A DNA stretch of 64,000 nucleotides, taken from assembly GCA_026387435.1 (NCBI GenBank), contig JAPLLS010000035.1, positions 1,692-65,691 on the forward strand, read 5' to 3'. Below are positions 1-64,000 of this stretch, in pieces (within the stretch, counting starts at the first letter, position 1; each line of letters starts with the position of its first letter). Both the position numbers and the translations under genes were made by a program. This DNA is from Candidatus Omnitrophota bacterium (GTDB taxonomy: Bacteria; Omnitrophota; Gorgyraeia; Gygaellales; Profunditerraquicolaceae). The notes under the pieces were generated by a model. The model saw nothing but the letters and a program-made list of their open reading frames with translations, was not told where the DNA came from and did not search any database.

Positions 1-3000
1 TCTCTGTGCGCCAGTCGCTTTCCAAGCATCTATCGTTATTGTTTCCTCTTTGAACGCTCCTGTTATCTCTTGTGTTTTGATCGTTCTTGTTATCTCTTGC
101 GGAGCTAAATTGCTGTAACGTTCGGCCATATTCTTCATTTCATTAGTTACCCCGTGCGGACTTACGGCAAAAGCGGTAAGTTCTGCCCATAACGCTCCGG
201 TCAAAGCTCTGGCTCCCAATACTTGCAAATAATTATCGTCATTTATATTTACTCCGAAGCTTTTGAGTTGCTCGCTATAACCATTCTTCAAATCATCCTG
301 GCTATAATTCATAATAGCGGGCAATGCCGGCCGGGCCCAGCCCAAAGCTAACTCTTTTCCGGTAGTTATACCCGCGCCGATCGAAGTAATTATGGCGTGC
401 CTGACTAAGAAATTCTGCCAGGATTGGCTTGCGACTGGTTTTGAAAAATCAACCGGCGTCTTCCACCAAGCCTTAGCCGTAGCCCCACCAGCTTTAACTT
501 CAGGCGCTAAAGTACTGGCCCCAGCTTTAGCCTCAACTCCGCCTAAAGCCTCAACCGTAGCCCCGCCAGCTTTAACTTCAGGCGCTAACGTACTGGCCCC
601 AGCGTTAGCCTCAACTCCGCCTAAAGCACCGTTTCTTGCCGAAGCATATCTCATCAGATTGCTATCATCGGCAAACAACCTGGCCATGAGAGCATAGGAA
701 GCCCAATCAGCTGCGCCAGCTATATTGTTCGGGGAACCCAAGTTTTCATGAAAAAGAGCAACACCTGCGCCTGACCTGACTGCAGCCGCAGTCAACGGCC
801 AGGTCAAAAAAGATATTTTGTAAGCCGGGTTATATAAATTATTGAGGGTCTTGAGCATCTGCGGCTTATCTTCCAGCCAGTTCGCGCTAGTTCTTGCGGC
901 CAGAACCTTTGATGAGATCGTGCTCAAAGCGCCCATTGCTGCCCCATAAGCCAAACCTTGCGTAAAACCTTCGGAATAAGGAGTTATTACCAATGTATTC
1001 ATCCAGTTACGATCTGCTGTCGGATTATTCTTATAATAAACATCCAGACTGCCGGCCTGGGCATTTTTTACGTCGACAGTAATAGTCCCTACTGCCGGTG
1101 CAGTGGTAATGGCGCTAATTAGGGCATTCTTCCCCACATTACGCAAAAAAGTTGTAGCGGGAGTATTCGCAAAATTTGAATTTAAAATATGCGTAGAGAC
1201 CACTTTTGAAATTCCGGCTGTAACAAATATCGCCTCGTCCTGTTCCGGGGAAAGTAATTGGCCGTTATGAAGAATATACGAACCCGCGTTTGCAAAAGCG
1301 GTATGAATAGATCCGGAGACGGCAAACCGGCCTGCGGTGTTCAGAAGTGAAGCAATGCGGGGGTAATTTGTTAAAATCTCTGGGGTTTTGTTTACTCCTG
1401 CATACCAGTCAGTGAATTGAGCTAACTTCGCTAGTCTAGGGGAATTCTTTAACGCCTCGTTTGCCCAGGATAATCCTTGCGACGGAAGGGCCAAAGCAAA
1501 AGCTTCCCCAATTCCGTTAAAACTCGCTGAAGCTATATCATAACCGAGATTGATCTTTTCGCCGGAAGCATATTTCCCGCCTACATTAAAAAGTATGCTT
1601 GCGCCAACTGTCCAGGGAGCTAAACCTGCGGCTGTTGAGGCGATACCAGCTGCCCCGGAAACAAAACCAGTACCAAAACCAGCAGCAAAAGTTCCGGTCC
1701 CGGCACTTGTTGCAGCCGCACCTCCGGCTAATCCCCCGGCGACTCCTCCGGTTACCAAAGCTAACCCCGCTACGACAGTAGCTTCTGAAGCCGGCTTTAC
1801 AAGATAATTGTAGTTGTCGTCGCCTACGAATCCTTTCCAATAAGCCTCATTGCTCTTATCCATACCTTTCCAGGTAGTGGTAGCGCCTTTGAGGATCCCG
1901 GTATTTTCATTCCACAGTTTATCGCCTATTCCGGTATGGGTGACATTATCGTCAACCCACTCTAAACCTCCGCCTACGTGGTCACGCAGCCCCATGAAAC
2001 CCCTGAGTACAAATTTATTCGGCGCTGAGAAAATATCTCCGACCTCTTTATTTCCGGTTAGGTATGCCACATTCGCGATCGCCTCAGTAGGGCCGCCGAT
2101 TAATACCGGGTAAGTTATTGTTGAAAACTTCACGGTTGTCATTGCAGCGGTTTGCCATTTATTTGCGCCCTGCCAGAGGGGATTTATAAGAGATTTACCT
2201 GGGATTTTATTTACTATCGACGCAACCGTGCTGCTTTGGGATAAATAGCTTGATAGCGGCCCAAGCCCTAAAAGAGTGAAACCGCCAAAGCCACCGGAAG
2301 CCGCGGCCTCTAACATTTGATCATTACTCAGAGTTTTTCCGGTTGAAACGTAATGGGCCAGGCTGGAAATTCCCATGTTCAAAACCATCCCGCTTCCCAC
2401 TGTACCGGCATACAATCCTGCGGTGCTTAAACCAGTGGTTCCGAAAACAGTTACCGCCCCGGCGGCAGTAGTTGCTCCGGTCAAAGCCGCGGCTCCGTAT
2501 CCACCGGATATAGCGAACAACCCCACTTTGGCAAAAGCCAGGGGGTCGACTCTGTCCAGACCCGTAAGCTGTTTGCTGGGATCCTGAAGATCCCGGCCCA
2601 GGCCTAACTTTGTCCAGGCGCTCAACATCCCGCCGCCCGGTAGACCGCCGCCGGTGATTCTGTCGATCTTGGCCCCGAATGCTTTGGCTTCCGTACTTCC
2701 GGCTTGAATGCCTCCGGTCAAGTAAGTTATGGCATTATTGCTGCCATAGCCGGTACCCAAGCCGGTGCCGATCGCCCAAAGCCCAGCTCCCACCACGCCA
2801 AACTGGTTGGTATAATGAGTATATTCCGGGCCCAGTCTTGAAGTTATAGATTTAAGTCCATTGTCTTTGATATTGGCGGCAGAGCTTGCCAGGGACCCGA
2901 CTCCGCTCCTGAACGAATCTACTCCTGAGTTGGCCATGCTACTCGCTGTGCCTAGCGCTGATCCGGCCCTGGTCCTGAACGAATCTACTCCTGAGTTGGC

Positions 3001-3906
3001 CATCTTGCTCGCTGTGCCTAGCGCTGATCCAACTCTCTTGCTTATGTCGTCAAAAGCGCCAAAGATATCGCTTCCGCCTTTTACTTTCTGAGCTTCCTGC
3101 TTGCTGGCCGGGCTTAAGTTTAAACGGCGGGATTCTGTTTTGGATCTATCCACCAGGATATAACCGCTGAATTTTGCCGGGACTTCTTGTTTAGCGATAA
3201 ACTCTTCTTTTTCTTTTTCCAGGTAATAGATCTTCTCAGGAGTGACCCGGGTCACTAAAATGAAATGTTCCGCGTTGAGGTGGGCAATAAAAGGGGTGAG
3301 GCTGTTCAGCGATTCATCAATCAATTCCTGGGGTTTGACTTTGAAAGCTTCCAGCTCAAATCCAAATCCGCCGGCTACTTTCTGGATCGCATAAAGGCTG
3401 CTCCTGAGCTGGCCCTTGTAATCTTTGATGTTCCCGCTTAAAACATCGACCATGACCACCTGCAAGGTCAGCTCATACTGATTGGCGGTTTTCTGGCGGT
3501 ATTTTAAAAAGTTATTCAGGGCGTAGACCCCGCAATAATTGCTGACCTGGGTCTCGGAACTTCTTAACCAGTCATAAATCTTTTTAACTTCCCGGGCAGT
3601 GATTATCTTTGTATCTTTGGGGTTTTCTACCCCATCGACAACCAGGTTTTCGGAGATCTTGATCTTCTGTAAGGGTTTGTTGGCGAGGAAATCCAGGGAG
3701 CGCTTGATGTTCTCGGCTACGAAGTTGGAAACATATCCTTCCTGTCCGGCTCCCACCATTTGTTTCGGAGCCCAGAGGATGGTGGGGTCGTAGCCCATAG
3801 CCCAGGAAGCTTGCTCCGGTAAAAAGACCAGGACGACCAGCGCAGCGATCACTCTGATCCATCTGGGGTAGTTGGTCTTCATCACGGCTTTGTCCTGGGT
3901 ATTCAT
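1..3906 (-). CDS. Giant secreted/surface protein, partial (runs off the window start). It has an N-terminal TM anchor, a peptidase C39-like cysteine peptidase domain, and then long Gly/Ala/Ser/Thr-rich repetitive regions.
   Basis: Manual reverse-strand translation from the ATG at 3906 (MNTQDKAVMKTNYPRWIRVIAALVVLVFL...) is open down to base 1. This reading frame is truncated at the window edge, so the ORF track does not list it. A C39-like motif is seen around 3480-3600 (TQVSNYCGVYALNNFL ... AEHFILV). Tandem peptide repeats are seen (SALGTASKMANSGVDSFR x2; GGATVEALGGVEAKAGASTLAPEVKA x2). The plus-strand ORFs 392..697, 1550..1807 and 2861..3091 are antisense shadows of this gene. Confidence 0.6.
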   Translation of the reverse strand, partial: MNTQDKAVMKTNYPRWIRVIAALVVLVFLPEQASWAMGYDPTILWAPKQMVGAGQEGYVSNFVAENIKRSLDFLANKPLQKIKISENLVVDGVENPKDTKIITAREVKKIYDWLRSSETQVSNYCGVYALNNFLKYRQKTANQYELTLQVVMVDVLSGNIKDYKGQLRSSLYAIQKVAGGFGFELEAFKVKPQELIDESLNSLTPFIAHLNAEHFILVTRVTPEKIYYLEKEKEEFIAKQEVPAKFSGYILVDRSKTESRRLNLSPASKQEAQKVKGGSDIFGAFDDISKRVGSALGTASKMANSGVDSFRTRAGSALGTASSMANSGVDSFRSGVGSLASSAANIKDNGLKSITSRLGPEYTHYTNQFGVVGAGLWAIGTGLGTGYGSNNAITYLTGGIQAGSTEAKAFGAKIDRITGGGLPGGGMLSAWTKLGLGRDLQDPSKQLTGLDRVDPLAFAKVGLFAISGGYGAAALTGATTAAGAVTVFGTTGLSTAGLYAGTVGSGMVLNMGISSLAHYVSTGKTLSNDQMLEAAASGGFGGFTLLGLGPLSSYLSQSSTVASIVNKIPGKSLINPLWQGANKWQTAAMTTVKFSTITYPVLIGGPTEAIANVAYLTGNKEVGDIFSAPNKFVLRGFMGLRDHVGGGLEWVDDNVTHTGIGDKLWNENTGILKGATTTWKGMDKSNEAYWKGFVGDDNYNYLVKPASEATVVAGLALVTGGVAGGLAGGAAATSAGTGTFAAGFGTGFVSGAAGIASTAAGLAPWTVGASILFNVGGKYASGEKINLGYDIASASFNGIGEAFALALPSQGLSWANEALKNSPRLAKLAQFTDWYAGVNKTPEILTNYPRIASLLNTAGRFAVSGSIHTAFANAGSYILHNGQLLSPEQDEAIFVTAGISKVVSTHILNSNFANTPATTFLRNVGKNALISAITTAPAVGTITVDVKNAQAGSLDVYYKNNPTADRNWMNTLVITPYSEGFTQGLAYGAAMGALSTISSKVLAARTSANWLEDKPQMLKTLNNLYNPAYKISFLTWPLTAAAVRSGAGVALFHENLGSPNNIAGAADWASYALMARLFADDSNLMRYASARNGALGGVEANAGASTLAPEVKAGGATVEALGGVEAKAGASTLAPEVKAGGATAKAWWKTPVDFSKPVASQSWQNFLVRHAIITSIGAGITTGKELALGWARPALPAIMNYSQDDLKNGYSEQLKSFGVNINDDNYLQVLGARALTGALWAELTAFAVSPHGVTNEMKNMAERYSNLAPQEITRTIKTQEITGAFKEETITIDAWKATGAQR

Positions 3907-4384
3907 ATTATTATAATAATAATAATAATAAAAAATAAAAAAACTTTGGCTAAACTTTTTAAATCTAATTATTAAGCGTGAAAAAAAAATAACTAGTCAC
4001 CGTTTCGGCAGCCTAGTTATCGACGAGAATTCCGTGGCTTTGCTATCCCAAAAAGTTCTTTAAAGGGACAACCTTTTCGTTCGGCACTATAAATATAACA
4101 TATATATAAGTACTTGTCAATACTAAGTTTTAAGTTCAAAGAAAACCCTTTCAAAACAGTTAAAAAAGCCTCTTTGGGCGAAAATTTAAGCCCAAGATTT
4201 GAGCCGAAGAAATAAAATCATGCTCGTTTTCTTCAAACAAAACCGCCTAGCTAAAACCTGAAAACTCGCTTTTCCTGGCCCAAGAGCTTTGCTCCATTTC
4301 ATCCCCACCTACCCGCATGACCCCCAAAAACCACGTTCCCCTCAGCTAACTAACCACTCTAGGTCTGAGTTAAAATGAAACCAA

Positions 4385-4455
4385 TTTAGTAAATTGGACA
4401 TTTATAAATCAACAAACTATTGTCCAATTTCAAAAACAATGTCCAGATTTGTAAA
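4385..4455 (-). promoter_or_regulatory. Promoter/operator region of the giant-protein gene. It contains one direct and two inverted copies of TGGACA(TTTAT). The coding strand reads TTGATTTATAAATGTCCAA, the same motif as at the HTH-gene promoter.
   Basis: ttggacatttataaatcaa at 4394-4412, ttgtccaa at 4420-4427, atgtccag at 4439-4446. The coding-strand sequence TTGATT-N17-CTAAAT resembles a sigma70 promoter. Downstream is an AT-rich leader about 470 nt long containing an (AAT)n run. Confidence 0.4.
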
Positions 4456-4500
4456 TTAGTGATAGAAAGAAGAGCTAAACTGAAGAATTAAACTGAGGAA

Positions 4501-5367
4501 TTAGAATTTCAATTGTCCGCCCTGGGTAAACTTGATCAATATTGGGCCGGCAACAATGATTAAAACCACAGGCAGAATAAAGAAAAGCAGGGGGAATAAG
4601 AGTTTGATCGGCGCTTTTAAAGCCATTTCCTCGCCTTTTTGAAAGCGGATATCGCGCAATTCTTCAGCGTGCATTTTAAGCGCGGTAGTGATCGGAGTAC
4701 CCATTCTATCCGCTTGGAGCAAAGTGCGGACAAAAGAATTGATCTCCTGGCTTTTAATCCGGGCGGCCAGGTTTTTCAAAGAATCCCTGCGGGAAAGGCC
4801 CATCTGGATCTCCCGGACTAAAACTTTCAATTCCTCAACTAATACGCACGGCCGGAATTCTTTAATGACATGATTAACCGCAACCATAAAATCCAGGCCT
4901 GCGCCAACGCAGATATTCAAAAGGTCGATTACATACGGCAGGTCTTTTAAGACTTCTTTTTTTCTTTTCTTGATCTGGTTGGTAAGCCAAAGATCCGGGA
5001 GAAAATAGGCTATGACCATGGCCAAAACTAAGATCCACGGCTGAGGCTGGAAAAGGATATAGAGCCCTAAAGGCAAGCCAACCGTAGACAAAAACTTCAG
5101 GGCCATGAACTGGCTCATGTTCATAGGCCTGCCGGCAGCATATAATTTAAGTTTGATCTTTTCCGTAAATTTTGATTTTTTGACCAGCCGGTCGGTGAAT
5201 TGGGCGGTAAAACTCAAAACTTCTTTAGTGTCGAATTTCTTGGACTCTTCCTGGCCTTTCATCTCCTTAGGTAAAGTGACTTCTTCCAGCACGTGCTTGC
5301 TGGTCAATAAGAAGAAGGCCATGCTGATACAAAGAATCAATAACATCAAAGCCATAACTAAAAGCAT
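4501..5367 (-). CDS. tadC: TadC-like pilus assembly inner-membrane protein (T2SS-F/GspF domain)
   Basis: 288 aa polytopic protein. Its T2SSF-type cytoplasmic domain (…LKVLVREIQMGLSRRDSLKNLAARI…QADRMGTPITTALKMHAEELRD…) is followed by C-terminal TM helices. It lies directly after the TadB-like gene. Confidence 0.8.
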   Translation of the reverse strand: MLLVMALMLLILCISMAFFLLTSKHVLEEVTLPKEMKGQEESKKFDTKEVLSFTAQFTDRLVKKSKFTEKIKLKLYAAGRPMNMSQFMALKFLSTVGLPLGLYILFQPQPWILVLAMVIAYFLPDLWLTNQIKKRKKEVLKDLPYVIDLLNICVGAGLDFMVAVNHVIKEFRPCVLVEELKVLVREIQMGLSRRDSLKNLAARIKSQEINSFVRTLLQADRMGTPITTALKMHAEELRDIRFQKGEEMALKAPIKLLFPLLFFILPVVLIIVAGPILIKFTQGGQLKF

Positions 5368-5368
5368 A

Positions 5369-6220
5369 TTACACCTCTACCTTGCTTAATTTTCTGATCA
5401 GGATTATGCCGATTATTTCCGAACACGCCGCCCAGATCAAAAGCTTCCGGCCAATAGGGCTATTAAGCATTATATCGAAACTTTCAGGATTCACTTGTTT
5501 TACAAACAAAGCAAAAGCGATCGGCAGGATGCACATGATCAGTCCCTGGAGCCGGCCCTGCACGGTTAAAGCCCTGACTTTTCTCTCCAGCTTGATCTTG
5601 TCTCTGATGGTAATAACCAGCTGGGCGAAAATATCGGTTAAATTACCTCCGGTCTCGCGGGCTACGGAAACTGCGGAAGTTATCAGCCCCAAATCGTCGA
5701 TCGGCATTCTTTTCCTCAAATTATCCAAGCACTCATCCAGCGGCATTCCCATGCTGTTTTCCCTGACTACCAGGGCAAATTCTTCACGCATGGGGTCAGG
5801 CATTTCTTCGACCAATATTTCAAAAGCCTGGTTTAAACTCATCCCCGCTTTTAAAGCGCTGGAAAGGATCATTAAGGCATCAACCAGCTGCCCCTGGAAT
5901 TTCATCCTGCGCCGGAAAGCCAGGTTCTTCATTATAGCTGCGGGGATAATGAAACCGACGGCAAGGCCCGCGCCGATGCCGATAAGAGGGAATTTGCGCA
6001 ACAAAACATACCCCGCCAAGGCTAATACCACCGGGGATATGGTAAAGAACGGCAACATCTTGCGCCCCTGGTTGGCCATGAACAGGCGGTCAAGGCCGGA
6101 CGCGGTTGTATCCATTCTTTTTTTCTGAAGCTTGGAATATTTATCCGTGCCTACGGGAATGGACACATAGGCCAAGTATCCGATCGACCCTAAAAAAAGA
6201 ATGAGGATTATAAATACCAT
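5369..6220 (-). CDS. tadB: TadB-like pilus assembly inner-membrane protein (T2SS-F domain)
   Basis: 283 aa; T2SSF domain signature (…DALMILSSALKAGMSLNQAFEIL…SVARETGGNLTDIFAQL…) with flanking TM segments. Confidence 0.8.
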   Translation of the reverse strand: MVFIILILFLGSIGYLAYVSIPVGTDKYSKLQKKRMDTTASGLDRLFMANQGRKMLPFFTISPVVLALAGYVLLRKFPLIGIGAGLAVGFIIPAAIMKNLAFRRRMKFQGQLVDALMILSSALKAGMSLNQAFEILVEEMPDPMREEFALVVRENSMGMPLDECLDNLRKRMPIDDLGLITSAVSVARETGGNLTDIFAQLVITIRDKIKLERKVRALTVQGRLQGLIMCILPIAFALFVKQVNPESFDIMLNSPIGRKLLIWAACSEIIGIILIRKLSKVEV

Positions 6221-6244
6221 TTAACCTCTTGGTTGATTATCTGC

Positions 6245-6442
6245 TTAATTGCTGGTGTGAAGGGGATCATATTGCCTGCCGTGGCCGAATATATCCATCG
6301 ACTGTTTCCATTTCCCGGAAACAGCCCTTTTCAAGTAGGCAGACATGCCTAAAAGAGCTACGCCCACAACCGCTACAAGAACGGCGTATTCGATTAAGGA
6401 CATCCCTTTTAATGGTCTATATTTCATTTTACTGGCTTTCAT
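6245..6442 (-). CDS. flp: Flp-like (class III / type IVc) prepilin
   Basis: 65 aa; KG|MSLIEYAVLVAVVG leader/processing motif (Gly-1, Glu+5), a single hydrophobic helix, and the M-x-Y-x-KRAVSGKWK motif shared with its paralogs. Confidence 0.65.
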   Translation of the reverse strand: MKASKMKYRPLKGMSLIEYAVLVAVVGVALLGMSAYLKRAVSGKWKQSMDIFGHGRQYDPLHTSN

Positions 6443-6677
6443 GGAATATGTTCATCGGTGTGTTGCCGTTTCCCTGGTTAAAAAAATCGACCCCGGTTGC
6501 CGCGGTGCCCGTATTCATGTTACGGGTAGTTTCGTAAGCATTATGCCGGTTGACTATTCTGGCCCCAAACCAGACAAACATTTTGGTGGCCAGGACAACA
6601 AACAAAACCAGCATCACAAAGGTGATCACGAATTCCAGGCTGACCTGAGCTTTTAATCTCACTTTGGAGTTGTCCAT
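6429..6677 (-). CDS. Minor pilin / pseudopilin-like protein (TadE-like size class)
   Basis: 82 aa; KA|QVSLEFVITFVMLVLFVVL N-terminal prepilin-type segment followed by a short polar domain. Confidence 0.5.
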   Translation of the reverse strand: MDNSKVRLKAQVSLEFVITFVMLVLFVVLATKMFVWFGARIVNRHNAYETTRNMNTGTAATGVDFFNQGNGNTPMNIFHESQ

Positions 6678-7627
6678 GTTTTTGTGGGTTCCGCATCTCC
6701 GAAAGTAACGGTTACGTCATCACGGCCGCTTGATGTTATTATAACATGATTTAGAATTTCTGCACTATTTAATGATTCCGTGCTGGTATAACTATTGGCG
6801 TTTTCCACTAAGCCAAGGGTGCTGTCCCTTTTGATATCTTTATTCACCACTTGTTGTACTTCCAGAGTCGAATTCATTTGGCCGGCGTTTGGATTTAAAA
6901 AGTCGATCACTGCAGGAGGATCTCCCGCATTCCCGCTAACATCATAAACCCCATAATACTCTAGGCCGGACCTGGCGCTGTCATATTTCGTCGAGTCTAA
7001 AATACTTTTTTCACAATAATCCTCTAGGCAATCTGTATCATTCATTAAAACCATGACTTGTTTGGTGCCGTATCCCGGCTCCTGCTGATAAACCTTGGTT
7101 TGCGCCAGACTGCCAATATTGTAAATATCGTTGACTCCCTTAAGAATCGAGTCTGTATTCACTATTATGCTCCCGGGCTCGGGTTCCAAAGCTGCAGTAG
7201 TGTACTCCCGGATAACCGGAGCAACAAGATTGCTATCGGGATTAAAAACATATTGCACTGATTCTGAAGTGTCGAGAGTAGCATAATCTAATGGCGTGGA
7301 ATTATTGCTCCAATAAACTCCCTGTGCTCCCGTCCTTGCTTGGACCGTGCTCCTGCCTCCCAGACCAAACATATCCGTAGGATCGGGGGTTTCCACATCC
7401 TTGCGCACATCCACCACTTGAGCCTTAGGGACATTTGATGCGCTGGCCTTTTGCATAGCCCGGCGGAAAGCCTCCATTTTTGTTTCCTGCTCATAATTGA
7501 ACGACACGCCTTGCGAGACCATATAAGCTAAGACCATAAGAAGCAAAGAACCAAAAACCGCCACCTCGGCGAGGCTTTGGCCTTTATTACCCGGCCGGTT
7601 TTCTTTGATCCAACTGAAGTTTACCAT
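6659..7627 (-). CDS. Large minor pilin-like protein with a prepilin N-terminus (322 aa); candidate tip/adhesin subunit
   Basis: N-terminus …NKG|QSLAEVAVFGSLLLMVL carries the same G|QSxxE(+5) motif as the pilin array. A large polar C-terminal domain follows. Confidence 0.5.
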   Translation of the reverse strand: MVNFSWIKENRPGNKGQSLAEVAVFGSLLLMVLAYMVSQGVSFNYEQETKMEAFRRAMQKASASNVPKAQVVDVRKDVETPDPTDMFGLGGRSTVQARTGAQGVYWSNNSTPLDYATLDTSESVQYVFNPDSNLVAPVIREYTTAALEPEPGSIIVNTDSILKGVNDIYNIGSLAQTKVYQQEPGYGTKQVMVLMNDTDCLEDYCEKSILDSTKYDSARSGLEYYGVYDVSGNAGDPPAVIDFLNPNAGQMNSTLEVQQVVNKDIKRDSTLGLVENANSYTSTESLNSAEILNHVIITSSGRDDVTVTFGDAEPTKTWTTPK

Positions 7628-7953
7628 GGGTTTAAATGCTCGCTGCCTGTTCTGGTCTGTTCTACTTGCTGAGAATCTGTCTCGTCTACTGCGTATTCAT
7701 CACCGTTCGTGATAACCTGGTAATTTGAGATGGCCTCGGAGTTCACGTTGGTCTGGATCGACGATAATTCCATGCCCTCTGAATCATAGGGGTTTTCGCT
7801 TATTTGATCCGCAGCCTGCTTGGCCTTGCCCTCAACAGCCCTTTTCATATAGAACTGCATAGCGATAATTCCTGCGGCTATGATAGCCACCAGGAAAGCG
7901 TATTCCAGCGTAGATTGCCCTTTTAATCTAAATTTTTTCATTGGTTTTTTCAT
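7621..7953 (-). CDS. Flp-like prepilin paralog
   Basis: 110 aa; KG|QSTLEYAFLVAIIAAGIIAMQFYMKRAVEGKAKQ. Confidence 0.6.
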   Translation of the reverse strand: MKKPMKKFRLKGQSTLEYAFLVAIIAAGIIAMQFYMKRAVEGKAKQAADQISENPYDSEGMELSSIQTNVNSEAISNYQVITNGDEYAVDETDSQQVEQTRTGSEHLNPW

Positions 7954-7955
7954 CG

Positions 7956-8477
7956 CTATCTGCCTCCAGCACCGGAGTTAGTTACTCCGCTGCGCCCGGC
8001 AGCTCCGCCGCCGCCGAAACCGTTGCTGCCGCCGAAACCGCCGCCGAAACCGTTGCTGCTAGGTGTCGTATCTGCAAACGTTGGAAATGTTTGCGCATAG
8101 AAGACCGGGCTGTGGATAATGCCGTACTTAAGGTACTCTGCCGGCGGTATAATTACGCTAGAGGATGCGTCAGTAACGCTGCTGTCTTGATTGATTTGAA
8201 ACCTTCTGTCGCCCCTGGCGTATTCATTAGTGATAAATTCCTGGTTAGAAACTGTTACGGTGGGATCCGGCGCATAATCCCACCCTACTGTTCTGCCCCC
8301 CTCTGTTTGCGGGTCTATACCCATGGCCTGTAATACAGGAGACCCCAGGTCATCGCTAGTAGACTTGATAATCCCCTGGATCCCTCTTTTAAAATAGGCC
8401 TGCATCGCAAAAACGGTTATCGCGACGCAGCCTATGAGCAAAGAATATTCCAGGAAACTCTGGCCTTTTCTCATCAT
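7956..8477 (-). CDS. Flp-like prepilin paralog with a Gly-rich C-terminus
   Basis: 173 aa; KG|QSFLEYSLLIG…MQAYFKRGIQG… and a C-terminal GFGGGFGGSNGFGGGGAAG tail. Confidence 0.6.
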   Translation of the reverse strand: MMRKGQSFLEYSLLIGCVAITVFAMQAYFKRGIQGIIKSTSDDLGSPVLQAMGIDPQTEGGRTVGWDYAPDPTVTVSNQEFITNEYARGDRRFQINQDSSVTDASSSVIIPPAEYLKYGIIHSPVFYAQTFPTFADTTPSSNGFGGGFGGSNGFGGGGAAGRSGVTNSGAGGR

Positions 8478-8517
8478 TATCCTTAAATTTTTAGAATCCT
8501 ACCCCAGGCAGCGCCAC

Positions 8518-8847
8518 CTATGGTTCAAGTGAAACATAGGTTGTGCTTCCTTGCGAGGTAAAATTCGAGTCAAAATCGCTGATCCGCTCGCCTCTGTTGC
8601 GGATATCCAGATATGTATTTTGCGACGTCTGGAAATCAGAGCTGCTGGAATAATAGTACGGCTCGTATTGACCGGCTTCAGCGCTCACGGATGCAGCGTC
8701 AACAACGTTCCGATAACGGCCGGAAACCCCCCGCTTGACATAAGTAACCATAGCCACAGCCGCCAATAAAACTGCGGCCAGGCAAAAAGCGTATTCAAGC
8801 GCGCCTTGGGCTTTCCGGCTCCTGGCCGGTGATTTACTGGCCTTCAT
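8518..8847 (-). CDS. Flp-like prepilin paralog
   Basis: 109 aa; …KAQG|ALEYAFCLAAVLLAAVAMVTYVKRGVSGRYRN; Ser-rich C-terminus. Confidence 0.55.
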   Translation of the reverse strand: MKASKSPARSRKAQGALEYAFCLAAVLLAAVAMVTYVKRGVSGRYRNVVDAASVSAEAGQYEPYYYSSSSDFQTSQNTYLDIRNRGERISDFDSNFTSQGSTTYVSLEP

Positions 8848-9160
8848 ACAGATCTGCGCCTGCTCCGGTAGTCCACGTTGCCAAAGCTTCCTGACCCGTC
8901 TTAGAACTTACCGAGTCTGCGTTGAGAGTCGTCGTTGCTACCCCGCCAGCTTCCGATTGATGCGCATCTGAGTTTGAGGTAGACGTTAAAGTGGCGGTAT
9001 ATTTCGCCGGCTCAAACTGTTCTCCCATATTATCACCAGCGGCTTTTAATTTCCCTTCCCAACCGCGTTTGACATAAAACTGCATGGCCAAAAGCCCGCC
9101 GACAATAATTGCTACAACTATAGCGTACTCCAGTGTGCTTTGCCCTTTTCTGTTTAACAT
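8834..9160 (-). CDS. Flp-like prepilin paralog
   Basis: 108 aa; KG|QSTLEYAIVVAIIVGGLLAMQFYVKRGWEGKLK; Ser/Thr-rich C-terminus. Confidence 0.6.
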   Translation of the reverse strand: MLNRKGQSTLEYAIVVAIIVGGLLAMQFYVKRGWEGKLKAAGDNMGEQFEPAKYTATLTSTSNSDAHQSEAGGVATTTLNADSVSSKTGQEALATWTTGAGADLYEGQ

Positions 9161-9201
9161 TTTTTTGTCCCTCCTCGTCTAAATAATTTTTATTAAGCGC
9201 G

Positions 9202-9543
9202 TTATTGGGGTGCTAAAGTAGTATCCACAGCACCGCTTTTTTTCCTGGATTCCTCACTGATCCCGTTGTTGTTAAGTCCGCCGTTATTTGCCCAAACAGC
9301 CTGCTTTGTTGAAGAACTGGTCATGTCCGCTTCGGATTGGACATAATACGGTTCATACTGGGCGCCGTCAAAAGTTAAAACTTGGCCCCCGACATCCGAG
9401 CCAGTGCCGGTATGGTCAACGGCATTTCTCACTCTTCCCTGAAGACCTCTTTTAACGTAAGTCTGCATAGCTGCAGCTGCTCCGACAACCAAAGCAAGCA
9501 GTATCGCGTACTCCAAAATATTCTGCCCTTTGCGATTAAACAT
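9202..9543 (-). CDS. Flp-like prepilin paralog (start placed at the internal Met)
   Basis: ORF 9202..9642 carries an implausible N-terminal extension. The prepilin-type start MFNRKG|QNILEYAILLALVVGAAAAMQTYVKRGLQGRVRN begins at 9543. Confidence 0.55.
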   Translation of the reverse strand: MFNRKGQNILEYAILLALVVGAAAAMQTYVKRGLQGRVRNAVDHTGTGSDVGGQVLTFDGAQYEPYYVQSEADMTSSSTKQAVWANNGGLNNNGISEESRKKSGAVDTTLAPQ

Positions 9544-9586
9544 CTTTTCACCTCCCATTATTAGTTTTGCATTATTTTTACTAAAC

Positions 9587-9763
9587 TTATCCCCCCGCTC
9601 CCGGTAATCTGCCGGTGGCGTCAGAAACAGAACTAGCCGCATCGCTTACCCCAGTGTCCACTGCCGGTTTCAGATACTGGTTTGCCCCGTAGGCAATTGC
9701 CGCTACAACTACCGTCAGGACGATTACGTATTCCAAGATACTCTGTCCCCTTTTATTACGCAT
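9587..9763 (-). CDS. Short Flp-like prepilin (58 aa), not in the ORF track
   Basis: Manual translation: MRNKRG|QSILEYVIVLTVVVAAIAYGANQYLKPAVDTGVSDAASSVSDATGRLPGAGG*. Confidence 0.55.
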   Translation of the reverse strand: MRNKRGQSILEYVIVLTVVVAAIAYGANQYLKPAVDTGVSDAASSVSDATGRLPGAGG

Positions 9764-9802
9764 CTTTTACCTCCCTTTCTTCTGTTTACTGTTTTAGATA
9801 AA

Positions 9803-9946
9803 TTACGGACCCTCGTTCACTCTATCTTGAATGAGCTTGAAATTGGCCTTGACCGCCCGATTGCCGTAGAGATACATCGCCGAAAAAGCCATGGCTACTA
9901 CCGCGATCAACAGCGCATATTCAATTACGCTCTGAGCTTTTTTCAT
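9803..9946 (-). CDS. Short Flp-like prepilin (47 aa), not in the ORF track
   Basis: Manual translation: MKKA|QSVIEYALLIAVVAMAFSAMYLYGNRAVKANFKLIQDRVNEGP* (Ala at -1). Confidence 0.5.
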   Translation of the reverse strand: MKKAQSVIEYALLIAVVAMAFSAMYLYGNRAVKANFKLIQDRVNEGP

Positions 9947-9963
9947 ATACACTCCTGTGTTAC

Positions 9964-10377
9964 TCAGGCACTTGCCGCGTTTATCTCTGCCTGAATAATT
10001 CCCACTACTGCCCGCTGCGCATCTGTTAATGTCCCGTTTATCTCTATTGCCTTGTTCCCGGGATCATAGTTGCTTCTGCCGCTTATCAGTATTCCCGCGG
10101 CCACCAATCGCCTGATCTGCGACGGAGTCAAATAAACACTCGTCGGAATAGTTACCTGCGCATCATAACCGGGGACGATCGGGTCGTTAGGATCGACAAC
10201 GGGAACCGAGATCGGTTTTATGCTCGGGGTCAAGCCAAACGAATTGCCGATAGAAGCCGCAGCAAGATTCCTGCCCGTTTGTATTTTGGTCCCCATGCCG
10301 CTTGAGGCCAACAGAATCGCGGCAACGATCGCTGTAAGTATGATTAAATATTCTAAGATACTCTGGCCTTTTTTCAT
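9964..10377 (-). CDS. Flp-like prepilin paralog (137 aa)
   Basis: MKKG|QSILEYLIILTAIVAAILLASSG…. Confidence 0.6.
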   Translation of the reverse strand: MKKGQSILEYLIILTAIVAAILLASSGMGTKIQTGRNLAAASIGNSFGLTPSIKPISVPVVDPNDPIVPGYDAQVTIPTSVYLTPSQIRRLVAAGILISGRSNYDPGNKAIEINGTLTDAQRAVVGIIQAEINAASA

Positions 10378-10379
10378 CG

Positions 10380-10553
10380 CTAATTCCCCGTGCTTATACT
10401 CGGATCCGCATCCAGTAAACCGTTTATTGACCCTACGGCCGCTTGCGTTCCCTGTTGGACCTTGCTTCCAAAATTGCTTGACGCCGCCATGATCGCGGCA
10501 ATTATCACGGTAATGGTGATCACGTATTCCAGCGTGCTCTGAGCTTTTTTCAT
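10380..10553 (-). CDS. Short Flp-like prepilin (57 aa), not in the ORF track
   Basis: Manual translation: MKKA|QSTLEYVITITVIIAAIMAASSNFGSKVQQGTQAAVGSINGLLDADPSISTGN*. Confidence 0.5.
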   Translation of the reverse strand: MKKAQSTLEYVITITVIIAAIMAASSNFGSKVQQGTQAAVGSINGLLDADPSISTGN

Positions 10554-10555
10554 CT

Positions 10556-10735
10556 CTATGATCCTCCGCCCGAGGCTACGCCCAGCGAGTTCACTATCGA
10601 ATCCGCGGCTTTATCCATCCCGCCTTGTATGCTGCTGTGCATATAGCCCGAAGCTGCCATAATCGCGGCAACGATTACGGTAAGGACGATCACATATTCC
10701 AGTATGCTCTGGCCTTTTTTAATTTTAATCATCAT
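10556..10735 (-). CDS. Short Flp-like prepilin (59 aa), not in the ORF track
   Basis: Manual translation: MMIKIKKG|QSILEYVIVLTVIVAAIMAASGYMHSSIQGGMDKAADSIVNSLGVASGGGS*. Confidence 0.5.
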   Translation of the reverse strand: MMIKIKKGQSILEYVIVLTVIVAAIMAASGYMHSSIQGGMDKAADSIVNSLGVASGGGS

Positions 10736-10745
10736 ATGCCCTTCC

Positions 10746-10916
10746 TTATTTGACTATATTTGCGACCGCCTGAATAAAAGTATTGTTGGCGGCATTTTTA
10801 ATATCGACAAAATTATTATTATGTATAAAGCCTAAAGCAATCGCTACCACTATAATGGTAAGAATGAAGTATTCGAATATTGACTGTCCTCTTTCATTAT
10901 AAGTTTTGTCGGACAT
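10746..10916 (-). CDS. Short Flp-like prepilin (56 aa), first gene of the array, not in the ORF track
   Basis: Manual translation: MSDKTYNERG|QSIFEYFILTIIVVAIALGFIHNNNFVDIKNAANNTFIQAVANIVK*. An AGAGGG Shine-Dalgarno sequence lies upstream. Confidence 0.5.
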   Translation of the reverse strand: MSDKTYNERGQSIFEYFILTIIVVAIALGFIHNNNFVDIKNAANNTFIQAVANIVK

Positions 10917-10927
10917 CGCGCCCTCTC

Positions 10928-10962
10928 TAAAAAAAGGAACTGGTTACCAAATAACGGTAGCC
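10928..10962 (-). terminator. Terminator-like hairpin plus T-run in the 5' leader of the pilin array (possible attenuator)
   Basis: The minus strand reads GAACTGGCTACC-GTTATTTG-GGTAACCAGTTC followed by CTTTTTTT. This lies between the predicted promoter (11057-11085) and the first pilin start (10916). Confidence 0.35.
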
Positions 10963-11056
10963 AGTTCTTAGAGTAAACCCATTCAACGATTTTTGGCCGT
11001 GGCTACCATCTCCAAAATCGTACTTTTTATAAAATTACTTTCCTTTAGTCACTAGA

Positions 11057-11085
11057 AATATAACACACCATTGAGCCTTTGTCAA
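11057..11085 (-). promoter_or_regulatory. Sigma70-like promoter for the pilin array
   Basis: On the minus strand: TTGACA (11080-11085), a 17-nt spacer, and TATATT (11057-11062). Confidence 0.4.
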
Positions 11086-11195
11086 TCCGCGCAGGCCTTA
11101 AAAAGAAACCGTTTTCTTATTCAAAACCCCTGGTAATTGCAAAGAATGCGAGTTTCTAAGCATTTAACATGAAGATATTCCGGCGGGAAGAAGAA

Positions 11196-11243
11196 AAAAA
11201 ATACACTTTTTTGAGCCGGAAAAAGTGTATTTTTTCAAAACGC
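11196..11243 (-). terminator. Rho-independent terminator of the HTH gene
   Basis: The minus strand reads AAAATACACTTTTT-CCGGCTC-AAAAAGTGTATTTT followed by TTTTCTTC. Confidence 0.55.
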
Positions 11244-11269
11244 ATTTTAGCTAAATTTACAAGAAAGGT

Positions 11270-12325
11270 CTATTGATAGGCAGCCAAAGTTTCTTCAAAT
11301 TTGAATAATTGGCCTTCGGGAGTAAAAACTCTTTCCTTATTAATACTGCTGACCGCGAACTTAAAATCGTCCTGCCAGACAATATCGCAGATAGCGTTGA
11401 AACTGAGGGGATAAAGAAATTGCACATTAATCATTGAATCCTTTCTTTCAATTTTGGCGGCAAGGCTATAAAAACGATCGCGCATTGCCGAAAGATCCAG
11501 GAATTGGTACACTGAAGGGAAAAAGGACTGTTGCGCTTTCTTATTCAGGCATATGAGGATTTTTTGATATAAGTCATTGATTTCATTGATGTTCTGCGGT
11601 AAACCCAAGCTGATAAGATCCGCGTTTAGCTGATTAAAGGGCAATTTGGCTAACCGCTCATAAACGGAATCAAAATCTTTAATAGCCGGCTCTTTCCCCA
11701 ACATTCTCAAGATATTGGCTTCATCTTTAAGAAGTGGCTTATAAACTTTCAATTGTATCAGGACCCGAAGGGCATCTTCGCTAAGACCAGGCAGACAAAT
11801 TGAGATTTTTTGGGCCAGAAGTCCGGTCAAACCGAATTTATAGTCAACCATTAAGAGAAATATTGCCCCCCCGCTTTCTATGAGCACGCTTGGTTCGGAC
11901 GTCGACCTAAATTCAATTGATTTAATGCCTTCTGGCTCCAGGGCAATTTCTCTCTTTTCAAATTCCGGATTCGCCCGAGCAGGCGAATAAAAATCCGCGG
12001 CTTCGAAAACCGGCTCTTCCTTTGGGCTGACCCAGTTATCAGCTGATTTTTCCTGGGCTGCCGGTTCTTTGATTATGACCAGCGAAGGAACCTCCTGTCT
12101 CGGCAAAGGGGACAAAGCTGTTTTTTGCCTTATTCCTGGCCTTCCGATCCGATTGCTTAAACTATTTGCTTTAATTATCTTGTTTATTGAAGATTTAGAT
12201 ATTTCTACTTTAAATTCTTCTTTTATTAAGGAAACTAACTTGCGGCAGGAAAACTTGGGATTTTCCCTTTTTTTGCTCAAAATAAACTCTTCTATTTCGC
12301 TTTTTAATTTATACGGTTGGGTCAT
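11270..12325 (-). CDS. Hypothetical protein with an N-terminal helix-turn-helix-like domain; candidate regulator
   Basis: 351 aa. The first ~60 aa (…FSCRKLVSLIKEEFKVEISKSSINKIIKANSL…) resemble an HTH. No DDE or other catalytic motif was recognised. Its own promoter carries three TGGACATTTAT repeats. Confidence 0.35.
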   Translation of the reverse strand: MTQPYKLKSEIEEFILSKKRENPKFSCRKLVSLIKEEFKVEISKSSINKIIKANSLSNRIGRPGIRQKTALSPLPRQEVPSLVIIKEPAAQEKSADNWVSPKEEPVFEAADFYSPARANPEFEKREIALEPEGIKSIEFRSTSEPSVLIESGGAIFLLMVDYKFGLTGLLAQKISICLPGLSEDALRVLIQLKVYKPLLKDEANILRMLGKEPAIKDFDSVYERLAKLPFNQLNADLISLGLPQNINEINDLYQKILICLNKKAQQSFFPSVYQFLDLSAMRDRFYSLAAKIERKDSMINVQFLYPLSFNAICDIVWQDDFKFAVSSINKERVFTPEGQLFKFEETLAAYQ

Positions 12326-12333
12326 GTTCTAAT

Positions 12334-12402
12334 TTGGACATTTATTTCAGGTTTTGGACATTATTTATTTTAACTATACCATACTTCTGGACATTTATCA
12401 AT
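12334..12402 (-). promoter_or_regulatory. Promoter of the HTH gene containing three direct repeats of TTGGACATT(T)AT
   Basis: Repeat copies at 12334-12345, 12354-12366 and 12388-12402. The coding strand reads TTGATA-N17-TATAGT (-35 at 12396-12401, -10 at 12373-12378). One repeat overlaps the spacer and two lie between the -10 box and the ATG. Confidence 0.45.
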
Positions 12403-12433
12403 ATTAATAATAAAAGGGAGGGGAATAGCAGGC

Positions 12434-12778
12434 TTATTCTATAATTATAATTTCATCTTTTATTTGAGTTTTACTGGCTTGAATTGCCCCTTCGGGTAAT
12501 TCAATAGTAGTAATTGCCTTAAAGTAGATCGGGCTTACCCGAAACGGCTTGAACCCGGGAGTTAGGGCGATTACCTGCCTATTGCGGTCCAGGAATATGG
12601 CGTCAAAAGTAAAGCGCATGAAAAAAGAGTGGATGGAATTGGAAGGAGTAATAATTAGGCCTTCGCTTGGCTTAAGGCTGGGGCGATTCAATAGCCCGAC
12701 TAATCTCGAAAAGAATGTATCGGCGGTCTTGGCTTTATCCGCAAGAACCGTGTTGCGGGAACGGTTAATTATCCTCAT
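12434..12778 (-). CDS. DUF192 (COG1430) family protein
   Basis: 114 aa; …ADTFFSRLVGLLNRP…GLIITPSNSIHSFFMRFTFDAIFLDRN… matches the DUF192 pattern. Confidence 0.6.
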   Translation of the reverse strand: MRIINRSRNTVLADKAKTADTFFSRLVGLLNRPSLKPSEGLIITPSNSIHSFFMRFTFDAIFLDRNRQVIALTPGFKPFRVSPIYFKAITTIELPEGAIQASKTQIKDEIIIIE

Positions 12779-14958
12779 TATTTAGGTTTAAAGATATCTT
12801 CGGAAATAGAAATACCGCGTCTTTTGATCTCGTCAAAGAAGGTGGGAAGGTTTCCAGTAGGGGTAAAGTAGCCTTCGACTTTGCCCAGCTCGCCTACTCC
12901 GGTTTGCTTGAAGTCGAATAAATCCTGCATTCCAATATGCAGTTCATCGGTCATGCCGGTCAATTCGCTTATCTGGACGACTTTCCTGGAGCCGTCAGAA
13001 AGCCGGGCAGTATGCACGATCAAATCTATGGCCGAAGCGATCATTTCGCGGATAGCGCGCAAAGGTATTTCTATCCCGCCCATCAAGATCAAAGAGTCAA
13101 GCCTGGCCAGAACGTCCTGGGTGGAATTGGCGTGCAGGGTGGTCATTGAGCCGTCATGGCCGGTATTCATAGCCTGAAGCATGTCCAGGGCTTCCAGGCC
13201 GCGGCACTCTCCGATGATTATCCGGTCCGGGCGCATACGCATGGAGTTGCGGAACAAATCGCGCACGGTTATAGCGCCCTTACCTTCTATATTTTGCGGC
13301 CGGGACTCCAGCCTTACCCAGTGCTGATGATGAAGTTTTAATTCCGCGGCGTCTTCGATAGTGAGGATCCTTTCTCCGTCGGGGATAAATTCGGAAAGGA
13401 TGTTCAAGACCGTGGTTTTACCTGAGCCGGTTCCTCCAGAAACGATGATATTCTTGCGGGATATAACACAGATTCTTATAAATTCACCCATCACTTCATT
13501 AAGAGAATTGATGCGGCACAGGTCTGTTACAGTCATCCGTTCCTGGGGGAACTTACGGATAGTCAAAGTCGGGCCGGTCAGCGCCAAAGGCGGGATTATG
13601 GCGTTAACGCGGGAACCGTCGATTAATCTTCCGTCGACCATGGGCACGGATTCGTCTATCCTTCTGCCCAAAGGCGCAATGATCCTCTCGATTATCTGCC
13701 GGACTTGCCCGTTAGAAACGAACTTCTTGGCAGTCAGTTCCAATTTACCGTTTTTCTCCACATATATCTGGTTTTTATTGTTGACCATGATGTCGGTCAC
13801 CAGCGGATCGGCAACCAGATCCTCAAGCGGGCCGAGGCCGACGGCTTCATCGATCATTTCTTTAATAAACTGCTGCCGTTCGGTAAATGAAGGGACAAAA
13901 CTTTCCGTCTCTTCAGCCAGGGAATTGGATATCGATTTTTTGACCTTTTCTTTCAACTCCCGCAATTTCTTCGGGTCGCCGAGCACTACTTCCAGGCGGT
14001 GCAAATCCAGATCCTGGATGATCTTCAAGTGTATGCGCTGTTTCAACTGGTTGAGCTTGTCTTCTTTGGTTAACTGCTTGGGCTGGAGATTTTCCCGGGA
14101 GGAAAGGCTTAACCCTCCCTTGGTCTCGCTTTCCAGAGCCACTTCAAGGCTCTCGTCGGAAAGAGTCTCGATAATAGCGCCCTCAAGCTTCTTATGAACG
14201 GTAAAAAGCTCCTGGTCGGTAAGCAGATCGTCCGCAAGCTTATCGATCGCCAGCGAAGCCTTGGCCCGGGGATTATCCAGTACCAGCGGGTTTCTTCTGT
14301 TTAAAGCCAGGCATACGGCTTTGCCGTCGGAAGGGATGCGCGCAATTATCTCGCCGGGAATGGCGGATTTGACTTCCAGAAAAGATACGCCCCCCAGACT
14401 CTCTGCGCGGTTCAAAACTACTTTCATCATCCGCAAAGGGAAAGCAAAAGACTGCATGATATCTATGGCCTCTTTTACCTGCCCTACAGAAAGCACATCG
14501 GGATTGACGACAAATAAGATCAGGTTGGATTTCCCAAGGGTGGTAAGCAGGACTTTGGTAAAAACGCCGCCGCCTTCGATTACGATATAATCGTAAATTT
14601 TATCCAGCTGGTCGCATAGCGAGGCGATAAATTTCTCTTTTATTACCCCCCGCTGCCGGATATTCAGGGTTATTGGAAGGAAGTCCAGGCCGCTGAAGTT
14701 ATGGTGCAGGATATATTCCTGGATTTGAGTTAAATTGAACTGATCGTTGGTTTCCCATTCCGGGACAATATCGGCCAGGCTATGGACCGGTTTTAAATCC
14801 ATCAGCTTTGCGATATCTCCGGGGAGTTGCAAATCCAGGTCGACCAGAAGAACTTTGCCGTTGCCTATTTTGCGGGCGAGGCTGGTAGCGATATTAACGG
14901 CCAGGAAGGTTCTTCCTACTCCCCCTTTAGGGCTGAAAATGGCTATTGTTTTGGCCAT
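12778..14958 (-). CDS. Fusion protein: ParA/MinD-like TadZ/CpaE ATPase domain (N) + TadA/CpaF type II/IV secretion ATPase (C)
   Basis: 726 aa. The N-terminal half shows [19 protein letters not shown] (deviant Walker A) and [13 protein letters not shown]. The C-terminal half shows Walker [10 protein letters not shown], an Asp box and a His box [13 protein letters not shown], typical of CpaF/T2SS-E. Confidence 0.75.
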
Positions 14959-14959
14959 A

Positions 14960-16864
14960 TTATCTTTTTTGTTCTAGATTATACACGATAGGAATTTGCA
15001 CCCAGAGATCCTGCTCGCTTATATCCCGCGGGAAAGACGGGTAAGGAGCAATCCGCCTGGCAATGCTCATAGTATTCTCGTCAAGCACGCTATAACCCGA
15101 TGAATCGCTGATATTAGAATCAAGCAAATCCCCGGCTTTGGCCAGGTGCAGATTTAAAACAACTGTCCCTTGCAGCTCAGCCTGCTTGGCTGCCCAGGGA
15201 TAGAAAATATTATTGCTGAGGTATTCGCTGACTAGCTGGACGTATTCTTCGGCCGGTCCACCGAAAAGAACCTCCTGTTGCCCTTCGGCAAAAGGTTTTC
15301 TAGGGGAAACCGTTGCTCCTTTGTTTTGGACAGGGGCATTGCTCTTGGCAAGAACCGGCTGTTGTCTGCCGCCGGCAAAAGATTTTCCCTGCGAAACGAC
15401 CACTCCTCTATTTTGTTTATTGGCAGGGCCGGTTGCAGCAGCTCCTTGTTGCCCTCCGGCAAAGGGTTTTGTTTGTGAAACTACCACTCCCTTATTGTTT
15501 GCCGAAGAATATATCTTGGGAGCTATCGCTTCTTTACCCTCTTCCGGCCGGGAATCAGCTATTTTATCTCCACCGGGCTTAATTTGATTTTTTTTTTCCG
15601 CTTCCCGCTTTTCCGGGCCTTTATCCTCGACCACTGAGGGGGTAACCATGATGACTAACTCGGTGTCCCCCATCTCATCTTCTCCACCGCCCCTTATGGT
15701 AGTCCGGTGGCGGAAAAATACTCCCAAAATCGGGACTTCACCCAGCCAGGGGAACTTCTTCAGGTCTTCTTCGGTCTTTTGTTTGATCAAACCGCTGATC
15801 GCCAAAGTCTGGCCATTGTTAAGATAAAGCTGGGTAGAGGTTGAGCGTTTGCTTATAGGCCAGGCTTTGGCCGTTGGGGCAGTGACTAAGCCCAATACTT
15901 CCGCAGTCCCGACATCGCTGACTTCCACATTAAGCCCGAGCTTTATTTTTCCGTCGGAATTTAAAGAAGGAGACATTTTCAACTTGATCCCATACTCCTT
16001 ATACTCTACGGTATTGGAAGTGTTCGAACTACCGCTTACGCTTTGAGTGGTCATGACCGGCTTTTCCCCTCCGACCAAAAGCTCAGCTTCCTTGCCGCTC
16101 TGGCAAGACAATTTTGGCCGGGAAAGTATCTTAGCCTTGTTGTCTTTGACCATTAAATTCAAGGTCGCTTCCAATTGCTGATGCGTCCATTCACTCACTC
16201 TGAACAATGAGTTCGGAACATCGGCAAGCCTATCCCAACGCGGGGGCTCAGTAAGCAGCACAGACCCGCCGCTTAAAATCCAATCCATGCCCATTTGTTT
16301 AGTATAGCCTTTGTCTACCTCTATGATTTCGACTTCCAGTTCGATGATCGCTTTTTCTTCTTCGATCTGGATCAAATTGGTGGTCCTGGCAAAAAGGCCG
16401 CCCAGCGCGGTTTTGACCCGTTCCATGTCTTCCTTGGTTTTTACGCTGCCTAACAATAAAACTTTGCCTTCGCTGTCAGAGGGTTCGGTAGAAATCTGAG
16501 ACAAATTCAATTCCTTGAGCAGATCTTTAATCCGAGCATTGACATAAGCCATGGCTTCGGTAAGGACCTTTAAACTTGTATGGTGTTCGCCTTTTTCGTC
16601 CCACCAGATCAAGTTCGTAGATCCGGCCCCTTTGCCGACAACCACGATCTCTTTGGTGCTGACCGAAAGGATATCAGCTATCTCGGGCTTGCCGATGACC
16701 ACGCGAGTAGGAGTATTTACGCTGATCGACTTTAACTCGCCCTGATATAAAGTTTCTTCCGAGGAAGAAATTGCCGCCTTTTTTGTCTCCTGAGAAAAAA
16801 CAAGCTCCCTGCCCGGCAATAAAAACAGAGATAGAATTATTAAAAATGCCCGCGCTTTTCTCAT
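14960..16864 (-). CDS. cpaC: CpaC/RcpA-type secretin with a C-terminal repeat linker and TonB C-terminal-like domain
   Basis: 634 aa. It has a signal peptide and a pilus-formation N-terminal region (VNTPTRVVIGKPEIADILSV…). The secretin core reads …NGQTLAISGLIKQ…FPWLGEVPILGVFF…TELVIMVTPSVV. Three repeats of about 25 aa follow (NKGVVVSQTKPFAGGQQ…). The TonB_C-like end reads …QGTVVLNLHLAKAGDLLDSNISDSSGYSVLDENTMSIARRIAPYPSFP. Confidence 0.7.
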   Translation of the reverse strand: MRKARAFLIILSLFLLPGRELVFSQETKKAAISSSEETLYQGELKSISVNTPTRVVIGKPEIADILSVSTKEIVVVGKGAGSTNLIWWDEKGEHHTSLKVLTEAMAYVNARIKDLLKELNLSQISTEPSDSEGKVLLLGSVKTKEDMERVKTALGGLFARTTNLIQIEEEKAIIELEVEIIEVDKGYTKQMGMDWILSGGSVLLTEPPRWDRLADVPNSLFRVSEWTHQQLEATLNLMVKDNKAKILSRPKLSCQSGKEAELLVGGEKPVMTTQSVSGSSNTSNTVEYKEYGIKLKMSPSLNSDGKIKLGLNVEVSDVGTAEVLGLVTAPTAKAWPISKRSTSTQLYLNNGQTLAISGLIKQKTEEDLKKFPWLGEVPILGVFFRHRTTIRGGGEDEMGDTELVIMVTPSVVEDKGPEKREAEKKNQIKPGGDKIADSRPEEGKEAIAPKIYSSANNKGVVVSQTKPFAGGQQGAAATGPANKQNRGVVVSQGKSFAGGRQQPVLAKSNAPVQNKGATVSPRKPFAEGQQEVLFGGPAEEYVQLVSEYLSNNIFYPWAAKQAELQGTVVLNLHLAKAGDLLDSNISDSSGYSVLDENTMSIARRIAPYPSFPRDISEQDLWVQIPIVYNLEQKR

Positions 16865-17814
16865 TTTTTCTTCCCTTCGGATATTAGAGGAATCACTTCT
16901 TTTTGCAGTCCGCGGTAGACTTCTACGGTAACCGGCATTTTCCCCTCTTCCCTGGCCTTGGGGTATAAATATTCGAATAGATTATCCCAGTTAACCGGGT
17001 CGACCTCGGTCTGGGACAGATCAGAATTGGAACGCGTAACCAGCTTGATCTTTCCCTGTTCCTGAATAAAAGAGGCTAAAGCCGCTTCTTGAGGAGTAAG
17101 CGACAAGGTAACTGCATTTGCCGCGGCACTTGTCCCTTTCCCTTTAGGCTGCTCGATGTGCGCTCCGCCCGTATCTGAACCGATGGCCAGCACCAGGACA
17201 TTTTGAAAAAGCGGCACAGTAACTGACTTTTTTTCCTGTTTTTCCGTCTGTCCTCTGGGAGTTCTATTGACAATAGCATCAATAGTAGACCCCGGCGGAG
17301 GGCTGATTATTGCCAAAGCGTCCACATAATCCCCCGGCTGCAGCAATCCCTGAAGGCTGGCGATATTATCGACCAGCACAGAAACCGCCCTTTTGCCGCG
17401 GGGGGTGATTTCCGAGATGATTTTGGGTTTTTCCGGCGGAGCCCCAAGCTTATTCCTGAGTATCTGCTCGCCTTCGAGGATCTGTGACTGGGCGTACACT
17501 CCGACGATGTTAATAGTTGAGGCTATCGCCCCTGGCTGGATATAATCTTCCGGGACTTCCCGGCTGGCAATATCTTCGGCCACGATCGGCACTCCGGGAG
17601 AAATGGTGCGCGCTGCCACCAGAATAGCAACTTTCTTAACCTGCCTGGCCAGCCTTTCAGCTTCCTCGCGCTTCTTGACCGCTTCTATCTCTGTTTTTAA
17701 CTTCAACTCTTTTTCCGCAATATACATGCGGGCCAACACCGCTGCCAGAATACCACAAGCAATAGCAATTACGATCAACAACTTCTTTTTAAATTCCGGA
17801 TTAGGCTGAAACAT
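16861..17814 (-). CDS. cpaB: CpaB/RcpC-like Flp pilus assembly protein
   Basis: 317 aa. It has an N-terminal TM and a SAF-like segment (VAARTISPGVPIVAEDI). It lies immediately upstream of the secretin. Confidence 0.55.
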   Translation of the reverse strand: MFQPNPEFKKKLLIVIAIACGILAAVLARMYIAEKELKLKTEIEAVKKREEAERLARQVKKVAILVAARTISPGVPIVAEDIASREVPEDYIQPGAIASTINIVGVYAQSQILEGEQILRNKLGAPPEKPKIISEITPRGKRAVSVLVDNIASLQGLLQPGDYVDALAIISPPPGSTIDAIVNRTPRGQTEKQEKKSVTVPLFQNVLVLAIGSDTGGAHIEQPKGKGTSAAANAVTLSLTPQEAALASFIQEQGKIKLVTRSNSDLSQTEVDPVNWDNLFEYLYPKAREEGKMPVTVEVYRGLQKEVIPLISEGKKK

Positions 17815-17817
17815 AGG

Positions 17818-18708
17818 CTATTTCACCTTTTCTTGGTAATACGTAACGCTGGTTTTTTTGGCTAATTTGCCATTGAGCTCCTGCATTTTCTGCCGTTGTT
17901 TTATAGACACATAGGTACTCTTAACCTCGTCCCAAACATCATTTAAAGAAGGCACCTGGCCTCCGCGGCTGGCATCAAGCCTGATGATGTAATAGCCCCG
18001 CTTGTCTTTAAACACCGAGCTGATCTGCCCGTTTTCCAAAGAAGGCGAGAAGGCAATTTCGTCAAATTTCTTAAAGTCTGCCCCCCGCTGGCCTTTGGCG
18101 ATAAAACCCAGATCCCCGCCCTTAGAAGCGCTTTCCGCCTTGGAGCGCTCCTGAGCTAATGAAGCAAAATCCGTGCCTTTCAGCAATTCAATGAGGACCT
18201 CTTTAGCCTCGGCTTCGGTAGGCACCATAATTTCGCGGATCCTCCGTTCTTCGGCGGGGCGGAACTGGTCCTTATACTGCGCGTAGAAAGCCTCTATTTC
18301 CTTGGCCGGAGGGTTGGAATCTATGGTTTCTTTACTCAAAAATTCCCCGGCAACCAGGCTTACTTCCACATTTAAAAGCTGCTCTCTGATCTTGGGCTCC
18401 TTGTCAATGCCGTTGGCCTTAGCCTCGATATAGAAAAGATACCGGGGGACCAATACTTCTTTTAAGTAAGCGGTCTTTTCTTCCGGAGTCAATTTCTTAG
18501 GCTCAGCGTCCTTATTGAAGCGGGCATTCATCTCCGCGATCTCCTGGTCCAGCTGTTCCAGGGTAATATACATATTTCCTACTTGGGCAATGATCGTTCC
18601 TTCGGGTTTGACGGAGGGGGTAAGCGCGGTTGCGCCTATTTTCAGTTTTTCACAGCCGGTTAACGAAAAGGCGAGCAGGATCAAAAAAAAGAAAAACGAG
18701 TTTTTCAT
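17818..18708 (-). CDS. Lipoprotein parvulin-type peptidyl-prolyl isomerase (PpiC/PrsA/SurA-like)
   Basis: 296 aa. It has a lipobox LTGC and a rotamase domain …RRIREIMVPT…GGDLGFIAKGQ…FDEIAFS…GQISSVFKDKRGYYIIRL. It lies 4 bp upstream of cpaB. Confidence 0.6.
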   Translation of the reverse strand: MKNSFFFFLILLAFSLTGCEKLKIGATALTPSVKPEGTIIAQVGNMYITLEQLDQEIAEMNARFNKDAEPKKLTPEEKTAYLKEVLVPRYLFYIEAKANGIDKEPKIREQLLNVEVSLVAGEFLSKETIDSNPPAKEIEAFYAQYKDQFRPAEERRIREIMVPTEAEAKEVLIELLKGTDFASLAQERSKAESASKGGDLGFIAKGQRGADFKKFDEIAFSPSLENGQISSVFKDKRGYYIIRLDASRGGQVPSLNDVWDEVKSTYVSIKQRQKMQELNGKLAKKTSVTYYQEKVK

Positions 18709-18852
18709 TTCTTCTCCTTAAATTATGTTAAGCTGTGAACAAAAACATTACCTAAGATCCGCTCTAAGCGGCCTGGCAAAGCCATTATGACTTATTATCC
18801 ATATATATCATAATAAATTTTTAAAGTCAAACTTTTTTTATAAGTGAATAAC

Positions 18853-18866
18853 CGGGAATATTCCCG
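18853..18866. promoter_or_regulatory. Perfect 14-bp palindrome CGGGAATATTCCCG in the divergent promoter region
   Basis: Read directly from the sequence. It lies between the parvulin gene start (18708) and the GT2 start (18925). A TGTCCAA motif copy is nearby at 18905-18917, overlapping a GATATAAT -10-like box. Confidence 0.3.
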
Positions 18867-18924
18867 AGATTTATTTATTGGCTTTTAAAGTTTCCATGAT
18901 ATAATTTGTCCAACAATAAAACCT

Positions 18925-19641
18925 ATGCAAAAAACCCCGGAAAAACTCAGCCTGTCAGTAATCTTGCCCATATATAACGAAGAGGCGAATGTTGAACTTA
19001 CCTTAAAAACGATCCTGGCTTATTTGGAAAAGCTGACCGATGATTTCGAGATCATCGCGGTCAATGACGGCAGCACGGACCAAAGCCCAAAAATCCTTGC
19101 GGAATTAGCCCGCAAACATCCCCGGATCAGTTTAATAAACAGCCCTAAAAACACCGGCTATGGCTGGGCCCTCAGAAAGGGGATAATCTCGGCCGCGAAA
19201 GATTGGATTTTGCTTTTCGATGCGGACGGCCAGTTCGACATAGCTGATCTGGAGAGGCTGTGGGAAGCAAAAGCCGGGATTGATTTTATCCTGGGCTGGC
19301 GCAGAAGAAGAAATGACAATCCCTACCGGAGGTTGCTGGGCTCAAGCGGGAATTTCCTGGCTAATCTTATTTTAAGGATCCAGCCCTTTATCAAGGATAT
19401 TAATTGCGGATTTAAGTTATTTAAAGCCGGATTAATAAAACCTCTGGCTTTAATGTCCGCGGGAGCAACAATAAACTTTGAAATCCTGTATAATTTGAAA
19501 AATTACCGCCCTGTATTCATTCAACTTCCGGTCAGCCATTACCCGAGAAAAGCCGGACGCGCTACCGGAGGAGACCTTAAGAACGTAGCGATACTTATAA
19601 AGGAATCTTTTAAAATAATATTTAAAAATGCACCTACTTAA
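18925..19641 (+). CDS. Family-2 glycosyltransferase (polyprenyl-phosphate sugar synthase / DPM1-like)
   Basis: 238 aa; …LSVILPIYNEEAN…IIAVNDGSTDQS… and a DAD motif (…LFDADGQFD…). Confidence 0.7.
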   Translation: MQKTPEKLSLSVILPIYNEEANVELTLKTILAYLEKLTDDFEIIAVNDGSTDQSPKILAELARKHPRISLINSPKNTGYGWALRKGIISAAKDWILLFDADGQFDIADLERLWEAKAGIDFILGWRRRRNDNPYRRLLGSSGNFLANLILRIQPFIKDINCGFKLFKAGLIKPLALMSAGATINFEILYNLKNYRPVFIQLPVSHYPRKAGRATGGDLKNVAILIKESFKIIFKNAPT

Positions 19642-21235
19642 ATTCAGAAAAACCGGCCCGGCCATATTGTTCATCTTGGGAGCATTGATTTTGCTGCTTT
19701 TGCTGAACGCCGCAATGAAAAATACCTTTGAGTTCGACCCTGACGAAGGCACTTACCTTGTTATAGCCAAGCTTTCCCTTCAGGGGTTCAAACTTTACAG
19801 CCAGATCTGGAACGACCAGCCGCCGCTTTTTACCGAACTTCTTTCTTCGTGGTTTAGAATATTCGGCGCCAGCGCGTATTCCGGAAGGTTTTTTAATTTA
19901 ATCTTTTCCCTGTTTCTGCTCTGGGGGCTTTACCGGATTATAAAACTCCGGAGTGGCAGTTCGGCCGCTTTGGCCGCGGGTATTTTTCTGATCTTATCGC
20001 AGGGATTCCTCCGTTTGGGCATTTCGATCATGCCCGGGCTGCCCAGCCTGACCCTGGCCGTGCTTTCCCTTTACAGCGCGACCATTTATTCGGGATCAAA
20101 AAGCAAACCGGCGCTCTTTATCTCGTCGGCTTTTATGGCTTTCGCGCTGGCGACTAAATTTTCCTCAATTATTTTAGCCCCTTCCGTCTTCCTGGAAATC
20201 GGCCGGGCCGAAGAAAAAACCGATAGACCTTTTCCCGCCCGCCCAAAAAATTTTATTTTGCCGTTTTTCTGGCTGATAAGCAGCCTGGTTTTTTACATTT
20301 GCTTTATGTGGCCGTATTTTTATTTGAATTTAAACTTATTTGCCGAACAGCTCTTCAGCCCTCATTTGGCAAAACTAAATATCCCCGGCGCTGATTTTAA
20401 TGTGATCTTTGCGCAGCTTTTACTGGATTATGACCTGGTTTTGCTGGGAGCTGTTGCCGTATTTACAAATCTTCGTTCTGGCGCCAGGCGCAACATCCTT
20501 CTGCCCGCTGTCTGGCTGGGGCTGGCCATTACCTGTTTTGTCATCCACCGGCCGATCTGGTATCATTATTATTTGCTGGTCTCTATCCCGCTTTGCTGGC
20601 TGGCGGCAGTCGCCCTGGGGCAATTCCTTGAAAGGAAAAACGGCAAGAATCCCAAAAGATTCCTTTATTATTTAAGCTTCGCCCTGGTTGTTTTGGCCAT
20701 GGCGCGGATACCGTTTAAATTTATCGATGGCTGCCTTATCTTGAAAGAACCGCCTATAGGAGAGGAAAAAAGAATCCTGGATCTAATATCGAAGTTTAAA
20801 AAAGACGGCCAATGGATGTTCACCGACCTGTCTATTTTCGCCTTCTCGAGCAATATTCTCGTACCACCGGAAACAGCGGTCTTAACCCAAAAAAACCCGC
20901 CCACAACAAAACTCGCGGCATCGGTCTTAAAAAAATACAAACCCGAACTGATATTATTGGGGAGGTTCACGGATTATGACCGGCAAATGATATCCGAGAT
21001 CCAGAAGGATTACCGCAAAGAAAGCGAAATAACGATTTTTCGGCCGGGATCTTTCCCGGTAAGCTCCTGGCTGCCTATCGCAGTATTTTTGACTCCCAGG
21101 ATACAATACCCCGTCAACAAGTGGCTGCGCCGCTTGAACTGGCAGCCTAAGATCCTGATAACGGAGCGGATCGGTTTTTTCTATACTCAAAACCTGACCT
21201 TATTTATCCGCAAAAATAACGCTGATCAATTTTAA
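19628..21235 (+). CDS. GT-C fold glycosyltransferase (PMT/ArnT family-like, GT39/83-type)
   Basis: 535 aa polytopic membrane protein with the first-loop DE motif (…FDPDEGTYLVIAKL…). Confidence 0.55.
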   Translation: MHLLKFRKTGPAILFILGALILLLLLNAAMKNTFEFDPDEGTYLVIAKLSLQGFKLYSQIWNDQPPLFTELLSSWFRIFGASAYSGRFFNLIFSLFLLWGLYRIIKLRSGSSAALAAGIFLILSQGFLRLGISIMPGLPSLTLAVLSLYSATIYSGSKSKPALFISSAFMAFALATKFSSIILAPSVFLEIGRAEEKTDRPFPARPKNFILPFFWLISSLVFYICFMWPYFYLNLNLFAEQLFSPHLAKLNIPGADFNVIFAQLLLDYDLVLLGAVAVFTNLRSGARRNILLPAVWLGLAITCFVIHRPIWYHYYLLVSIPLCWLAAVALGQFLERKNGKNPKRFLYYLSFALVVLAMARIPFKFIDGCLILKEPPIGEEKRILDLISKFKKDGQWMFTDLSIFAFSSNILVPPETAVLTQKNPPTTKLAASVLKKYKPELILLGRFTDYDRQMISEIQKDYRKESEITIFRPGSFPVSSWLPIAVFLTPRIQYPVNKWLRRLNWQPKILITERIGFFYTQNLTLFIRKNNADQF

Positions 21236-22795
21236 ATCGCTTCCCGGCTTAAAATAAAAAAAACTTCTCAGTTCTTTACTGACCTTATCCGCCAAGACCA
21301 AGACTGGCCGGATAACAAATTCTCCGGCGCTGGTCTTTAATTTCAAAGAGGCCTCCTTGTTCTTGAGCACAAATACTGCCTCCTGGCCACCTTCAAGAAA
21401 AATCTGCTTATCAGCACCGTTTTTAAGGCCGCGCGGGGCATATAATGTTAATCCTTCGAAAAATTTAAAACTATACAGAGGCAAATTCTCTACGGCATTT
21501 ACTTCTAATCCGGCATATCTCAGCGGCATTGTACAGCCATGGGCAGCAAGCCCATCGACGTTTTTGCCTCTCCAGGAACTTTTATGCCAGTTATTTAAAT
21601 TAAGCGAATTAACCAGGACCTGCGAGCTGACTAAAACCGCAGGCAGGAAAAATAAAAAGATCAATAGGGGTTTTTTAATTCCTTTAAAAGCTGCCGGCAA
21701 AAGCAGCGCCGGATAAATAAAAAAATACCGGTTGCCGAAAAACCCTATTCCTCCGAAATAATTCAAAGGCCGAAAAACTAACAATACAACTGCCAGAATA
21801 ACCGCCGTAAGCAGAATGCTGTCGCCTTGCGACGTTTGTTCCCGCGGGACACTTTTCCTGCGCCACAGATAAATCAAGATACAGACCGCAGCGGGAAAAC
21901 CGTACCAGAGAATGCCGCTAAACCTCCCGGTAAAAAAATTAACGATGTTGCTTGAAAAAAGCTGTGGAGAGTTAAATCTCATATCCGCTAGTTCAGAAGG
22001 AGCCAGCACCAAGCGGAGCCGTAATTCCTCCAGGCTCTGCGGGATGGCCCCGCCGAACAAAATATATTTAGGATCGCTGTAGGCGAAAAAGGTCTTAAGA
22101 CAATATCTTGTCAGAAGAATAGTAAGGATCAGGCCGAAAGAACAAAAACCAAGCGCCTTTAATAGCTGTTTAATCTTGTTTTTAGCCGCCAAATCCCCGG
22201 CCAGGGGTATCAACATAAGCAGAAATGTTATTTTCTCGCCGGCTATTAAACCGATGATAAAAGCGCAGGCCATTGGCTTATTAACGCTTAACAGAAAAAT
22301 ACACAAACTGCAGGAAAAGAACAAAAAGATATCCGGGGTGACCCAGCTTATATAGGCCGGGACAAAACTGAATAAAAAAAATCCGGCGGCTATTAATAAA
22401 GAAACGCGCCTGCCCAGATAGCGGCGCAAACCAAGATAAGAAAAAACTATGCATAATCCCAAAAGCAGGCCATTTAACCCGGCTAACCCAAGCCGGCCGA
22501 AGATCAAGAAGAAAAAAGCGGCGACCACCGGATAAATTACCGGTTTGGCATAACGCATATTGCCTGCGGCGTCCATCCTTACATATACCCCCACAGGGAC
22601 GGCCTCAAATTTTTCTTTATCCCACCTCTGGGCTTCTTTGTGGTCCAGCACAAGGTCGCCGTCTTTTGCCAGAGAACTGATCATCATATAATAAGAAACG
22701 CTATCGCCATGGATATGCGGACCGGCCCAGGCTGCGAATAAAATTACCAGCAGTAAAACAATGCCAATAATCCTGGTTTCAATTGCCATCTTCAT
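21200..22795 (-). CDS. Polytopic membrane protein, putative GT-C-like glycosyltransferase
   Basis: 531 aa with more than 10 predicted TM helices. The N-terminal loop reads HGDSVSYYMMISSLAKDGD. It is convergent with the preceding GT-C gene. Confidence 0.35.
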   Translation of the reverse strand: MKMAIETRIIGIVLLLVILFAAWAGPHIHGDSVSYYMMISSLAKDGDLVLDHKEAQRWDKEKFEAVPVGVYVRMDAAGNMRYAKPVIYPVVAAFFFLIFGRLGLAGLNGLLLGLCIVFSYLGLRRYLGRRVSLLIAAGFFLFSFVPAYISWVTPDIFLFFSCSLCIFLLSVNKPMACAFIIGLIAGEKITFLLMLIPLAGDLAAKNKIKQLLKALGFCSFGLILTILLTRYCLKTFFAYSDPKYILFGGAIPQSLEELRLRLVLAPSELADMRFNSPQLFSSNIVNFFTGRFSGILWYGFPAAVCILIYLWRRKSVPREQTSQGDSILLTAVILAVVLLVFRPLNYFGGIGFFGNRYFFIYPALLLPAAFKGIKKPLLIFLFFLPAVLVSSQVLVNSLNLNNWHKSSWRGKNVDGLAAHGCTMPLRYAGLEVNAVENLPLYSFKFFEGLTLYAPRGLKNGADKQIFLEGGQEAVFVLKNKEASLKLKTSAGEFVIRPVLVLADKVSKELRSFFYFKPGSDLKLISVIFADK

Positions 22796-25700
22796 TATTT
22801 TTATGGCGGGTTTCTTTTAAGGGATAAGAAATCATGTTGGCAAGGTTCTTCAATGCGCCCGGATGGAATTCCCGGAGTTGGCGGTTCCAGGAAAAAGTGC
22901 TGAAAATCAGGCTTCCCCGGCCGTAATCAGAAACAAGATAGCCGCTTTTTACAGCCTGACATTGAAAATCCGGACAGCTGGTCAATTCTTTAAAACGGCG
23001 ATCGTATTTTTCGGGGAAAAACAGCCCTCTTTCCTGGCGCCAGCCGGAAAAATCTCCTGCGGAAACTTTATTGGGCCAGTTAAAAAGCGGATGTTCAGGA
23101 ACAAGAAAGGTGACCGGGCTGGCAGGGTCGACTATCCCGTCAAAAATCATTTGGAACTGCCCGGAGACAATGCTAACCGTCTCCGGCTTTCTGGGCTGAA
23201 ACAAAACTACCAGGTTACCTCCCTTAGCCGTAAAATCTTCCAATTGTTTGCGGATATTTTCATCGGAAAACAGCTTATCAGCGCCCTTGCCGATCAAAAT
23301 AGTGTCCAGCCCGGATAAATCATTTTCCCGGATGTTTTTTTCATCCAGGTTCTTCAAGTCGCAACCCAGGATCTTAAGGCTGGCAAATAAAATATTGTCA
23401 TCCCGTTCGATCAAACCAATCCTCAATTTAGCTGCTATCTTTATCCCGGGGAACCCGGAATAAGCGGCTTTTGAGTTCTCCCCGGGATTAATCCCGCCTG
23501 CTTTATATTTGTCATCATCGGCTTTCTTAACCAGCCCATATACGATTTTTCCGGGATAGGAAAAAAGATCGGCCATCTCCCCCTGGCTTTTGTGCTCACT
23601 CAAAGATTCCTCGGCCAGTTTACGATAAGTCTTGTTGACCGAAGGTATCAGCTCATCAGGATCGATTGCGATCTCATCCAGCGGCCCCCCTTCTTTTTGA
23701 GCGAATTTTCTTTGATAAACTCTGTCCGCTTGCCAGGCCGGCAACCCGTCCTTGATCATCTCGGGCAGAGTTTTAGGATCGCCGGAAAGGTCAAAGGCCT
23801 CCTGACCGAGAATATTCAGCGCCTGATGAGCGCAATGGTCAACCGAAGCGGTGTACTCAGTGATCACGATATCCGGGCGGATCAGCCGGAAAAAATAAAC
23901 CAGCTGCAATAATGTCTCTTGTTTCCCCCAGTTTTGAAAGGCTTCCTGCGGGTCAAAACAATACCCGAAATCCTTCTTGTTCAAGTAATAGACCCGGTCA
24001 ACTCCTAAAACCTGCGCAGCCCGCTCCATCTCTTCGGTGCGCAAAAAACCCAAATCATCATACAATACCGGGCTGATCTGATTCTCTCCGGCCTCTCCCC
24101 GAGTAGCTAATAGAATGTAAGTTTTGGCATTAAACCTTTTTTTGAAATAGGCCAGGCTTTCGGCTTCTTCGTCGTCCGGATGAGCCGCCAGACAGAGCAC
24201 ACGAAGCTCTCCGGAGGGAAGAACCGGCCTAATCCGGCTAAGCATTTCTTGAAGCCGGGTTAATTTAAGGATCATCCGATCAGCCAGAAGCTCCGGATGG
24301 GATCGATCATGGATATTCCCGAATTTCTGCTCTTCTAAATCCCAGCGCAGGAAGGTTTCCTTAAAAAGCTTGTAAGCGCAGATTGCCGTGTTACGATCGG
24401 GAAAATTCCTCAGCCATTTTATTGGCAGGTCCCTAAAGTCTTTAAGGATTACAGCGGGAGCATCGCTTACCATGTCTATATACAAGGGCGAAAGGAAATC
24501 CGGGTTGGGAGGGGCTAAAATTTTTCTTTGCTTAATTTCCGTGTACTCTTTGATATATCCGTCAACCGAGCCGGCAAGGATATTTATTATCCTCTCCTGC
24601 TCTTCCCGGGAAAGCAGGCTGAAATCAAAAAATGATCTTTCGGTTGCGCAAGACGTTTTTCGTTCATCCTGAGCCTTGGTGCCGGGCGGAAACTTTTCCC
24701 CCTGGGGATTAAAGATTCTTTCAAATTCTCTGCCGGTTAAATATGCGCTCTGCGTGTCAAGATCGAGCTTAACTTCGATCACCCCGCCTCCTTCATGCTG
24801 TCCGGCGATAAAAAAAGGCGTTTTTGCCCTAGCTTGGACTTGCGGGATAATTTTATACTCGCGGACATGTATGCCGCCCAGGTTATATTTAATCGCCACC
24901 TCGGCGTCGCCGTAGGTATCAATGATGATTTTTTGGCATATTTTGTCCTCAAAGGACATGGCTTTTAATAAGTATGCCAGCGGCTTGCCAAAAACCTTCT
25001 CTTTTTCTTTCAATATCCTGGATACCGAATCGTCGATTTCCCGCTCGGTAAGTTTGCCGTCTTTGACGGCTTTCTTAACTGATCGCAGTACGGTAAGGAT
25101 GACTTCCTCGGCTTTTTCCGGATCAGGATAGATTATGACCATATCCGTCCCCGCGGAAAAAGACATGGCCGCGATTTCTCCAATAAAAGGCCCGGCGATC
25201 CCTTGCTGCAAAGCGTATTCTCCCATCGCCTGCATGTTCAGCAATTCATCGGAAATGATCAGCCCCTTAAATCCCAGTTTTTTCCTAAGAAGCTGGCTTT
25301 GGATCTTATAAGACAGCGAAGCGGGTTTATTATCGAGGGCCGGATAGATGGCATGGCTGGTCATGATCATAAAGGGCCGGTTTTTTCTGATCAATTTTTT
25401 ATAGGGGGCTAAATCTTTCTCCTCAAGGCTGGATTTGGAGGAATCGACTTTAGGCAGCCATTTATGGGTGTCGTTGAACGCTGACCCCAGCCCGGGAAAA
25501 TGCTTTACCACCGGTATCACGTCTTGAGAATTATGCGCTTGAACGATCCGGTCGACCAATTGAAAAACCAATTCCGGATTATCGGAGAATATCTTTTCTT
25601 TTTTTACCAGGACTATGCCGGAATCGTTAATATCTCCGGCTACATCGGCGACTACGCCAAGATTAAGATTATAACCGTAGCTTTTCATCCGGGCCGCCAC

Positions 25701-26606
25701 CCCGGACCATTCATCCCCCAGCCGGGCAAGATATCCCTCTTTTGAATCCGGGACATGATAAAAAGATTCGTCTTTTTGAATGAAATAATCGGCCAATTTT
25801 TTCATTTCCTCCAGAACTAATTGGGTGCGGTATTCTTTTATGGCCTCAGCCTTAGCCAGCTTTAAAGAGGAAGCGACGCCCTGACCATTAGAACATAAGT
25901 CAACAGCCGGAACTCTCGAATTGGAAGTTGTATGGATTATATAGTAAAAAACTTCGGGGTTAATGAATTTATCTTTTTGCTCGTTTTTGAGCTCATCCAG
26001 CGCTTTATTCAAAAAATTAGCGCCGGCAACGTGATCTTTGTGTTTGTCTAGGGGGGAAGGCGAGTAAATTATCTTGGGCTGGTATTTTTTGAGAATATCT
26101 TTGATGTCCTGGGTCAGGTTTTCCCGGCTGTATCCGGATTTCGCCCTGCCCCAGGTTTTCTTATAAATCGAAGAGGATTGATTGGTATGCTCTGATCTAT
26201 ACCTGACATGTTCTTCCTGGCCCCACAAGAAAATCAGCCCGTCATCGGGGTAGCCTAAAAAAATCAGGTCTTCTTGAGGCAAGCCCATCTGAATTGCTGC
26301 CCGCAGCGCTTCTTCCTGGCGCTCTTGACCCAAGGCAATATAATCCTGCGCCGCGACCCCGGATTCGGGTTTATTTGCAAAAGCGGCTGCGCCGGACTCC
26401 GAACCATCACCATTGGTCAAAAAAACCACTTTTATTTTCTTGTGCTCTTTCACCCCCTGGATTATTGTTTGGCCGCAGGCCAGGGCTTCATCGTCCGGAT
26501 GAGGAGCAAATACCACCAGATCGACCGGTGGATCTTGGGCTTCCAAAAAAGAAGCGGCAAAAAAAATCGAAAGACAAGAAAATAAAAAGAGTTTTAAAAA
26601 TCTCAC
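22779..26606 (-). CDS. Secreted multidomain enzyme: LmbE/PIG-L deacetylase + GH3 (NagZ-like beta-N-acetylhexosaminidase) + second LmbE/PIG-L domain + C-terminal GATase1-like domain
   Basis: 1275 aa with a signal peptide. LmbE motif 1: VVFAPHPDDEALACG…HKDHVAGANF. GH3: VVKHFPGLGS…GFKGLIISDEL. LmbE motif 2: VLCLAAHPDDEEAESLAYF…DHCAHQALN. Confidence 0.6.
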   Translation of the reverse strand: MRFLKLFLFSCLSIFFAASFLEAQDPPVDLVVFAPHPDDEALACGQTIIQGVKEHKKIKVVFLTNGDGSESGAAAFANKPESGVAAQDYIALGQERQEEALRAAIQMGLPQEDLIFLGYPDDGLIFLWGQEEHVRYRSEHTNQSSSIYKKTWGRAKSGYSRENLTQDIKDILKKYQPKIIYSPSPLDKHKDHVAGANFLNKALDELKNEQKDKFINPEVFYYIIHTTSNSRVPAVDLCSNGQGVASSLKLAKAEAIKEYRTQLVLEEMKKLADYFIQKDESFYHVPDSKEGYLARLGDEWSGVAARMKSYGYNLNLGVVADVAGDINDSGIVLVKKEKIFSDNPELVFQLVDRIVQAHNSQDVIPVVKHFPGLGSAFNDTHKWLPKVDSSKSSLEEKDLAPYKKLIRKNRPFMIMTSHAIYPALDNKPASLSYKIQSQLLRKKLGFKGLIISDELLNMQAMGEYALQQGIAGPFIGEIAAMSFSAGTDMVIIYPDPEKAEEVILTVLRSVKKAVKDGKLTEREIDDSVSRILKEKEKVFGKPLAYLLKAMSFEDKICQKIIIDTYGDAEVAIKYNLGGIHVREYKIIPQVQARAKTPFFIAGQHEGGGVIEVKLDLDTQSAYLTGREFERIFNPQGEKFPPGTKAQDERKTSCATERSFFDFSLLSREEQERIINILAGSVDGYIKEYTEIKQRKILAPPNPDFLSPLYIDMVSDAPAVILKDFRDLPIKWLRNFPDRNTAICAYKLFKETFLRWDLEEQKFGNIHDRSHPELLADRMILKLTRLQEMLSRIRPVLPSGELRVLCLAAHPDDEEAESLAYFKKRFNAKTYILLATRGEAGENQISPVLYDDLGFLRTEEMERAAQVLGVDRVYYLNKKDFGYCFDPQEAFQNWGKQETLLQLVYFFRLIRPDIVITEYTASVDHCAHQALNILGQEAFDLSGDPKTLPEMIKDGLPAWQADRVYQRKFAQKEGGPLDEIAIDPDELIPSVNKTYRKLAEESLSEHKSQGEMADLFSYPGKIVYGLVKKADDDKYKAGGINPGENSKAAYSGFPGIKIAAKLRIGLIERDDNILFASLKILGCDLKNLDEKNIRENDLSGLDTILIGKGADKLFSDENIRKQLEDFTAKGGNLVVLFQPRKPETVSIVSGQFQMIFDGIVDPASPVTFLVPEHPLFNWPNKVSAGDFSGWRQERGLFFPEKYDRRFKELTSCPDFQCQAVKSGYLVSDYGRGSLIFSTFSWNRQLREFHPGALKNLANMISYPLKETRHKNNEDGN

Positions 26607-28807
26607 TGCTCTCTTTGGATGTAAATATCGTCTTTGCTCATGCCGTAGTGCCCCTTGGTTCGGCTGGTAATGCCGTAAGTTGTCAAGCCGGAGGCTGCAC
26701 TGCCGGGGGCTCCTGTTCGCTGAATGCCATCAATGATCCCGCTTAAATCATTTATGGGCCATTCCGGACCTGCGGGATTCCTGCGGTACCTGAACGTCCA
26801 CCAGGGGCCAACGGCAATATCATTGGTATAGCGCGAGACCGTAATATCGCCTATCGAGCCGCTAAGCTGGCCCTTAATAGTCCAGGTTTTCAAAAGGCCG
26901 CCCCAATCATATCCTTCTTTTATATACGGGAATTTATCTCTTGAGGGATAATTGTCCAGCAGCACTTGGGCAATATGATAGTTATGGTTTTTCTCGTCTA
27001 CCCAGCCGTAGATCGCTTCTTTTTGCAAATCCTCCGTAGTAGTATCGGGATACAATATCTTATTGGCCGCATTAGCGAAGGTCTCAATGGCGTCCATAAC
27101 ACCTCGCAGAGAGGTTTCTAAATTAACTAAAAGCTCAATGGCCTGGGCTATTTCTGAAGGCCCTGAAGTGGTGGCCCAGTTCAGTTCTCCTTGAAAACGG
27201 CAAGCCTGTATCGCGTGCGAACTGGGAGTGTGCGGTCCTCCGCAATCGTTACAAGGGCAATACACTGACCGGGTACGAAGAGGGCAAGGCGGGCTAATAG
27301 TGCTGTACAAATCCCCGTGGCCGCATAATCCTAATGAATATAATTCCGGATTGCAAGAGCAATAATTCCCAAACCAGGTGCAAGTATGGAAGGGGCAGCA
27401 ATAACATATGCATTGCCCGGAATCGTTGTATTTACAACAATACGTGCTGGCGCACTCATACGCGTCCGTACCTGTACCATTAAGGCAATCGCCATTAGGC
27501 AGGGGAACAATATTGCTGACATCAGCATTGATCATCTCCAATTGAGTGCGCCAAGCCAGGATCCCATTTGTTGTGGGGTTTCCATACACTACTTCATACA
27601 ACCTTCCATAGATGGTGTCAGGGTCATGGGGATTATCCTTATTATACCAAATTGGCAACCAGTCACCAAGAGTGGGGATCCGGCCAGAGACCGGGAGGTT
27701 GAGTAACTCCATGTCCCTGAGCAGGAATCCGCGCAACACCTCACTAACTTGCCCAATCTCTTGGTTGGTCCAAGTTACATAGCCGGCATATACCGGAGCA
27801 GCGAGCAGCCTAGTAGTCAATTCAGTGAATTTCTGGGGCAAGAATCCTGTGTTGGCGTTGCCGGTTATAAGCTGCCAAAACCATTGCCAAATATCCGTAG
27901 GCTCATTTGCGGTGACATGCGAAATTATTCTTACTATCTGTTTATCTGGAACAGCCCAGTCAGGGCAAGCGCCGTCGTCACAAGTTATATGCAAGGCGTC
28001 TACTTTTAAAGAAACCTCGGTATACATCCATGTTGTAGTGTCCCATTTATTGAACTCAGTGACCTTTACCAGGTTGTTGATAAGCAGCGCGATCTCCGGG
28101 CCTAAACCCGCTTCCGTTACCTTGCGATGGCGATCAGCCCAATACCAGCAAACATAACGGGGCACCTCTTGCTTCCCCTTCAAAATAGGGGCTTCGGGCG
28201 TATTGGTTAAATCGTATATATATGCATCGTCTACTATCAACACCCCATTTTTATCATAGTGGGATGCCAGTATGTACTGGTATACGTCTTCGGATTTTAG
28301 TGTCGCACGTTCTTGATCCGTCTGGGCCTGCTCAAGCATGGAGCCTATAGCACCCTCCCTGAGGGAGGAATATTCGGTCATTTGCGCGGCCGCATTCGAG
28401 AATCCGGCTTTCATAAGAAAATTAATTTCGCCCCAAAGTGGATTGGCGACCAGTATTAGTATTCCTAAGCTCAACGGCCGGCTCCAAAACGCAAGAACAA
28501 GAGCTAACAATACTCCAAATAGAGGGAGGATCAACCCCCAATTAAAACATACGAGTTGTGTGTCACCGATCATACCGCAACCAAACCCGGTAGCGAGTTT
28601 TCGTCTCAAAGTATCCCGTAACTCATTGATATACTGCGACCACTGCGAAGCCAGTTGCAAAGTGCCGCTGTCCGCGATCTGGGAGGTGGAAGTTTTGATA
28701 TCGCTGACTTTGCTGATATTGATGAGGACTATGGTTAAAAGGATTATGACCGCGATAAAGATGGTGATGATTACCACTACCTGGCCGGGAGTCTTTTTGG
28801 TTTTCAA
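26603..28807 (-). CDS. Cys-rich membrane-anchored protein of unknown function
   Basis: 734 aa. It has an N-terminal TM (VVVIITIFIAVIILLTIVLINI) and a dense Cys cluster (…CASTYCCKYNDSGQCICYCCPFHTCTWFGNYCSCNPE…CPCNDCGG…). It overlaps the downstream LmbE-GH3 gene by 4 bp. Confidence 0.5.
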   Translation of the reverse strand: MKTKKTPGQVVVIITIFIAVIILLTIVLINISKVSDIKTSTSQIADSGTLQLASQWSQYINELRDTLRRKLATGFGCGMIGDTQLVCFNWGLILPLFGVLLALVLAFWSRPLSLGILILVANPLWGEINFLMKAGFSNAAAQMTEYSSLREGAIGSMLEQAQTDQERATLKSEDVYQYILASHYDKNGVLIVDDAYIYDLTNTPEAPILKGKQEVPRYVCWYWADRHRKVTEAGLGPEIALLINNLVKVTEFNKWDTTTWMYTEVSLKVDALHITCDDGACPDWAVPDKQIVRIISHVTANEPTDIWQWFWQLITGNANTGFLPQKFTELTTRLLAAPVYAGYVTWTNQEIGQVSEVLRGFLLRDMELLNLPVSGRIPTLGDWLPIWYNKDNPHDPDTIYGRLYEVVYGNPTTNGILAWRTQLEMINADVSNIVPLPNGDCLNGTGTDAYECASTYCCKYNDSGQCICYCCPFHTCTWFGNYCSCNPELYSLGLCGHGDLYSTISPPCPLRTRSVYCPCNDCGGPHTPSSHAIQACRFQGELNWATTSGPSEIAQAIELLVNLETSLRGVMDAIETFANAANKILYPDTTTEDLQKEAIYGWVDEKNHNYHIAQVLLDNYPSRDKFPYIKEGYDWGGLLKTWTIKGQLSGSIGDITVSRYTNDIAVGPWWTFRYRRNPAGPEWPINDLSGIIDGIQRTGAPGSAASGLTTYGITSRTKGHYGMSKDDIYIQREQ

Positions 28808-28860
28808 GGTGAACTCCTTTTGTTTGGATGCATCAAGATCTTTTTTAAACGATATAATAA

Positions 28861-28935
28861 TAGCCCCAACCGGATTTGAACCGGTGTTTAGTGGCTGAGA
28901 ACCACGCGTCCTGGACCAGGCTAGACGATGGGGCC
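28861..28935 (-). tRNA. tRNA-Glu (anticodon CUC), 75 nt, no encoded CCA
   Basis: Manual fold. Acceptor GGCCCCA/TGGGGCT. U8 and A14 are present. The D-arm TCTAGCCTGGTCCAGGAC resembles tRNA-Glu. Anticodon loop TTCTCAG; T-arm ACCGG-TTCAAAT-CCGGT. Confidence 0.65.
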
Positions 28936-28994
28936 CAATCTTCAGGTAATAATTTAATTTTTCTAAGTTATTGTACTATCAGGGGTATCCTTAG

Positions 28995-29010
28995 TCAATA
29001 AATTTATTGA
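28995..29010. promoter_or_regulatory. Perfect 16-bp palindrome TCAATAAATTTATTGA upstream of the FIST sensor gene (candidate operator)
   Basis: Read directly from the sequence. It lies about 80 bp upstream of the start at 29091. Confidence 0.35.
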
Positions 29011-29090
29011 CCTTGGGCCCCGGGTATTATATACTCAGTATGAATACGCAGTTAAACTAATAGATTTTAAACCAACATCTTTGCAAAATA

Positions 29091-30302
29091 ATGCTGGATA
29101 TAGGAATCGGCTTCAGCCTCGAAGATAATTCTTTCCTGGCTGCAGAAGAAGCGATCAAGCAGGCTAAAAATCAGCTGAATAACAGCGAAAAAATAGATCT
29201 TTGCCTGGTATTCAATTCCTACGATTTTTCGGCGGCCGGAGCGATCAGGGGTTTCAACGCCCTGCTCAGGGATGTCCCGATAATCGGCGCTTCGGGTCCG
29301 GCGATCATTTCCGATAAGGGAATATTCAAACACGGCATAGCGGTGATGTTATTGGGCTTCCCCGACGGCGCTTACTGCCGGGTCGCCGCTACCCGGGATA
29401 TTAGCGAAAAAAATCCTTTTAACTGCGGCAAAGAGCTGGCTGAAAAACTGCTTTTGGGTTTTAAAAACATCCCCCGCAACCTGGGGCTGCTTTTTTTTGA
29501 CCAGCAGATAGAAGGCGGGCCTAATTTTATCGCCGGCCTTCAGGATAACCTCGGCAGAGGCTTCCCCTGCATCGGAACATCCCTCTCCAACCAGTACGAC
29601 CCCTCCCACTCCTGCCTTTATCTCAACAATGAGGCGATCAACAACAGCTGCGCGGGTATCCTTTGGGGAGGAAAAACCACTTTCGGAGTCGGGATCAAAC
29701 ACGGCTGGAAACCGCTGGGTAAACCCCATACCGTATCCAGCGCCGTAGGCAACATCATCAACGCCATCGACGGCAAACCGGCAATCGAGATTTATGAAAA
29801 CTACCTGGGCTACGACGCGGCCAAATTGACAAAAGACCTCAGGAAACTCTCGATCTCTTACCCCATAGGCGTTTTTATCCCCGGAGAAAAAGAATACCTT
29901 TTAAGAAGCGTGGTTTCCATAGAACAACGAGGGGCTTTGGTCTGCCAGGGCAGTATCTTGGAAGGCAGCACCATCAGGCTGATGATCTCTACCCCGGAAA
30001 CCTGCTTGGCCGCAACCACTCAGGCCATCGCAGAAGCCAAGAAAAATTTGTCCGGATCGTTGTTCAAACAGGGCATTGTAAGAAATTCCAGATTTGCTAT
30101 TGTATTTAGCTCGATTTCAAGATACAATTTGCTCAGAAGGGACATTAAGAAAGAGCTTAATCTTATCAAGGCCGGGCTCAAAGATACCCGCTTCCTGGGG
30201 ATCTACACCAGCGGGGAACTGGCGCCTATAACCGCCGGCAGTTACCGCGGCCAGATTTATTTTCATAATCAGGATTTCTCTGTTCTAATTATCGAGGGCT
30301 AA
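29091..30302 (+). CDS. FIST-domain sensor protein (FIST-N + FIST-C)
   Basis: 403 aa. Pattern …DLCLVFNSYDFSAAGAIRGF…VPIIGASGPAIIS… then …FLGIYTSGELAPI… is typical of FIST. It is followed by HK and RR genes. Confidence 0.5.
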   Translation: MLDIGIGFSLEDNSFLAAEEAIKQAKNQLNNSEKIDLCLVFNSYDFSAAGAIRGFNALLRDVPIIGASGPAIISDKGIFKHGIAVMLLGFPDGAYCRVAATRDISEKNPFNCGKELAEKLLLGFKNIPRNLGLLFFDQQIEGGPNFIAGLQDNLGRGFPCIGTSLSNQYDPSHSCLYLNNEAINNSCAGILWGGKTTFGVGIKHGWKPLGKPHTVSSAVGNIINAIDGKPAIEIYENYLGYDAAKLTKDLRKLSISYPIGVFIPGEKEYLLRSVVSIEQRGALVCQGSILEGSTIRLMISTPETCLAATTQAIAEAKKNLSGSLFKQGIVRNSRFAIVFSSISRYNLLRRDIKKELNLIKAGLKDTRFLGIYTSGELAPITAGSYRGQIYFHNQDFSVLIIEG

Positions 30303-30305
30303 TCG

Positions 30306-31790
30306 ATGTTCGAAGTTAACACGGTGCTTGCATTTATCGGATTGCTGGTCGTCATCGCTTTGACTTTTTTGCTTCTGTCCAAGGATTCAAAAATGAATTC
30401 CCTTCAGGCCGCGGTGGACAACCTGCAGAGGGCGCTGGACGAAATGGACGAGCAGGCCAAGCTGGTTGTGCGCACCGACATCGAGCTGAATAAGGCCCAG
30501 GAGGAACTGGACCGGAAAATTACCTCCCTCTATACCCTGCAAAAACTTTCCCGGACGATCAGCTCTACTCTCGAAGAAAATCAGATTTTTAAAAAAGTGG
30601 AGCTTAGCTACCTCGCCGACCTGGGCTTCCAAAAGGCCCTGGCATTTCTCTTTGATGAGAAAGAAAATAAATTCTCGCTGCGCTTAAGCCTCGGCTATGA
30701 GGAGGAAGAAGCCGCAAAGATCAAAACATTCATCGACGCGCATAAGGAAACCTACAACGGACTTATCCATAACGAAAAGGCGGTTTCTTCGATAGCCTCC
30801 AGGGAAAACCCCGCCGACACCAAGAGCACCAAAGAAACATTCGGGGTGGTCTCTTTTGTCTTTGCCCCGATCCTGGCCAAAGAAGGCAATCCCGGCCTGC
30901 TTTTTGTGGGCGCGGAAAAAACGGATACGATCATAACCGAAGGCGACGAAGAATTGATCACCATCCTGGCCAATCAGATCGGCCAGGCGCTGGAAAACGC
31001 CCGCCTGTTCGAAAAAACCTGGCAGGCCCACCAGGACCTGGAAAACCGGGTCGAAGAAAGGACCCGCGAGTTATCCCGGGCCCTGGAAGAAGTCAAAAAA
31101 TTAAGCCAGCGCAAGAATGATTTCGTTTCCAACGTCTCCCACGAATTAAGAACGCCGCTGACCTCGATAAAAGGCTACGCCTCGATCCTCTTATCCGGGA
31201 AACTCGGGGTGCTGCCCGAAGAAGTCGGCAAGCGCCTGGCTAAAATAAACAAGCACTCCGATGAGCTGGTCTCGTTCGTCAACGACCTGCTGGACCTTTC
31301 GCGCATCGAAAGCGGCAAGGTCGAACTTAAACTTGCCCCTCTTAACCTGAAGTCTATCGTCGATGAGGTAGCGGATCTGCTGGCCGTGCAATTTAAAGAG
31401 AAACAAATAGAATTTTCCTCTGAATCTCCGGCCGACCTGCCCGAAGTCATGGCTGATTACAGCCAGATAAAAAGGACCTTCATTAACCTGATCAATAATT
31501 CCGTCAAATACACCCCCCAGGGCAAGATCAAAGTCAGCTTGACCCGGCTGGATAAAGAGGTCCAGGTCGATGTCTCAGACACCGGCTGCGGCATGCCCGA
31601 ATCGGCGATGGATAAATTATTCACCGAATTTTATCGGGTGGATTCGGTAATGAACCAGGAGATCAAAGGCACCGGCCTGGGGTTGGCCATGGTAAAAAAT
31701 ATCGTTACCGCGCACAAAGGGAAGATCTGGGTAAAAAGCAAGGTCGGCTCAGGAACGACTTTCAGCTTCACCCTGCCTCAGGCTTATTAA
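30306..31790 (+). CDS. Sensor histidine kinase (TM, coiled coil, GAF, HisKA, HATPase_c)
   Basis: 494 aa; H-box SHELRTPLTSIKGYASILL; G-boxes …DTGCGMPE… and GTGLGLAMVKNIV. Confidence 0.8.
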   Translation: MFEVNTVLAFIGLLVVIALTFLLLSKDSKMNSLQAAVDNLQRALDEMDEQAKLVVRTDIELNKAQEELDRKITSLYTLQKLSRTISSTLEENQIFKKVELSYLADLGFQKALAFLFDEKENKFSLRLSLGYEEEEAAKIKTFIDAHKETYNGLIHNEKAVSSIASRENPADTKSTKETFGVVSFVFAPILAKEGNPGLLFVGAEKTDTIITEGDEELITILANQIGQALENARLFEKTWQAHQDLENRVEERTRELSRALEEVKKLSQRKNDFVSNVSHELRTPLTSIKGYASILLSGKLGVLPEEVGKRLAKINKHSDELVSFVNDLLDLSRIESGKVELKLAPLNLKSIVDEVADLLAVQFKEKQIEFSSESPADLPEVMADYSQIKRTFINLINNSVKYTPQGKIKVSLTRLDKEVQVDVSDTGCGMPESAMDKLFTEFYRVDSVMNQEIKGTGLGLAMVKNIVTAHKGKIWVKSKVGSGTTFSFTLPQAY

Positions 31791-31803
31791 AAAGAAGGTA
31801 TTT

Positions 31804-32730
31804 ATGCCACTAAGAGTTTTGGTAGTAGACGACGAACCGGATATCCGGGATGTTCTCAAGATCACCCTGGAAGCGGAGAAATACGAAGTTATCGAGGCGG
31901 AAAACGGCGAAGAGGCGATAAAGATAATCACTCAGAAAACTCCGGATCTGGTATTGCTGGATTACAAAATGCCTAAAATGGACGGCCGGGAGGTCTGCCG
32001 CCGGATCAAAAAAGACATCCTTCTGCGTCATCTGCCGATAATCATGGTCACCGGAAAGGGTGAAATAACCGATAAGGTCGACGGGATCGATGCCGGCGCC
32101 GACGATTATATCGTCAAACCCTTTGAACCGGAAGAGCTTTTGGCCCATATCAAAATGATCCTGCGCCGCACGGAGATCGATCTGGAAGCCAACCCCCTGA
32201 CCCGGCTTCCCGGCAACATTTCCATATTAAACGAACTCAATCAGCGATTGAGCAGCCAGAAACTTTTTGCGGTCTGCTACGTGGACCTGGACAAATTCAA
32301 GGCCTATAACGACACTTACGGGTTTGAACGGGGGGATAACGTCATCAAAGAAACCGCGCGCATCCTTTTACGGACGACCCAGGAACTTGGCAATCCCGAC
32401 GATTTTGTCGGCCATATCGGCGGCGACGATTTTGTGGTGGTTACTTCCATTCCCACCGCGGATGTGCTCTGCCCGGGGATCATCGATAATTTCGACAAGG
32501 CGCTCAAAGAATTCTACAATGAGATCGACTGGAAAAACGGTTATATCACCGCCCATGACCGCCAGGGCGCGGAAATAAAAAACCCCCTCTTGTCGATCTC
32601 CATCGGTGTGGTCACTAATGAATCCCGAAAGATCGAGCACGTGGCCCAGATCGGCGAGATCGGAGCGGAATTAAAAGCTTACGCCAAAAGCCAGAAAAAA
32701 AGCAATTACGTGGTGGATAAGCGTAAATAA
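31804..32730 (+). CDS. Response regulator with REC + GGDEF domain (variant GGDDF motif)
   Basis: 308 aa. REC domain: VLVVDDEPDIRD…LLDYKMPKMDG…DDYIVKPF. GGDEF region: …YVDLDKFKAYNDTYGFERGD…GHIGGDDFVVV. Confidence 0.75.
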   Translation: MPLRVLVVDDEPDIRDVLKITLEAEKYEVIEAENGEEAIKIITQKTPDLVLLDYKMPKMDGREVCRRIKKDILLRHLPIIMVTGKGEITDKVDGIDAGADDYIVKPFEPEELLAHIKMILRRTEIDLEANPLTRLPGNISILNELNQRLSSQKLFAVCYVDLDKFKAYNDTYGFERGDNVIKETARILLRTTQELGNPDDFVGHIGGDDFVVVTSIPTADVLCPGIIDNFDKALKEFYNEIDWKNGYITAHDRQGAEIKNPLLSISIGVVTNESRKIEHVAQIGEIGAELKAYAKSQKKSNYVVDKRK

Positions 32731-32736
32731 AAATAG

Positions 32737-32798
32737 GGGACGGTTCTCATTTATTTAAACGGCTCATTCCCGCTTAAAAATAAATAAGAACCGTCCCC
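32737..32798. terminator. Bidirectional rho-independent terminator (22-bp stem, 1 mismatch) between the RR gene and tRNA-Leu
   Basis: GGGGACGGTTCTCATTTATTTA…TAAATAAATAAGAACCGTCCCC. A T-run follows on the plus strand and an A-run precedes it. Confidence 0.6.
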
Positions 32799-32812
32799 GA
32801 GTTTTTATTTAG

Positions 32813-32897
32813 TGCGAGGAGAGGGAGTTGAACCCTCACAGCTTATACAGCCAACAGCCCCTCAAACTGTCGCGTCTGCCAATTCCGCCATCCTCGC
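32813..32897 (-). tRNA. tRNA-Leu (anticodon GAG), 85 nt with a long variable arm
   Basis: Manual fold. Acceptor GCGAGGA/TCCTCGC. D-arm with a 3-bp stem. Anticodon stem ACAGT/GCTGT with loop TTGAGGG. T-arm GAGGG-TTCAACT-CCCTC. Confidence 0.7.
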
Positions 32898-33133
32898 AAA
32901 TTGTTCAAGGAATATATTCTATTACGTATCAAATCTCCTGGCAAGGGAATTAATTGGTGTAAAAAAATAAGTTTGCAAATTTACCAACAATAAGGCATAC
33001 TTTAATTAGAAATAAGCGTTAAATTACAATCTGGTGTTCCTACTGATAAAGGCAAACTAGCAGTAATGCTGGGACGCAAAGCCAAAGGGTCCTAAGAAAT
33101 TTAGGACAGCCTGGCCGCCAAAAGGAAAGACTT

Positions 33134-33172
33134 AAAAGACCCTGAATATTCCTTTTTAGGGTCTTTTTTTTG
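33134..33172 (+). terminator. Rho-independent terminator on the plus strand with no annotated upstream ORF (end of a candidate sRNA)
   Basis: AAGACCCT-GAATATTCCTTTTT-AGGGTCTT followed by TTTTTTTT. Confidence 0.45.
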
Positions 33173-33185
33173 CGCCCGGTATAGT

Positions 33186-33800
33186 TTGCCAGAGTTTTGG
33201 CAGGTTATACCGGGTTTCTTATTTTCGAGGACTAAAATGGCTAGAAAAAGTCTAAAATCCAGAATAATGATCTTAATGCTGACAGCCAGCCTGGTATTTG
33301 CTTATAAACCTCTTTCCGCGGAAATCACACTCCCCTTACCGACTGCTGGCCTGGGCTACAGCGGGATAACCTTTAGCTCGGCTTCAGCGGACCTTTGGCA
33401 ATACCTCAGGATCGGGCTGAACTATCTGGAAAGCCCAAAGCCGCTACAGCCGCCGGAAGCCGTACCCCCTACTTATATCCACCCTGACTCCCAAGGTTTT
33501 GGAGCATACGGGTTTAGCCCCGGAGCTTACCAGGACGTGCAACGGCTTTATCCTTTTTTTCAAAAATACTCCTGGCAGGAAATAATGAACTCCCCGAAGT
33601 TATACGATCTGGCCAACCAGGCTTTTGCGGACTGGCTTTTAAAGAATCTTAAAGATTATATCCCGGAGGGAGCTTCCAAAGAGGAGATCTTTGATGTTTT
33701 ACATCAAGCCTGGAACCTGGGTTTGAGCGGATTTAAAAACGGAAGGCAAGTAGTTGCTTCGAGGGCCAAAAGAGCGCAAGAATTCAAAGGCCGGCTTTAA
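33186..33800 (+). CDS. Secreted hypothetical protein
   Basis: 204 aa. It has a signal peptide (…MILMLTASLVFAYKPLSA). No recognised domain. Confidence 0.4.
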   Translation: MPEFWQVIPGFLFSRTKMARKSLKSRIMILMLTASLVFAYKPLSAEITLPLPTAGLGYSGITFSSASADLWQYLRIGLNYLESPKPLQPPEAVPPTYIHPDSQGFGAYGFSPGAYQDVQRLYPFFQKYSWQEIMNSPKLYDLANQAFADWLLKNLKDYIPEGASKEEIFDVLHQAWNLGLSGFKNGRQVVASRAKRAQEFKGRL

Positions 33801-33802
33801 AC

Positions 33803-35488
33803 TTATAACTTCTTCTCGATCTTGGCCCAGGTATCCCGCAAAGTAACCGTGCGCACAAAAACCAATTTTCCCGCAGCGCTGTCCTTGGGATCCAGCGCAA
33901 AATACCCTAATCTTTCGAACTGAAATCTGCTTCCCGGCCGGGCATCTTTAAGGCCGGGCTCCACCGGACACGCAGCTAAAATCTCCAGAGATTTAGGATT
34001 AAGGTTGGCCGTGAATTCCTGGCCCTGCGCTGTTTCGTTAGGGTCACGTTTGGTAAAAAGGGTATCGTACAAACGCACCTCGGCCAAAATCGCGTGGCGA
34101 CAGGATACCCAGTGCAGGGTAGCTTTGACCTTGCGGCCATCCGAAGAATCTCCGCCCCGGGTATTAGGGTCATAAGTGCAGTGGATCTCTTTAATCTTCC
34201 CGGTCGATGCGTCCTTAATTACTCCCACGCATTTGATAAAATAAGCGCAGCGCAAGCGCACCTCGCGGCCGGGAGATAAACGGAAGAATTGTTTCGGCGG
34301 ATCCTCGCGGAAATCATCTTCTTCAATATAAAGTTCCCGGCCAAAGGGAACCTTACGGCTTCCGGCTGACGGATCTTCAGGATTATTGATCACATCCACT
34401 TCTTCGCTTTTACCTTCGGGGTAATTATCGATGATCACCTTGACCGGCCGCAGCACGGCCATGGCCCGGGGCGCGGTTTTATTCAATTCCTCGCGGATGG
34501 AGTTTTCCAGAACATTCAACTCGATAATACTGCCGGCTTTAGCCACCCCGATCTGTTCGCAAAACTTCCTTATCGATTCCGGGCTATAACCGCGGCGCCG
34601 GAACCCGGAGATGGTCGGCATCCGGGGATCATCCCAGCCGCTGACGTATTTTTTCTCCACCAGTTCCAGGAGCTTGCGTTTACTTAAAAGGGTGTGGCTG
34701 ACGTTCAAACGGGCAAACTCGATCTGCTGAGGATGGTGAACTCCCAGCTGGTCAAGGATCCAATCGTACAAAGGGCGGTGCACTTCGAATTCCAAAGTGC
34801 AAATGGAATGAGTGATCCCCTCGAGAGAATCGCAGATGCCGTGGGTAAAATCGTATGTAGGGTAAATACTCCACTTCCCGCCGGTGCGATGATGCGCAAC
34901 TTTCCTGATCCGGTAAAATACCGGGTCGCGCATCAGTAAATTGGGGCTAGTCATATCGATCTTGCCCCGCAGGACTTTGGAGCCATCGGCAAACTCACCG
35001 GCCTTCATCCGGGCAAATAGGTCCAGGTTCTCCTCGACGCTGCGGTTGCGGTACGGGCTTTCCGTGCAGGTTTCGGTAATCGTTCCCCGGGACTTGCGCA
35101 TTTCTTCCAAAGTCTGATCGCAGACAAAAGCTTTGCCCTTTTTGATCAGTTCGATTGCATAGCCGTAGATCTTATCAAAATAGTCCGAAGCGTAATAAAG
35201 ACGATCCTGCCAATCAAAGCCCAGCCAGCGCACGTCTTCCTTGATGGAATTCACATATTCCACTTCCTCGGTCTCGGGATTGGTATCGTCAAAACGCAAA
35301 TTGCAAAGCCCTTTGTAGTCGCGGGCCAGCCCGAAATTCAGGCAGATGCTCTTGGCGTGCCCGATATGCAGATAGCCGTTCGGCTCCGGAGGGAAGCGGG
35401 TATGGACCCGGCCATCGTTTTTCCCCTTAGCCAGGTCTGCGTCGATTATTTCTCGGATAAAATTTCCAGCCGGTTTAGAAATTTCCAT
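33803..35488 (-). CDS. glnS: Glutamine--tRNA ligase
   Basis: 561 aa. The stretch …[15 protein letters not shown]…[45 protein letters not shown]… is near-identical in pattern to the E. coli GlnRS N-terminus and HIGH region. Confidence 0.9.
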
Positions 35489-35560
35489 TATTGTTTTTAA
35501 AGTTTGTCTAAAAGCGTTTTATTATTATACAACGGTTTTTTGTCTGTCCAACAACAAATA

Positions 35561-36340
35561 TCATCGCTTTTTTAACGCTACAGCCATGCCCACGGCCACA
35601 GTAGCGCCGCTGGTGTCGTCTATAGACTCGACATCGCCGGCATTAACTTCCCCCCACCAGTTAGGAGAATCTTCATAAGGGCGGGAATTAACGAAAAACT
35701 TCTGCTCCAGTATGGAATTCCCCTGAAACAGCTTATTAAAAGAAGCGATATCATAGACTCGCTGATATTTGGTCATCTGTTTTTTCCCGACCGGAGCGGA
35801 TAAAATAAGCCTGCCTCCATATTTAAGGACGCGTAACGCCTCTTTTACCCCCCGGATATCCGCGCCTTCAATCATCTTGGGATCTTTGTAAAATCCGATC
35901 CCCAAATGCTCAATGGTCGACAGGCATACCATTGCGTCAAAAGTTTCATCCGGGAAAGGCATGGTGCAAATATCCCCCTGCTTGAACGTCAGATTCGGAT
36001 GAACATAGGGATATTCCCGAAAATCATATCCGGTTACCCTGAAGCCTAATCCTGCACCCATCAAAGGCATTGGGCTCTCCACGCAGCCAATATCTAAAAT
36101 ACTGACGGCAACGGGTAGAACGCTGAGGTGTTTTATCGCGAAGGGGATCTCCACCACTCTTTCGTTGATAAAAATTTTATTTAATCTTTCCTGCCCTCTT
36201 AAGGCCTTCCAGTTAAATATTCTTTTAAAAGCGAAATAAAAACCAGTGTTCAAAAAATAATTATTGTCCGGGAATTTAAAAGGGCTTTTCAAAGGCTTAG
36301 CCGGAAATGCAACTTTCGTCAGTTTAGGATTTTTATTCAT
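35561..36340 (-). CDS. Class I SAM-dependent methyltransferase
   Basis: Motif …VSILDIGCVESPMPLMGAGLGFRVTGYDF…AMVCLSTIEHLG. The start is placed at the internal MNKNPK, which resolves the overlap with the upstream gene. Confidence 0.55.
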   Translation of the reverse strand: MNKNPKLTKVAFPAKPLKSPFKFPDNNYFLNTGFYFAFKRIFNWKALRGQERLNKIFINERVVEIPFAIKHLSVLPVAVSILDIGCVESPMPLMGAGLGFRVTGYDFREYPYVHPNLTFKQGDICTMPFPDETFDAMVCLSTIEHLGIGFYKDPKMIEGADIRGVKEALRVLKYGGRLILSAPVGKKQMTKYQRVYDIASFNKLFQGNSILEQKFFVNSRPYEDSPNWWGEVNAGDVESIDDTSGATVAVGMAVALKKR

Positions 36341-36851
36341 AGGGATTGCTGAGAAATTCCAATAGGCAATTAATAATAGTAAGCGGCCCGGGAGGACAAC
36401 CCGGAATATGCAAAACAACCGGCAGAATATCTTTGATCGGTTTTTCAATGTAGTAAGAACCTTTAAAAATACCTCCGTCTAAGGCACAATCGCCGAGAGT
36501 GATCACAAATTTCGGTTCAGCCATAGCCTCATAAGTCTTGTTCAAAGCGATAAGCATGTTCTTGGATAACGGCCCGGTAACCAGCAGAGCGTCCGCGTGG
36601 CGGGGCGAAGCCACAAAATTTACGCCGAAGCGCTGCAAGTCATAGATGGGGTTGGTCGCGGAAATGATCTCCGATTCGCAGCCTCCGCAGGAACCGGTGT
36701 CGACTTCGCGGATATTCAAGGAGCGGCTGAATTTTTTAAATATAGCGGTCCTCAACTCGCCCCCGACGGATTCGATCTCGCGGGATATCTTCCTATCGAT
36801 ATGCCTGGTCACCACGCCTTTTAATATTCTGCTTTTTAATATATTTATCAT
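36333..36851 (-). CDS. NuoB-like small subunit of a group-4 hydrogenase-related (Ehr/Ech-like) complex; all four [4Fe-4S] cysteines present
   Basis: 172 aa; GSCGGCE, GDCALDGG and PGCPP motifs. Confidence 0.75.
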   Translation of the reverse strand: MINILKSRILKGVVTRHIDRKISREIESVGGELRTAIFKKFSRSLNIREVDTGSCGGCESEIISATNPIYDLQRFGVNFVASPRHADALLVTGPLSKNMLIALNKTYEAMAEPKFVITLGDCALDGGIFKGSYYIEKPIKDILPVVLHIPGCPPGPLTIINCLLEFLSNPYE

Positions 36852-36854
36852 GGT

Positions 36855-38432
36855 TTAGAGGTCGTTTCCTGAATACGACAGATCAAAACTTTTATTGCAC
36901 AGCGGAAAATCAGGAATAATATTACCTAAAACCGCATAAGCAAGCCCCTGCCAATTACGAAAAGAAGGATCTACTATCTTGCACCTGGCGATCATTCCCG
37001 CGGGATCAGTTTTAAGCCAGTAGAGAATCGGCCCTCTCCAGCCCTCGACGTAGCCTAAAGCGCAGCCTTCTTTTAATATTGGGCCAACTTTATTTTTATC
37101 GCAGCTGGATAGCTTACCCCCAAATTCCTCGATCAAGCGGCAGGATTCGACGAACTCAAAAATCCTCACTCTCAATCGGGCTAAAACATCCCCGGATTCC
37201 TCCAGCGCCATTTTGAATTTAGCTTCCTTATATACCCCGGGGAAACATTTTCTTAAATCAATGGCTACGCCTGAAGCCCGGCCGGCCAGGCCGAGCACTC
37301 CCAGGTCTTCGGCGGTTTTTTTGATCAAAACTCCGGCTGTATCCACCCTGTCCATAAAAGAACCGCTGGAATATAAAATTTCAACCAACTCATTGAAATC
37401 CCGCTTTATCTGTTCAAGAGATCCCAGAAGCAGCGTTTTCTTGCTTTCATTTATCTCGACGGAAACACCCCCCAGCGCATTAACATTTTTTAGATAACGG
37501 CTGGCAGTAAGCTTTTCGTTCAATTGCAGGATAGCTTCTTTGATGATCGAAGCATATGCGCTGGGATAACTAAAGCCCACATCTAAAGCTATGCCTCCGA
37601 TATCGTTGACGTGATTATACAGCCGCTCCAGCTCTAAAAATATCGCCCTTAAATAAGCTGCCTGAGAAATGATTGATATCCCGGAAATCTTCTCGGCCGC
37701 CCGGGTAAAAGCCAGGCTATGGCTAAAAACCGAATCCCCGCAAACGCATTCCGACAACTTCAGCGCTTCCAGATAAGACTTGCCTTCAAAAAGCTTTTCT
37801 GCTCCCCGATGGGTAAATCCCAGCCTGGGTTCCAGATTTATGATCGGTTCTCCAGCCACGCTAAAGCGGAAATGGCCCGGCCCGATGATCCCGGCATGCA
37901 CCGGCCCGACCGGGACTTCGAATATACCTTCCCCATCCACCCTGCCAAATTTATATTCCCCTAAATTTCCCGGCTGAACTTTCTGGAAATCCTTGCGCAG
38001 GGGGAAATTAGCCTGCGGCCAAACCTCATCATGCAGTTTTAACCGCCTTAAGTCCGGATTTCCCCTGGGCTCGATCCCGAACATCTCCTGGATCTCCCGT
38101 TCAAAGAGGCTGGCCGAATGCATGCTTTTGGCCAAGGTTTCAAAACCAGGGTTATCCTGCGGGATATCCATACTGACCATAACCCACTGGGAACTCCTGA
38201 AACCGCAGAACACGCCATTGACCACGAATACGCCTCTTTCCCGGCGCTCATCGAGGGCAAAAAGCATCATCACCGGCGAAGAAAGAATTTTATGCAGGGC
38301 CAGGGCCGTATCCTTGAAAATCCGCGGATCCACCTTAAGCCTAAGCTCATCCGGATGATCCTGAGAGCTCGCCAGCGCAACAAAATCCGGGAATTTGCTT
38401 TTTAGAGCTGAAATAATTTCTGAACAATCCAT
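36855..38432 (-). CDS. Fused NuoC/NuoD-like (HycE-like) large subunit lacking the NiFe-ligating cysteine pairs
   Basis: 525 aa. N-terminal L1 region reads ECVCGDSVFSH (not RxCGxCxxxH). The C-terminal reads …IVDPSFRNWQG in place of DPCxxC. The NuoD-like core (…ERLYNHVNDIGGIALDVGF…) is retained. Confidence 0.65.
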   Translation of the reverse strand: MDCSEIISALKSKFPDFVALASSQDHPDELRLKVDPRIFKDTALALHKILSSPVMMLFALDERRERGVFVVNGVFCGFRSSQWVMVSMDIPQDNPGFETLAKSMHSASLFEREIQEMFGIEPRGNPDLRRLKLHDEVWPQANFPLRKDFQKVQPGNLGEYKFGRVDGEGIFEVPVGPVHAGIIGPGHFRFSVAGEPIINLEPRLGFTHRGAEKLFEGKSYLEALKLSECVCGDSVFSHSLAFTRAAEKISGISIISQAAYLRAIFLELERLYNHVNDIGGIALDVGFSYPSAYASIIKEAILQLNEKLTASRYLKNVNALGGVSVEINESKKTLLLGSLEQIKRDFNELVEILYSSGSFMDRVDTAGVLIKKTAEDLGVLGLAGRASGVAIDLRKCFPGVYKEAKFKMALEESGDVLARLRVRIFEFVESCRLIEEFGGKLSSCDKNKVGPILKEGCALGYVEGWRGPILYWLKTDPAGMIARCKIVDPSFRNWQGLAYAVLGNIIPDFPLCNKSFDLSYSGNDL

Positions 38433-39856
38433 AACAGGTCCTTTTTAATGAATACCAGCACAAAACCTACCGCGCACATCTGAAAGAATAAAAACAAAAA
38501 AGCCAGCTTAGCGCTTAAAGGAGTACCGGCTGCTTTCATCCCCTTAGGAAGATTGCCAAAAAGCATTTCTCCGAAATGATAAATGAAAGCCCCGAAAATA
38601 ATCGCCAGAAAGAATAACAATAACCCGGCGATCAAATATGAGCCGTTAGTGAAAGCCGCGATTATGATCAGGATCTCGCTGATAAATATGGAAAAAGGCG
38701 GAAATCCGGTCAGCGCGAATACTCCCAAAAGGAGCATGATCCCCGTAAACGGCAGCGCTTTAATTACCCCCCGGATAGCGTTCATATTATGTTTCTGGTA
38801 AGCGCTGACAATATCGCCGGCGCCGAAGAACATGAAAGACTTGACCACCGCGTGATTAAGAACGTGTAAGAGTGCTCCGGCCATGGCTAAAGGAGCGCCT
38901 AAACCTAAACCCACGGAAATTATGCCGACGTGCTCGATACTGCTGTAAGCGAGCAGCCGCTTTAAATCTTTCTGGACCAGAATGAAACACGCGGATAACC
39001 CCAGAGAGATCAAGCCCAGGAGGATCATCAGGTTGCCGAAATAGGAAAACCCAACCCCCTTGATCACGATAATCCCAAATCTCAAAATGGCATAAAGAGC
39101 GGTCTTTAAGAGCACCCCGGAAAGAAGCGCGCTTATGGGAGCCACAGCCTGGCTGTGCGCATCAGGCAGCCAGGTGTGCATGGGAGCTAAGCCGGCTTTG
39201 GTCCCGTAGCCGACCAGGATGAAAATAAAAGCGACTTTGAGGATGTTCTTATCCATTTTTCCGGCTGAAGCAGCCAAAAGCGACCAATTCAAACTTTTCA
39301 CTCCTCCAGAAAGTGAGTATGCATAGGAAAAAAGGATCGTCCCTAAAAGCGCGAAAATTATGCCTACCGAACAAATGATAATGTATTTCCAGGCCGCCTC
39401 TACTGATTCCTTGGTGTTATAAAACCCGACCAAAAACGCCGAAATAAGAGTGGTCATTTCAATGGCCACCCAAAGCATGCCCAGATTATTCATTGCCGGG
39501 ACAAAAAACATCGAGAAACAGAATAGATTAAAAAGAGCATAATAGATCCGGGCTTTTTTCTTGGTCATTAGGCCCTTTTCCATGTCTTTTTTAATATACC
39601 CGATGGAATAAAGCGCGGCCGCGAAAGAAACTATGGAAATAACAAAGATAAAAAACGCGCTCAGCGCGTCCAGGTAGATGAAGCCAAAATACGTACAAGC
39701 GCTGTCGGCCAAAAGCGTTTCTTTTAAAAGCACGGCGCTGGCCGTTAACACAGCCAGGTATCCCAAACTGTTGATTATCCCGAAAACTTTTTTGTTAATA
39801 ACCAGCGCCCCCGCTGCAAGCAGAGCCGGGATGGCCAGGATCAAGACTATCAGCAT
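38402..39856 (-). CDS. NuoM/NuoN/MrpD-like antiporter-type membrane subunit (HyfF-like)
   Basis: 484 aa polytopic protein; complex I subunit 2/4/5 family features. Confidence 0.65.
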   Translation of the reverse strand: MLIVLILAIPALLAAGALVINKKVFGIINSLGYLAVLTASAVLLKETLLADSACTYFGFIYLDALSAFFIFVISIVSFAAALYSIGYIKKDMEKGLMTKKKARIYYALFNLFCFSMFFVPAMNNLGMLWVAIEMTTLISAFLVGFYNTKESVEAAWKYIIICSVGIIFALLGTILFSYAYSLSGGVKSLNWSLLAASAGKMDKNILKVAFIFILVGYGTKAGLAPMHTWLPDAHSQAVAPISALLSGVLLKTALYAILRFGIIVIKGVGFSYFGNLMILLGLISLGLSACFILVQKDLKRLLAYSSIEHVGIISVGLGLGAPLAMAGALLHVLNHAVVKSFMFFGAGDIVSAYQKHNMNAIRGVIKALPFTGIMLLLGVFALTGFPPFSIFISEILIIIAAFTNGSYLIAGLLLFFLAIIFGAFIYHFGEMLFGNLPKGMKAAGTPLSAKLAFLFLFFQMCAVGFVLVFIKKDLLWIVQKLFQL

Positions 39857-39861
39857 AAATT

Positions 39862-40497
39862 TTATCCTTTTAAACGCGAAAGCTTATTAACATCGATATG
39901 GGTAAAGAGTTTGTTGATCCGGTAAACAAAAAAACCCATGATCAAAACGCTCACAAACACGTCAAAAAATATAGCGATCTCCACAAAAAAAGGCATGCCC
40001 CCGGAAACCGCGGAGGCCACCAGAAATAAACCGTTTTCCATTATCAGAAGGCCGATGATCTGGGCCAAAGCGGTCATCCTGAAGATCATCAGGAATATCC
40101 CGGCAAAAACCACAAAAAAAGCTATGGCCAATATGCTGCCCCCCGCCAGCTGGGCCGCGGCGAGAAAATGCCTGGTAAAAACCCAGGATAAATAAGTAAA
40201 CCCCAAAGCCCACAGTAATGATAGCTGGGGATTAATCAATAATCCCAGGTTTTCGTTGGCCTTGATCCGTTTTATGATCCGATTTAAAAAATAAGGGATA
40301 AGAACCACCTTGAGAACAAAAAGCAACCCGGCAATTATATACAAATCCAACTCGTGCTCTTGCAGGGCAATAATCAAAGTTGCCAGGAACAAACAGAATG
40401 ATTGATAACGAAAACTGCGGATCAAAGCCGGGGTCCTTTTGGCAATAACCATAAGGTATGTTGAAACCAGAACCCCGAATAAAATCATAGCCTGCAT
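39862..40497 (-). CDS. Small hydrophobic membrane subunit (HyfE-like)
   Basis: 211 aa with about 6 TM helices. It sits between the antiporter-like and NuoH-like subunits. Confidence 0.5.
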   Translation of the reverse strand: MQAMILFGVLVSTYLMVIAKRTPALIRSFRYQSFCLFLATLIIALQEHELDLYIIAGLLFVLKVVLIPYFLNRIIKRIKANENLGLLINPQLSLLWALGFTYLSWVFTRHFLAAAQLAGGSILAIAFFVVFAGIFLMIFRMTALAQIIGLLIMENGLFLVASAVSGGMPFFVEIAIFFDVFVSVLIMGFFVYRINKLFTHIDVNKLSRLKG

Positions 40498-40498
40498 A

Positions 40499-41419
40499 TT
40501 AAACTCCTAAGATCGCGCAGACGACCGCGATAATTCCCAAGACAAAAGCAAAACCCAGGAAATCCGCCACTCTGAACAAGCGCATCTTGGCCACGGAAAC
40601 CTCGACCAGGGCCACAGAAATGGCAATGATGATTATCCTGGCCAAATACCATAAAAGCCAGAAAATTGTTTGCGCCGGTTCAACTGTTTCCAGGGCCGCG
40701 ATCGGAAAAATGATCTGGGCGATCAGGAAAAACAAGATCATCTGTTTGATGTAAGCGGCCATCTCGATTATCGCCAGCGATCTTCCGGAATATTCCAGGA
40801 TCATTGCTTCGTGGACCATGGTCAATTCCAAATGGGTCTCCTGATTGTCAACCGGGACACGTGAAGTCTCGGCAATGGTTATAAGAAACAGGGCGATCGC
40901 GCTGACTATACAAGATACAGATAGAGCGTGCATACCGCTGAATGCCGAAATATCCGTCGAGTTAAATTGCAGAGATATTGAAAACACCACCAGGCACAAC
41001 GCCGGCTCAACCAGGCTGGAAATAAACATCTCTCTGGACGAGCCCATGCCGCCGAAAGAACTACCCGTATCCAAAGCCGCCAGGGCCAGGAAAAAGCGGC
41101 CCAGGGAAAAAATAAATACCAGGGCCAGGAAATCTCCCATCTGATGCATCGGGCTGGCCAGGATCAATACCGGGATCAGTACTGCCGCGGCTAAAGTCGA
41201 AGAAATCAACACAAAAGGAGCGACCCAGAATATCCAGGATGCGGTTTGCGAGACCACCTCCCCTTTGGAAAAAAGTTTAGCCAGGTTGTAATACGGCTGA
41301 AAAATACTCGGCCCCTGGCGCAGCCGGATATTATTTTTTATCTTGGCGATCAGTCCGCTTAAAAACGGGGCGGCCGCGATAAATAAGATCAATTGCAGAA
41401 TAATCATCAATATTTTCAT
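40499..41419 (-). CDS. NuoH/HycD-like membrane subunit
   Basis: 306 aa; …RLRQGPSIFQPYYNLAKLFSKGEV… is typical of the complex I subunit 1 family. Confidence 0.7.
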   Translation of the reverse strand: MKILMIILQLILFIAAAPFLSGLIAKIKNNIRLRQGPSIFQPYYNLAKLFSKGEVVSQTASWIFWVAPFVLISSTLAAAVLIPVLILASPMHQMGDFLALVFIFSLGRFFLALAALDTGSSFGGMGSSREMFISSLVEPALCLVVFSISLQFNSTDISAFSGMHALSVSCIVSAIALFLITIAETSRVPVDNQETHLELTMVHEAMILEYSGRSLAIIEMAAYIKQMILFFLIAQIIFPIAALETVEPAQTIFWLLWYLARIIIIAISVALVEVSVAKMRLFRVADFLGFAFVLGIIAVVCAILGV

Positions 41420-41423
41420 AGTT

Positions 41424-43250
41424 TTAAAACCGTTGCATAAATACGATTAACAACAATAATGCCACAAAAATATAGGAAATGTACAGATGTATGCTGCCCG
41501 GCTGGATCTTTCTCATGAATTTTGCCGATTTAAAGACCCAATCCAGCGTCGGATCATAAATATATTTTTTGAATATCGGGGTGGTATGGGTTTCATAAGC
41601 GAAGGATTTGACGTGATAGAACGATTCCCGGATCTTCTGCGTTTTGCGGTAAGGCAGGAGAAAAAAACTAAAGGCTATCCGGAAGGGTTTAGAAAAAGCG
41701 GTAGCCGTGTATTCGTTGCGGCCGCCCAGTTTGTAATATCCGCAATCCCAGGTATTATAAATGGTTGCTTTCCTGTTAAAAATACGGTAGAGGACGAAGC
41801 CCGCGCCACCCAGGACAACTAAGGTCAAGGTCAGCATCAGCGGGGAAAGGTAAGCACTTGTTCCCGGCTGCGGGTTGAGGATAAAATTGTTGAGAGAAAA
41901 ACTCATACCATTAAGGTCGATACCCGTCGCGCAGCCGCAGACTTTAGCCAGCAATCTAACCACAAAAACAGCGGCTAAACCGAAAACTACGGTCAAAGTC
42001 GATAAAATAAACATTCCTAACCTCATGGAAAATCCCACCTCTTTCGCATTCAAAGCAAAAGAGCTTCTGGGCTGCGCCAGGAAAGTTATCCCGAAAGCTT
42101 TGACAAAACAGGCCGCGGCCAGTCCGCTGGTCAAAGCGAGCATAGCCGCGCACACAGCCAGGAAAAGCTTGGCTGCTCCGGATACTTTAATGGCGCCCAG
42201 AAAAAACGCCTGCAAAGTGAGCCACTCGCTCACAAAGCCGTTCAAGGGCGGCAACGCCGAGATGGCCATTGCTCCGATGAGGAAAAAAAGCGCGGTCTGC
42301 GGCATCTTTTTGATCAACCCTCCCAGTTTTTCCATATCCCGGGTCCCGGTTGCTTTATAGACGCTTCCGGCGCACAGGAATAAAAGCCCTTTAAAGATGG
42401 CGTGGTTCACCAGGTGATACAGTCCGGCGATCAGCGAGAATATTGACAGATAAGGCATATTCAGGCTCAAAAAGAACATCGCCAGCCCTACTCCTAACAA
42501 GATGATCCCGATATTCTCCACGCTGTGATAAGCCAGCAGCCTCTTAAGATCGTGTTCCATGAGGGCATAGACCACCCCGACCAAACAGGAAATCACGGCC
42601 AGGATCAGGACCAGGATCCCCCACCACGCAGAATGCACTCCCAGAATAAAGATCACGAACCGGATTATTCCATATATCGCGGTTTTGATCATCACCCCGG
42701 ACATGATACTGGAAATATGGCTGGGGGCCTGCGGATGAGCAGCGGGCAGCCAGATATGTAAAGGCACGATGCCGGCCTTGGTCCCGAAACCGACCAAGAG
42801 CAGCAAAAAGACTATATTTTTAGTTTGCCCGTCCATTAGCTGACAGGCATTTTTTATGGATAGGAAATCAAATGAATTGGCGGATTTATACATGATCATA
42901 AAAGCGGCGATCAAAAATGCGGTCCCGATATGGGTCATTACTATATAAATCAACCCCGCCTGGATGGATTTTTCGTTCTTATCATCGAATACGACCAGAA
43001 AATAGGAAACCAAAGACATGATCTCCCAGAAGACCAGGAAAACTAAAACATTGCTGACAACAACCACCAGCCCCATGGATAAAACAAAAATAAGCAGCAA
43101 TATCCAAGCCAGGGCTATTTTGGCCCGGGAGTACTCTCCTTTTAAATAGCCGATGGAATAAATTGCTGACGGCAAACAGACAATAAAGATCACACCCAGA
43201 AAAAATAAAGAAAGCGGATCGAATAATAGGTTAAAATTAATCTTTTCCAT
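41424..43250 (-). CDS. NuoL/HyfB/MrpA-like antiporter-type membrane subunit
   Basis: 608 aa polytopic protein; it is the first gene of the operon. Confidence 0.7.
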   Translation of the reverse strand: MEKINFNLLFDPLSLFFLGVIFIVCLPSAIYSIGYLKGEYSRAKIALAWILLLIFVLSMGLVVVVSNVLVFLVFWEIMSLVSYFLVVFDDKNEKSIQAGLIYIVMTHIGTAFLIAAFMIMYKSANSFDFLSIKNACQLMDGQTKNIVFLLLLVGFGTKAGIVPLHIWLPAAHPQAPSHISSIMSGVMIKTAIYGIIRFVIFILGVHSAWWGILVLILAVISCLVGVVYALMEHDLKRLLAYHSVENIGIILLGVGLAMFFLSLNMPYLSIFSLIAGLYHLVNHAIFKGLLFLCAGSVYKATGTRDMEKLGGLIKKMPQTALFFLIGAMAISALPPLNGFVSEWLTLQAFFLGAIKVSGAAKLFLAVCAAMLALTSGLAAACFVKAFGITFLAQPRSSFALNAKEVGFSMRLGMFILSTLTVVFGLAAVFVVRLLAKVCGCATGIDLNGMSFSLNNFILNPQPGTSAYLSPLMLTLTLVVLGGAGFVLYRIFNRKATIYNTWDCGYYKLGGRNEYTATAFSKPFRIAFSFFLLPYRKTQKIRESFYHVKSFAYETHTTPIFKKYIYDPTLDWVFKSAKFMRKIQPGSIHLYISYIFVALLLLIVFMQRF

Positions 43251-43453
43251 CGTTTTTATGGGATTATTTTAAAAAGGCCGGCCGCAACAATTAAAACCAG
43301 ACGATTTAATTGTTTGCACTGGGCAGTATACCTTAAAACTATATCTCTCCTTACGCATGAGCTTATTATACTACATTTTGCCATATACCCAAGAAAATAC
43401 CATCCAAAAGAGATAGATTTTATGTCCCTTTTGTCCCCTTTCTTGAGGGCAAT

Positions 43454-43744
43454 TTATCTCTTTTCCCTCTTTAACGAATCCAGGATAAATCCATCGATCC
43501 GCTTCCATAGGTACGAAGAAAATCTCACCGGGTGAGGATTTCCTTGCTTATCACAATACTCAAGATCGTAGCTATTAATCTTATTATAGACGATCAGAAT
43601 AGCTTCTGCGAGCAGATCCTCTCCAAACCGGGCAATTAAGTATGGAAATACTTTCTTGTAAATTCTAAAGATTAATAAACCAATATGGCGCAGAACAAGC
43701 TCATCCTTGCTTTTCTTGGAGCCGTTTTGAGCCTTGAAGATCAA
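43454..43744 (-). CDS. Small protein consisting only of a sigma-70 region-2-like domain
   Basis: 96 aa; …ELVLRHIGLLIFRIYKK…GEDLLAEAILIVYNKINSYD…VRFSSYLWKRIDGFILDSL parallels sigma70_r2. No region 4 is present. Confidence 0.4.
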   Translation of the reverse strand: MIFKAQNGSKKSKDELVLRHIGLLIFRIYKKVFPYLIARFGEDLLAEAILIVYNKINSYDLEYCDKQGNPHPVRFSSYLWKRIDGFILDSLKREKR

Positions 43745-43818
43745 TCTCCTTTCTATTTAGCTACTAAAAATAAAAATCCCCTATGCCGCGCATAAGGGAT
43801 TCATTGTTCGATTCCTCC

Positions 43819-44964
43819 CTACGCTGGCATTATCCAGATCAGGTTATTAGGGTAATCCGGATTTAGTTCTTCATGATTGGTCAAAAAGCGGGCTTTTAAT
43901 ATTCCTTCATCCCACTCGCCCTCCGCGGTAGAATCCCAGACTATCCCGCCGCCGATTCCCATTTCGCCTTTTTTGCCTTCAAGCAGTAGAGTCCTTATAG
44001 GAACATTAAAAAACAGATCCCGGCTGGGAGTGATGTAGCCGATAGCGCCGGTATAAATTTTTCGCTTTTCATCCTCCAGCGAGCGGATGATCTGCATAGC
44101 CCGGATTTTCGGGGCGCCGGTTACTGATCCTGAAGGAAAAAGTGACCCAAACAAATCATAAAGGGAGATTTGTTTGTCAACGGTGGCAGTTACCGTAGAA
44201 GTCATCTGGTAGAGCGTGGCGTAACGCTTAACTTCAAACAACTGTGGCACCTTGATATTACTACCGATTCTGCCCAGATCGTTACGCAATAAATCCGCGA
44301 TCATCACATTTTCAGCCCGGTTTTTCTCATCATATTTAAGACGCCAACCGGAAAATAAATCCGAGAATACAGTGCTACCTCTCGGCCAGGTACCTTTCAT
44401 CGGTTTAGTTGTAATGAACATGCCGCGCTTTTTCATGAACATTTCCGGCGAAAAAGAAAGAATCTTAAATGTTTCGGTTTCCAGGTAAGCCGGATAGGGA
44501 ACCGGCTGTTCCCGGAGGAGTTTGCGATACAACGAGAAGGCGTCTCCGTTAAAATAAAATTTCATTTTCAAGCAATAGGTGACCTGGTAAACATCGCCGT
44601 TACGGATATAATCACGAATGTACCCGATATCCTTGCGGTAATCAGGAATGCTGATTGCAGACCGGATATTGCGCAGAAGGAAATCCTTTATTGGTTTTTT
44701 AATAAAGGCTTTCCCGTGGCTTGGGGCTTCATAACAACCCAGATAAAGAAGCGGAAAATCGTATTCATTCTTGCTACGAAGCGTATCCTCAAAACCATAG
44801 CCAGCTTCATACGAAAAAAACCCGGCAACATAGTATCCTTTACTCAGAAAATGTTCTATAGTGGCGAATGATTCTGGAAGACCTTCGGGCTTGTAGCAGG
44901 AAATGATTGTTTTAGGGCGTGAAAAAAGTAGCGGTTTTTTTTCGAATCCGATAAGTATATTCAT
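43819..44964 (-). CDS. Chorismate-binding enzyme (aminodeoxychorismate synthase PabB / anthranilate synthase component I-like, short form)
   Basis: 381 aa; …GSVTGAPKIRAMQIIRSLE…RKIYTGAIGYI…MGIGGGIVWDSTAEGEWDE…. Confidence 0.7.
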   Translation of the reverse strand: MNILIGFEKKPLLFSRPKTIISCYKPEGLPESFATIEHFLSKGYYVAGFFSYEAGYGFEDTLRSKNEYDFPLLYLGCYEAPSHGKAFIKKPIKDFLLRNIRSAISIPDYRKDIGYIRDYIRNGDVYQVTYCLKMKFYFNGDAFSLYRKLLREQPVPYPAYLETETFKILSFSPEMFMKKRGMFITTKPMKGTWPRGSTVFSDLFSGWRLKYDEKNRAENVMIADLLRNDLGRIGSNIKVPQLFEVKRYATLYQMTSTVTATVDKQISLYDLFGSLFPSGSVTGAPKIRAMQIIRSLEDEKRKIYTGAIGYITPSRDLFFNVPIRTLLLEGKKGEMGIGGGIVWDSTAEGEWDEGILKARFLTNHEELNPDYPNNLIWIMPA

Positions 44965-45100
44965 GGAACACCTTATGCGTAAAGCCTGGGTGCCCCATGA
45001 AATAAAAGGCTAAATTATACATGGCTTTAATAAAAATCTTGATGAGCACAACCATCAGGGCATTCTTTATCTCTATGGTCTAAAATTCAAGAGATTTATA

Positions 45101-45174
45101 TGGTTGCCCCCTAAGGATTCGAACCTTAATTAACTGATCCAGAGTCAGTCGTGCTGCCATTGCACTAGAGGGCA
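45101..45174 (-). tRNA. tRNA-Gln (anticodon CUG) with encoded CCA
   Basis: Manual fold. Acceptor TGCCCTC/GGGGGCA. U8. D-stem GTGC/GCAC. Anticodon stem ACTGA/TCAGT with loop CTCTGGA. T-arm TAAGG-TTCGAAT-CCTTA; A-CCA 3' end. Confidence 0.7.
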
Positions 45175-45179
45175 GTAAT

Positions 45180-45356
45180 TTACCAGAGATTCTTCTTCAT
45201 CCAGGTATTGGCGTTCTGGGCGTCTGTCCAATCCTGTTTTGCTCCTGATGTCGCGCCTTCAGCCGCGCCCTTGGATGCGCGGTAAACAGTATTGCAACCG
45301 CTTACGGAAATCGCAAAGATCACTAAACCAAAAAGCAAAACGATTTTCTTGCTCAT
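45180..45356 (-). CDS. Small lipoprotein (entericidin-like size, 58 aa)
   Basis: The internal start MSKKIVLLFGLVIFAISVSGC has a lipobox. The ATG overlaps the gltX TGA stop (ATGA-type overlap). Confidence 0.4.
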   Translation of the reverse strand: MSKKIVLLFGLVIFAISVSGCNTVYRASKGAAEGATSGAKQDWTDAQNANTWMKKNLW

Positions 45357-46711
45357 CAGCTCTCCTTTTTTATCCATTTCGCTAAACGCTTTTTGGTACG
45401 AATTTTCCCCAGGCAGCATATCAGCTCAAAAAGACCCGGCCCTACGGTTTTTCCGGTCAACGCCACCCGAATCGGATGGATCAGCGCTTTGGCTTCGATG
45501 GCTAACTCAGCGACCAGCTGGCGAAAAGTTTCTTCAATCTCCGGGACTTCGAACTTTTCCAGTTTTTCCAGCCGTTCGGAAAACAGTAAAAATTCTCTAG
45601 ACAGATCCCGGCTCAAAAATTTCTCCACAGCCTTGGGGTCTACCGGAAAATCATCGAGAAAGAAAAAATCAGCCCGCTCAAAAAAGTCGCTTAATACCGT
45701 CAACCGTGCTTGTAACAATTTTACCAAAGAAAGCAGATAATTCCTATCAAAATTATCTTTAGCGATCCAATTCCTGGCGGCCAGTTCCGGAACAAGCGCA
45801 TCCACGAGTTTCTGAGGGTCTTCGTTCTTGAGATACTGATTATTCAACCAACTGAGCTTATCCATGTCCAGGATTGCCGCGGTCTTATTGATGTGATGGA
45901 TATCGAAAAGCTTGACCGCCTCATTAATATCCAGGATCTCCCGGTTCTCTCCGGGCGACCAGCCCAAAAGCATCAGAAAATTAACCAGGGATTTAGCCAG
46001 ATACCCCATATCCCGGTATTCGGAAATAGCGGTAGCGCCTTTTCTCTTGGAAAGCCGGCCGCCCTCTTTAGCCAGGATCAGAGGTAAGTGCGCGAATTTC
46101 GGAATTGCCAGACCCAAAGCCCGGTATAAGAGTATTTGTTTCGGGGTATTGGAAATATGGTCGTCGCCCCGGATGATATGGGTCAGGTTCATCAGCGAAT
46201 CGTCGACAACGCAGGCGAAATTATAGGTCGGAGAGCCGTCGGATTTTATGAGCACCTGGTCCTTGATCACCGAGGTATCGAACTCGATTCCGCCGCGGAT
46301 CATATCTTCGATCTGGACTTTGCCCGGCAAAACTTTGAGGATGATCGCCTGGCCTTCGCCCTTAGGATGAGCTTCTCCGGGGGCCGAAACCTGTTCTTCG
46401 CCTGTTTCCGCAGTTAGTTTATCCGCCTTATAAGCCTTACCTTGCGAAAGCAGCTTCTCGGCGTATTCCTTATATATATTGAAGCGCTCGCTCTGATAAT
46501 AGATCTCATCCCAGTCCAACCCCAGCCACTTCAGGCTGAAAAGGATCTCCTCCAGGTATTCCTTCTTGGAGCGTAAAGTATCCGTATCCTCGATCCTCAA
46601 AATAAATTTTCCGCCCTGCGATTTAGCGTAAAGCCAGTTGAACAAGGCTGTACGGGCCCCCCCGATATGCAGATTACCCGTAGGGCTGGGAGCGAAACGG
46701 ACTCTGACCAT
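45356..46711 (-). CDS. gltX: Glutamate--tRNA ligase
   Basis: 451 aa; MVRVRFAPSPTGNLHIGGARTALFNWLYAK…ILRIEDTD… and KLSKRKG (KMSKS). Confidence 0.9.
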   Translation of the reverse strand: MVRVRFAPSPTGNLHIGGARTALFNWLYAKSQGGKFILRIEDTDTLRSKKEYLEEILFSLKWLGLDWDEIYYQSERFNIYKEYAEKLLSQGKAYKADKLTAETGEEQVSAPGEAHPKGEGQAIILKVLPGKVQIEDMIRGGIEFDTSVIKDQVLIKSDGSPTYNFACVVDDSLMNLTHIIRGDDHISNTPKQILLYRALGLAIPKFAHLPLILAKEGGRLSKRKGATAISEYRDMGYLAKSLVNFLMLLGWSPGENREILDINEAVKLFDIHHINKTAAILDMDKLSWLNNQYLKNEDPQKLVDALVPELAARNWIAKDNFDRNYLLSLVKLLQARLTVLSDFFERADFFFLDDFPVDPKAVEKFLSRDLSREFLLFSERLEKLEKFEVPEIEETFRQLVAELAIEAKALIHPIRVALTGKTVGPGLFELICCLGKIRTKKRLAKWIKKES

Positions 46712-47269
46712 TTAAAGCACCTCAATCTTCCCGGGCTGTTTTACCAGCCCCATACCTTCTTTTAAAGCCGCGATGTTTTGCCGGAGCAATTCTGGTTTAT
46801 CTTTAGGGACCGTAGCCTCGATCACTTCTAAAACCGTCTTATCTCTGACCAGGCCGGTTTTGGCCACAAAAGCGCCCAGGGCGACCATGTTCGCGACCTT
46901 GATGCTGCCCAGCTTGAACGCGGTGTCGGTAAAAGGGATCTTCTCAATTGCCGCTTTAGCCTGCGAAGTATCGCCTGCCAGAGAACCGTTGACCAGGATT
47001 ATCCCTTTAGCCTTGACCTGGTTCTTAAACCGCACAAAGGAAGGCTCATTGAAAATTATTAAAGTGTCCGCCTCGGTAATAAGCGGAGACCCTATTTCCT
47101 CGTCGGAAACTATAACCATGCAATTAGCGGTCCCTCCCCTGACTTCCGCGCCGTATGCCGGCAGCCAGGTCACGAATTTCTTCTCAAGCATGGCCGCTTC
47201 GGCAATGATCTTGCCCAGAAGCATAACCCCTTGCCCGCCGTAGCCGGCTATTATGATCTTATTTGTCAT
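46712..47269 (-). CDS. 2-oxoacid:ferredoxin oxidoreductase gamma subunit
   Basis: 185 aa; IIIAGYGGQGVMLLGKIIAEAA. Confidence 0.8.
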   Translation of the reverse strand: MTNKIIIAGYGGQGVMLLGKIIAEAAMLEKKFVTWLPAYGAEVRGGTANCMVIVSDEEIGSPLITEADTLIIFNEPSFVRFKNQVKAKGIILVNGSLAGDTSQAKAAIEKIPFTDTAFKLGSIKVANMVALGAFVAKTGLVRDKTVLEVIEATVPKDKPELLRQNIAALKEGMGLVKQPGKIEVL

Positions 47270-47994
47270 TTTATTCTTCCTAAGGGGAACTCTTTAGACA
47301 TCACATCCTTAATCCAGGCCATCGATTTTACCGGAGATAATCCCCAATAAGTAGGACAGGGAGATAAAACCTCCACCAGGGAAAAACCAGCCTTATTTAT
47401 CTGGTTCTCGAATGCCAGCTTGATCGCTTTTTTCGCTTTGATAATTTCGGTGGGCGATTGCAAAGATACCCGTTCTACATAACAAACCCCGGGCAATTGA
47501 GTTAACAGCTCGGAGATCTTCAAAGGATACCCTTGAATTTTCACGTCCCGGCCTAAGGGGGTAGTCGCGGTCTTCTGGCCGGCAAGGGTAGTAGGCGCCA
47601 TCTGCCCTCCGGTCATGCCGTAAACGGCGTTGTTGATAAATATTACCGTAAGATTCTCCCCGCGGTTGGCGGCATGGATAGTTTCATTGGTGCCGATCGC
47701 CGCCAGATCGCCGTCGCCCTGATAGGTAAAGACTATATTTTGCGGCCGTACTCTTTTGATGGCGGTAGCCACGGCCAAAGCTCTTCCGTGCGCGGCCTCC
47801 GTGCAGTCAAAATCCCAGTAATCATAGGCCAGCACCGCGCAGCCGACAGGAGCAATGGCGATTACGCTCTCCCGGATAGCCAGCTCGTCTATAACCTGGC
47901 AGACAAGCTTATGGGCGATGCCGTGGCCGCAGCCCGGGCAGTAATGCGTTGTTGTATTGCGCAGAGATCCAGGATGTGCGTAAATTTTATCCAT
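47266..47994 (-). CDS. 2-oxoacid:ferredoxin oxidoreductase beta subunit (TPP-binding)
   Basis: 242 aa; CPGCGHGIA…YQGDGD…GMTGGQ. Confidence 0.85.
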   Translation of the reverse strand: MDKIYAHPGSLRNTTTHYCPGCGHGIAHKLVCQVIDELAIRESVIAIAPVGCAVLAYDYWDFDCTEAAHGRALAVATAIKRVRPQNIVFTYQGDGDLAAIGTNETIHAANRGENLTVIFINNAVYGMTGGQMAPTTLAGQKTATTPLGRDVKIQGYPLKISELLTQLPGVCYVERVSLQSPTEIIKAKKAIKLAFENQINKAGFSLVEVLSPCPTYWGLSPVKSMAWIKDVMSKEFPLGRIK

Positions 47995-47997
47995 ATT

Positions 47998-49053
47998 TTA
48001 TTTCTCTAGTTTTTTTATCGCGGCGATTATCTCGCCCTCCGCAGGTATTGCCCCGCCGGCCCGGCCAAAGAATTCCACCGGCCTCGAGCAATTTACGGCG
48101 AGCTTCACATCTTCCACCATTTGCCCGTAGGACATCTCCACGACCAGATATTTTACTTTTTTCCTTGTCTGTTTCGCAAAAGCTTTCACTGGAAAAGGCC
48201 AGAGGCTAATCGGACGGATCAACCCGACTTTTTTGTTTTTTTGCCGGAACTGCCGGATAACACTCTTAATGATCCTGGCCATCCCGCCGTAGGCCACGAC
48301 AATAATTTCAGCGTCGTCTGTAAATTGCTCTTCCCAGCGCTGCTCTTTTTCCTGGGCGGCTTTATATTTTTTTTGTAATTTCAGATTCAATTCTTCAAGC
48401 GCCCCGTCTTTAAGCAACAATGACCGGATTATATTCGCCGGCCTTCCCTGGCAACCAATCAAAGCCCAGGGCTTGGGGTAATGGATGACTTTGCCGGGCT
48501 TAAGCGAAAGCGGCTCCATCATCTGCCCGAGCATGCCGTCTCCTAAGATCATCACCGGGTTGCGGTATTTATCCGCCAGATCAAAAGCGTCGAACATTAA
48601 ACCATACGCTTCTTCTACCGACGAAGGACTTAAAACGATGGAATGATAATCCCCGTGGCCCCCGCCTTTGGTAGCTTGAAAATAATCTGATTGCGAAGGG
48701 GCGATATTGCCCAGCCCCGGGCCGCCGCGCATAATATTCACGATTACCGCCGGCAATTCCGCCCCGGCCAGATATGATATTCCTTCCTGCTTTAAGCTTA
48801 TACCCGGGCTGGAAGAAGAAGTCATTGCCCGCACTCCCGCAGCGCTGGCACCGAAAACCATGTTTATCGCCGCTAACTCCGATTCCGCCTGGATGAAAAC
48901 CCGGTTGTTTTCCGGCATGTTTTTAGCCATGTACGCGGTCAGCTCGTTCTGGGGAGTTATGGGATACCCGGCATAAAAACCGCAGCCGGCCCGGATCGCC
49001 GCTTCGGCGATCGCTTCGTTTCCCGTCATTAAGATTCTGCTTTTATCAGCCAT
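47998..49053 (-). CDS. 2-oxoacid:ferredoxin oxidoreductase alpha subunit
   Basis: 351 aa; family features and position between the delta and beta subunits. Confidence 0.8.
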   Translation of the reverse strand: MADKSRILMTGNEAIAEAAIRAGCGFYAGYPITPQNELTAYMAKNMPENNRVFIQAESELAAINMVFGASAAGVRAMTSSSSPGISLKQEGISYLAGAELPAVIVNIMRGGPGLGNIAPSQSDYFQATKGGGHGDYHSIVLSPSSVEEAYGLMFDAFDLADKYRNPVMILGDGMLGQMMEPLSLKPGKVIHYPKPWALIGCQGRPANIIRSLLLKDGALEELNLKLQKKYKAAQEKEQRWEEQFTDDAEIIVVAYGGMARIIKSVIRQFRQKNKKVGLIRPISLWPFPVKAFAKQTRKKVKYLVVEMSYGQMVEDVKLAVNCSRPVEFFGRAGGAIPAEGEIIAAIKKLEK

Positions 49054-49057
49054 ATTT

Positions 49058-49306
49058 TTATTTATAAACCTCGATGCAGCAATCCGGACAAATAATCGCG
49101 CAAAAACTGCATCCTAAACAATCACCTTTGTCTTCAAAGGTAACGGGATTAACGCCTTTTTTATTCAATGTTTTCTCGGCCTTGATCCTGGCCTTGGGGC
49201 AAACCCCGACACAAAGAAAACACCCTTTACATTTTTCTTTATCTATGGTTATCTTAGCCATTTTTAAGCAACTCTTTCTTGGCCCGGTTGGCAATGCCCT
49301 GGGCAT
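49058..49306 (-). CDS. 2-oxoacid:ferredoxin oxidoreductase delta subunit (2x[4Fe-4S] ferredoxin); the true start is probably the internal MAKITIDKEKC at ~49261
   Basis: CKGCFLCVGVCP and CLGCSFCAIICP. Gene order delta-alpha-beta-gamma. Confidence 0.75.
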   Translation of the reverse strand: MPRALPTGPRKSCLKMAKITIDKEKCKGCFLCVGVCPKARIKAEKTLNKKGVNPVTFEDKGDCLGCSFCAIICPDCCIEVYK

Positions 49307-51116
49307 CCAGGCCGTAAAGCGAGAGCAATAATTCCCGCTTACCGTGGGGAATAAACTGGTCGGGCAATCCGATCTTGGCTACCTCGACATCCAGGATCTC
49401 AGCCAAGGCGCTGCCAAAGCCTCCGCTGGCAATGCCGTCTTCCACGGTAAGGACCAGCTGGCAATTTTTAGTTGCCGCCTTAAACGCCCGATCATCCAGG
49501 GGCTTGACAAAACGCGCGTTAATTATTGTTGGAAAAATATTTTCTTTGGCCAGAATATCCGCCGCATCTATTGCGGCCTGGACCTGAGATCCCAAGGCAA
49601 ATATTGCCAGACCTCTGCCCTCTCTTAAAACTTCGGGCTTGCCCATTTCGAGCTTAGTTTTCGATATCTGCGAAACCGGCACTTGAGAACGAGGATATCT
49701 TATGGCCACCGGCTTATCCAGACTCAAAGCCAATTCCAGCATCCGTTTCAGATCTTCTTCGTCGGCCGGAGCCATGATCGTTAAATTCGGCAGGCCGCGC
49801 AAAAAATTAATATCGAACCCGCCCTGATGGGTCTTTCCGTCTTCTCCGACGATTCCGGCCCGGTCCACGCACAAAACCACCGGCAAATTCTGCAAACAAA
49901 CCTCTTCGATGACCTGGTCATACGCCCTCTGCAGGAAAGTCGAATAGAGCGCCACCACCGGCTTAAACCCTCCGGCAGCCAAACCGGCCGCGAAACAAAC
50001 CGCATGCGCCTCGGCGATCCCGACATCAAAAAACCTGGCCGGATATAAATCCCGGAATTTATCCAAACCCGTGCCTTCGGGCATGGCTGCGGTGATTGAG
50101 ACTATTTTTTTATCTTTGGCCGCCAGCTCGACCAGCTTTTCGCTGAAAACCCGGGTATAAGATTTTCTTGCCGGCTGATCCGGACAAACCGGGCTGCCGT
50201 CTTTGATATTAAAAGATCCCACGCCATGGAACCTGACCGGATCGATTTCCGCCGGCGGATAACCTTTGCCTTTTTTAGTAATAATATGAAGGAACCGCGG
50301 CCCCTTGAAGCTGAGAATATTTTTTAGGGTCGGGATCAAAACGTTCAGATTGTGTCCGTCCAACGGCCCGAAATAACGAAAACCCAGCTCTTCAAAAAGC
50401 ATGCCCGGAATAAAAAGCCCTTTAAGCCCTTCTTCAAATCTATTGGCCAGTTTGATGATCCGGCCCCCTTTAGGTACCCGGGAATTGATAAAACTTTCCA
50501 GATTGCCGCGGAAACGGTTATAGATCGGCAAAGAAATTATCTTATTAAGATAAACGCTTATCGCTCCCACGTTGGGAGCGATACTCAATTCATTGGTGTT
50601 GAGGATGACCAAAATATCTTTTTTCAGATGGCCGACATTATTAAGTCCTTCGAAACACAAGCCCCCGCTTAACGACCCGTCGCCGATCACTGCCACGACC
50701 CGGAAATAATCCTGGACGGGTAACATATCCCTGGCGCAAGCCAGCCCCAAGGCCTGGGATACCGCGTTGGAACTATGGCCGGAAGTAAAAACGTCGAATT
50801 CCGATTCCTCGCGGCAGGGAAAACCGCTTAATCCCTGATACTGCCTTAAGGTATTAAACCTATTGTTGCGGCCGGTAAGGATCTTATGGGCGTAAGCTTG
50901 GTGGCCGACGTCAAAAATGATCTTATCCCTGGGCGTGTTTAAACAAAAATGCAAAGCGATGATCAACTCCACCGCGCCGAGGCTGGAAGCAAGATGTCCT
51001 CCGTTATGAGAAACCACCTCGACCATGCGCTGCCTGACTTCTTCAGCCAGCAAAGCCAGCGACTCGGGGCTCAGTTTTTTAATATCCTCAATGGAATTTA
51101 TTTTCTCCAGGATCAT
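49254..51116 (-). CDS. dxs: 1-deoxy-D-xylulose-5-phosphate synthase
   Basis: 620 aa; …GGHLASSLGAVELIIALHFCLNTPRDKIIFDVGHQAYAHKILTGR…. Confidence 0.9.
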   Translation of the reverse strand: MILEKINSIEDIKKLSPESLALLAEEVRQRMVEVVSHNGGHLASSLGAVELIIALHFCLNTPRDKIIFDVGHQAYAHKILTGRNNRFNTLRQYQGLSGFPCREESEFDVFTSGHSSNAVSQALGLACARDMLPVQDYFRVVAVIGDGSLSGGLCFEGLNNVGHLKKDILVILNTNELSIAPNVGAISVYLNKIISLPIYNRFRGNLESFINSRVPKGGRIIKLANRFEEGLKGLFIPGMLFEELGFRYFGPLDGHNLNVLIPTLKNILSFKGPRFLHIITKKGKGYPPAEIDPVRFHGVGSFNIKDGSPVCPDQPARKSYTRVFSEKLVELAAKDKKIVSITAAMPEGTGLDKFRDLYPARFFDVGIAEAHAVCFAAGLAAGGFKPVVALYSTFLQRAYDQVIEEVCLQNLPVVLCVDRAGIVGEDGKTHQGGFDINFLRGLPNLTIMAPADEEDLKRMLELALSLDKPVAIRYPRSQVPVSQISKTKLEMGKPEVLREGRGLAIFALGSQVQAAIDAADILAKENIFPTIINARFVKPLDDRAFKAATKNCQLVLTVEDGIASGGFGSALAEILDVEVAKIGLPDQFIPHGKRELLLSLYGLDAQGIANRAKKELLKNG

Positions 51117-51119
51117 ATT

Positions 51120-51356
51120 TTATTCTTCCGTCTTGACAGAATCTAAAGGCTTGAATTCGAACTCGCCTTTTTTATTCTTGACCAAAACATCGATTTTCTT
51201 TTTGGCGCTGTCGAGCTTTGACGAACAGGTTCGGGAAAGCTCAATGCCCTCCTGATATTTTTTCAGCGCTTCATCCAGGGATAAATCGCCGTTTTCCAAG
51301 TCCTCCACGATCTTCTCCAGTTTCTTCAATGCTTCCTCGAACTTTATCTCTGCCAT
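51120..51356 (-). CDS. xseB: Exodeoxyribonuclease VII small subunit
   Basis: 78 aa; FEEALKKLEKIVEDLENGDLSLDEALKKYQEGIEL. Confidence 0.85.
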   Translation of the reverse strand: MAEIKFEEALKKLEKIVEDLENGDLSLDEALKKYQEGIELSRTCSSKLDSAKKKIDVLVKNKKGEFEFKPLDSVKTEE

Positions 51357-51357
51357 C

Positions 51358-52701
51358 TCAACTGACCTCCGTCACTTTGCTGGTTATTTCTCCCTGATAA
51401 ACCTTAGTCCTGATTTCTTGCCCAGTCGATACGCTCTTAGAGTCTTTAATGATCTTCCCGTCGGAAAGCCTGAAAGTAACGCTGTAGCCGCGGGAAAGGA
51501 TATTCAAAGGATTCAGGCTGGAAAGATTCTCGATTATCCCCTTAAACACGCTGTCTTTCAAATTTACTAAATGCTGCGCGCGCACATAGATCTGGCGGGC
51601 CAGATCCGCAAGCTTGGCCTGATAAAGCTCCAGCTTAACCACCGGGTTAAGTAAAGACAGCTTCTTTACATTGGCATCCAGCCGGTTGGTGTTTATTTCC
51701 CAGGCATGCTCCGCAGCAATTTTCAAACGATGAGCCAGATCCAGGACTTGGTTCCGCGAAGCTGTTATTGCGTCGCTAAAATCCTGTTTCAGGCTGGCAA
51801 TCAACTCTTCGAGTTTCCGGCGCAGGTCTTCCTGGCGAGGGATAACCAACTCCGCGGCTACCGAAGGGGTCGCGGCGCGCAGATCCGCCACCAGATCGGC
51901 GATGGTTACGTCGCGCTCATGGCCGACAGCCGAGATTACCGGTATGGTTGAATTGTAGATCGAGCGGGCCACGATTTCTTCGTTAAAAGCCCAGAGATCC
52001 TCGATACTGCCGCCGCCCCGGCCGACGATCAAAACCTCCACTTTTTCCCCTTCAGGAAGCTGATCATTAAGCCGGTTAAAATCTTCGACGGCCTGGGCTA
52101 TTTCTTCTTTGGCGCCCTCTCCCTGGACTTTGACCGGATTGATAATAATATGCACGTCTTTAAACCGGCGGTCTAGGACCTTAAGAATGTCTTTGATGGC
52201 CGCGCCGGTCAGAGAAGTCACCACCCCGATTTTCGCCGGCAAATAAGGAATAGGCTTTTTGTGCTCAAGGGCGAAAAATCCCTCTTTCTCAAGCTTGGCT
52301 TTAAGTTGCTCCAAGGCCAGTTGAAGCCCGCCGATGCCCTTGGGCTCGACCTTTTCGATGATCAAGCTGTATTTACCGTGCGGCGGATAAACGCTGATCC
52401 GGCCTAAACAAATAACCTTAAGGCCGTTTTCCAGCTTGAACTTTACATCTTTTGTCGACCGGCTGAATATGGCTGCGGAAAGAACTGCCTCCTGATCGTT
52501 TTCCCGGTCTTTCAAAGAAAAATACCAGTGGCCTGCGCTCGAGGCGGTAAAATTAGAAACCTCGCCTTCCACCCAGACAGAGCCAAAAGCGCCTTCCAGC
52601 AAAACCTTGATTTCCCGGGTGACTTCGCTTACCGTAAAAACATGGCGGCTGTTTTTGAACTCGGCGCTTGAGCTGAATAAATCCGTAATTTCTTCGGTCA
52701 T
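51358..52701 (-). CDS. xseA: Exodeoxyribonuclease VII large subunit
   Basis: 447 aa; N-terminal OB-fold (…VWVEGEVSNF…) and a catalytic core. Confidence 0.85.
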   Translation of the reverse strand: MTEEITDLFSSSAEFKNSRHVFTVSEVTREIKVLLEGAFGSVWVEGEVSNFTASSAGHWYFSLKDRENDQEAVLSAAIFSRSTKDVKFKLENGLKVICLGRISVYPPHGKYSLIIEKVEPKGIGGLQLALEQLKAKLEKEGFFALEHKKPIPYLPAKIGVVTSLTGAAIKDILKVLDRRFKDVHIIINPVKVQGEGAKEEIAQAVEDFNRLNDQLPEGEKVEVLIVGRGGGSIEDLWAFNEEIVARSIYNSTIPVISAVGHERDVTIADLVADLRAATPSVAAELVIPRQEDLRRKLEELIASLKQDFSDAITASRNQVLDLAHRLKIAAEHAWEINTNRLDANVKKLSLLNPVVKLELYQAKLADLARQIYVRAQHLVNLKDSVFKGIIENLSSLNPLNILSRGYSVTFRLSDGKIIKDSKSVSTGQEIRTKVYQGEITSKVTEVS

Positions 52702-52713
52702 CTTTCCAATCCA

Positions 52714-54558
52714 CTATTTAGCGGAAGTCGCGGTTGCATTCTGCAAGGCTTGCGAAACGGTCGTGTTAGTTGTCTCAATTACAGCTTCTTTTTTCTCCGG
52801 CGCGGCTATCGGCATTGGAGAAACTTCCAGCTCTTCGGGCTTCGGCGTTGGGGCAACTTTCAACTCAACGGGTTTAGGCTTTAAGATTATCAAATGCACC
52901 GAATAAGGCTTCAGGGTCAGCTTCTCCCCGTAAGCCCCTTCGCTAAAAGTAATGCTTTTTTCCTCTACCGGGGCAAATTCACAGTTAAATCCGCAAGCGG
53001 AATCTATTGAGTACCGGGTATACAAATAATCGTTTTTTAGATTCTTGATCTCTAGTTTCAACTGCCGCGGTAGATCGATTAAGCGCTGCGAGGATTCAAA
53101 AACATCCAGAGATCTCTTCAGCAGGTTTTTGGTTTTTCCCGGGGTCCGGAGAGAATTGATATCTACCTCCTTGCGCTTGATTTTTTCCAGAACGTCCGAT
53201 TTAACTATATCCAAGAGCGCCTTTCTTTCCCCGTCCCCCAGAGTGGCGATGTTGCGGGAAAGAAAACTCCTGAGGATATCCGGGTCGATATAATTATAAA
53301 TCAGGATCGCGAAGTTATCTTCCGAGCGCGTGGCAACCATGCCCACGAACTCATCGTTTATCTTGGAAGGCGAAATGTACATGGCCGAGCCGAGCTTTGC
53401 GAGCATTCTGAAAACGTTATAGATAACCTTGCTGCCGCCGGCATACCCGGCCTCGGAGGGCTCGAACCAGAAAGCGCCGACATTCCTGGCTACCCCTTCC
53501 AAATTGTCCTGAAAATCTTCCAGCGAGAAAAATAACTGATAATTAATATCGGCTTCGTACATGCGGCGAAGCCGGGCGGGAATAAAGCTCGCCCCGACAT
53601 AAGCCTTTTCTTTTCTTTCGGCCAAAACGTTCTGCCCGCTATCGTAGTTCCATTCATCAACGATCAAAGGCATATCCTTGGGAAAACTAAAATAAGACAG
53701 CCAGTCCCGCAAAAGCGCAACGGAAGTCTTATTGTAAATGGTCATTTCTTTTTCCGTCCGGGGGTCGGTGGAATATGCATGCCAGGAGATAAAATCCAGC
53801 GGAAGCTTATAATGATAACAGAACTTGATCAGTTCATAGATCAAACTTTTTTCCGGTGTGATCACGGTGTTGCCTTCGCTGTTTCGAAACCACCAGCTTG
53901 AAGACGGACCGCCCAAAGGGATATGGATCCTGTATTCCGATTCCAATTCCCGGACAGCCTCTGCCACCGCCTTGTAAAGGCCGAGGTATTCCTGCTGCCG
54001 GCCCAAAAAGAAAATATCCAGATCCGGCGCGGTCCAAACCTCATACCAGATATTATATTTTTTTTCGCAGCTTAAATGGCGGATGTAATTTTTTACCAGC
54101 GCCTTGAAGGCTTTCGGGTCAACCGGAGAGCTCTTCTTGTCCAAAACCTTACCCTGGCCCTGAGGAGTACTGAAAATATCCAGAATCACAATTTGCCCGG
54201 CGTCGCTTATTTTTTTGATAATCGATTCGTAGTTGGCGAGCAATTTCCTCTGCAGCTGAAGGTTTTTCTTCAACTGGCCGATCTCCCAGAGGTTATACTG
54301 CAGCCGGTACATCCCTTTAAACCCGATGTCTGAATTCCAGCGCTCGATCACCTCGCGGCTAGCCAATTCCTGGGGCCAGGTCAACTCGCTATTAAAACCA
54401 CGGCCGCTTAAATCCATAGCCGGAGAAAAAATAGCCGGCAGCGCTATCGTGCTGGATGACGTATCCAGAGTAAACTCCAGATCAACATCTTCAGCCTTAG
54501 CGTACCCGAAAAATAAGAGTATTACTCCGAGGATTATAAAATATTTTTTTAGATCCAT
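52714..54558 (-). CDS. Secreted protein, putative TIM-barrel glycoside hydrolase-like, with a Pro/Lys/Glu-rich C-terminal linker
   Basis: 614 aa with a signal peptide. It contains …DEWNYDSGQNV… and a C-terminal PKPVELKVAPTPKPEELEV. The family could not be resolved by eye. Confidence 0.3.
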   Translation of the reverse strand: MDLKKYFIILGVILLFFGYAKAEDVDLEFTLDTSSSTIALPAIFSPAMDLSGRGFNSELTWPQELASREVIERWNSDIGFKGMYRLQYNLWEIGQLKKNLQLQRKLLANYESIIKKISDAGQIVILDIFSTPQGQGKVLDKKSSPVDPKAFKALVKNYIRHLSCEKKYNIWYEVWTAPDLDIFFLGRQQEYLGLYKAVAEAVRELESEYRIHIPLGGPSSSWWFRNSEGNTVITPEKSLIYELIKFCYHYKLPLDFISWHAYSTDPRTEKEMTIYNKTSVALLRDWLSYFSFPKDMPLIVDEWNYDSGQNVLAERKEKAYVGASFIPARLRRMYEADINYQLFFSLEDFQDNLEGVARNVGAFWFEPSEAGYAGGSKVIYNVFRMLAKLGSAMYISPSKINDEFVGMVATRSEDNFAILIYNYIDPDILRSFLSRNIATLGDGERKALLDIVKSDVLEKIKRKEVDINSLRTPGKTKNLLKRSLDVFESSQRLIDLPRQLKLEIKNLKNDYLYTRYSIDSACGFNCEFAPVEEKSITFSEGAYGEKLTLKPYSVHLIILKPKPVELKVAPTPKPEELEVSPMPIAAPEKKEAVIETTNTTVSQALQNATATSAK

Positions 54559-55346
54559 GGCGTATTTGCGAGTTTTCTCTGGATCCTGGTGATCTTTTGG
54601 GCATGGCCGGTCCGTTCATCGATCTCCACCACCGCGCCGCAAAGCTGGATATTGCCTTCGGCGACCTCGAAGCGCACCGGCACGTGGGTAAGAAACCGCT
54701 CCATCACATCTTCCACCCTGCGGCCGATCACCGAATCATACGGCCCGGTCATCCCGGCGTCAGTCAGATACGCGGTTCCTTCCGGCAAAATCCGCTCATC
54801 CGCGGTCTGGATATGAGTATGCGTACCCAGGACCGCCGAAACCTTACCCTGCAGGTACCAGCCCAGAGCGACTTTCTCCGAAGTGGCCTCAGCGTGTATA
54901 TCGACAAGAATCACATTGGTTTCTTTAGTTATGGCCTCAACCGCGGCCATTGTAGTCCGGAAAGGGCATTCGAGAGCGTCCATAAAAACTCTGCCCAATA
55001 CACAGATCACTCCTACCTTCCGGCCTTTTTGCGTCGTGAAAACGCCGTATCCCGCCCCCGCAGCCGTAGAAGGAAAATTGTTCGGCCGCAATATCCGACG
55101 CTCTGTCTTAATCAGTTCGAATATTTCTTTTTTCTTCCAGATATGGTCGCCGGATGTCAGAACGTCCACCGAGCTGTCGAAGAGCTCCTGGGCGATCTTG
55201 GCGGTAATCCCAGAGCCGCCGGCGGCATTCTCGGCATTGACCACCACGAAATCCAGGTCGAATTCTTTCCTCAGCCCGGGCAGCAATGATTTGATCGCCT
55301 CCCGGCCGGGATTACCCACAACATCGCCGATAAATAGTATATTCAT
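54549..55346 (-). CDS. ymdB: YmdB-family metallophosphoesterase (TIGR00282; 2',3'-cyclic nucleotide phosphodiesterase)
   Basis: 265 aa; MNILFIGDVVGNPGR…VVVNAENAAGG…. It is adjacent to rny. Confidence 0.8.
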   Translation of the reverse strand: MNILFIGDVVGNPGREAIKSLLPGLRKEFDLDFVVVNAENAAGGSGITAKIAQELFDSSVDVLTSGDHIWKKKEIFELIKTERRILRPNNFPSTAAGAGYGVFTTQKGRKVGVICVLGRVFMDALECPFRTTMAAVEAITKETNVILVDIHAEATSEKVALGWYLQGKVSAVLGTHTHIQTADERILPEGTAYLTDAGMTGPYDSVIGRRVEDVMERFLTHVPVRFEVAEGNIQLCGAVVEIDERTGHAQKITRIQRKLANTPWI

Positions 55347-55382
55347 CCTATTCCTTGAAACCCACCCCAGGGGTGGGGCTGG

Positions 55383-56945
55383 TTATTTCGCGTACTCGAT
55401 CGCCCTGGTTTCCCGGATGACCGTTACCTTGATCTGCCCGGGGTATTCCATGCCTTCTTCGATTTTCTTTCTAATATCCCGCGCCAGAGTGGTGGCGTCG
55501 CCATCATTAATTTTCTCCGGCTGAACGATTACCCGGATCTCTCTTCCGGCCTGAATGGCATAAGATTTATCCACGCCCTTAAAAAGATTGGCGATGGACT
55601 CCAACTTCTCCAGCCTCTTGATATACGTTTCCAGAGTTTCTCTTCTGGCTCCCGGACGGGCGGCGCTGATGGCATCCGCCGCTACTGTAAGCACGGCATA
55701 GAAAGTCTTGGCCTCGATTTCTTCATGATGAGCTTCAATAGCGTGGATGACTTCCTGCGACTCGTTGAACTTCTTGGCGGTATCCGCTCCGATCTTGGCG
55801 TGCGTTCCCTCGATCTGATGGTCCAGGGCTTTGCCGATATCATGCAAGAGGCCTACCCGCTTGGCAAGCTTAAAATCCAAACCCAGTTCCGAAGCCATGA
55901 CCCCTACCAGATACGATACTTCTTTGGAGTGCTGCAGCGCATTCTGACCGAAGCTGGTGCGGTATTTCAAACGCCCCAAAAGCCTGACCAATTCCGGGTG
56001 AAGGTTGTCAACCCCGGCATCAAAAGCCGCGCGCTCGCCCTCTTCTTTGATCTTCTCATCCATATCTTTCTTGGTCTTCTCCACGACTTCCTCGATCCGG
56101 CCGGGATGGATCCTCCCGTCGGAAATAAGTTTTTCCAGGCTTAAACGGGCGATCTCCCTGCGCACAGGGTCAAAGCAAGAAAGGGTCACCGCTTCCGGAG
56201 TGTCATCGATGATGACATCCACTCCTGTAGCCATTTCCAGGGCCCGGATGTTCCGGCCTTCTCTTCCGATAACCCTGCCCTTCATTTCATCGCTGGGCAG
56301 ATTGACGACACTTACCGTGGATTCCACGGTGTGCTCTACCGAGCAGCGCTGAATGGCCAGGCTTATAACTTCCGCGGCTTTCTTCTCCGCGGAATTACGC
56401 AGATCTTCTTCCTGCCTTTTGATCAAAACTGCTTTCTCGGAATTTAATTCCTCGTTCAAACGGCTTAAAAGTATCTGGCGCGCTTCTTCCAGGGACAGAT
56501 TGGCTATTTTTTGCAGCCTTTCCTTTTCCTCGGCGATCAAAGACTGAAGCTGGGCTTCTTTTCCCTTAAGCGCTTCTTCCTGTTTCTTCAGGGATTCCAG
56601 CTTGGTCTCGGTATCCTTTTCTTTCTTCTCCAGAAGATCAAGCCTGCGGTCGATGTTTTCTTCTTTCTGGGAGAGCCTTTTTTCCAGATTAGAGATCTCC
56701 TGCCGGCGGTCTTTGGTCTGCTGCTCAAAATCCTGGCGCAACTTGTATAAAAGATCTTTGCCTTCCAGCTCCGCGCTGCGCTTGCGGTCTTCAGCTTCTT
56801 TCTTGGCTTGGTCAACGATGAACTTGGCCTTGGTTTCAGCATCCTGGGTCTTTTTCTCGGCATGGTATCTTCGCACGAAATAACCCAGATATAAAGAAAC
56901 TGCGGCCACTGCGATAAGAATTAACAGGTTTACAAGATTTATCAT
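55383..56945 (-). CDS. rny: Ribonuclease Y
   Basis: 520 aa; N-terminal TM, coiled coil, KH domain and HD domain (…LHDIGKALDHQIEGTHAKIGAD…). Confidence 0.9.
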   Translation of the reverse strand: MINLVNLLILIAVAAVSLYLGYFVRRYHAEKKTQDAETKAKFIVDQAKKEAEDRKRSAELEGKDLLYKLRQDFEQQTKDRRQEISNLEKRLSQKEENIDRRLDLLEKKEKDTETKLESLKKQEEALKGKEAQLQSLIAEEKERLQKIANLSLEEARQILLSRLNEELNSEKAVLIKRQEEDLRNSAEKKAAEVISLAIQRCSVEHTVESTVSVVNLPSDEMKGRVIGREGRNIRALEMATGVDVIIDDTPEAVTLSCFDPVRREIARLSLEKLISDGRIHPGRIEEVVEKTKKDMDEKIKEEGERAAFDAGVDNLHPELVRLLGRLKYRTSFGQNALQHSKEVSYLVGVMASELGLDFKLAKRVGLLHDIGKALDHQIEGTHAKIGADTAKKFNESQEVIHAIEAHHEEIEAKTFYAVLTVAADAISAARPGARRETLETYIKRLEKLESIANLFKGVDKSYAIQAGREIRVIVQPEKINDGDATTLARDIRKKIEEGMEYPGQIKVTVIRETRAIEYAK

Positions 56946-57036
56946 TATTGCTCAACCTCCTCTTTGGATGTTTGGACACAATAATACTGTGCCGGTAAGC
57001 ATCATTGCTGTAGTGGTTATTGTAATTGTTTAAGAA

Positions 57037-57591
57037 TTAAGCAAAGATAACTTTGTCGACGTTTACGTCGTATTCGGTGGTGGGGATAAAAGGTAAGATC
57101 TGAAAGTCGTAGGCCAGGCCGATAGAGACAGAGTGCTTGGTAAGTCTGGATAAAAAACGGTCATAGTAACCCTTGCCTCTTCCCAGCCGCCGGCCCTTCT
57201 TGTCAAAGGCCAGGCCGGGAACAACCACAAGCTCCAGGCTTTTTAAATTGACCGGTTTTTTTAGCGCCGGCTCCCGTATACCATAAGGGCCCCGCAAAAG
57301 CGTTCCCCTGTCTTTTAGCACGCATGGGCTCATTAACCCATTTTTGCCACATACTGGAACAACGACTGTTTTACCTATTTTTTGAGCAGCTTTTATCATA
57401 CCCACGGTATCGACTTCTCCACCAAATGACATATAAAACATCACAGTCTTTGCTTTCTTAAAAACGCGGTTTCGGAAAAGCTTAATCTTGACTTGAAAGC
57501 TTTTCTTATTCCGATTTTCCTCCTTCTGTGTTTTTAGCCTCATTAAAATTGTATTACGAATCTTTTGCTTTGTCAACTTCATGTCCACCAC
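57037..57591 (-). CDS. 5-formyltetrahydrofolate cyclo-ligase
   Basis: 184 aa; …VVVPVC…GLAFDKKGRRLGRGKGYYDRFL. Confidence 0.75.
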   Translation of the reverse strand: MVDMKLTKQKIRNTILMRLKTQKEENRNKKSFQVKIKLFRNRVFKKAKTVMFYMSFGGEVDTVGMIKAAQKIGKTVVVPVCGKNGLMSPCVLKDRGTLLRGPYGIREPALKKPVNLKSLELVVVPGLAFDKKGRRLGRGKGYYDRFLSRLTKHSVSIGLAYDFQILPFIPTTEYDVNVDKVIFA

Positions 57592-57613
57592 CGATTACTT
57601 TTGACCTTAAGAC

Positions 57614-58276
57614 TTACTGCTGTTTAGCGGCCGCCAGCAATTTGTGCGGCTTAAGCACCTTCTGGAAATCGCGGGGAGGCCGGTTTTGCCGGATCTTGTC
57701 CAGCTGACCAAGCTTCTCCAGTTCGCGGTAGATCAAAACCCAGGCGCAATCCCGCTCTTTATCCAGCTCGCATTTACCTTTATCCATCCCCCCGCACGGG
57801 CCGTTCAAAAGCCCTTTGGGGCACAAGGTAACCGGGCAGATCCCGGCAGTAGAATCCAGGACGCAGTTGCAGCAAAGGGAACATTTCTCGAAAAAATTGC
57901 CCTGGCTATCCATGACCGCGCCGAAAACCGTGTTATTCGCCGGGATGACCTTTAATCCGAACCGGTCGTTATCCTTGACCGATTGACAGGCCAAGCCGCA
58001 GGCCAAAACTAAAATTGCCTGAGCTTCCCGGATATTTTTAAGGTTCTTGGCGGTTTCCGCTTTAAGCTTGGCGGCAATGCAGCAGGACTCCGGAATACAC
58101 ATTCCCAAAACCGTTTTTCCGGCGGCTTCTAGCTTTTCTTTCATCGCCTTAAGTTCTTCTTCGCCACCCGACTTACAAAGGGTAGCGCAATCCCCGCAGC
58201 CGAAGAGAAATATTTTCTGGTAATTTTTTAAGCTATCTATAACTTCCTGAAAGGGTTTTGCCTCAGAAATAATCAT
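57614..58276 (-). CDS. Methylenetetrahydrofolate reductase C-terminal-domain-like (MetV-like) Cys-rich protein
   Basis: 220 aa; CPK…LNGPCGG signature plus additional Cys pairs. Confidence 0.5.
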   Translation of the reverse strand: MIISEAKPFQEVIDSLKNYQKIFLFGCGDCATLCKSGGEEELKAMKEKLEAAGKTVLGMCIPESCCIAAKLKAETAKNLKNIREAQAILVLACGLACQSVKDNDRFGLKVIPANNTVFGAVMDSQGNFFEKCSLCCNCVLDSTAGICPVTLCPKGLLNGPCGGMDKGKCELDKERDCAWVLIYRELEKLGQLDKIRQNRPPRDFQKVLKPHKLLAAAKQQ

Positions 58277-58540
58277 TCGTTTTCTCCGTTAAATATTTTA
58301 ACTCTATATTATTCTATCACGGTTTGGTCGAAGCCTCAAGTAAAAATAAATGAGGCCATAACTTAAATTCGCGCATAAGTTGTGGAGCCGGCAATCAAAT
58401 ACTCTAAGCGACATCAACTTATAAGCGCGAATTTACTCCGAGCGTGTAAGCAAATTCCCAGAGGAATTTGCGAACGTTACGCGAGGAGGAGATACTCAAA
58501 ATCTGCGAGTGTTAGCCGAGGGCGGAGGTAAAAATAAAAG

Positions 58541-58568
58541 GGGGGCGCTTCATAGAAACGCCCCCTAA
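58541..58568 (-). terminator. Rho-independent terminator for a minus-strand transcript inside the 500-bp structured intergenic region
   Basis: GGGGGCG-CTTCATAGAAA-CGCCCCC with TTTTATTTTT following on the minus strand. Confidence 0.45.
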
Positions 58569-58787
58569 TATATCCCCGCCTGTGCCGTTGATACCTGAAA
58601 CGCTGAACCTTTCGGTTTCAGGTGGGTGCCTTGTCCGGATACCAAGGTATCCTGGAAGTCAGGCTCCCATAATTATACTGTTGGTTCAACAATTCTCAGG
58701 CAATAGCCAACGAACACTGCAGGGATTTATCTTTCGCAATTAAAGTATAACACAAAAAGCCGGTACGTCAATATCACCGTAATACCT

Positions 58788-59660
58788 TTATCCGATTCTC
58801 TTTTGAGTTTCTTTTTCTTTCAGGTAATTATGCCGGGACACTATCGGCCGTTTCAACCGTCTTTCCAGTTCCTTTCGAGCATTCCCGGCAATACGCCCGC
58901 CTGCGCGCGCATCCGTTTTAAGCTTCTTTACTCCTTTAGAATCTTCATTACGATGAATCTCGGTACTAGACCGTTCTCCGAGCATGGTAAATATCAATTC
59001 AAGGTCATCCATATGATCACGTAAATTTTCCCGTTTTAGCCCTTTTATTTCTTTGTATTCGGAAGGCGTAACGCCAAATGTTGCTCTTGATATTTCCGAG
59101 GTCAAAATTTCATAATCTTTTTCTTCTTGGGCCCCGCGTTTCTGCCATTCATCGGTCAACTCTTCCCTAATGGCGATACCGCGCATCCGTTTCTCGATCC
59201 AGTCATCGCTGTAACCTTTAAGTTTATATAACATTCTTGTTCTTTTTGTAGCAAGCTCCGGGTTCTCGATTTCCTGGACTCGCTCATAACCAACTTTTGC
59301 CAACCAGCGCTTGAACGGTTCGGCTTTAGGTGAGGAGATAGATTGAATGATACGAAACATGGTCTCCGTATCAGCACAATCCGTCATATACAATTTACCG
59401 TCAGACGAAGGAAGCTTCAGTTGTACGATTTTTTCGTACAACTCAGAATAACCCTCATCAGTAAGCTTTTTCTTAAGATCACTCCAATACCTACGCGGGA
59501 TACTGCTACCCGAAAGAATTTCTACGACATCAACGACTGAAAAATACCACTCGTTTTGATTCAAAATCTTCCTTACTCTCCGGCCTTTAAATATCGCGAT
59601 CTTTGTCTCCGGCTGCATACAATACTCCTCTCGCTGCTGTGTTTTCTTTCCCATAAACAA
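58788..59660 (-). CDS. Bro-N domain protein (DinD / phage antirepressor-like)
   Basis: N-terminal …KIAIFKGRRVRKILNQNEWYFSVVDVVEIL… matches the Bro-N pattern. The C-terminal half resembles DNA-damage-inducible protein D-like proteins. The start may be the internal MQPETK. Confidence 0.5.
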   Translation of the reverse strand: MFMGKKTQQREEYCMQPETKIAIFKGRRVRKILNQNEWYFSVVDVVEILSGSSIPRRYWSDLKKKLTDEGYSELYEKIVQLKLPSSDGKLYMTDCADTETMFRIIQSISSPKAEPFKRWLAKVGYERVQEIENPELATKRTRMLYKLKGYSDDWIEKRMRGIAIREELTDEWQKRGAQEEKDYEILTSEISRATFGVTPSEYKEIKGLKRENLRDHMDDLELIFTMLGERSSTEIHRNEDSKGVKKLKTDARAGGRIAGNARKELERRLKRPIVSRHNYLKEKETQKRIG

Positions 59661-59778
59661 AAAACCTCCGCCCGTTTCCGAACGAAGGTTTTCGTTATTT
59701 TTAAGTGGCAGTTCCCCCTTCTAACGATACCACTGATTGTTCCTCTCTACTGATTATCTTTTACCACAATTTCTTGCT

Positions 59779-61827
59779 TTAGTCAACCGTTTTAATCTGA
59801 AATTTTTCCTGGAGGGCTTTTACTATCCGCTCGTGGGCCGGGGCGACTTCGTCTTCGGTAAGAGTCCGGGAATCCGAACAATATTTGCAGGAAATAGTAA
59901 TCCTTTTGAATCCAACGGGAACATTTTCGCCTTCATAGCTGTCTTTGAATCCCGCTTCAGCCAACAGGCTTTCTTCCAAGCCATAAATAGCTTGGGTTAT
60001 ATCGTCAAGAGAAATTTCGCTTTTAATCGGCAGGGTTATGTCCCGGGTAATTCCCGGATAGCGCGGCACCAGCGATAACTGGAATTTTTTCCCGAGATTG
60101 ACTTTCGGCAGGATCTTTTCCTCCAGATCCAGTTCGGCGACAAACACGTCTTTATGCTTAATGTCCAATGCCTCCAGGATCTTCCCGGGCAACTTTCGAA
60201 ATATGCCGACTCTTTCTTTATCTAAAATAACCTCTACCTGCTCATTGTCGATAAAACGGTAGTTGCTTTTTTTGATATCCAGCCCCAGACGGATAAAAAG
60301 TGTTTCGATTATTCCTTTTAAATGCAAAAATCCGGGCTCATCCGCGACATGGCCAATTTTCGGGCCGAACCACCGGGAATTAGTACCGCACAACGCCAGA
60401 GCCAGAGAATATTTTTCTTTGATTTTCCCCGAAGCCAGTTGATAAGTTTTGGCGATCTCAAAAATGCTGGTGCAGGGGTTCTGTTGACGCAGGTTGTAAG
60501 CGACTCGCGAAGCCAGGCTGAATGATAGCATCGGCCTCATCAATTCCTGCTCCAGGCTCAAGGGGTTGGAAACTTCGATTAAAGCCTCTTGACGATCCCA
60601 GAACCCTTCCAGGCTTTTGCGCTCGATAAGACTATGGGTAATCACCTCGTTCAACCCCAGGCCGACAAGTATATCTTTGATCAAGCCCAGATGATCCCGG
60701 GATTTTTCTTTCTGACTGTTCAAGACCACGGAAGCCAGCGTCGAGGGGATATTTTCAAAGCCGTAAATCCTGGCCAGCTCTTCCACCAGATCTATTTCCG
60801 CCTTAACATCCAGGCGCCAGGACGGCACGTCAAGGATAAGCATAGTTTTGGTCTTGGCTTGAATTTTGAAGCCCAGGCTGGTTAAAATATCTTTTACTCG
60901 GGCTACAGGAATATCTATGCCCAGGTATTTTTTAACGCTCCCCAAGGAAAAATCGACCTTGAGAGTTTTCTCCGGGAAGCTTCCGGAAATTTCCGCGCAA
61001 ACCTCTTGTCCGCCGCAACACTCGGCGATCAATTGGCTGGCCCTTAAAGACGCCGCTTCCACGGCTTGCGGGTCGATCCCCCGCTCAAATCTATAGGAAG
61101 CGTCGCTGTTCATCCCTAATTTCTGCCGGCCTCTGCGGACTATTACCGGATTGAATATCGCGGCCTCTAAAAGGACGCTCTTGGTAGCTTCCGTTACTTC
61201 CGTATCTTTTCCGCCCATTACTCCGGCAATGGCCACGGGCTTATCTTTATCGGCGATCACCAGTATATCCGGGCTGAGTTTGCGAACTTGCGCGTCTATG
61301 CTAACCAGGCTTTCGTTATCCTTCGCCCGGCGGACAATGATTTTTCCGCCGTTTAATTTATCCAGATCAAAAGCGTGCAGCGGCTCGCCCACCTCGAATA
61401 AAACATAATTGGTGATATCCACCACGTTGTTTACGCTGCGTAGTCCGATCAGCTCCAGCCGCTCCTTGAGCCATTTCGGAGAAGAACCGACTTTTACGTT
61501 ACGAATTACCCTGGCAGTATAAACCGAGCAGTCTTTCTTGTCCTCTATCTGAATACCAAATTTATCTTTTCCCTGTGACTTTGTGACCTTGTGACTTTGT
61601 GACCTTTTAAGCTCCCTGCCCGTAAGCGCCGCGGCTTCTCTGGCCACTCCGACAACGCTTAACCAGTCCGGCCGGTTGGAAGTGATCTCGATCTCCAAGA
61701 CGAAATCACCGGCTTTTTCCTCAATGGACTTGACTTCCAGCCCAGCCATGGTCAATTTCTCAGCCAGCGCTGCAGCTGGAATTTTTATATCCGCGAAGTC
61801 TTTTAACCAGTTATAGGTAACTTTCAT
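59779..61827 (-). CDS. pheT: Phenylalanine--tRNA ligase beta subunit (short form)
   Basis: 682 aa; MKVTYNWLKDFADIKIPAAALAEKLTMAGLEVKSIEE…NRPDWLSVVGVAREAAALTG. Confidence 0.85.
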   Translation of the reverse strand: MKVTYNWLKDFADIKIPAAALAEKLTMAGLEVKSIEEKAGDFVLEIEITSNRPDWLSVVGVAREAAALTGRELKRSQSHKVTKSQGKDKFGIQIEDKKDCSVYTARVIRNVKVGSSPKWLKERLELIGLRSVNNVVDITNYVLFEVGEPLHAFDLDKLNGGKIIVRRAKDNESLVSIDAQVRKLSPDILVIADKDKPVAIAGVMGGKDTEVTEATKSVLLEAAIFNPVIVRRGRQKLGMNSDASYRFERGIDPQAVEAASLRASQLIAECCGGQEVCAEISGSFPEKTLKVDFSLGSVKKYLGIDIPVARVKDILTSLGFKIQAKTKTMLILDVPSWRLDVKAEIDLVEELARIYGFENIPSTLASVVLNSQKEKSRDHLGLIKDILVGLGLNEVITHSLIERKSLEGFWDRQEALIEVSNPLSLEQELMRPMLSFSLASRVAYNLRQQNPCTSIFEIAKTYQLASGKIKEKYSLALALCGTNSRWFGPKIGHVADEPGFLHLKGIIETLFIRLGLDIKKSNYRFIDNEQVEVILDKERVGIFRKLPGKILEALDIKHKDVFVAELDLEEKILPKVNLGKKFQLSLVPRYPGITRDITLPIKSEISLDDITQAIYGLEESLLAEAGFKDSYEGENVPVGFKRITISCKYCSDSRTLTEDEVAPAHERIVKALQEKFQIKTVD
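61575..61606. repeat. Tandem repeat (GTGACTTTGTGACCTT)x2, containing four GTCACA units at 8-bp period, inside pheT
   Basis: Read directly from the sequence. It encodes SHKVTKSQ-type peptide repeats. Confidence 0.6.
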
Positions 61828-61830
61828 TTT

Positions 61831-62831
61831 TTAGAATTGATTTAGGAAACGCAGATCGTTCTCAAAAAACAGCCGGATGTCATTTATCCCGTATTTAAGC
61901 ATGGCGATCCGCTCCACCCCCATGCCGAAAGCGAAGCCGGTGTATTTCTTGGGGTCATACCCCACATTTTTAAAAACATTGGGATGGATCATCCCCGAGC
62001 CGAGGACCTCCAGCCAGCCCTTTCGGCCGCAGACCGAACAGCCTTTGCCCTTGCAAATGATGCAGGAAATATCCACTTCCGCGGAAGGTTCGGTAAAAGG
62101 GAAAAAATGCGGCCGGAAACGCATCTTGATATCCTGGCCGAAAATCCCTTTGGCGAAAAACTCCAGAACTCCCTTAAGATCCCCCAGGGTAATGTTCTCG
62201 CCGACCATGAACCCTTCGATCTGGTGAAACATGAAAGAATGCGATGCGTCCACCGCATCCGGCCGGTACACTCTACCGGGAACCACAATCGCAAGCGGAG
62301 GCTTGCGCGATTTCATCGCCCGTATCTGCACCGGCGAAGTGTGGCTGCGCAAAAGCAGCTTGGAGTAATCCTTTAAATAGAAGGTGTCAAAGGCATCGCG
62401 GGAAGGATGATCTAAGGGGATATTTAACCCGGTGAAATTATTAAACTCTGTCTCAATCTCCGGGCCCTCAACGATAGAAAAACCCATTTGGGTGAATATG
62501 ACACAGATCTCATCGATTACCTGTTGCGGCCGAGCTCCTGGCAAACCCCCGGCAAACTTATATCTATGCGCGGAGTTTTTTCTTGCGGACCGGCGGTCTT
62601 AAGCTGTGATTCTTTATCGTTAAAAAGCCCGGTCAGCCGGTTCTTAAGTTCATTGACCTGCTTGCCGAAAGCCCCCCGCTCAACAACCGGAAGTGTAGGG
62701 ATCGAACCGGTAAGCCCGGCCAGAATACCTTTTCTTCCCAGGTATTTTACCTTTAGTTCCTCTAATGCCAAGGCAGATTCGCAGTCTTTTATTTCCGCTT
62801 CCGCGGCTTGATTAATACTGTTGATATCCAT
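61831..62831 (-). pseudogene. pheS: Phenylalanine--tRNA ligase alpha subunit split by a frameshift (N-terminal part 62517..62831, catalytic part 61831..62544). An apparent 11-nt near-duplicate insertion is responsible. This is an authentic frameshift/pseudogene or an assembly error.
   Basis: ORF1 ends …[21 protein letters not shown]2 begins (TTG) [22 protein letters not shown]… and continues through class II motifs (…[16 protein letters not shown]…[14 protein letters not shown]). Removing GGGGGTTTGCC restores a continuous …[16 protein letters not shown]… frame. Confidence 0.6.
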
Positions 62832-63328
62832 AAGATTATTAATATTGTCCCCAGGCCAAAAGCGAGCTTCTGCCTATGGCTGCTTAAATGTTGTTTAACC
62901 CTGTTCCCGCTTTTTAGTACCTGCAGGCTTTCCGCGTGGATATCCAGATCGCCGCCGTGGACTAAGCAGGAGCGGTGGAATGCGCCGCTAACCTCAACTA
63001 AATCTCCGATAACCTTGTATGATCCGGTATTGGCGATCTTGCCAACCAGATCTTTCTTGATCCAGATCCCCAGCGCGTTTTTTCCGTCGTTAAGATTGAC
63101 CCAGGCGTATTCCCCCCTGGCCATGACCTCCCCGATAACCTCGCCCTGAAAGACCACGGTTTGGCCGTCGTAATCCTTGGCTTTGTTGATCAATTCCGTG
63201 CTGGAAATTGTCTGGGCAAAACTTTTCCCCAGGGCCAGAAAAACAACACCCAAAAGTATTGCGCCCTGAATCGAGCGTATTGCGTTTCGAAGAATCACGT
63301 GTGACGTGTGACATGTGACGTGTGACAT
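62789..63328 (-). CDS. Secreted hypothetical protein with a C-terminal TM. The start is probably the GTG at 63298, giving the signal peptide (M)ILRNAIRSIQGAILLGVVFLALGKSFA|Q.
   Basis: ORF-track ATG at 63328 lies inside the GTCACA tandem repeat; signal-peptide logic favours the downstream GTG. Confidence 0.4.
   Translation of the reverse strand: MSHVTCHTSHVILRNAIRSIQGAILLGVVFLALGKSFAQTISSTELINKAKDYDGQTVVFQGEVIGEVMARGEYAWVNLNDGKNALGIWIKKDLVGKIANTGSYKVIGDLVEVSGAFHRSCLVHGGDLDIHAESLQVLKSGNRVKQHLSSHRQKLAFGLGTILIILWISTVLIKPRKRK
63301..63328. repeat. Tandem repeat (GTGACGTGTGACAT)x2, containing four GTCAC(A) units at 7-bp period, between the trkH stop and the next gene
   Basis: Read directly from the sequence. 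Confidence 0.6.
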
Positions 63329-63331
63329 GCT

Positions 63332-64000
63332 TTATTTCCCCTTAAAAGCAGCGTAAATAAAACCTAACAAGGTTAGCACTGACATAAACTCCAGCCTACC
63401 CGCCCACATTTGAATTATATAGGTAACTTTTATGGCTGAGGGCATTCCCACATCGGTGATCCCGCAGGACAAGCCCACATTGGCCGCGGCGGAAGTCGAT
63501 TCAAAAAGAGAATTAAGAAATGGATACCCGTAAAACATTCCCACGATCGCGCCCAGGCCGTAAAGAAGAAGGTAGCCCAGAGTTATGATCAGCGCCGGCC
63601 TGACCTGCTTATCTTCCAGGAAAACTTCTTTAATATGGTGGAATTTCTGGACCACGATCGCCCGTTCCGGCAAGATTATCTTTTTAATATCCTGGGCCAA
63701 GGCTTTAAAAATTATCCCGATACGGATCATTTTTATGGCTCCGGTCGTAGAACAAACAGCCCCTCCTAAAGCCATGGCGCAAATCACTCCTACCAGGGCG
63801 AGATCGTTCCAATCGGTAAGAAACTGGCGGGCATAAATAGTTTGAAAACCGGTACCAGTGTGGCCGGAGATCAGCTGATAAAAACCTTTGCGGAACAAGA
63901 CCATAGCCTTGGGGTAGGCTCCGGCCTCATAAAGCCCGAACGCAGTGATCAAAAAAGTCAGCAGTATGGTCGCGAAAAATGTCCGGGTCTCGATATTCTT
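63332..64000 (-). CDS. trkH: TrkH/KtrB-family K+ transporter, C-terminal part (gene continues beyond the window end)
   Basis: …SAAANVGLSCGIT… and …GRLEFMSVLTLLG… are typical of the TrkH family. Confidence 0.65.
   Translation of the reverse strand, partial: KNIETRTFFATILLTFLITAFGLYEAGAYPKAMVLFRKGFYQLISGHTGTGFQTIYARQFLTDWNDLALVGVICAMALGGAVCSTTGAIKMIRIGIIFKALAQDIKKIILPERAIVVQKFHHIKEVFLEDKQVRPALIITLGYLLLYGLGAIVGMFYGYPFLNSLFESTSAAANVGLSCGITDVGMPSAIKVTYIIQMWAGRLEFMSVLTLLGFIYAAFKGK

Follow-up and report, generated by a model that had tools for sequence, protein, structure and literature searches.

West-Roberts et al. 2023 (10.1101/2023.11.21.568195) describe Omnitrophota giant genes that encode an N-terminal C39 domain near a signal peptide and lie downstream of a conserved T2SS-like locus. 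They propose that the giant protein is cut into several polypeptides, or that other substrates are cut. This literature (10.1101/2023.11.21.568195; PMC10066038) also describes a Tad cassette, an architecture cluster with PF03412, poor conservation of giant ORFs and peptides enriched in attached V. archaeovorus cells, and gives as the type sequence of "Archaeovorin" a 39,678-aa protein of Velamenicoccus archaeovorus LiM. The gene at one end of our window (the whole stretch of 64,000 nt that was analysed) resembles the Archaeovorin type in its Omnitrophota relatives, its probable N-terminal signal peptide followed by a C39 domain, the T2SS/Tad-like locus directly upstream, the poorly conserved, domain-poor sequence past the N-terminus, and a length at which assemblies truncate such genes. 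Since an N-terminal C39 domain and an upstream T2SS-like locus are already reported for Omnitrophota giant genes, we identify positions 1-3906 (minus strand) as the 5' end of one such gene, belonging to the type reported in West-Roberts et al. 2023 and in Seymour et al. 2023; the first-pass annotation had correctly pointed to this group. Archaeovorin itself is defined by SecA-DEAD and GT/GH/methyltransferase/NUDIX domains, many TM helices and more than 30,000 aa; the window shows 1,302 aa only, and in five homologues Pfam detects none of the Archaeovorin-type domains over the N-terminal ~2,600-4,100 aa.

The MARTX toxin carries a cysteine protease domain (C80), and LapA is an adhesin set free by LapG (C93), a periplasmic cysteine protease that takes off an N-terminal retention module; both proteins use type I secretion. 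By analogy, the window protein may be a very large, glycine-rich exported protein that is matured or released by a cysteine protease near a defined short motif. MARTX and LapA differ in protease families, motifs and their type I secretion, and the analogy is one of mechanism only. Known C39 domains are cytoplasmic and attached to ABC exporters. With the C39 domains of stand-alone double-glycine proteases and peptidase-containing ABC transporters (LahT150, PDB 6MPZ; PCAT1, PDB 6V9Z, 7N87) the window protein shares a predicted papain-like fold, the Pfam family and the Q-x4-C...H layout, and it likewise offers a candidate substrate with the double-glycine leader pattern. Unlike PCAT1-type C39 domains, its C39 domain lacks ABC transporter domains and is placed behind the probable signal peptide, so it probably lies outside the cytoplasm. 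It further differs from LahT150 and PCAT1 in that the presumed substrate is fused in cis, directly C-terminal, the cargo would be giant where theirs are small peptides, and Glu is the third catalytic residue. We know of no characterised precedent for a periplasmic C39 domain, a point against the proposed reading.

A giant gene downstream of a Tad/Flp-like locus

Re-translation of the reverse complement of 1-3906 gives 1,302 codons with zero stops, as the first-pass annotation had stated for the frame from the ATG to the window start; in random codons such a run has a chance of ~7e-28. L001 and L029, two members of the numbered comparison set (L001-L009, L010, L026 and L029) used for homologues and synteny, share the N-terminus MNTQDK/MDTQTK with this gene, which supports the ATG at 3906 as its start. 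In L001-L009 and L029 every homologous ORF continues past the edge of its locus; frames of >3,600-4,148 aa do so, the longest at more than 4,148 aa, which bears out the idea that the window has only the beginning of a very large gene. The relatives found come only from Omnitrophota-type MAGs, and all are truncated N-termini annotated as C39 proteins. Conservation is confined to residues 1-280, beyond which the body diverges very fast.

Table 1. Positions of the features of the giant gene, its control region and the upstream locus in the window.
Feature	Positions	Strand	Evidence
5' part of giant gene, 1,302 codons	1..3906	-	frame without stop; runs past window start
G/A/S/T-rich, nearly Cys-free, fast-diverging body, aa 279-1302	1..3072	-	composition, hydropathy
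Tandem duplication, 78 nt x2.1, aa ~1094-1147, unit ALGGVEAxAGASTLAPEVKAGGAT	468..627	-	TRF 93% matches, score 285
Tandem duplication, 66 nt x1.9, aa ~293-334, unit GSALGTASxMANSGVDSFR	2907..3030	-	TRF 94% matches, score 227
Double-glycine-leader-like segment, aa 263-278, ending V275-K-G277-G278	3073..3120	-	motif conservation, AF2 confidence
Peptidase C39 domain, aa 104-255	3142..3597	-	Pfam PF03412, Foldseek, invariant Cys/His
E230, where Asp is usual	3217-3219	-	C39 domain residue
H214	3265-3267	-	C39 domain residue
Catalytic C125	3532-3534	-	C39 domain residue
Q120	3547-3549	-	C39 domain residue
Conserved N-terminal extension MGYDP...FVAENxxRSL..., aa 37-103	3598..3798	-	many invariant columns in A1, A6
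Probable Sec signal peptide, aa 1-36	3799..3906	-	hydropathy, invariant residues, -3/-1 rule
Remnant of pilin-gene 5' end, TTAATAATTAGATTTAAAAAGTTTAGCCAAAG vs TTAATAATGACTTTTAAAAAGATTAATAAAAG in pilin copies	3944..3975	-	alignments A3 and instance list
104-nt leader RNA	3984..4087	-	covariance model R1, 93 bits
Near-consensus sigma-70-type promoter TTGACA, 17 nt, TG-n-TATATT	4092..4120	-	11/12 hexamer matches and extended -10
Operator-like cluster, three TGGACA/TGTCCA repeats, including TTGAT..AAATGTCCA	4391..4450	-	L001 and related loci conservation
Tad/Flp-like locus	4501..18708	-	Pfam, NCBIfam, small-ORF scan
First Flp-type pilin gene	10746-10916	-	small-ORF scan
Degenerate second leader copy, 15 nt upstream of first Flp-type pilin gene	10931..11052	-	nhmmer E 9e-6; R1 20.4 bits, E 0.057
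HTH gene	11270-12325	-	downstream of cluster 12334-12401
Three-repeat cluster (A/T)AATGTCCA(A/G), overlapping putative HTH-gene promoter	12334..12401	-	repeat spacing in related loci

The upstream locus encodes a PPIase, RcpC/CpaB, a secretin with TonB_C, a CpaE-CpaF fusion ATPase, DUF192, an HTH protein, three small Flp-type pilins, several minor pilin-like ORFs, a 322-aa ORF, TadB and TadC. The giant gene was rightly placed downstream of this pilus locus: it begins 594 bp from tadC (stop at 4501), and the order HTH, pilins, orf322, TadB, TadC, giant gene is kept in related loci as far as each contig extends. The suggestion that the giant protein might be a pilin-processing protease is unsupported, because the pilins carry class-III (prepilin-peptidase-type) signals, K/R-G|Q-[SA]-[ITV]-[FL]-E-Y, and no double-glycine site. 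A filament sheath or filament-associated protein, also suggested, is unsupported as well.

Proposed control elements of the giant gene and the pilus locus

The promoter is identical in L001 and kept in all leader copies. The leader RNA downstream of it consists, in order, of UGCCGAACGAAAAGG, a P2 hairpin, AGCAAAGCCACGG, a linker, a terminator hairpin (GGCUGCCGAAACGGUGAC) and U9. P2 shows compensatory changes in six of nine pairs, with 96.8% of cells paired, and each of the 28 leader copies has the terminator fold as its minimum-free-energy structure; the conserved 5' part of the alignment is partly set by the search pattern used. An alternative (anti-terminator) fold uses both terminator arms, and covariation in the leader alignment gives it no support because it is invariant. 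This element (promoter, RNA and terminator) of the giant gene recurs, in related loci, at the major Flp pilin gene, and between leader and giant gene the window retains the remnant of a pilin gene whose ATG is now ATT.

Terminator-type riboswitches and attenuators such as c-di-GMP-I (GEMM-I) are similar: they too have a structured leader close to the promoter, in which unpaired stretches are highly conserved and a covarying hairpin carries a variable loop, together with an intrinsic terminator and an alternative fold on both terminator arms, and they stand ahead of pilin and adhesin-like genes; the string GCAAAGCC occurs in both GEMM-I and this leader. Unlike c-di-GMP-I, the leader matches no Rfam model, not even when a 121-nt slice is searched at E<=10, and its alternative fold is invariant. 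An attenuator that depends on a protein or an sRNA is an equally good candidate. Elsewhere in the window, positions 33042-33123 carry a bona fide c-di-GMP-I-GGC copy.

Further upstream, TTGAT..AAATGTCCA occurs at ~4394-4412 and again at 12387-12401. The motif is thus present at both the giant gene and the HTH gene, as first noted; at the giant gene, however, it stands ~490 nt upstream of the ATG, and the proximal promoter is the one at 4092-4120. The cluster at 4391-4450 is kept in L001, where the flanks have diverged, and equivalent clusters follow tadC in L001-L005 and L029. In L005-L008 the HTH homologues are preceded by triplets spaced alike (~20 and ~12 nt), and so, judged by position, are those in L010 and L026. 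The proposed co-regulation is made plausible by the TGTCCA(A) cluster at both sites in many related loci, together with the leader. Because the leader is common with the major pilin gene and the repeat cluster with the HTH gene, the pilus and the giant protein are probably switched on together.

Adjacency could nevertheless reflect common regulation only, with no export through or with the Tad machine and the body held in the inner membrane by G/A-rich hydrophobic segments as a coat or platform. The literature gives dozens of predicted TM helices and many membrane-anchored topologies for giant proteins, and the body here contains weakly hydrophobic, G/A-rich stretches at ~aa 369-389, 461-509 and 709-763. 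However, only two segments of the fragment exceed a Kyte-Doolittle value of 1.6, and strict synteny with tadB-tadC (to the contig ends) and two common cis-elements argue for a functional link between giant gene and Tad locus. We regard a membrane-held body as possible but not the better reading, and favour export.

The C39 domain and the double-glycine segment that follows it

The hydrophobic N-terminal segment noted earlier is real (Kyte-Doolittle maximum 1.81 at aa 15-33), but it is more probably a Sec signal peptide of the cleavable type than the TM anchor it was taken for. It has a positively charged n-region (K6, K10, R15, R18), an h-region of ~12 residues (VIAALVVLVFL) and a c-region (PEQASWA|MG); F28, P30, Q32, W35 and A36 are invariant in homologue alignments A1 and A6, and the -3/-1 rule predicts cleavage at A36|M37. 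In the AF2 model of the N-terminus, built from an input alignment of 11 sequences, pLDDT is below 50 for aa 37-56 and 68-78 for the mostly helical aa 60-100.

The C39-like domain proposed from the letters is a genuine C39-type papain-like domain with conserved Cys and His. PF03412, the sole Pfam family at E<=1 for the fragment, scores 31.5 bits (gathering score 22; E 1.8e-7); the match covers the His half only, whereas homologues match profile positions 10-131, Cys included. Foldseek matches of the predicted fold are 6mpz, PCAT1 and 3b79 (E 1.6e-6 to 9e-4), the top one being the double-glycine motif protease 6mpz (E 1.6e-6, TM-score on the target 0.73). C125 and H214 are invariant in 17 sequences with identity down to 29%.

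Past the domain, a motif L-S/D-x-x-E-S/A-K-x-I/V-x-G-G/A stands out from a linker that otherwise varies in length and sequence. Of the 14 members of alignment A8 that reach the site, 11 have [IV]-x-G-[GA] preceded by L-[SD]-x-x-E-[SA]-K; in three distant relatives V-W-G-[ND] takes the place of G-[GA], and in the gene's own subfamily all have [IV]-x-G-G except L009 (V-K-G-S). The AF2 model gives the linker pLDDT 78 and 73 up to residue 280, G278 included, and 34 beyond, with a helix at aa 269-274 (-10 to -5 relative to the cut). This suggests a candidate cis cleavage after G278, and judging from the confidence profile the segment may be docked in the active site.

The C39 domain might instead act in trans, on other sites in the giant body (of its own or a neighbouring molecule) or on separate double-glycine peptides, with G-G/A as a boundary hinge. 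West-Roberts et al. propose several polypeptides or other substrates; 5 of 10 homologues have a mild excess of [IV]xGG in their bodies (z ~2.5-3), and L001 shares one more site, I-S-G-G-Y at aa 466-470. Yet the excess is weak, at 5-7 sites per ~3,400 aa, and L029, L003 and L007 lack it; the ORF scan of the locus revealed no small separate GG-leader peptide gene, and the post-domain site fits the leader consensus at six positions (-12, -11, -8, -4, -2 and -1), beyond GG alone. We consider action in trans unlikely and cleavage in cis the better reading.

A catalytically silent domain, which would bind or chaperone the nascent giant polypeptide or retain it at the membrane as the HlyB C39-like domain does with haemolysin, is improbable. 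Chaperone-type C39-like domains exist and are cited for giant proteins (10.1101/2023.11.21.568195). The C39-like domain 3b79 is among the Foldseek matches, Glu replaces Asp at the third catalytic position, and the oxyanion Gln is lost in distant subfamilies. Against silence stand the best fold and sequence matches, which are active double-glycine proteases, and the catalytic Cys and His, invariant family-wide, the Cys being the single one retained in 1,302 residues. The known silent C39-like domains (HlyB) lack, to our knowledge, the Cys.

The body and its proposed route to the surface

The G/A/S/T richness first noted amounts to 45-60% in aa 300-600 and 700-800. The "exact peptide repeats" are real, but they are two-copy duplications only, with 93-94% matches, in a biased and fast-evolving body. 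Relatives of the body are five, and weak, among 1.84 billion representative proteins; its similarity to L001 and L029 is a mosaic, and the AF2 model of aa 561-830 (pLDDT 34) is uninformative. An assembly chimera or decaying pseudogene is scarcely credible: the window cuts the gene, such genes interrupt assemblies (the sole exact-match Logan contig stops at the gene start) and relatedness to L001 is undetectable beyond aa 820, but 1,302 codons run without a stop, independent assemblies hold homologous frames of 1,500-4,148 aa with the same start, and aa 729-1302 match L029 aa 435-934 (E 2e-74).

The accessible portions of the literature contain no report of a post-C39 double-glycine motif, leader RNA or TGTCCA repeat cluster for these genes; the probable self-cleavage site after the C39 domain and the control RNA common to the giant gene and a pilus subunit gene look new.

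We regard the following course, from RNA and repeat control through Sec export and self-cleavage to a surface cargo, as likely overall. Transcription would start at the strong sigma-70-type promoter and pass through the leader; because the default fold of the leader is an intrinsic terminator, read-through to the giant gene would need some factor. The Sec-type signal peptide would carry the N-terminus across the inner membrane, and the C39 cysteine peptidase domain (Q120, C125, H214, E230) would then fold. The bacteriocin-leader-like segment L-S-x-x-x-x-x-E-A-Q-K-V-K-G-G would sit in the substrate groove of the protease, and a cut after G278 would part the ~240-residue N-terminal module from the body. 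The body, Cys-free and hypervariable, would extend thousands of residues past the window and would be the cargo, possibly exported by the adjacent Tad/T2SS-like machine, and may serve as a cell-surface or coat protein for contact with other cells.

A giant gene downstream of a Tad/Flp-like locus

The reverse complement of window positions 1-3906 translates into 1,302 codons with zero stops, a run with a probability of about 7e-28 in random codons, which bears out the uninterrupted minus-strand frame described in the first-pass annotation. The ATG at 3906 is backed by the N-termini of homologues in two related loci (MNTQDK in L001, MDTQTK in L029). The gene begins 594 bp downstream of tadC, confirming its reported location just after the pilus locus. 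Hydrophobicity (Kyte-Doolittle) peaks at 1.81 over aa 15-33, a short segment at the protein start, and the G/A/S/T content reaches 45-60% at aa 300-600 and 700-800. The annotation had also described tandem repeats. Both duplications are real, but they are small, with no extended arrays.

Positions in the window of the giant gene, its upstream elements and neighboring features
Feature	Position	Strand	Remarks
Giant gene, 5' part	1-3906	-	Frame continues past the window start
Tandem duplication	468-627		78-nt unit, about two copies
Tandem duplication	2907-3030		66-nt unit, about two copies
Leader RNA	3984-4087	-	104 nt after the promoter; ends in a hairpin and nine U
Promoter	4092-4120	-	Near-consensus, 11/12 hexamer matches and extended -10
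Operator-like repeats	4391-4450		TGGACA/TGTCCA cluster
Three tandem pilin genes	10380-10916	-	57, 59 and 56 aa
Degenerate leader copy	10852-11088		By nhmmer; pilin-position copy 10931-11052
HTH gene	11270-12325	-	351 aa; IS630/Tc3 transposase-like HTH in the first ~60 residues
Operator-like repeats	12334-12401		Three TGTCCA repeats
Fusion genes of the Tad locus	12778-16864	-	726 aa and 634 aa
PIG-L/GH3 protein gene	22779-26606	-	1,275 aa
tRNA gene	28861-28935	-	
tRNA gene	32813-32897	-	
c-di-GMP-I-GGC riboswitch aptamer (RF03167)	33042-33123	+	64.2 bits; gathering score 59
Terminator-like hairpin and U-run	~33133-33170		After the riboswitch aptamer
ORF	33186-33800		204 aa
tRNA gene	45104-45174	-	
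6S RNA (RF00013)	58569-58728	-	76 bits

In transcription order, the locus encodes a PPIase, RcpC/CpaB, a secretin with TonB_C, a CpaE-CpaF fusion ATPase, a DUF192 protein and an HTH protein. Downstream of these come three small Flp-type pilins, several minor pilin-like ORFs, a 322-aa ORF, TadB and TadC. The order HTH, pilins, orf322, TadB, TadC and giant gene is kept in related loci, to the extent of each contig. Two fusions in the locus are unusual, one joining a ParA/CpaE-like ATPase domain to a CpaF/T2SSE ATPase (726 aa) and the other an RcpA-type secretin to a C-terminal TonB_C domain (634 aa). The pilin genes encode class-III-type signals (MKKAQSTLEY, MMIKIKKGQSILEY and MSDKTYNERGQSIFEY) and fall under the 60-aa default ORF cut-off, hence they are easily overlooked. 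Further along the window, a protein with two PIG-L (GlcNAc-PI de-N-acetylase) stretches and a glycoside hydrolase family 3 domain is flanked by ORFs of 531 aa and 734 aa, both without a Pfam match, and a riboswitch aptamer precedes a terminator-like hairpin and a 204-aa ORF.

Searches of 5.8 billion proteins, both word-indexed and profile-based, returned relatives of the giant protein that are N-terminal fragments only, labeled at their source as 'cysteine peptidase family C39 domain-containing protein, partial'. Most or almost all relatives with an organism name come from Omnitrophota/Omnitrophica MAGs or SAGs; three bins are named otherwise (Deltaproteobacteria, Planctomycetales and Dehalococcoidia). 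A scan of one genome per species identified nine loci with a homologue, and in all nine the homologous frame runs off the available sequence, at 497 to 3,722 aa. The metagenome contig L029 carries a homologue of >4,148 aa. An exact-match look-up of TadC gave a sole match, a Logan contig of 5.5 kb (SRR20698647) ending where the giant gene starts. In the first ~2,600-4,100 aa of the homologues from L001, L005, L006, L008 and L029, Pfam identified no family besides C39; SecA-DEAD-like and GT/GH/methyltransferase/NUDIX domains, which along with numerous TM helices typify Archaeovorins, had no Pfam match there or in the 1,302 visible aa and may be encoded further downstream.

Where West-Roberts et al. 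2023 (bioRxiv 10.1101/2023.11.21.568195) describe the N-terminal regions of full-length Omnitrophota giant genes, these lack identifiable domains except C39 near predicted signal peptides. Seymour et al. 2023 (PMC10066038) report Tad loci throughout the phylum, together with giant ORFs (>20 kb) of poor conservation, and a 2026 preprint includes a PF03412 architecture cluster of 24 proteins as well as a giant gene flanked by a Tad cassette. The gene studied here has an Omnitrophota origin (by the names of its relatives), an N-terminal C39 domain beside a predicted signal peptide, and a T2SS/Tad-like locus upstream. By these features, which match the published descriptions, it belongs to the Omnitrophota giant-protein class, as a further member of a class already described; the gene itself is ordinary for Omnitrophota and is no new kind of gene. 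Omnitrophota giant proteins of the Archaeovorin type reach tens of thousands of residues; the gene studied here leaves the window, and its homologues are all truncated, at >=1,470-4,148 aa.

Membership among the structural or assembly components of Tad/Flp systems (TadD-G, pilins) does not apply, as C39 is the sole Pfam family reported for the giant protein. NCBIfam matches are far under their cut-offs, and the N-terminus is a putative Sec-type signal, unlike the K/R-G↓Q..E-Y signals of the pilins in the locus. A role as a pilin-processing protease, one of those proposed in the first-pass annotation, is rejected in view of the class-III signals of the pilins, which have no double-glycine site.

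N-terminal module and candidate cleavage site

Residues 1-36 have the layout of a Sec-type signal peptide, with K6, K10, R15 and R18, then VIAALVVLVFL, then P-E-Q-A-S-W-A↓M-G, and alignments of homologues indicate that the candidate c-region is nearly invariant. With this predicted signal, the C39 domain would sit outside the cytoplasm. The domain, proposed as C39-like from sequence inspection, matches Peptidase_C39 (PF03412) at 31.5 bits (gathering score 22, E 1.8e-7); homologues reach 31.9-42.3 bits, with matches spanning profile positions 10/11-126/131. For aa 1-300, an AF2 model built on an 11-sequence alignment (pTM 0.70) gives a confident fold at aa 60-280, with pLDDT of about 61-92 over aa 100-280 (10-residue means). 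Its top Foldseek matches are 6mpz, 7n87, 6v9z and 3b79 (E 1.6e-6 to 9e-4), with a TM-score on target of 0.65-0.74 for single-domain chains. The best PDB match, 6mpz (E 1.6e-6, TM-score 0.73), is the double-glycine protease LahT150 with bound leader, and further fold matches include the PCAT1 peptidase domain and a C39-like domain.

Three alignments (A1, A6 and A8) show C125 and H214 as invariant, in 17 sequences down to 29% identity in the last of them, and H214 aligns with the His of 6mpz. C125 is the sole cysteine in 1,302 residues, which argues that it is retained for catalysis. Family C39 has an oxyanion-hole Gln shortly before the Cys and an Asp ~16 residues past the His. Q120 is present in the gene's own subfamily and deleted in distant members, and E230 holds the His+16 position, where distant members have Asp. 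The profile, the fold, and the Cys and His place the protein in peptidase family C39. Classical C39 peptidases are fused to ABC exporter domains; in contrast, neither the 1,302 aa nor the initial ~2,600-4,100 aa of five homologues gave a Pfam match to ABC exporter transmembrane or ATPase domains.

C39 peptidases cleave after the Gly-Gly/Ala/Ser of a leader that has hydrophobic residues at -4, -7 and -12, and the bacteriocin double-glycine leader consensus is L-S-x-x-E-L-x-x-I-x-G-G. A conserved candidate leader-like site lies in cis at aa 263-278 of the giant protein. The linker after the C39 domain varies in length and sequence among homologues, and ~25-30 residues past the domain a short motif recurs in nearly all members, [IV]-x-G-G within the gene's own subfamily and [IV]-x-G-A in the distant one, preceded by L-[SD]-x-x-E-[SA]-K. 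The exceptions are V-K-G-S in one related locus (L009) and V-W-G-N/D in three distant sequences. The motif fits the bacteriocin pattern except at position -7. In the AF2 model the linker is ordered to G278 (block pLDDT 78 and 73, with a helix at -10 to -5), directly after which pLDDT falls to 34.

From these sequence and model features we infer that the C39 domain may cut its own chain after G278, freeing the body (aa 279-1302) from the N-terminal module. The giant protein would then work like a bacteriocin leader/protease pair fused in cis. Additional [IV]xGG sites in the giant bodies are mildly enriched, weakly and not in every body. MARTX toxins and LapA/LapG are protease-matured giant proteins, which the giant gene resembles by analogy only. 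Where West-Roberts et al. 2023 (bioRxiv 10.1101/2023.11.21.568195) raise the cleavage of giant proteins by C39 domains, they do so as general speculation.

Promoter, leader RNA and operator-like repeats

The promoter and the leader RNA that follows it lie entirely within the spacer 3907-4500. This block is almost identical in L001, and the middle of the spacer has diverged. Using nhmmer, we identified copies in front of the giant gene in L001, L002 and L005 and ahead of the first small pilin gene in L005-L008; in the window the leader is intact only before the giant gene, and the pilin-position copy has degenerated. A pattern scan added 25 loci from metagenomes; copies occur in L001, L002, L005-L008 and L010-L034 besides the window (3984-4120, minus strand). 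Most lie 0-19 nt ahead of a 56-78-aa pilin starting MTFKKINKRGQAIFEYFIL, and the usual downstream neighbor in relatives is the major Flp pilin gene. Five precede a giant gene (the window, L001, L002, L005 and L029), and these keep the first pilin codons with the ATG lost. In L012 the copy comes after tadB-tadC, and the contig stops short of any giant gene.

The copy in L028 (contig Ga0074199_1002273, 4818-4942, plus strand) is outside a Tad locus, ahead of secreted proteins without known identity. These are a 366-aa protein with a signal-peptide-like start and a 1,042-aa protein, a pair flanked by Glu/Gln-tRNA synthetase-like genes.

In a 28-sequence alignment, hairpin P2 has compensatory changes in 6/9 pairs, with 96.8% of cells paired, and the terminator is supported as well. 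The upper stem and loop of the terminator (GGCUGCCGAAACGG), which are outside the search pattern, are nearly invariant, and the terminator fold is the minimum-free-energy structure in 28/28 copies. An alternative (anti-terminator) fold, in which both terminator arms take part, fits every sequence and is 4-18 kcal/mol weaker; its specific pairs are all invariant, and thus it gains no covariation support. We read the leader as a default-off transcription attenuator common to the pilin and giant genes, which would require an effector. A c-di-GMP-I riboswitch, suspected from the string GCAAAGCC, has no Rfam support: the window scan with Rfam 15, including the c-di-GMP-I clan, gave no gathering-level match to the leader, and searches of leader slices returned nothing meaningful at E<=1 (1 kb) or E<=10 (121 nt). 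We found no description of this leader RNA in the literature searched.

The first-pass annotation had noted one promoter motif shared by the giant gene and the HTH gene. The motif is present at both sites, as part of a cluster of three TGGACA/TGTCCA repeats, but it lies ~490 nt upstream of the giant-gene ATG and not at the nearest promoter. Clusters of this kind immediately precede the HTH gene in the window and L005-L008 (by position also in L010 and L026), and others immediately follow tadC in the window, L001-L005 and L029. A search of the spacer 3907-4500 for an HTH-gene remnant gave nothing significant, the colinear parts being the operator repeats and promoter only.

The HTH protein weakly resembles IS630 transposases, in the HTH region only, and no DDE domain was found with Pfam or NCBIfam. 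Its gene occupies a fixed place in five related loci, at 31-35% identity. A reading of TGTCCA as an IS630 terminal inverted repeat is rejected in view of the missing DDE domain and the lack of an inverted copy downstream of the HTH gene, and is also countered by this fixed place. The repeats ahead of the HTH gene overlap a promoter-like site (TTGATA-17-TATAGT), which makes the gene a candidate for autoregulation; its product is a putative autoregulated regulator of the locus.

Divergent bodies and implications for giant proteins

Conservation drops sharply beyond about residue 280. The giant proteins of the window and L001 are 90% identical over aa 1-260 and about 55% over aa 261-820, with nothing alignable past aa 820; the TadB and TadC proteins of L001 are 91% and 87% identical to those of the window. 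With L029, identity is 65% over aa 1-574, and aa 729-1302 align to aa 435-934 of L029 at 36%. This last segment has a relative in L029 and none in L001 (compared over window 1-3906, L001 7465-18360 and L029 1687-14130). The first ~570 residues are common to all three proteins and are all that L001 and L029 have in common. This mosaic relatedness suggests segment replacement or large indels, not point divergence alone. An exhaustive HMMER search with aa 281-1302 as query, covering 1.84 billion representative proteins, yielded 5 weak matches, all within aa ~330-806. On these comparisons and the scarcity of matches, the body is mosaic and very fast evolving, in agreement with the poorly conserved giant ORFs reported by Seymour et al. 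2023 (PMC10066038). An AF2 model of aa 561-830 was unusable (pLDDT 34, 4-sequence alignment), and we infer the function of the body from literature and context only.

Omnitrophota giant genes are among the longest known. What the window adds is a set of new details, as leads on their expression, export and maturation. One is a defined candidate site of self-cleavage past G278, with GG or GA throughout the family. The compact, highly conserved leader with default termination is a candidate new regulatory RNA family, and the HTH protein and TGTCCA repeats form a candidate regulator-operator pair. A more far-reaching reading is conceivable, although we consider it rather unlikely. The signal peptide/C39/double-glycine cassette would then be a module for maturation by self-cleavage, freeing giant proteins once exported (a leader/protease pair of bacteriocin type in cis, outside the cytoplasm). 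The 104-nt leader would be an undescribed class of ligand- or protein-responsive riboregulator and, jointly with the HTH/TGTCCA operator, form the on-switch of an Omnitrophota attachment/predation apparatus.

The leader RNA offers a possible explanation for the joint gating of pilin synthesis and the transcription of a very long gene. The 280-residue head is conserved, whereas in the body all similarity is lost between close relatives; this contrast marks out the body as a surface that evolves fast and probably faces a host or prey.

Follow-up and report, generated by a model that had tools for sequence, protein, structure and literature searches.

The stretch of DNA analysed here, a window of 64 kb from a Candidatus Omnitrophota MAG, carries a Tad/Flp pilus gene cluster followed by a giant ORF. 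The cluster was assigned to the Tad/Flp (type IVc) systems by Pfam matches to T2SSE+AAA_31, T2SSF (twice), Secretin and RcpC, and Flp-like ORFs with a GQSILEY motif can be read from the sequence, G/xxxEY being the motif expected of a prepilin. The genes and signals considered are the following (boxes are listed further below):

1..3906, minus strand: giant ORF, 5' part only (more than 1302 aa in the window), which starts at 3906 and is cut by the left edge; one stretch weakly resembles Peptidase_C39
3985..4087, minus strand: structured leader related to the c-di-GMP-I aptamer, with a terminator (ATAACTAG/CTAGTTAT) and a T-run
4092..4120, minus strand: the giant gene's own promoter, TTGACA-N17-TATATT, TG-extended and strongly conserved, about 275 nt downstream of box 6
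4501..5367, minus strand: tadC-like gene (T2SSF), last of the pilus operon; the distal box cluster begins about 55 nt past its stop
11194..11235, minus strand: AT-rich hairpin and T-run past the HTH stop, read from sequence
11270..12325, minus strand: HTH gene, 351 aa, with a three-helix HTH (residues 7-53), a disordered linker (61-133) and a conserved C-terminal domain (134-351)
12373..12401, minus strand: sigma-70-type promoter of the HTH gene, TTGATA-N17-TATAGT, TG-extended, 10/12 match, kept in the related loci L001 and L002

Essentially all loci, across deep divergence, have the fixed order PPIase-RcpC-secretin-CpaEF-DUF192-HTH-flp...tadBC, and the HTH family is a constant member of the Tad/Flp pilus gene cluster in this phylum. 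Orthologues of the giant ORF range from 1985 to 9694 aa. A separate promoter, at 11085-11057, serves the flp pilin operon. The HTH gene, given the hairpin and T-run after the HTH stop, would be monocistronic; a terminator scanner that needs at least 3 GC pairs made no call at this hairpin.

The HTH protein

Sequence searches with the HTH protein gave weak, sub-threshold Pfam matches to HTH_32 and HTH_Tnp_Tc3_2 and a match to an IS630-HTH profile, while no Response_reg receiver domain was matched in Pfam. The AF2 model has a three-helix domain at residues 7-53 (pLDDT about 85), and with Foldseek the N-terminal domain matched a subdomain of the Pax5 and Pax6 paired domains with probabilities of 0.99 and 0.94. 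The C-terminal 216 aa found no Pfam match at E<=10, and the C-terminal domain no Foldseek match in the PDB. In the family as a whole the C-terminal part differs completely between lineages, short forms having 250-400 aa and long ones 500-800 aa. The best reading is that we are dealing with a previously undescribed family, specific to Omnitrophota. Its most conserved segment is recognition helix 3 (LSKSSINxIIK), at least 95% conserved over 105 sequences in a domain whose median identity is only 49%. This invariance equals that of the box described below, and with both invariant there is no covariation to exploit.

A conserved box in two clusters

The window contains six copies of AATGTCCA(A/G), arranged as two clusters of three, at 12330-12398 and 4390-4450. 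Those by the HTH gene are direct repeats, TTGGACATT at 12334 and 12354 and CTGGACATT at 12387 on the plus strand, reading AATGTCCA on the minus (coding) strand. The distal cluster has TTGGACATT at 4394 (plus strand) and inverted copies ATTGTCCAA at 4419-4427 and AATGTCCAG at 4438-4446. A sequence-only reading of this DNA had placed three direct copies at 12334-12402 and one direct plus two inverted copies at 4394-4446, and all of them are there. We scored them with a 16-nt weight matrix (PWM) built from 217 sites of other genomes only:

12383..12398, minus strand: box 1, ATAAATGTCCAGAAGT, in the HTH promoter spacer directly after the -35 hexamer; 14.0 bits; kept in L001
12350..12365, minus strand: box 2, AATAATGTCCAAAACC, about 8-13 nt 3' of the -10 box, in the initial transcribed region; 14.8 bits; kept in L001 and L002
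12330..12345, minus strand: box 3, ATAAATGTCCAAATTA, its TGTCCA ending 9 nt before the HTH ATG; 23.3 bits
4435..4450, plus strand: box 4, AACAATGTCCAGATTT, inverted with respect to the tad genes, first box past the tadC stop; 17.8 bits
4416..4431, plus strand: box 5, ACTATTGTCCAATTTC, inverted, 19 bp from box 4; 13.8 bits; invariant block AATTGGAC in alignment A2
4390..4405, minus strand: box 6, ATAAATGTCCAATTTA, oriented as the genes and forming an inverted pair with box 5; 24.1 bits, the window maximum; invariant block AATGTCCAAT in A2

These six are the top six sites of the window (13.8-24.1 bits); the next-best matches reach at most 12.4 bits and are intragenic. The word YTGGACAWT has eight matches in the 64 kb, six of them within the two clusters of at most 70 bp. 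A three-copy cluster arose in none of 200 first-order Markov windows and in none of 1000 simulated intergenic-like sequences of 6 kb. Each cluster starts no more than about 100 nt from the stop of the last gene in the operon before it (DUF192 and tadC, respectively).

Conservation in other Omnitrophota

One to three exact TGTCCA boxes precede the HTH gene in 101 of 102 related loci of uncultivated Omnitrophota, these being the related upstream regions of at least 120 nt; since the loci share phylogeny, the counts given here are not independent events. The motif is thus kept in orthologous promoters, the conservation that the sequence-only reading had called for, and an effect of AT-rich background, which it had feared, is contradicted by the density of AATGTCCA: 13 per kb in the 150 nt before the HTH ATG against 0.064 per kb elsewhere (1.25 Mb), about 200-fold, as counted in the 64-kb window and in up to 10 kb of flank on each side of the HTH gene. 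The AATGTCCA proximal copies lie in coding-strand orientation in 198 of 201 cases, and the two A residues before TGTCCA are present at 208/210 and 194/210 sites. Number, order, orientation and the 19-21 bp spacing of the boxes are kept even where the HTH proteins are only 50-78% identical to that of the window.

In the window the HTH promoter is arranged as had been described before, with box 1 within the -35/-10 spacer and boxes 2 and 3 further on, between the -10 box and the start codon. The distance from the end of the proximal box to the ATG is 9-13 nt in most related loci. Measured against the best sigma-70 promoter, three boxes lie 3' of the -10 box in 26 loci and one in 15, and boxes flank the promoter in 35 loci, with a spacing peak at 62-64 bp. 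Judged from sequence, such placements are typical repressor geometries. HTH genes outside the canonical position likewise have 3-4 boxes in front of them: the one in L028 follows znuABC, and an AbiEii gene lies two ORFs downstream of the one in L111, whose 3.5 kb of upstream DNA gave no match to CpaEF or DUF192.

The remaining Tad promoters, at flp and in the PPIase/first-gene region, are free of boxes; at flp-side leaders they were found in 0 of 22, and the flp promoter of the window has none. With a box-free promoter at the flp operon, the regulon that we see consists of the HTH gene and the tadC/giant junction, not of the whole pilus cluster. The sequence-only reading had also drawn in the glycosylation genes through a related copy at 18905-18917, before a GT2 gene. 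We find no support for this link: the sequence, TTTGTCCAA, scores below 9 bits, has no AA before TGTCCA and is without a counterpart in the equivalent intergenic regions of L001 and L002.

The giant-gene side

The giant-gene ATG follows the cluster at 4390-4450 after 485-540 nt, and the giant promoter follows it after about 275 nt. When six loci were aligned over the tadC-giant spacer, the boxes appeared as islands of identity amid unalignable sequence, and box 4 has identical position and orientation in L001, L002 and L061. Of the giant-side leaders, all 7 that have a promoter of their own carry 2-3 boxes at -520 to -60, against 0 of the 4 that lack one. The second cluster is absent in 17 of the 29 loci with an examinable tadC end, and in other clades its boxes are direct, not inverted.

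It had been proposed that the regulator and the giant gene share a promoter/operator motif. The recurrence of the same boxes beside the giant gene in orthologous loci favours a link between the two, but a shared promoter is not supported. The giant-side TTGAT(A/T), resembling a -35 hexamer, is unconserved in orthologues (TCGCTT, CTTGTA, TTGTCT), and a strongly conserved promoter of the giant gene itself lies downstream, with a riboswitch-like leader after it. No box was found near this promoter to which the distal cluster could loop.

The leader is a predicted second regulatory layer of the giant gene. It did not reach the gathering score of RF01051 or RF03167, with no Rfam match at E<=10 in the windows 3850-4520 or 3960-4095. 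Canonical c-di-GMP-I matches were found at the homologous place in six loci (L097, L037, L008, L078, L074 and L005), and the leader analysed here has in common with these copies the segments CGAAAAGG...GCAAAGCCACGG...GCCGAA and a covarying two-hairpin structure.

Interpretation

The motif is genuine, a conserved cis-element linked to the HTH gene, and its placement fits the operators of an autoregulated factor, as had been supposed. We consider it fairly probable that the AATGTCCAA(T/A)(C/T)T boxes are operators for the HTH protein encoded at 11270-12325, which would regulate its own gene negatively, with the distal set acting at the tadC/giant junction. Co-conservation is what points to this protein as the binder. 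The small N-terminal HTH, of paired-domain/Tc1-IS630 type, would bind one box per domain, and the conserved C-terminal domain would probably serve for oligomerisation or signal sensing. With protein bound within the -35/-10 spacer and again 3' of the -10 box, before the ATG, RNA polymerase should be blocked, so that the putative effect of binding is repression and, at its own promoter, negative autoregulation. The distal boxes lie at the junction of the pilus operon (tadC) and the separately promoted giant gene, and a protein bound there may act remotely on the giant gene or, as a roadblock or insulator, hold back read-through from the pilus operon. Since many loci do without a second cluster and a regulator of itself only would be incomplete, further targets elsewhere in the genome, or a non-transcriptional role of the C-terminal domain, are likely.

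A bolder version, which we regard as unlikely, sees in the family a domesticated Tc1/IS630-type DNA-binding domain joined to a new sensor or oligomerisation domain, working as a locus-specific insulator or roadblock at operon junctions and not as a classical promoter repressor. If so, the protein would decide whether the giant "coat" gene is co-transcribed with the Tad pilus operon or transcribed from its own promoter only, the latter gated by a new riboswitch variant derived from GEMM-I.

Chance repetition of an AT-rich word has a negligible probability and we reject it. The local intergenic regions are indeed AT-rich, and a 12-mer with two mismatches shows no window-wide enrichment, but three-copy clusters never arose in the simulations, the boxes are kept in more than 100 loci and a matrix trained elsewhere picks exactly these six sites. 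A different regulator, encoded elsewhere, could instead bind the boxes, the HTH gene and the giant upstream region being its conserved targets. The tie between box and HTH protein is indeed one of sequence only, the box is invariant although the C-terminal part of the protein changes completely between lineages, and a search over flanks of up to 10 kb leaves room for a global regulon. However, boxes are found with the HTH gene also where it lies away from the canonical Tad position (L028, L111), no segment of the family is better conserved than the recognition helix, and the flp and PPIase/first-gene promoters are box-free, so we give this explanation little credence.

An element acting in RNA seems improbable to us. 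Here AAUGUCCAA, located by the ribosome-binding site in the 5' UTR and also in the 3' UTR of tadC, would be bound by a protein or sRNA or form UGUCCA/UGGACA hairpins, and would control translation or mRNA stability. This would suit the coding-strand bias (198/201) and the proximal boxes, which are transcribed and end 9-13 nt before the ATG, often as TGTCCAATCTGGAG, abutting the Shine-Dalgarno; besides, TGTCCA-N3-TGGACA in some clades is a possible hairpin and boxes 5 and 6 could pair. Yet inverted pairs are just as typical of dimeric DNA binders, the neighbouring gene encodes an HTH of DNA-binding type, distal clusters occur in both orientations depending on the clade, and in the 35 loci with flanked promoters one box lies 5' of the -35 hexamer, outside the HTH transcript, at the helical-phase distance of 62-64 bp. 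Very improbable is that the HTH protein is a relic of an IS630/Tc1-type transposase and the boxes its terminal sites, the HTH-flp-tadBC segment of about 8 kb being, or having once been, mobile or invertible. The sequence similarities are solely to transposase HTH domains (HTH_32, HTH_Tnp_Tc3_2 and positions 53-118 of the IS630 profile), and boxes 4 and 5 are inverted with respect to boxes 1-3, like multi-site transposon ends. Against this, there is no DDE or other catalytic domain, and the NCBIfam IS630 match has 22 bits against a cutoff of 100 and covers only the positions mentioned. Among loci with flanking sequence, nearly all show fixed synteny between DUF192 and the flp genes, the segment encloses core pilus genes, which depend on genes outside it, and the distal boxes are direct in other clades and missing in 17 of 29 loci. 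Synteny already largely refutes this relic reading, and neither the DDE_3 domain of an IS630/Tc1-mariner transposase nor the features of a mobile unit were found.

Comparison with known systems

The Omnitrophota Tad complex (TadBC, RcpA, Flp) and its association with a giant ORF were described by Seymour et al. (2023; PMC10066038), and we find the same gene cluster and the same association. In that paper and in the giant-gene preprints, a regulator, the HTH gene, a cis-motif and riboswitches are unmentioned for the locus. The HTH protein resembles IS630/Tc1-mariner transposases and the eukaryotic Pax paired domain in its three-helix N-terminal fold, in weak sequence similarity and in what is predicted here, a monomeric HTH on a short asymmetric site. 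Unlike IS630/Tc1-mariner elements, the HTH locus has no DDE domain or bounding terminal inverted repeats and its syntenic position is fixed.

Autoregulated HTH repressors with multiple operators over or flanking their own promoter are well known, such as lambda CI/Cro at OR1-3 or the auxiliary operators of the LacI type. The boxes described here are similarly repeated over the -35/-10 spacer and the start of the transcribed region in the gene of the regulator itself, with helical-phase spacings (about 20 and 63 bp) and a distant second cluster. The differences are a paired/Tc1-IS630-type HTH in a new family, a C-terminal domain without Pfam or PDB match and boxes that, unlike those of the CI/Cro or LacI class, are mostly direct repeats of a non-palindromic 9-12-mer, the binding being predicted. 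In Pseudomonas aeruginosa, PprA-PprB controls the Flp/Tad pilus and the large adhesin BapA, PprB being a two-component response regulator. Unlike PprB, the HTH protein has no detected receiver domain, and the flp promoter of the window is box-free, so that the pilus genes are apparently no direct targets. As in PprA-PprB, a regulator encoded beside the tad locus would connect a type IVb pilus with a very large surface protein.

Gene organization of the window

The Tad/Flp pilus cluster of the window spans 4501–18708 on the minus strand, and its genes follow each other in this order:

17818–18708, minus, PPIase, the first gene of the cluster
after the PPIase, minus, RcpC/CpaB, then a secretin with a TonB_C tail, then a CpaE-CpaF fusion
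12434–12778, minus, DUF192, after the CpaE-CpaF fusion
11270–12325, minus, HTH gene (351 aa), after DUF192
after the HTH gene, minus, several Flp prepilins with the GQSILEY motif, then pseudopilin-like small ORFs
end of the cluster, minus, TadB, then TadC (4501–5367)

A 594-nt intergenic region separates tadC from a giant ORF whose start is the ATG at 3906 and which, in a six-frame scan, continues past the left edge of the window. Its orthologues have between 1985 and 9694 aa. A start at CAT 4316–4318 was ruled out, the frame being full of stops. Residues 169–252 of the giant protein form a Peptidase_C39-like stretch (E=1.8e-7) behind a predicted membrane segment. Elsewhere in the window we have found a c-di-GMP-I-GGC riboswitch at 33042–33123 (plus strand, 64 bits, above the gathering score) upstream of a 204-aa ORF (33186–33800), a 6S RNA gene at 58569–58728 (minus strand, 76 bits) and genes for tRNA-Glu (28861), tRNA-Leu (32812) and tRNA-Gln (45101).

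TGTCCA boxes before the HTH gene are conserved

The sequence-only reading had described copies of a repeated motif before the HTH gene and the giant gene, and all of them are present where it had placed them. On the coding (minus) strand the copies close to the HTH gene read AATGTCCA(G/A). The boxes and the promoters next to them are as follows:

12401–12373, minus, HTH promoter TTGATA-N17-TATAGT
12383–12398, minus, box 1, just past the -35 hexamer of the HTH promoter
12350–12365, minus, box 2, between the -10 box and the HTH ATG
12330–12345, minus, box 3, between the -10 box and the HTH ATG
4435–4450, inverted, box 4, distal cluster
4416–4431, inverted, box 5, distal cluster
4390–4405, direct, box 6, distal cluster
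4120–4092, minus, giant-gene promoter TTGACA-N17-TATATT

When the 64-kb window was scanned with a weight matrix trained only on sites from foreign loci, the six best matches were these six boxes. The further copy proposed at 18905, before the GT2 gene, matched the matrix poorly and was discarded.

Scans of genome and metagenome collections gave 117 loci, most of them titled Omnitrophota or Omnitrophica and a few, from assembled MAGs, Planctomycetales or Planctomycetia; 105 non-redundant loci were used for the comparisons. The order PPIase-RcpC-secretin-CpaEF-DUF192-HTH was retained in essentially all loci with enough flanking sequence. Of the 102 upstream regions with 120 nt or more, 101 contained from one to three exact TGTCCA boxes, although the loci share ancestry and such counts overstate their independence. 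Over the 150 nt upstream of the HTH ATG the density of AATGTCCA was 13/kb, versus 0.064/kb elsewhere in 1.25 Mb; the motif is conserved in orthologous promoters and rare outside them. Nearly all copies of AATGTCCA (198/201) are on the coding strand. The box consensus is AATGTCCAA(T/A)(C/T)T, and the two A positions preceding TGTCCA are kept in 208/210 and 194/210 sites. With respect to the best promoter, 26 loci have three boxes, all downstream of the -10 box, and in 35 loci the boxes flank it; the spacing between boxes peaks at 12–13, 19–21 and 62–64 bp. Seven loci of one clade (L014, L015, L024, L026, L034, L035 and L058) carry, instead of direct repeats, a perfect inverted TGTCCA-N3-TGGACA pair immediately ahead of the HTH ATG, a symmetry that would imply head-to-head dimer binding or an RNA hairpin. 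At another locus (L025, about 9870–10000) the promoter and box region before the HTH gene is tandemly duplicated in two identical copies of about 65 nt. The TGTCCA/TGGACA copies inside long-form HTH genes were dismissed as operators, since they fall in the conserved peptides NVQS, WQFGQYR and LLDIL and reflect coding constraint.

The HTH protein family

A hypothetical protein of a Candidatus Omnitrophica MAG matches the HTH protein at 100% identity, and the relatives found are all uncharacterised. A profile search gave 734 cluster representatives at 50% identity. Pfam and NCBIfam yielded only sub-threshold matches to HTHs of the transposase type (HTH_32, HTH_Tnp_Tc3_2 and positions 53–118 of an IS630 profile). 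An AF2 model (mean pLDDT 77.8) consists of a three-helix N-terminal domain, a disordered linker (61–133) and a confident C-terminal domain (134–351). Only the N-terminal domain found matches with Foldseek in the PDB, namely the paired subdomains of Pax5/Pax6; the C-terminal domain had neither a Pfam hit nor a Foldseek match in the PDB, and a profile search of PDB sequences gave nothing significant. The family has short (250–400 aa) and long (500–800 aa) forms with the HTH in common. Helix 3 (LSKSSINxIIK) shows conservation of 95% or more over 105 sequences, against a median N-terminal identity of 49%, in parallel with the invariance of the boxes. The deposited NCBI protein (P0001) has 336 aa, 15 residues fewer than the ORF that begins with the ATG at 12325 (window 12281–12325). 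Its start is probably too far downstream, because the alignment with homologues begins at residue 1 (M..PYKLK.EI) and the longer form agrees with the position of the boxes and the promoter.

The distal cluster

A second cluster had also been proposed at the promoter of the giant gene. The cluster exists, about 55 nt past the tadC stop, but it is not at that promoter, which lies some 275 nt further downstream. No conserved promoter was detected at the cluster itself, where a -35-like hexamer differs between orthologues. The boxes after tadC are kept in L001, L002, L061, L064 and L065 within a spacer that is otherwise unalignable. The first three of these loci have the same three boxes in unchanged order and orientation, L064 has one additional TGGACA box, and in L065 two TGTCCA boxes come after a single TGGACA box. 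Two or three direct boxes stand at the equivalent place in more distant loci (L004, L018, L057, L097 and L037). We looked for a conserved small ORF or sRNA in the spacer of about 270 nt and found none; a 23-aa ORF there is unconserved.

The distal cluster was restricted to loci with an independent promoter for the giant gene: boxes lie 60–520 nt upstream in 7/7 giant-side leaders with their own promoter versus 0/4 of those without, in which a riboswitch abuts tadC. True boxes are likewise absent from L007, L095 and L066, where the giant ORF abuts tadC, and from all 22 flp-side leaders. The cluster may serve, as a roadblock or insulator, to stop read-through from tadC before it reaches the giant-gene unit; alternatively it may be a distal regulatory site. 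It is missing from 17 of 29 loci, which makes it likely that the protein has additional targets in other parts of the genome or that its C-terminal domain has another role.

Leaders and promoters of the giant and flp genes

The leader of the giant gene (3985–4087, minus) is a structured RNA with an intrinsic terminator behind it. Copies of it are also found at L001 18828–18912, L002 17590–17675, L004 19570–19652, L005 10950–11049 and about 20 further loci, and in many loci the same variant precedes flp genes. It shares CGAAAAGG...GCAAAGCCACGG...GCUGCCGAA with c-di-GMP-I aptamers; the variant has GGUUAUCC / AUAGC and canonical copies have GGCAAACC / GACGC. The copy in the window had no Rfam match even at E<=10, and in other loci its position is taken by canonical c-di-GMP-I or -GGC riboswitches. 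A two-hairpin fold with compensatory changes in 5 pairs is given by 21 copies, which may represent a GEMM-I variant class that is new and whose ligand specificity is altered. The leader of the flp operon (10935–11050, minus) also contains a hairpin plus T-run terminator (AACTGG...CCAGTT-T8), and a GGTAGCCACGG segment. These features suggest that the first Flp prepilin gene, too, is preceded by a degenerate riboswitch-like attenuator.

The giant-gene and flp promoters are both TTGACA-N17-TATATT with a TG extension. A palindrome GAAA-N4-TTTC, at 4141–4152 and 11105–11116 (both minus; GAAAGGGTTTTC and GAAAACGGTTTC), is located 19–20 nt upstream of their -35 hexamers, with its centre near -62, and AGAAAGCGCTTTC-like copies occupy the equivalent place in the distant loci L004, L018 and L097. 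It looks like a class-I activator site that the pilin and giant-gene promoters have in common and that differs from the TGTCCA boxes.

Proposed regulation and alternatives

We infer that the HTH protein is the binder of the boxes, and the most economical reading is that it regulates its own gene negatively. Its HTH domain would bind each box, and occupation of the promoter spacer and of the first ~40 transcribed nucleotides would block RNA polymerase. It is well established that operators which overlap the core promoter or lie downstream of it repress. The HTH gene appears to be monocistronic, with its own promoter and an inferred AT-rich hairpin with a T-run at about 11235–11194, and a separate promoter without boxes, at 11085–11057, serves the flp operon.

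Two loci have the HTH gene out of its canonical position. In L028 it follows znuABC; in L111 an AbiEii gene is found two ORFs downstream, and 3.5 kb of upstream sequence contained no CpaEF or DUF192 match. Both retain 3–4 boxes upstream of the HTH gene, indicating that the boxes follow this gene and not the pilus cluster; we regard their binding by another regulator as unlikely. An element working at the RNA level would agree with the strand bias and the closeness to the RBS, but boxes also lie upstream of the -35 hexamer and in mixed orientations, and this explanation seems to us improbable. Rfam searches of the spacer and leader (E<=10) gave only noise, and neither the boxes nor the stretch between tadC and the giant gene matched a known RNA family. 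Synteny and the missing catalytic domain speak against a relic of a transposon or invertible segment, which is very hard to credit, and chance is a practically negligible explanation, simulations having never produced a three-box cluster.

Our literature searches found no prior description of the motif or of Tad regulation in Omnitrophota. Members of this phylum are uncultivated, ultra-small and probably predatory or parasitic, with Tad pili and giant ORFs as the main genomic clues to lifestyle (PMC10066038). Both the Tad complex and the giant ORFs are covered by Seymour et al. (2023; PMC10066038), where no regulator, motif or riboswitch is described, and two preprints on giant genes mention none either. 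What is defined here is a regulator family specific to the phylum, whose recognition helix is invariant, together with a candidate operator of 9–12 nt and two conserved target positions. The predicted protein-DNA pair is directly testable without cultivation, and the box motif can be used to predict the remaining regulon in complete genomes. The HTH family and its putative operator are a new pair, but an autoregulated HTH factor is in itself ordinary; what gives the pair its value is the biology of its targets and comparative evidence that is unusually clean.

Follow-up and report, generated by a model that had tools for sequence, protein, structure and literature searches.

Gene content of the locus

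The window, that is, the whole 64-kb stretch of DNA analyzed, carries pilus-machinery genes on both sides of an array of pilin-like genes, and all features described below lie on the minus strand. The machinery operon is headed by a gene (17818-18708) for a parvulin-type PPIase (Pfam Rotamase_2, 54 bits; Rotamase, 50 bits), a predicted lipoprotein with an N-terminus ending in LTGC. L002, L010, and a JGI contig carry the gene in the corresponding place. It is separated from cpaB by 3 nt, rather than by the 4 bp of the first-pass annotation. The adjacent gene (16861-17814) encodes the periplasmic alignment protein CpaB/RcpC, which matches TIGR03177 (pilus_cpaB) with 151.9 bits against a cutoff of 71, as well as Pfam RcpC (70 bits) and SAF. 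It is followed by a Tad-type, RcpA/CpaC-like secretin (14960-16864; Pfam Secretin, 135 bits) with an N-terminal T2SS-T3SS_pil_N domain (49 bits), a repeat linker, and a C-terminal TonB_C domain (52 bits). In the PDB search, RcpA (8odn, 1.9e-28) precedes every GspD (approximately 1e-20). The fusion of the secretin with TonB_C is also found in L002, L010, and the JGI contig.

The motor gene (12778-14958) encodes a CpaE/TadZ::CpaF/TadA fusion, in which a ParA/MinD-like domain (residues 1 to approximately 260) precedes a motor ATPase (residues 330-716). The protein matches Pfam AAA_31 and T2SSE (203 bits), and its best NCBIfam model is TIGR03819 of the TadA family. Its PDB match to CpaF (1e-111) is far ahead of those to archaeal GspE and FlaI (approximately 1e-39). 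The closest genome is the Omnitrophota MAG PPR_0461, with an ATPase that is 85% identical, and full-length homologues of the fusion occur in Bdellovibrionales (41-42% identity). The start codon of the next gene (12434-12778), which encodes a DUF192 protein (Pfam DUF192, 55 bits), overlaps the stop codon of the ATPase gene. This gene is kept in every related locus. A DUF192-like gene also adjoins the unrelated Tad locus L005.

The gene at 11270-12325 codes for a conserved protein of 351 aa, in which an N-terminal HTH is weakly matched (HTH_32, 24.8 bits, under the Pfam threshold). Orthologues of 315-341 aa are encoded at this point of the locus in L002, L003, L010, and the JGI contig. The gene probably has its own promoter, for which the candidate at 12401-12373 matches the consensus at 10 of 12 positions. 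The candidate sigma-70-like promoter of the unit comprising the pilin genes, tadB, and tadC lies at 11057-11085 (TTGACA-17-TATATT with an extended −10 TG). It was identified by consensus match and, with 11 of 12 positions, shares the top rank in the region. Beyond the pilin-like array are the genes for two inner-membrane platform proteins with one T2SSF domain each, TadB (5369-6220, Pfam 65.9 bits) and TadC (4501-5367, 51.9 bits). The TadB orthologues are 77-91% identical, with dN/dS of about 0.11, and dN/dS of TadC is 0.07-0.14.

The Pfam, NCBIfam, and PDB searches thus agree with the first-pass assignments of the secretin, TadB, TadC, CpaB, the CpaE::CpaF fusion, and the DUF192 protein. As judged from these sequence matches, the machine is of the Tad class, having a CpaF-like ATPase, a TIGR03177 CpaB, an RcpA-like secretin, and two adjacent single-T2SSF genes.

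The array of pilin-like genes

Fourteen consecutive ORFs (10916-6245) are all present where the first-pass annotation had placed them. Each has a prepilin N-terminus of the form [G/A]↓x4-E(+5), in which the arrow marks the predicted cleavage position, with a hydrophobic helix after it; in 13 of them the residue at +6 is aromatic. The N-terminus had thus been described correctly, but the leaders, given as 3-9 aa, are predicted to be 4-16 aa long.

W01 (10746-10916), the first gene of the array, encodes a short Flp-like pilin of 56 aa (ERG↓QSIFEYF). Its orthologues are found in L001, L002, and L010, with 50-55% identity to those in L002 and L010 and dN/dS of 0.28 against L002. W02 (10556-10735, 59 aa, KKG↓QSILEYV) and W03 (10380-10553, 57 aa, KKA↓QSTLEYV; Class_IIIsignal E = 0.041) are likewise short and Flp-like, while W04 (9964-10377, 137 aa, KKG↓QSILEYL) is pilin-like with a C-terminal extension. 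W02 and W04 are 81% and 68% identical to their L001 orthologues, respectively, with dN/dS of 0.22 and 0.29, and dN/dS of W03 is 0.22. W02-W04 form the variable group, which is missing from L010. Two further short Flp-like pilins are W05 (9803-9946, 47 aa from the ATG at 9946, KKA↓QSVIEYA; Flp_Fap E = 0.031), which is 85% identical to its L010 orthologue, and W06 (9587-9763, 58 aa, KRG↓QSILEYV), whose orthologues show 71-79% identity.

The longer pilin-like proteins begin again at W07 (9202-9543, 113 aa, RKG↓QNILEYA; dN/dS 0.20-0.28), which has an AMxxYxKRxxxG motif and a Ser/Thr/Gly-rich tail. W08 (8834-9160, 108 aa) also has the AMxxYxKR motif and has 21 homologues in public data (47-94% identity), some of which are named UPF0333; its dN/dS is 0.20-0.46. 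W09 (8518-8847, 109 aa, RKA↓QGALEYA) is followed by W10 (7956-8477, 173 aa, RKG↓QSFLEYS), which has a Gly-rich C-terminus, orthologues of 134-326 aa, and dN/dS of 0.26-0.52. W11 (7621-7953, 110 aa, LKG↓QSTLEYA; Flp_Fap E = 0.037) is duplicated in L001. W12 (6659-7627, NKG↓QSLAEVA) is a large minor-pilin-like protein of 322 aa with a predicted helix at residues 19-62. It has ten homologues (37-60% identity) with two invariant Cys residues and no Pfam match, and its AF2 model is poor (pLDDT 38.5). W13 (6429-6677, 82 aa, LKA↓QVSLEFV; TadE E = 0.047) is a TadE-like pseudopilin with orthologues of 56-65% identity. The last gene, W14 (6245-6442, 65 aa, LKG↓MSLIEYA), encodes a Flp-like pilin with a YxKR motif and orthologues of 67-77% identity.

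None of the 14 proteins reaches a Pfam gathering score. The best Class_IIIsignal match, that of W09, is 23.5 bits against 23.7, and the best Flp_Fap match, that of W14, is 19.2 bits (E = 0.0011) against 32.2. Among 51 members of the pilin family, the only recurring Pfam families are Class_IIIsignal (12), Flp_Fap (10), and TadE (3). Six of the ORFs encode fewer than 60 aa. These features could suggest that the short ORFs are spurious, or that the locus is degenerate while a canonical tad operon acts elsewhere, but this is extremely improbable. A six-frame search of the 64 kb with a motif regex gave 15 matches, 14 of them inside the array, whereas shuffled sequences averaged 0.22. When an HMM was trained solely on the orthologues of other loci, exactly 14 segments of the window matched it, all in the array (E = 6e-21 to 3e-6); the next-best segment had E = 0.48. 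The same kind of HMM recovered the Flp genes alone from unrelated Tad loci at E < 0.01. All 14 ORFs have positional orthologues in L001, L002, and/or L010, which are other Omnitrophota loci, and the orthology is one-to-one across four loci down to approximately 40% identity. In full-length pairs, dN/dS is below 1 for all 14 genes (0.2-0.55). A Shine-Dalgarno sequence is present at 11 of the ORFs, and each of the remaining three overlaps the gene before it. Moreover, the machinery genes are all intact and strongly constrained (dN/dS 0.07-0.14), and a related system is reported to be expressed (Seymour et al. 2023, PMC10066038). The conservation data rule out spurious or degenerate short ORFs, and the 14 tandem prepilin-like genes stand as annotated.

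The array contains 11 core and up to three variable paralogues. Antigenic diversification, one of the roles first proposed for them, is unlikely, since the distinct members of the array form a fixed set and are one-to-one orthologous across genomes and under purifying selection. Such a set therefore favors a multi-subunit filament or pseudopilus, and a fiber composed of several of the 14 proteins is plausible.

The segment directly after the helix should also be noted. It contains the motif A-M-x-x-Y-x-K-R-x-x-x-G in six of the longer pilin-like proteins (W04 and W07-W12); the first-pass annotation had recognized this motif, with the spacing off by one in two places. The tails that follow are long, of low complexity, and fast-diverging (39-63% identity, against 77-84% for the machinery). 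These tails would fit an arrangement in which few of the 14 are filament subunits, and W04 and W07-W12 are surface or secreted proteins using the class III signal for membrane targeting and machine-dependent display, as sugar-binding proteins do in the archaeal bindosome. Weak NCBIfam matches of TadC to the bindosome protein BasF and of the ATPase to BasE, and the archaeal ancestry of Tad systems (PMC6668835), point the same way. However, the BasE and BasF matches are far under their cutoffs, Pfam scans recognized no binding domains in the tails, and a motif placed right after the helix is as expected of a shared packing interface. We thus regard display as quite improbable.

Giant gene downstream and the missing peptidase

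The ORF at 1-3906 is cut by the edge of the window and encodes the N-terminal 1,302 aa of a giant protein, with a signal or anchor helix first. A C39 peptidase-like domain lies at approximately 3151-3402 (Peptidase_C39, 31.5 bits; cutoff, 22), and a conserved K-V-K-G-G-S motif (approximately 3073-3078) is followed by a divergent repetitive region. Orthologous genes encode from 4,594 to at least 9,694 aa. Residues 1-275 are 79-88% identical across loci, and the remainder 26-53%. Synteny including the giant gene is kept in L001, L002, L003, L010, and the JGI contig, and by this sequence comparison the conserved unit extends beyond 4501 to include the ORF. The candidate sigma-70-like promoter of the giant gene (4092-4120, TTGACA-17-TATATT), also a consensus match at 11 of 12 positions, shares identical hexamers with that of the pilin unit.

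The machine could instead be a T2SS-like device, in which a short periplasmic pseudopilus, with no long external pilus, would push substrates through the secretin, namely the giant protein or its fragments and/or glycoside hydrolases. West-Roberts et al. 2023 (bioRxiv 10.1101/2023.11.21.568195) interpret the locus as T2SS-like, with a link to the giant proteins, and the paper on Kil (PMC8460266) considers this option for a predatory Tad-like system. Many distinct, fixed pilin-like proteins are closer to a GspG-K set than to a single-Flp pilus. The shared hexamers fit as well, and so does the conservation of the N-terminal C39 module, which is close to that of the motor (79% and 81% identity to L010, respectively). 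In contrast, all core parts are Tad-class, with CpaF by far the best structural relative of the ATPase and only 50 bits to the GspE equivalog TIGR02533 (cutoff 630). GspC, GspL, and GspM were not found, and the giant protein, with its more than 4,500 aa and many TM segments, is unlikely to be a folded T2SS substrate. A T2SS-like device is thus unlikely, though less so than display.

In agreement with the first-pass annotation, the 64-kb window contains neither a Peptidase_A24 protein (Pfam on plausible candidate ORFs; tblastn and phmmer with real TadV) nor a TPR/TadD-like protein (Pfam on plausible candidate ORFs). The remaining ORFs of 110 aa or more were also read in translation for both, all within the window. 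Prepilin peptidases are exchangeable, and tadV may be encoded away from the locus (PMC6668835).

Proposed assembly and function

From the gene content, we consider it likely that the region encodes a Tad-class (type IVc) filament machine, conserved across Candidatus Omnitrophota directly upstream of giant genes, that works as follows. The 14 prepilins would insert into the inner membrane, where an A24 peptidase encoded elsewhere, most likely the T4aP PilD as in Bdellovibrio, would cut the leaders of 4-16 residues after Gly or Ala. The platform and motor would then polymerize the pilins into a filament that exits via CpaB and the secretin. One or a few short Flp-like proteins may be the major subunits, with several subunits bearing Ser/Thr- or Gly-rich tails, and W13 and W12 may form a priming or tip complex. 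The paralogues would not be interchangeable variants; they probably have distinct structural roles, because 11 are kept one-to-one across distant genomes.

The filament probably serves for attachment to prey or host cells, and the source organism, which is uncultured, is probably a predator, by extrapolation from Velamenicoccus archaeovorus, Bdellovibrio, and the Myxococcus Kil system. Synteny suggests that the filament may work with the downstream C39-anchored giant surface protein, which would be a co-adhesin or would be aided in its export or display.

Comparison with known systems

The canonical Tad systems (Aggregatibacter flp-tadV-rcpCAB-tadZABCDEFG, Caulobacter cpa/pilA) share with the window the motor, TadB and TadC, RcpC/CpaB, RcpA/CpaC, TadZ/CpaE, and the Flp motif G↓xxxxEY (E at +5) of their short pilins. 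In contrast, the window has a rearranged order with the pilins between the ATPase and platform genes, TadZ fused to TadA, no TadV, TadD, or RcpB in the locus, short leaders (4-16 aa), and 14 pilin-like genes instead of Flp and TadE/F(/G). The parvulin, the DUF192 and HTH-like proteins, the secretin TonB_C domain, and the linked giant gene are additional.

The archaeal Epd-like pili and class III signal proteins (PF04021, UPF0333) resemble the window in their short basic leaders, in having Gln at +1 and Glu at +5, and in very short pilins that consist of the helix only. PF04021 is weakly matched by 12 of the 51 family members, a single one within 0.2 bits of the threshold. Unlike the archaeal systems, the window is from a bacterial diderm with a secretin and CpaB, and its locus has no EppA, FlaK, or PibD. 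Since Tad is considered a descendant of the Epd-like pili of archaea (PMC6668835), an archaeal-like look of the signal is expected. Gln at +1, which had been considered unusual, is also encoded, together with E+5/Y+6, by the ordinary Flp genes that unrelated Tad loci contain (L005-L008).

The predatory Tad nanomachine of Bdellovibrio bacteriovorus likewise has a TadZ-TadA fusion (10.64898/2026.07.08.737194; Avidan et al. 2017, PMC5430801). Its tad loci and the window both lack TadV and have several flp paralogues, and in Bdellovibrio the T4aP PilD, encoded elsewhere, processes Flp1 (10.64898/2026.07.08.737194). Both lineages are predators or presumed predators. However, Bdellovibrio has about four flp genes and tadE/F/G in place of the 14-gene array. 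A Bdellovibrionales MAG locus (L013) also differs from the window, with the canonical order flp-tadV-...-rcpC-rcpA-tadZA-tadB and an A24 peptidase; it is without the parvulin, DUF192, secretin TonB_C, and downstream giant gene, all four of which the window has.

Kil of Myxococcus xanthus is a Tad-like apparatus for contact-dependent prey killing, for which a possible secretion role has been raised (Seef et al. 2021, PMC8460266). It resembles the window as a Tad-derived predator machine with several partly redundant pilin-like proteins, a dispensable or promiscuous prepilin peptidase, and no TadD, RcpB, or TadG (PMC8460266). Kil differs in having two clusters, an ATPase fused to FHA rather than TadZ, three pilins, and no linked giant gene.

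The closest counterpart is the Omnitrophota locus of West-Roberts et al. 2023 (bioRxiv 10.1101/2023.11.21.568195), described upstream of giant genes with a Rotamase_2 PPIase and many small class-III-signal genes and interpreted as T2SS-like and tied to the giant proteins. Seymour et al. 2023 (PMC10066038) named the system a Tad complex and reported its expression by V. archaeovorus in co-culture. They also found that Omnitrophota TadB/C group with Bdellovibrionales, that in Velamenicoccia the secretins cluster with their counterparts from predatory myxobacteria and Lysobacter, and that T4aP occurs in 135 of 141 Velamenicoccia genomes. The claim of an undescribed variant therefore fails, and the window is another instance of this known locus type, not a new system. 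The pilin set was not analyzed in either paper. To them we add the exact number of 14 pilin-like genes with its core and variable members, their one-to-one orthology and purifying selection, the assignment of the core parts to the Tad rather than the Gsp class, the absence of an A24 peptidase from the locus, the TadZ-TadA and secretin-TonB_C fusions, and the conserved DUF192 and HTH-like genes. The two loci are alike in phylum, secretin, ATPase, two T2SSF genes, rcpC, Rotamase_2 PPIase, many small class-III-signal genes, and the position directly upstream of the C39 giant gene, and nothing essential differs between them.

Tad-class machinery on the minus strand

The ORF calls give an unbroken series of genes on the minus strand from 18708 to 4501, and its machinery genes were identified by Pfam, NCBIfam, and PDB sequence searches. 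The series begins with a parvulin PPIase with a lipoprotein-like N-terminus (17818-18708; Rotamase_2, 54 bits), followed by CpaB/RcpC (16861-17814), which scores 151.9 bits with TIGR03177 (cutoff, 71) and has the Pfam domains RcpC and SAF. The secretin (14960-16864; Pfam Secretin, 135 bits) has a T2SS-T3SS_pil_N domain and an extra C-terminal TonB_C domain, which is atypical for the RcpA/CpaC type. The next gene (12778-14958) encodes a fusion of CpaE/TadZ and CpaF/TadA, in which a ParA/MinD-like domain and the motor form one chain of 726 residues. A DUF192 protein (12434-12778), whose start codon overlaps the stop codon of the ATPase, and a 351-residue protein with a weak HTH (11270-12325) come next. 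After the array of small ORFs, TadB (5369-6220; T2SSF, 65.9 bits) adjoins TadC (4501-5367; T2SSF, 51.9 bits), and each has one T2SSF domain. These scores support the TadB, TadC, and secretin assignments made in the first-pass annotation.

The closest relatives of the motor and the secretin should be noted, since they determine the class of the system. Residues 331-716 of the fusion match Caulobacter CpaF (9e24/8rkd) with an E-value of 1e-111 in the PDB sequence search, whereas archaeal GspE and FlaI match the ATPase domain at about 1e-39. The top NCBIfam model for the ATPase is TIGR03819 of the TadA family (333.9 bits, under its cutoff of 373), and the GspE, PilB, and PilT models give 44-62 bits. 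The N-terminal domain of the fusion is of the ParA-like TadZ/CpaE type (AAA_31, 56 bits; CbiA; ParA; MinD structures at 1e-13). The secretin matches RcpA (8odn) at 1.9e-28, and this match ranks above every GspD (about 1e-20) and PilQ structure in the PDB. Because the ATPase is nearest to CpaF and the secretin is nearer to RcpA than to GspD, the core of the locus is classified by homology as Tad-class (type IVc), not T2SS-class, despite the words "type II" in several Pfam names. A TadA/CpaF motor, TadB and TadC, RcpC/CpaB, an RcpA/CpaC-type secretin, and a TadZ/CpaE ATPase are all present.

A less likely alternative is a pseudopilus of T2SS-like kind, by which the giant protein described below, or hydrolases, would be exported. 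However, a T2SS-type ATPase is not supported by NCBIfam (TIGR02533 GspE, 50 bits against a cutoff of 630), Pfam finds no GspC/L/M-like gene at the locus, and the Pfam N_methyl signal of T2SS pseudopilins matches only one (E=0.027) of 51 family members, that is, the pilin-like proteins from four loci.

The secretin-TonB_C fusion is kept across all related Omnitrophota loci and may substitute for a missing TadD pilotin or S-domain. Three repeats of about 25 residues lie between the secretin domain and TonB_C (residues about 455-530; window about 15275-15502, minus strand), with the unit N-K/R-G-V/A-V-V-S-Q/P-x-K-P/S-F-A-G/E-G-Q/R-Q. In every Omnitrophota locus, translation of the DUF192 gene (window 12434-12778, minus strand) is coupled to that of the ATPase. 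Another DUF192-like gene adjoins an unrelated Binatota-like Tad locus (L005, about 4650-4940, plus strand), and no link of DUF192 to Tad pili or systems was found in the literature searched.

Fourteen pilin-like ORFs

The array consists of 14 minus-strand ORFs between 10916 and 6245, numbered W01 (10746-10916) to W14 (6245-6442), all of which exist where the first-pass annotation had placed them. The leader of each is basic and terminates in Gly or Ala; four further residues precede a Glu at +5, after which comes a hydrophobic helix. The residue at +6 is aromatic in 13 of the 14, so that the N-termini correspond to the Flp motif G|xxxxEY. The leaders are 4-16 residues long, rather than 3-9 as first read. 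A regular expression for the motif gives 15 six-frame matches in the 64 kb, 14 of them inside the array, against an average of 0.22 in shuffled sequences, so that the pattern greatly exceeds chance. An HMM made only from the orthologues in other loci finds exactly the 14 array segments in the window (E=6e-21 to 3e-6), the next best being at 0.48.

ORFs this short might be spurious, and none reaches a Pfam gathering threshold. This explanation is refuted by their conservation. Homologues number 21 for W08 (47-94% identity) and ten for W12 (37-60%). The arrays of three related loci (L001, L002, and L010) are gene-for-gene positional orthologues of the window array. The dN/dS values of full-length pairs are 0.2-0.55, compared with 0.07-0.14 for TadB/TadC, and a Shine-Dalgarno sequence is present at 11 of the 14 ORFs, while the remaining three overlap the gene before. 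These homologues, the positional orthology, the dN/dS values, and the translation signals show that the array ORFs are real genes.

The Pfam check of the pilins gave a divided result, in which no gathering threshold is reached and sub-threshold matches to three families recur. Only Class_IIIsignal (12 members), Flp_Fap (10 members), and TadE (3 members) recur among the 51 family members. Class_IIIsignal (PF04021) is matched at E<0.1, always below threshold, and the best member, W09, scores 23.5 bits against a gathering threshold of 23.7; the family is therefore not assigned to the archaeal class III family. Flp_Fap is also matched at E<0.1, with W14 as the best member (19.2 bits against a gathering score of 32.2). 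The TadE matches are those of W13 and its orthologues (E=0.019-0.047; W13 itself, 0.047). In the reverse direction, an HMM of the Omnitrophota N-termini was searched against 1,653 stop-to-stop segments from five unrelated Tad loci. The 11 matches at E≤0.002 are Flp genes, and the next match (E=0.21) is also a TadE-like protein.

The motif shared by part of the array, first written with a different spacing, is A-M-x-x-Y-x-K-R-x-x-x-G. It is found in W07-W11 and W14 and is degenerate in W05. The start codon of W05 is most likely the ATG at 9946, giving 47 residues as in the L010 orthologue. W12, with 322 residues and two invariant cysteines, is pilin-like only in its N-terminal motif. Its AlphaFold2 model, made with 11 homologues, is unusable (mean pLDDT, 38.5), the N-terminal helix alone being moderately confident.

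The Gln residue at +1 had been taken as unusual, but it is also found in the Flp genes of Binatota-like Tad loci (...RG|QTMAEYALI...). The archaeal look of the array signals likewise has precedent, since Tad systems are inferred to descend from archaeal Epd-like pili with short pilins (PMC6668835).

Conservation of the array

Eleven paralogues, W01 and W05-W14, are kept one-to-one as far as L010, where W12 is 40% identical. In the compared loci, copy-number variation is limited to the W02-W04 group, which L010 lacks and which is longer or has more members in L002, and to W11, which is present in two copies in L001. The antigenic diversification proposed in the first-pass annotation is unlikely, given the 1:1 orthology of the paralogues and purifying selection. 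The long pilin array is better described, as far as sequence comparison can tell, as a conserved multi-component set than as a variable one.

This pattern favors distinct structural roles for the paralogues. The putative roles comprise short, helix-only Flp-like proteins, proteins that have the AMxxYxKR segment in common but differ in their Ser/Thr- or Gly-rich tails, the TadE-like W13, and the 322-residue W12. A bindosome-like display of the proteins bearing the tails is an unlikely alternative.

A 734-residue ORF outside the array (26603-28807, minus strand), next to the PIG-L deacetylase/GH3 orthologue described below, has a pilin-like N-terminus, KKTPGQVVVIITIF, which looks TadG-like. It has no family match in Pfam and is unmatched by the pilin HMM, and was rejected as a further member.

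The giant gene downstream of TadC

The open frame at 1-3906 (minus strand) is the N-terminus of a giant gene, in which a signal/anchor helix is followed by a C39 peptidase domain that scores 31.5 bits (cutoff, 22). A giant gene follows tadC in every related contig, encoding 4,594, 4,858, 6,375, 9,569, or 9,694 residues or more, and most run off the contig end; those of L001, L002, and L010 lie from 7489, 15860, and 13759 onwards, respectively. The ORF therefore belongs to the conserved unit, and the left boundary originally drawn at 4501 cuts off part of it.

The distribution of conservation in the giant protein should be noted. Residues 1-275, comprising the anchor and C39, are 79-88% identical across loci, a level comparable to that of the motor (81-84%) and the platform (77-81%), whereas identity falls to 26-53% over the next 1,000 residues. 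In the C39 domain (window about 3151-3402), the Cys of NYCGVYALN and the His of EHFILVTR are conserved across loci. An invariant K-[VI]-K-G-G-S motif at residues 277-278 (window about 3073-3078) marks the end of the conserved part. It is plausible that this motif is a C39 double-glycine cleavage site, and the stop in conservation directly after it suggests self-cleavage by C39. Within the giant gene, the DNA is tandemly repeated at 468-627 and 2907-3030 (periods, 78 bp and 66 bp; 93-94% matches), and it encodes repeated Ala/Ser/Gly-rich peptide units there.

Among the sigma-70-like sites of the minus strand, which are candidates by consensus match only, the best lie before W01 (11085-11057) and before the giant gene (4120-4092). 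The two agree in hexamers and spacing (TTGACA-17-TATATT) and in the extended -10 TG, which hints at co-regulation of the array and the giant gene.

These features allow a bolder scheme, which we consider unlikely. The Tad machine and about 11 core pilin-like proteins would constitute a dedicated export or display apparatus for the giant protein, the anchor and C39 module of which would dock at the machine, cleave itself at the double glycine, and release or hand over an adhesin/enzyme array of more than 4,500 residues. If true, this would be a Tad lineage with independently evolved, T2SS-analogous secretion, serving the largest known bacterial proteins.

Prepilin peptidase and TadD

Neither a Peptidase_A24 protein nor a TPR/TadD-like protein was found in the window by Pfam scans of plausible candidate ORFs and by inspecting the translated sequences of all other ORFs of 110 residues or more. 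Using TadV of a Bdellovibrionales MAG locus (L013) as query, tblastn and phmmer found no TadV in the window, L001-L003, or L010, while the positive control was recovered. The first-pass observation that both genes are missing from the window therefore holds, and it extends to the orthologous loci.

Two local candidates for the peptidase were rejected. The C39 domain would cut after Gly-Gly, while the pilins have (K/R)(G/A)|Q. It would also lie outside the cytoplasm because it is behind a signal/anchor helix, whereas class III leaders are removed at the cytoplasmic side of the membrane. The DUF192 protein is small and soluble, with no TM segments.

An absence of this kind has parallels. Bdellovibrio tad loci are without TadV, and PilD of the T4aP system, encoded elsewhere, processes Flp1 (10.64898/2026.07.08.737194). 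Prepilin peptidases swap between systems, tadV may sit apart from the locus, and the MacSyFinder Tad model permits this (Denise et al. 2019, PMC6668835). In the Kil system of Myxococcus xanthus, the peptidase is dispensable and TadD is also missing (PMC8460266). Most Velamenicoccia genomes (135 of 141) have T4aP (Seymour 2023, PMC10066038).

Other features of the window

In a related JGI contig, a 1,271-residue PIG-L deacetylase/GH3 protein is encoded directly upstream of the parvulin gene. Its orthologue in the window (22779-26606, minus strand) does not adjoin the locus, three genes lying between: a GT2 glycosyltransferase (18925-19641), a PMT_2-type glycosyltransferase (19628-21235), and an uncharacterised membrane protein (21200-22795). 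A c-di-GMP-I-GGC riboswitch (33042-33123, plus strand; 64 bits) precedes a 204-residue secreted protein (33186-33800, plus strand). It is just downstream of a cluster (29091-32730, plus strand) encoding a FIST sensor, a GAF histidine kinase, and a response regulator with GGDEF. West-Roberts et al. described c-di-GMP links (PilZ and GGDEF) around giant genes (10.1101/2023.11.21.568195). A 6S RNA (58569-58728, minus strand; RF00013, 76 bits) adjoins a Bro-N domain protein (58788-59660). A membrane-bound hydrogenase/complex-I-like module (36333-43250, minus strand; NADHdh, Oxidored_q2, and antiporter-like subunits) and 2-oxoacid:ferredoxin oxidoreductase genes (46712-49053) fit an anaerobic lifestyle.

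Occurrence in Omnitrophota and proposed function

Omnitrophota are widespread, uncultured, and ultra-small bacteria thought to be predators or parasites. Candidatus Omnitrophota MAG PPR_0461 encodes an ATPase with 85% identity to that of the window, and NTY14_02310, from a MAG labelled "Candidatus Omnitrophica bacterium", is identical (100%) to W12. Every related contig has the order parvulin, cpaB, secretin-TonB_C, cpaE::cpaF, DUF192, HTH-like gene, 11-15 small ORFs, tadB, and tadC. The locus had appeared to be an undescribed variant, but its type is already described. West-Roberts 2023 reported a locus conserved across the phylum, with giant proteins carrying N-terminal C39 domains (10.1101/2023.11.21.568195), and every element by which it is recognized is present here in the same arrangement, namely a secretin, a T2SSE ATPase, T2SSF, rcpC, a Rotamase_2 PPIase, small class-III-signal genes, and a giant gene downstream. 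Seymour 2023 named a "Tad complex", found TadBC/RcpA in 74 of 116 Velamenicoccia species representatives, and relayed second-hand that the complex is expressed by V. archaeovorus co-cultured with Methanosaeta (PMC10066038). [quoted passage not shown] The window locus is another case of this genomically known locus type, and a clean and complete example. The Tad-class core, the conserved multi-component array, the Bdellovibrio-like fusion and missing peptidase, and the conserved C39 module are additions to the published descriptions, leaving its category unchanged.

Judged from its genes, the locus encodes a complete Tad-class machine and 14 Flp-type prepilin-like proteins in synteny with a giant C39-anchored protein. 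The leaders would be cleaved by a PilD-type A24 peptidase encoded elsewhere, and the subunits would be polymerised by the TadB/TadC platform and the TadZ-TadA motor. The filament would exit via CpaB and the secretin; TonB_C, instead of a TadD pilotin, may anchor the latter, and the parvulin would aid periplasmic or outer-membrane folding. Such a filament would work in prey or host contact jointly with the giant protein. The Tad locus and its linked giant gene are leading candidates for the prey-contact apparatus of Omnitrophota, and the findings supply concrete hypotheses for the V. archaeovorus enrichment culture.

Comparison with known Tad systems

The TadZ-TadA fusion is shared with other lineages. 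Among the best 150 representative clusters, at least 36 are full-length homologues of about 700-780 residues, the named ones being "TadA" of Bdellovibrionales and Bdellovibrionaceae (751-762 residues, 41-42% identity). Apparent fusions at 37% identity in the unrelated Tad loci L005-L008 (Binatota-like and "delta proteobacterium" MAGs) were discarded as separate, neighbouring cpaE and cpaF genes joined by tblastn. TadZ-TadA fusions also occur at L011 (1664-13236) and L013 (5107-13149), Tad-like loci in which only a single T2SSF gene was detected, the secretins are plain, and pilins are few; an RHS-repeat protein is next after the locus in the Bdellovibrionales MAG. Since it occurs in these other Tad-like loci, the fusion predates the Omnitrophota locus type and has a wider distribution.

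Omnitrophota TadB/C have been placed beside those of Bdellovibrionales (Seymour 2023, PMC10066038). The experimentally studied Tad machine of Bdellovibrio, for which a TadZA hybrid is explicitly named (10.64898/2026.07.08.737194), resembles that of the window both in the fusion and in the missing peptidase at the locus. The Bdellovibrionales locus L013 has the same fusion but keeps the canonical order, flp-tadV-...-rcpC-rcpA-tadZA-tadB, from which the gene order of the window differs, as noted in the first pass.
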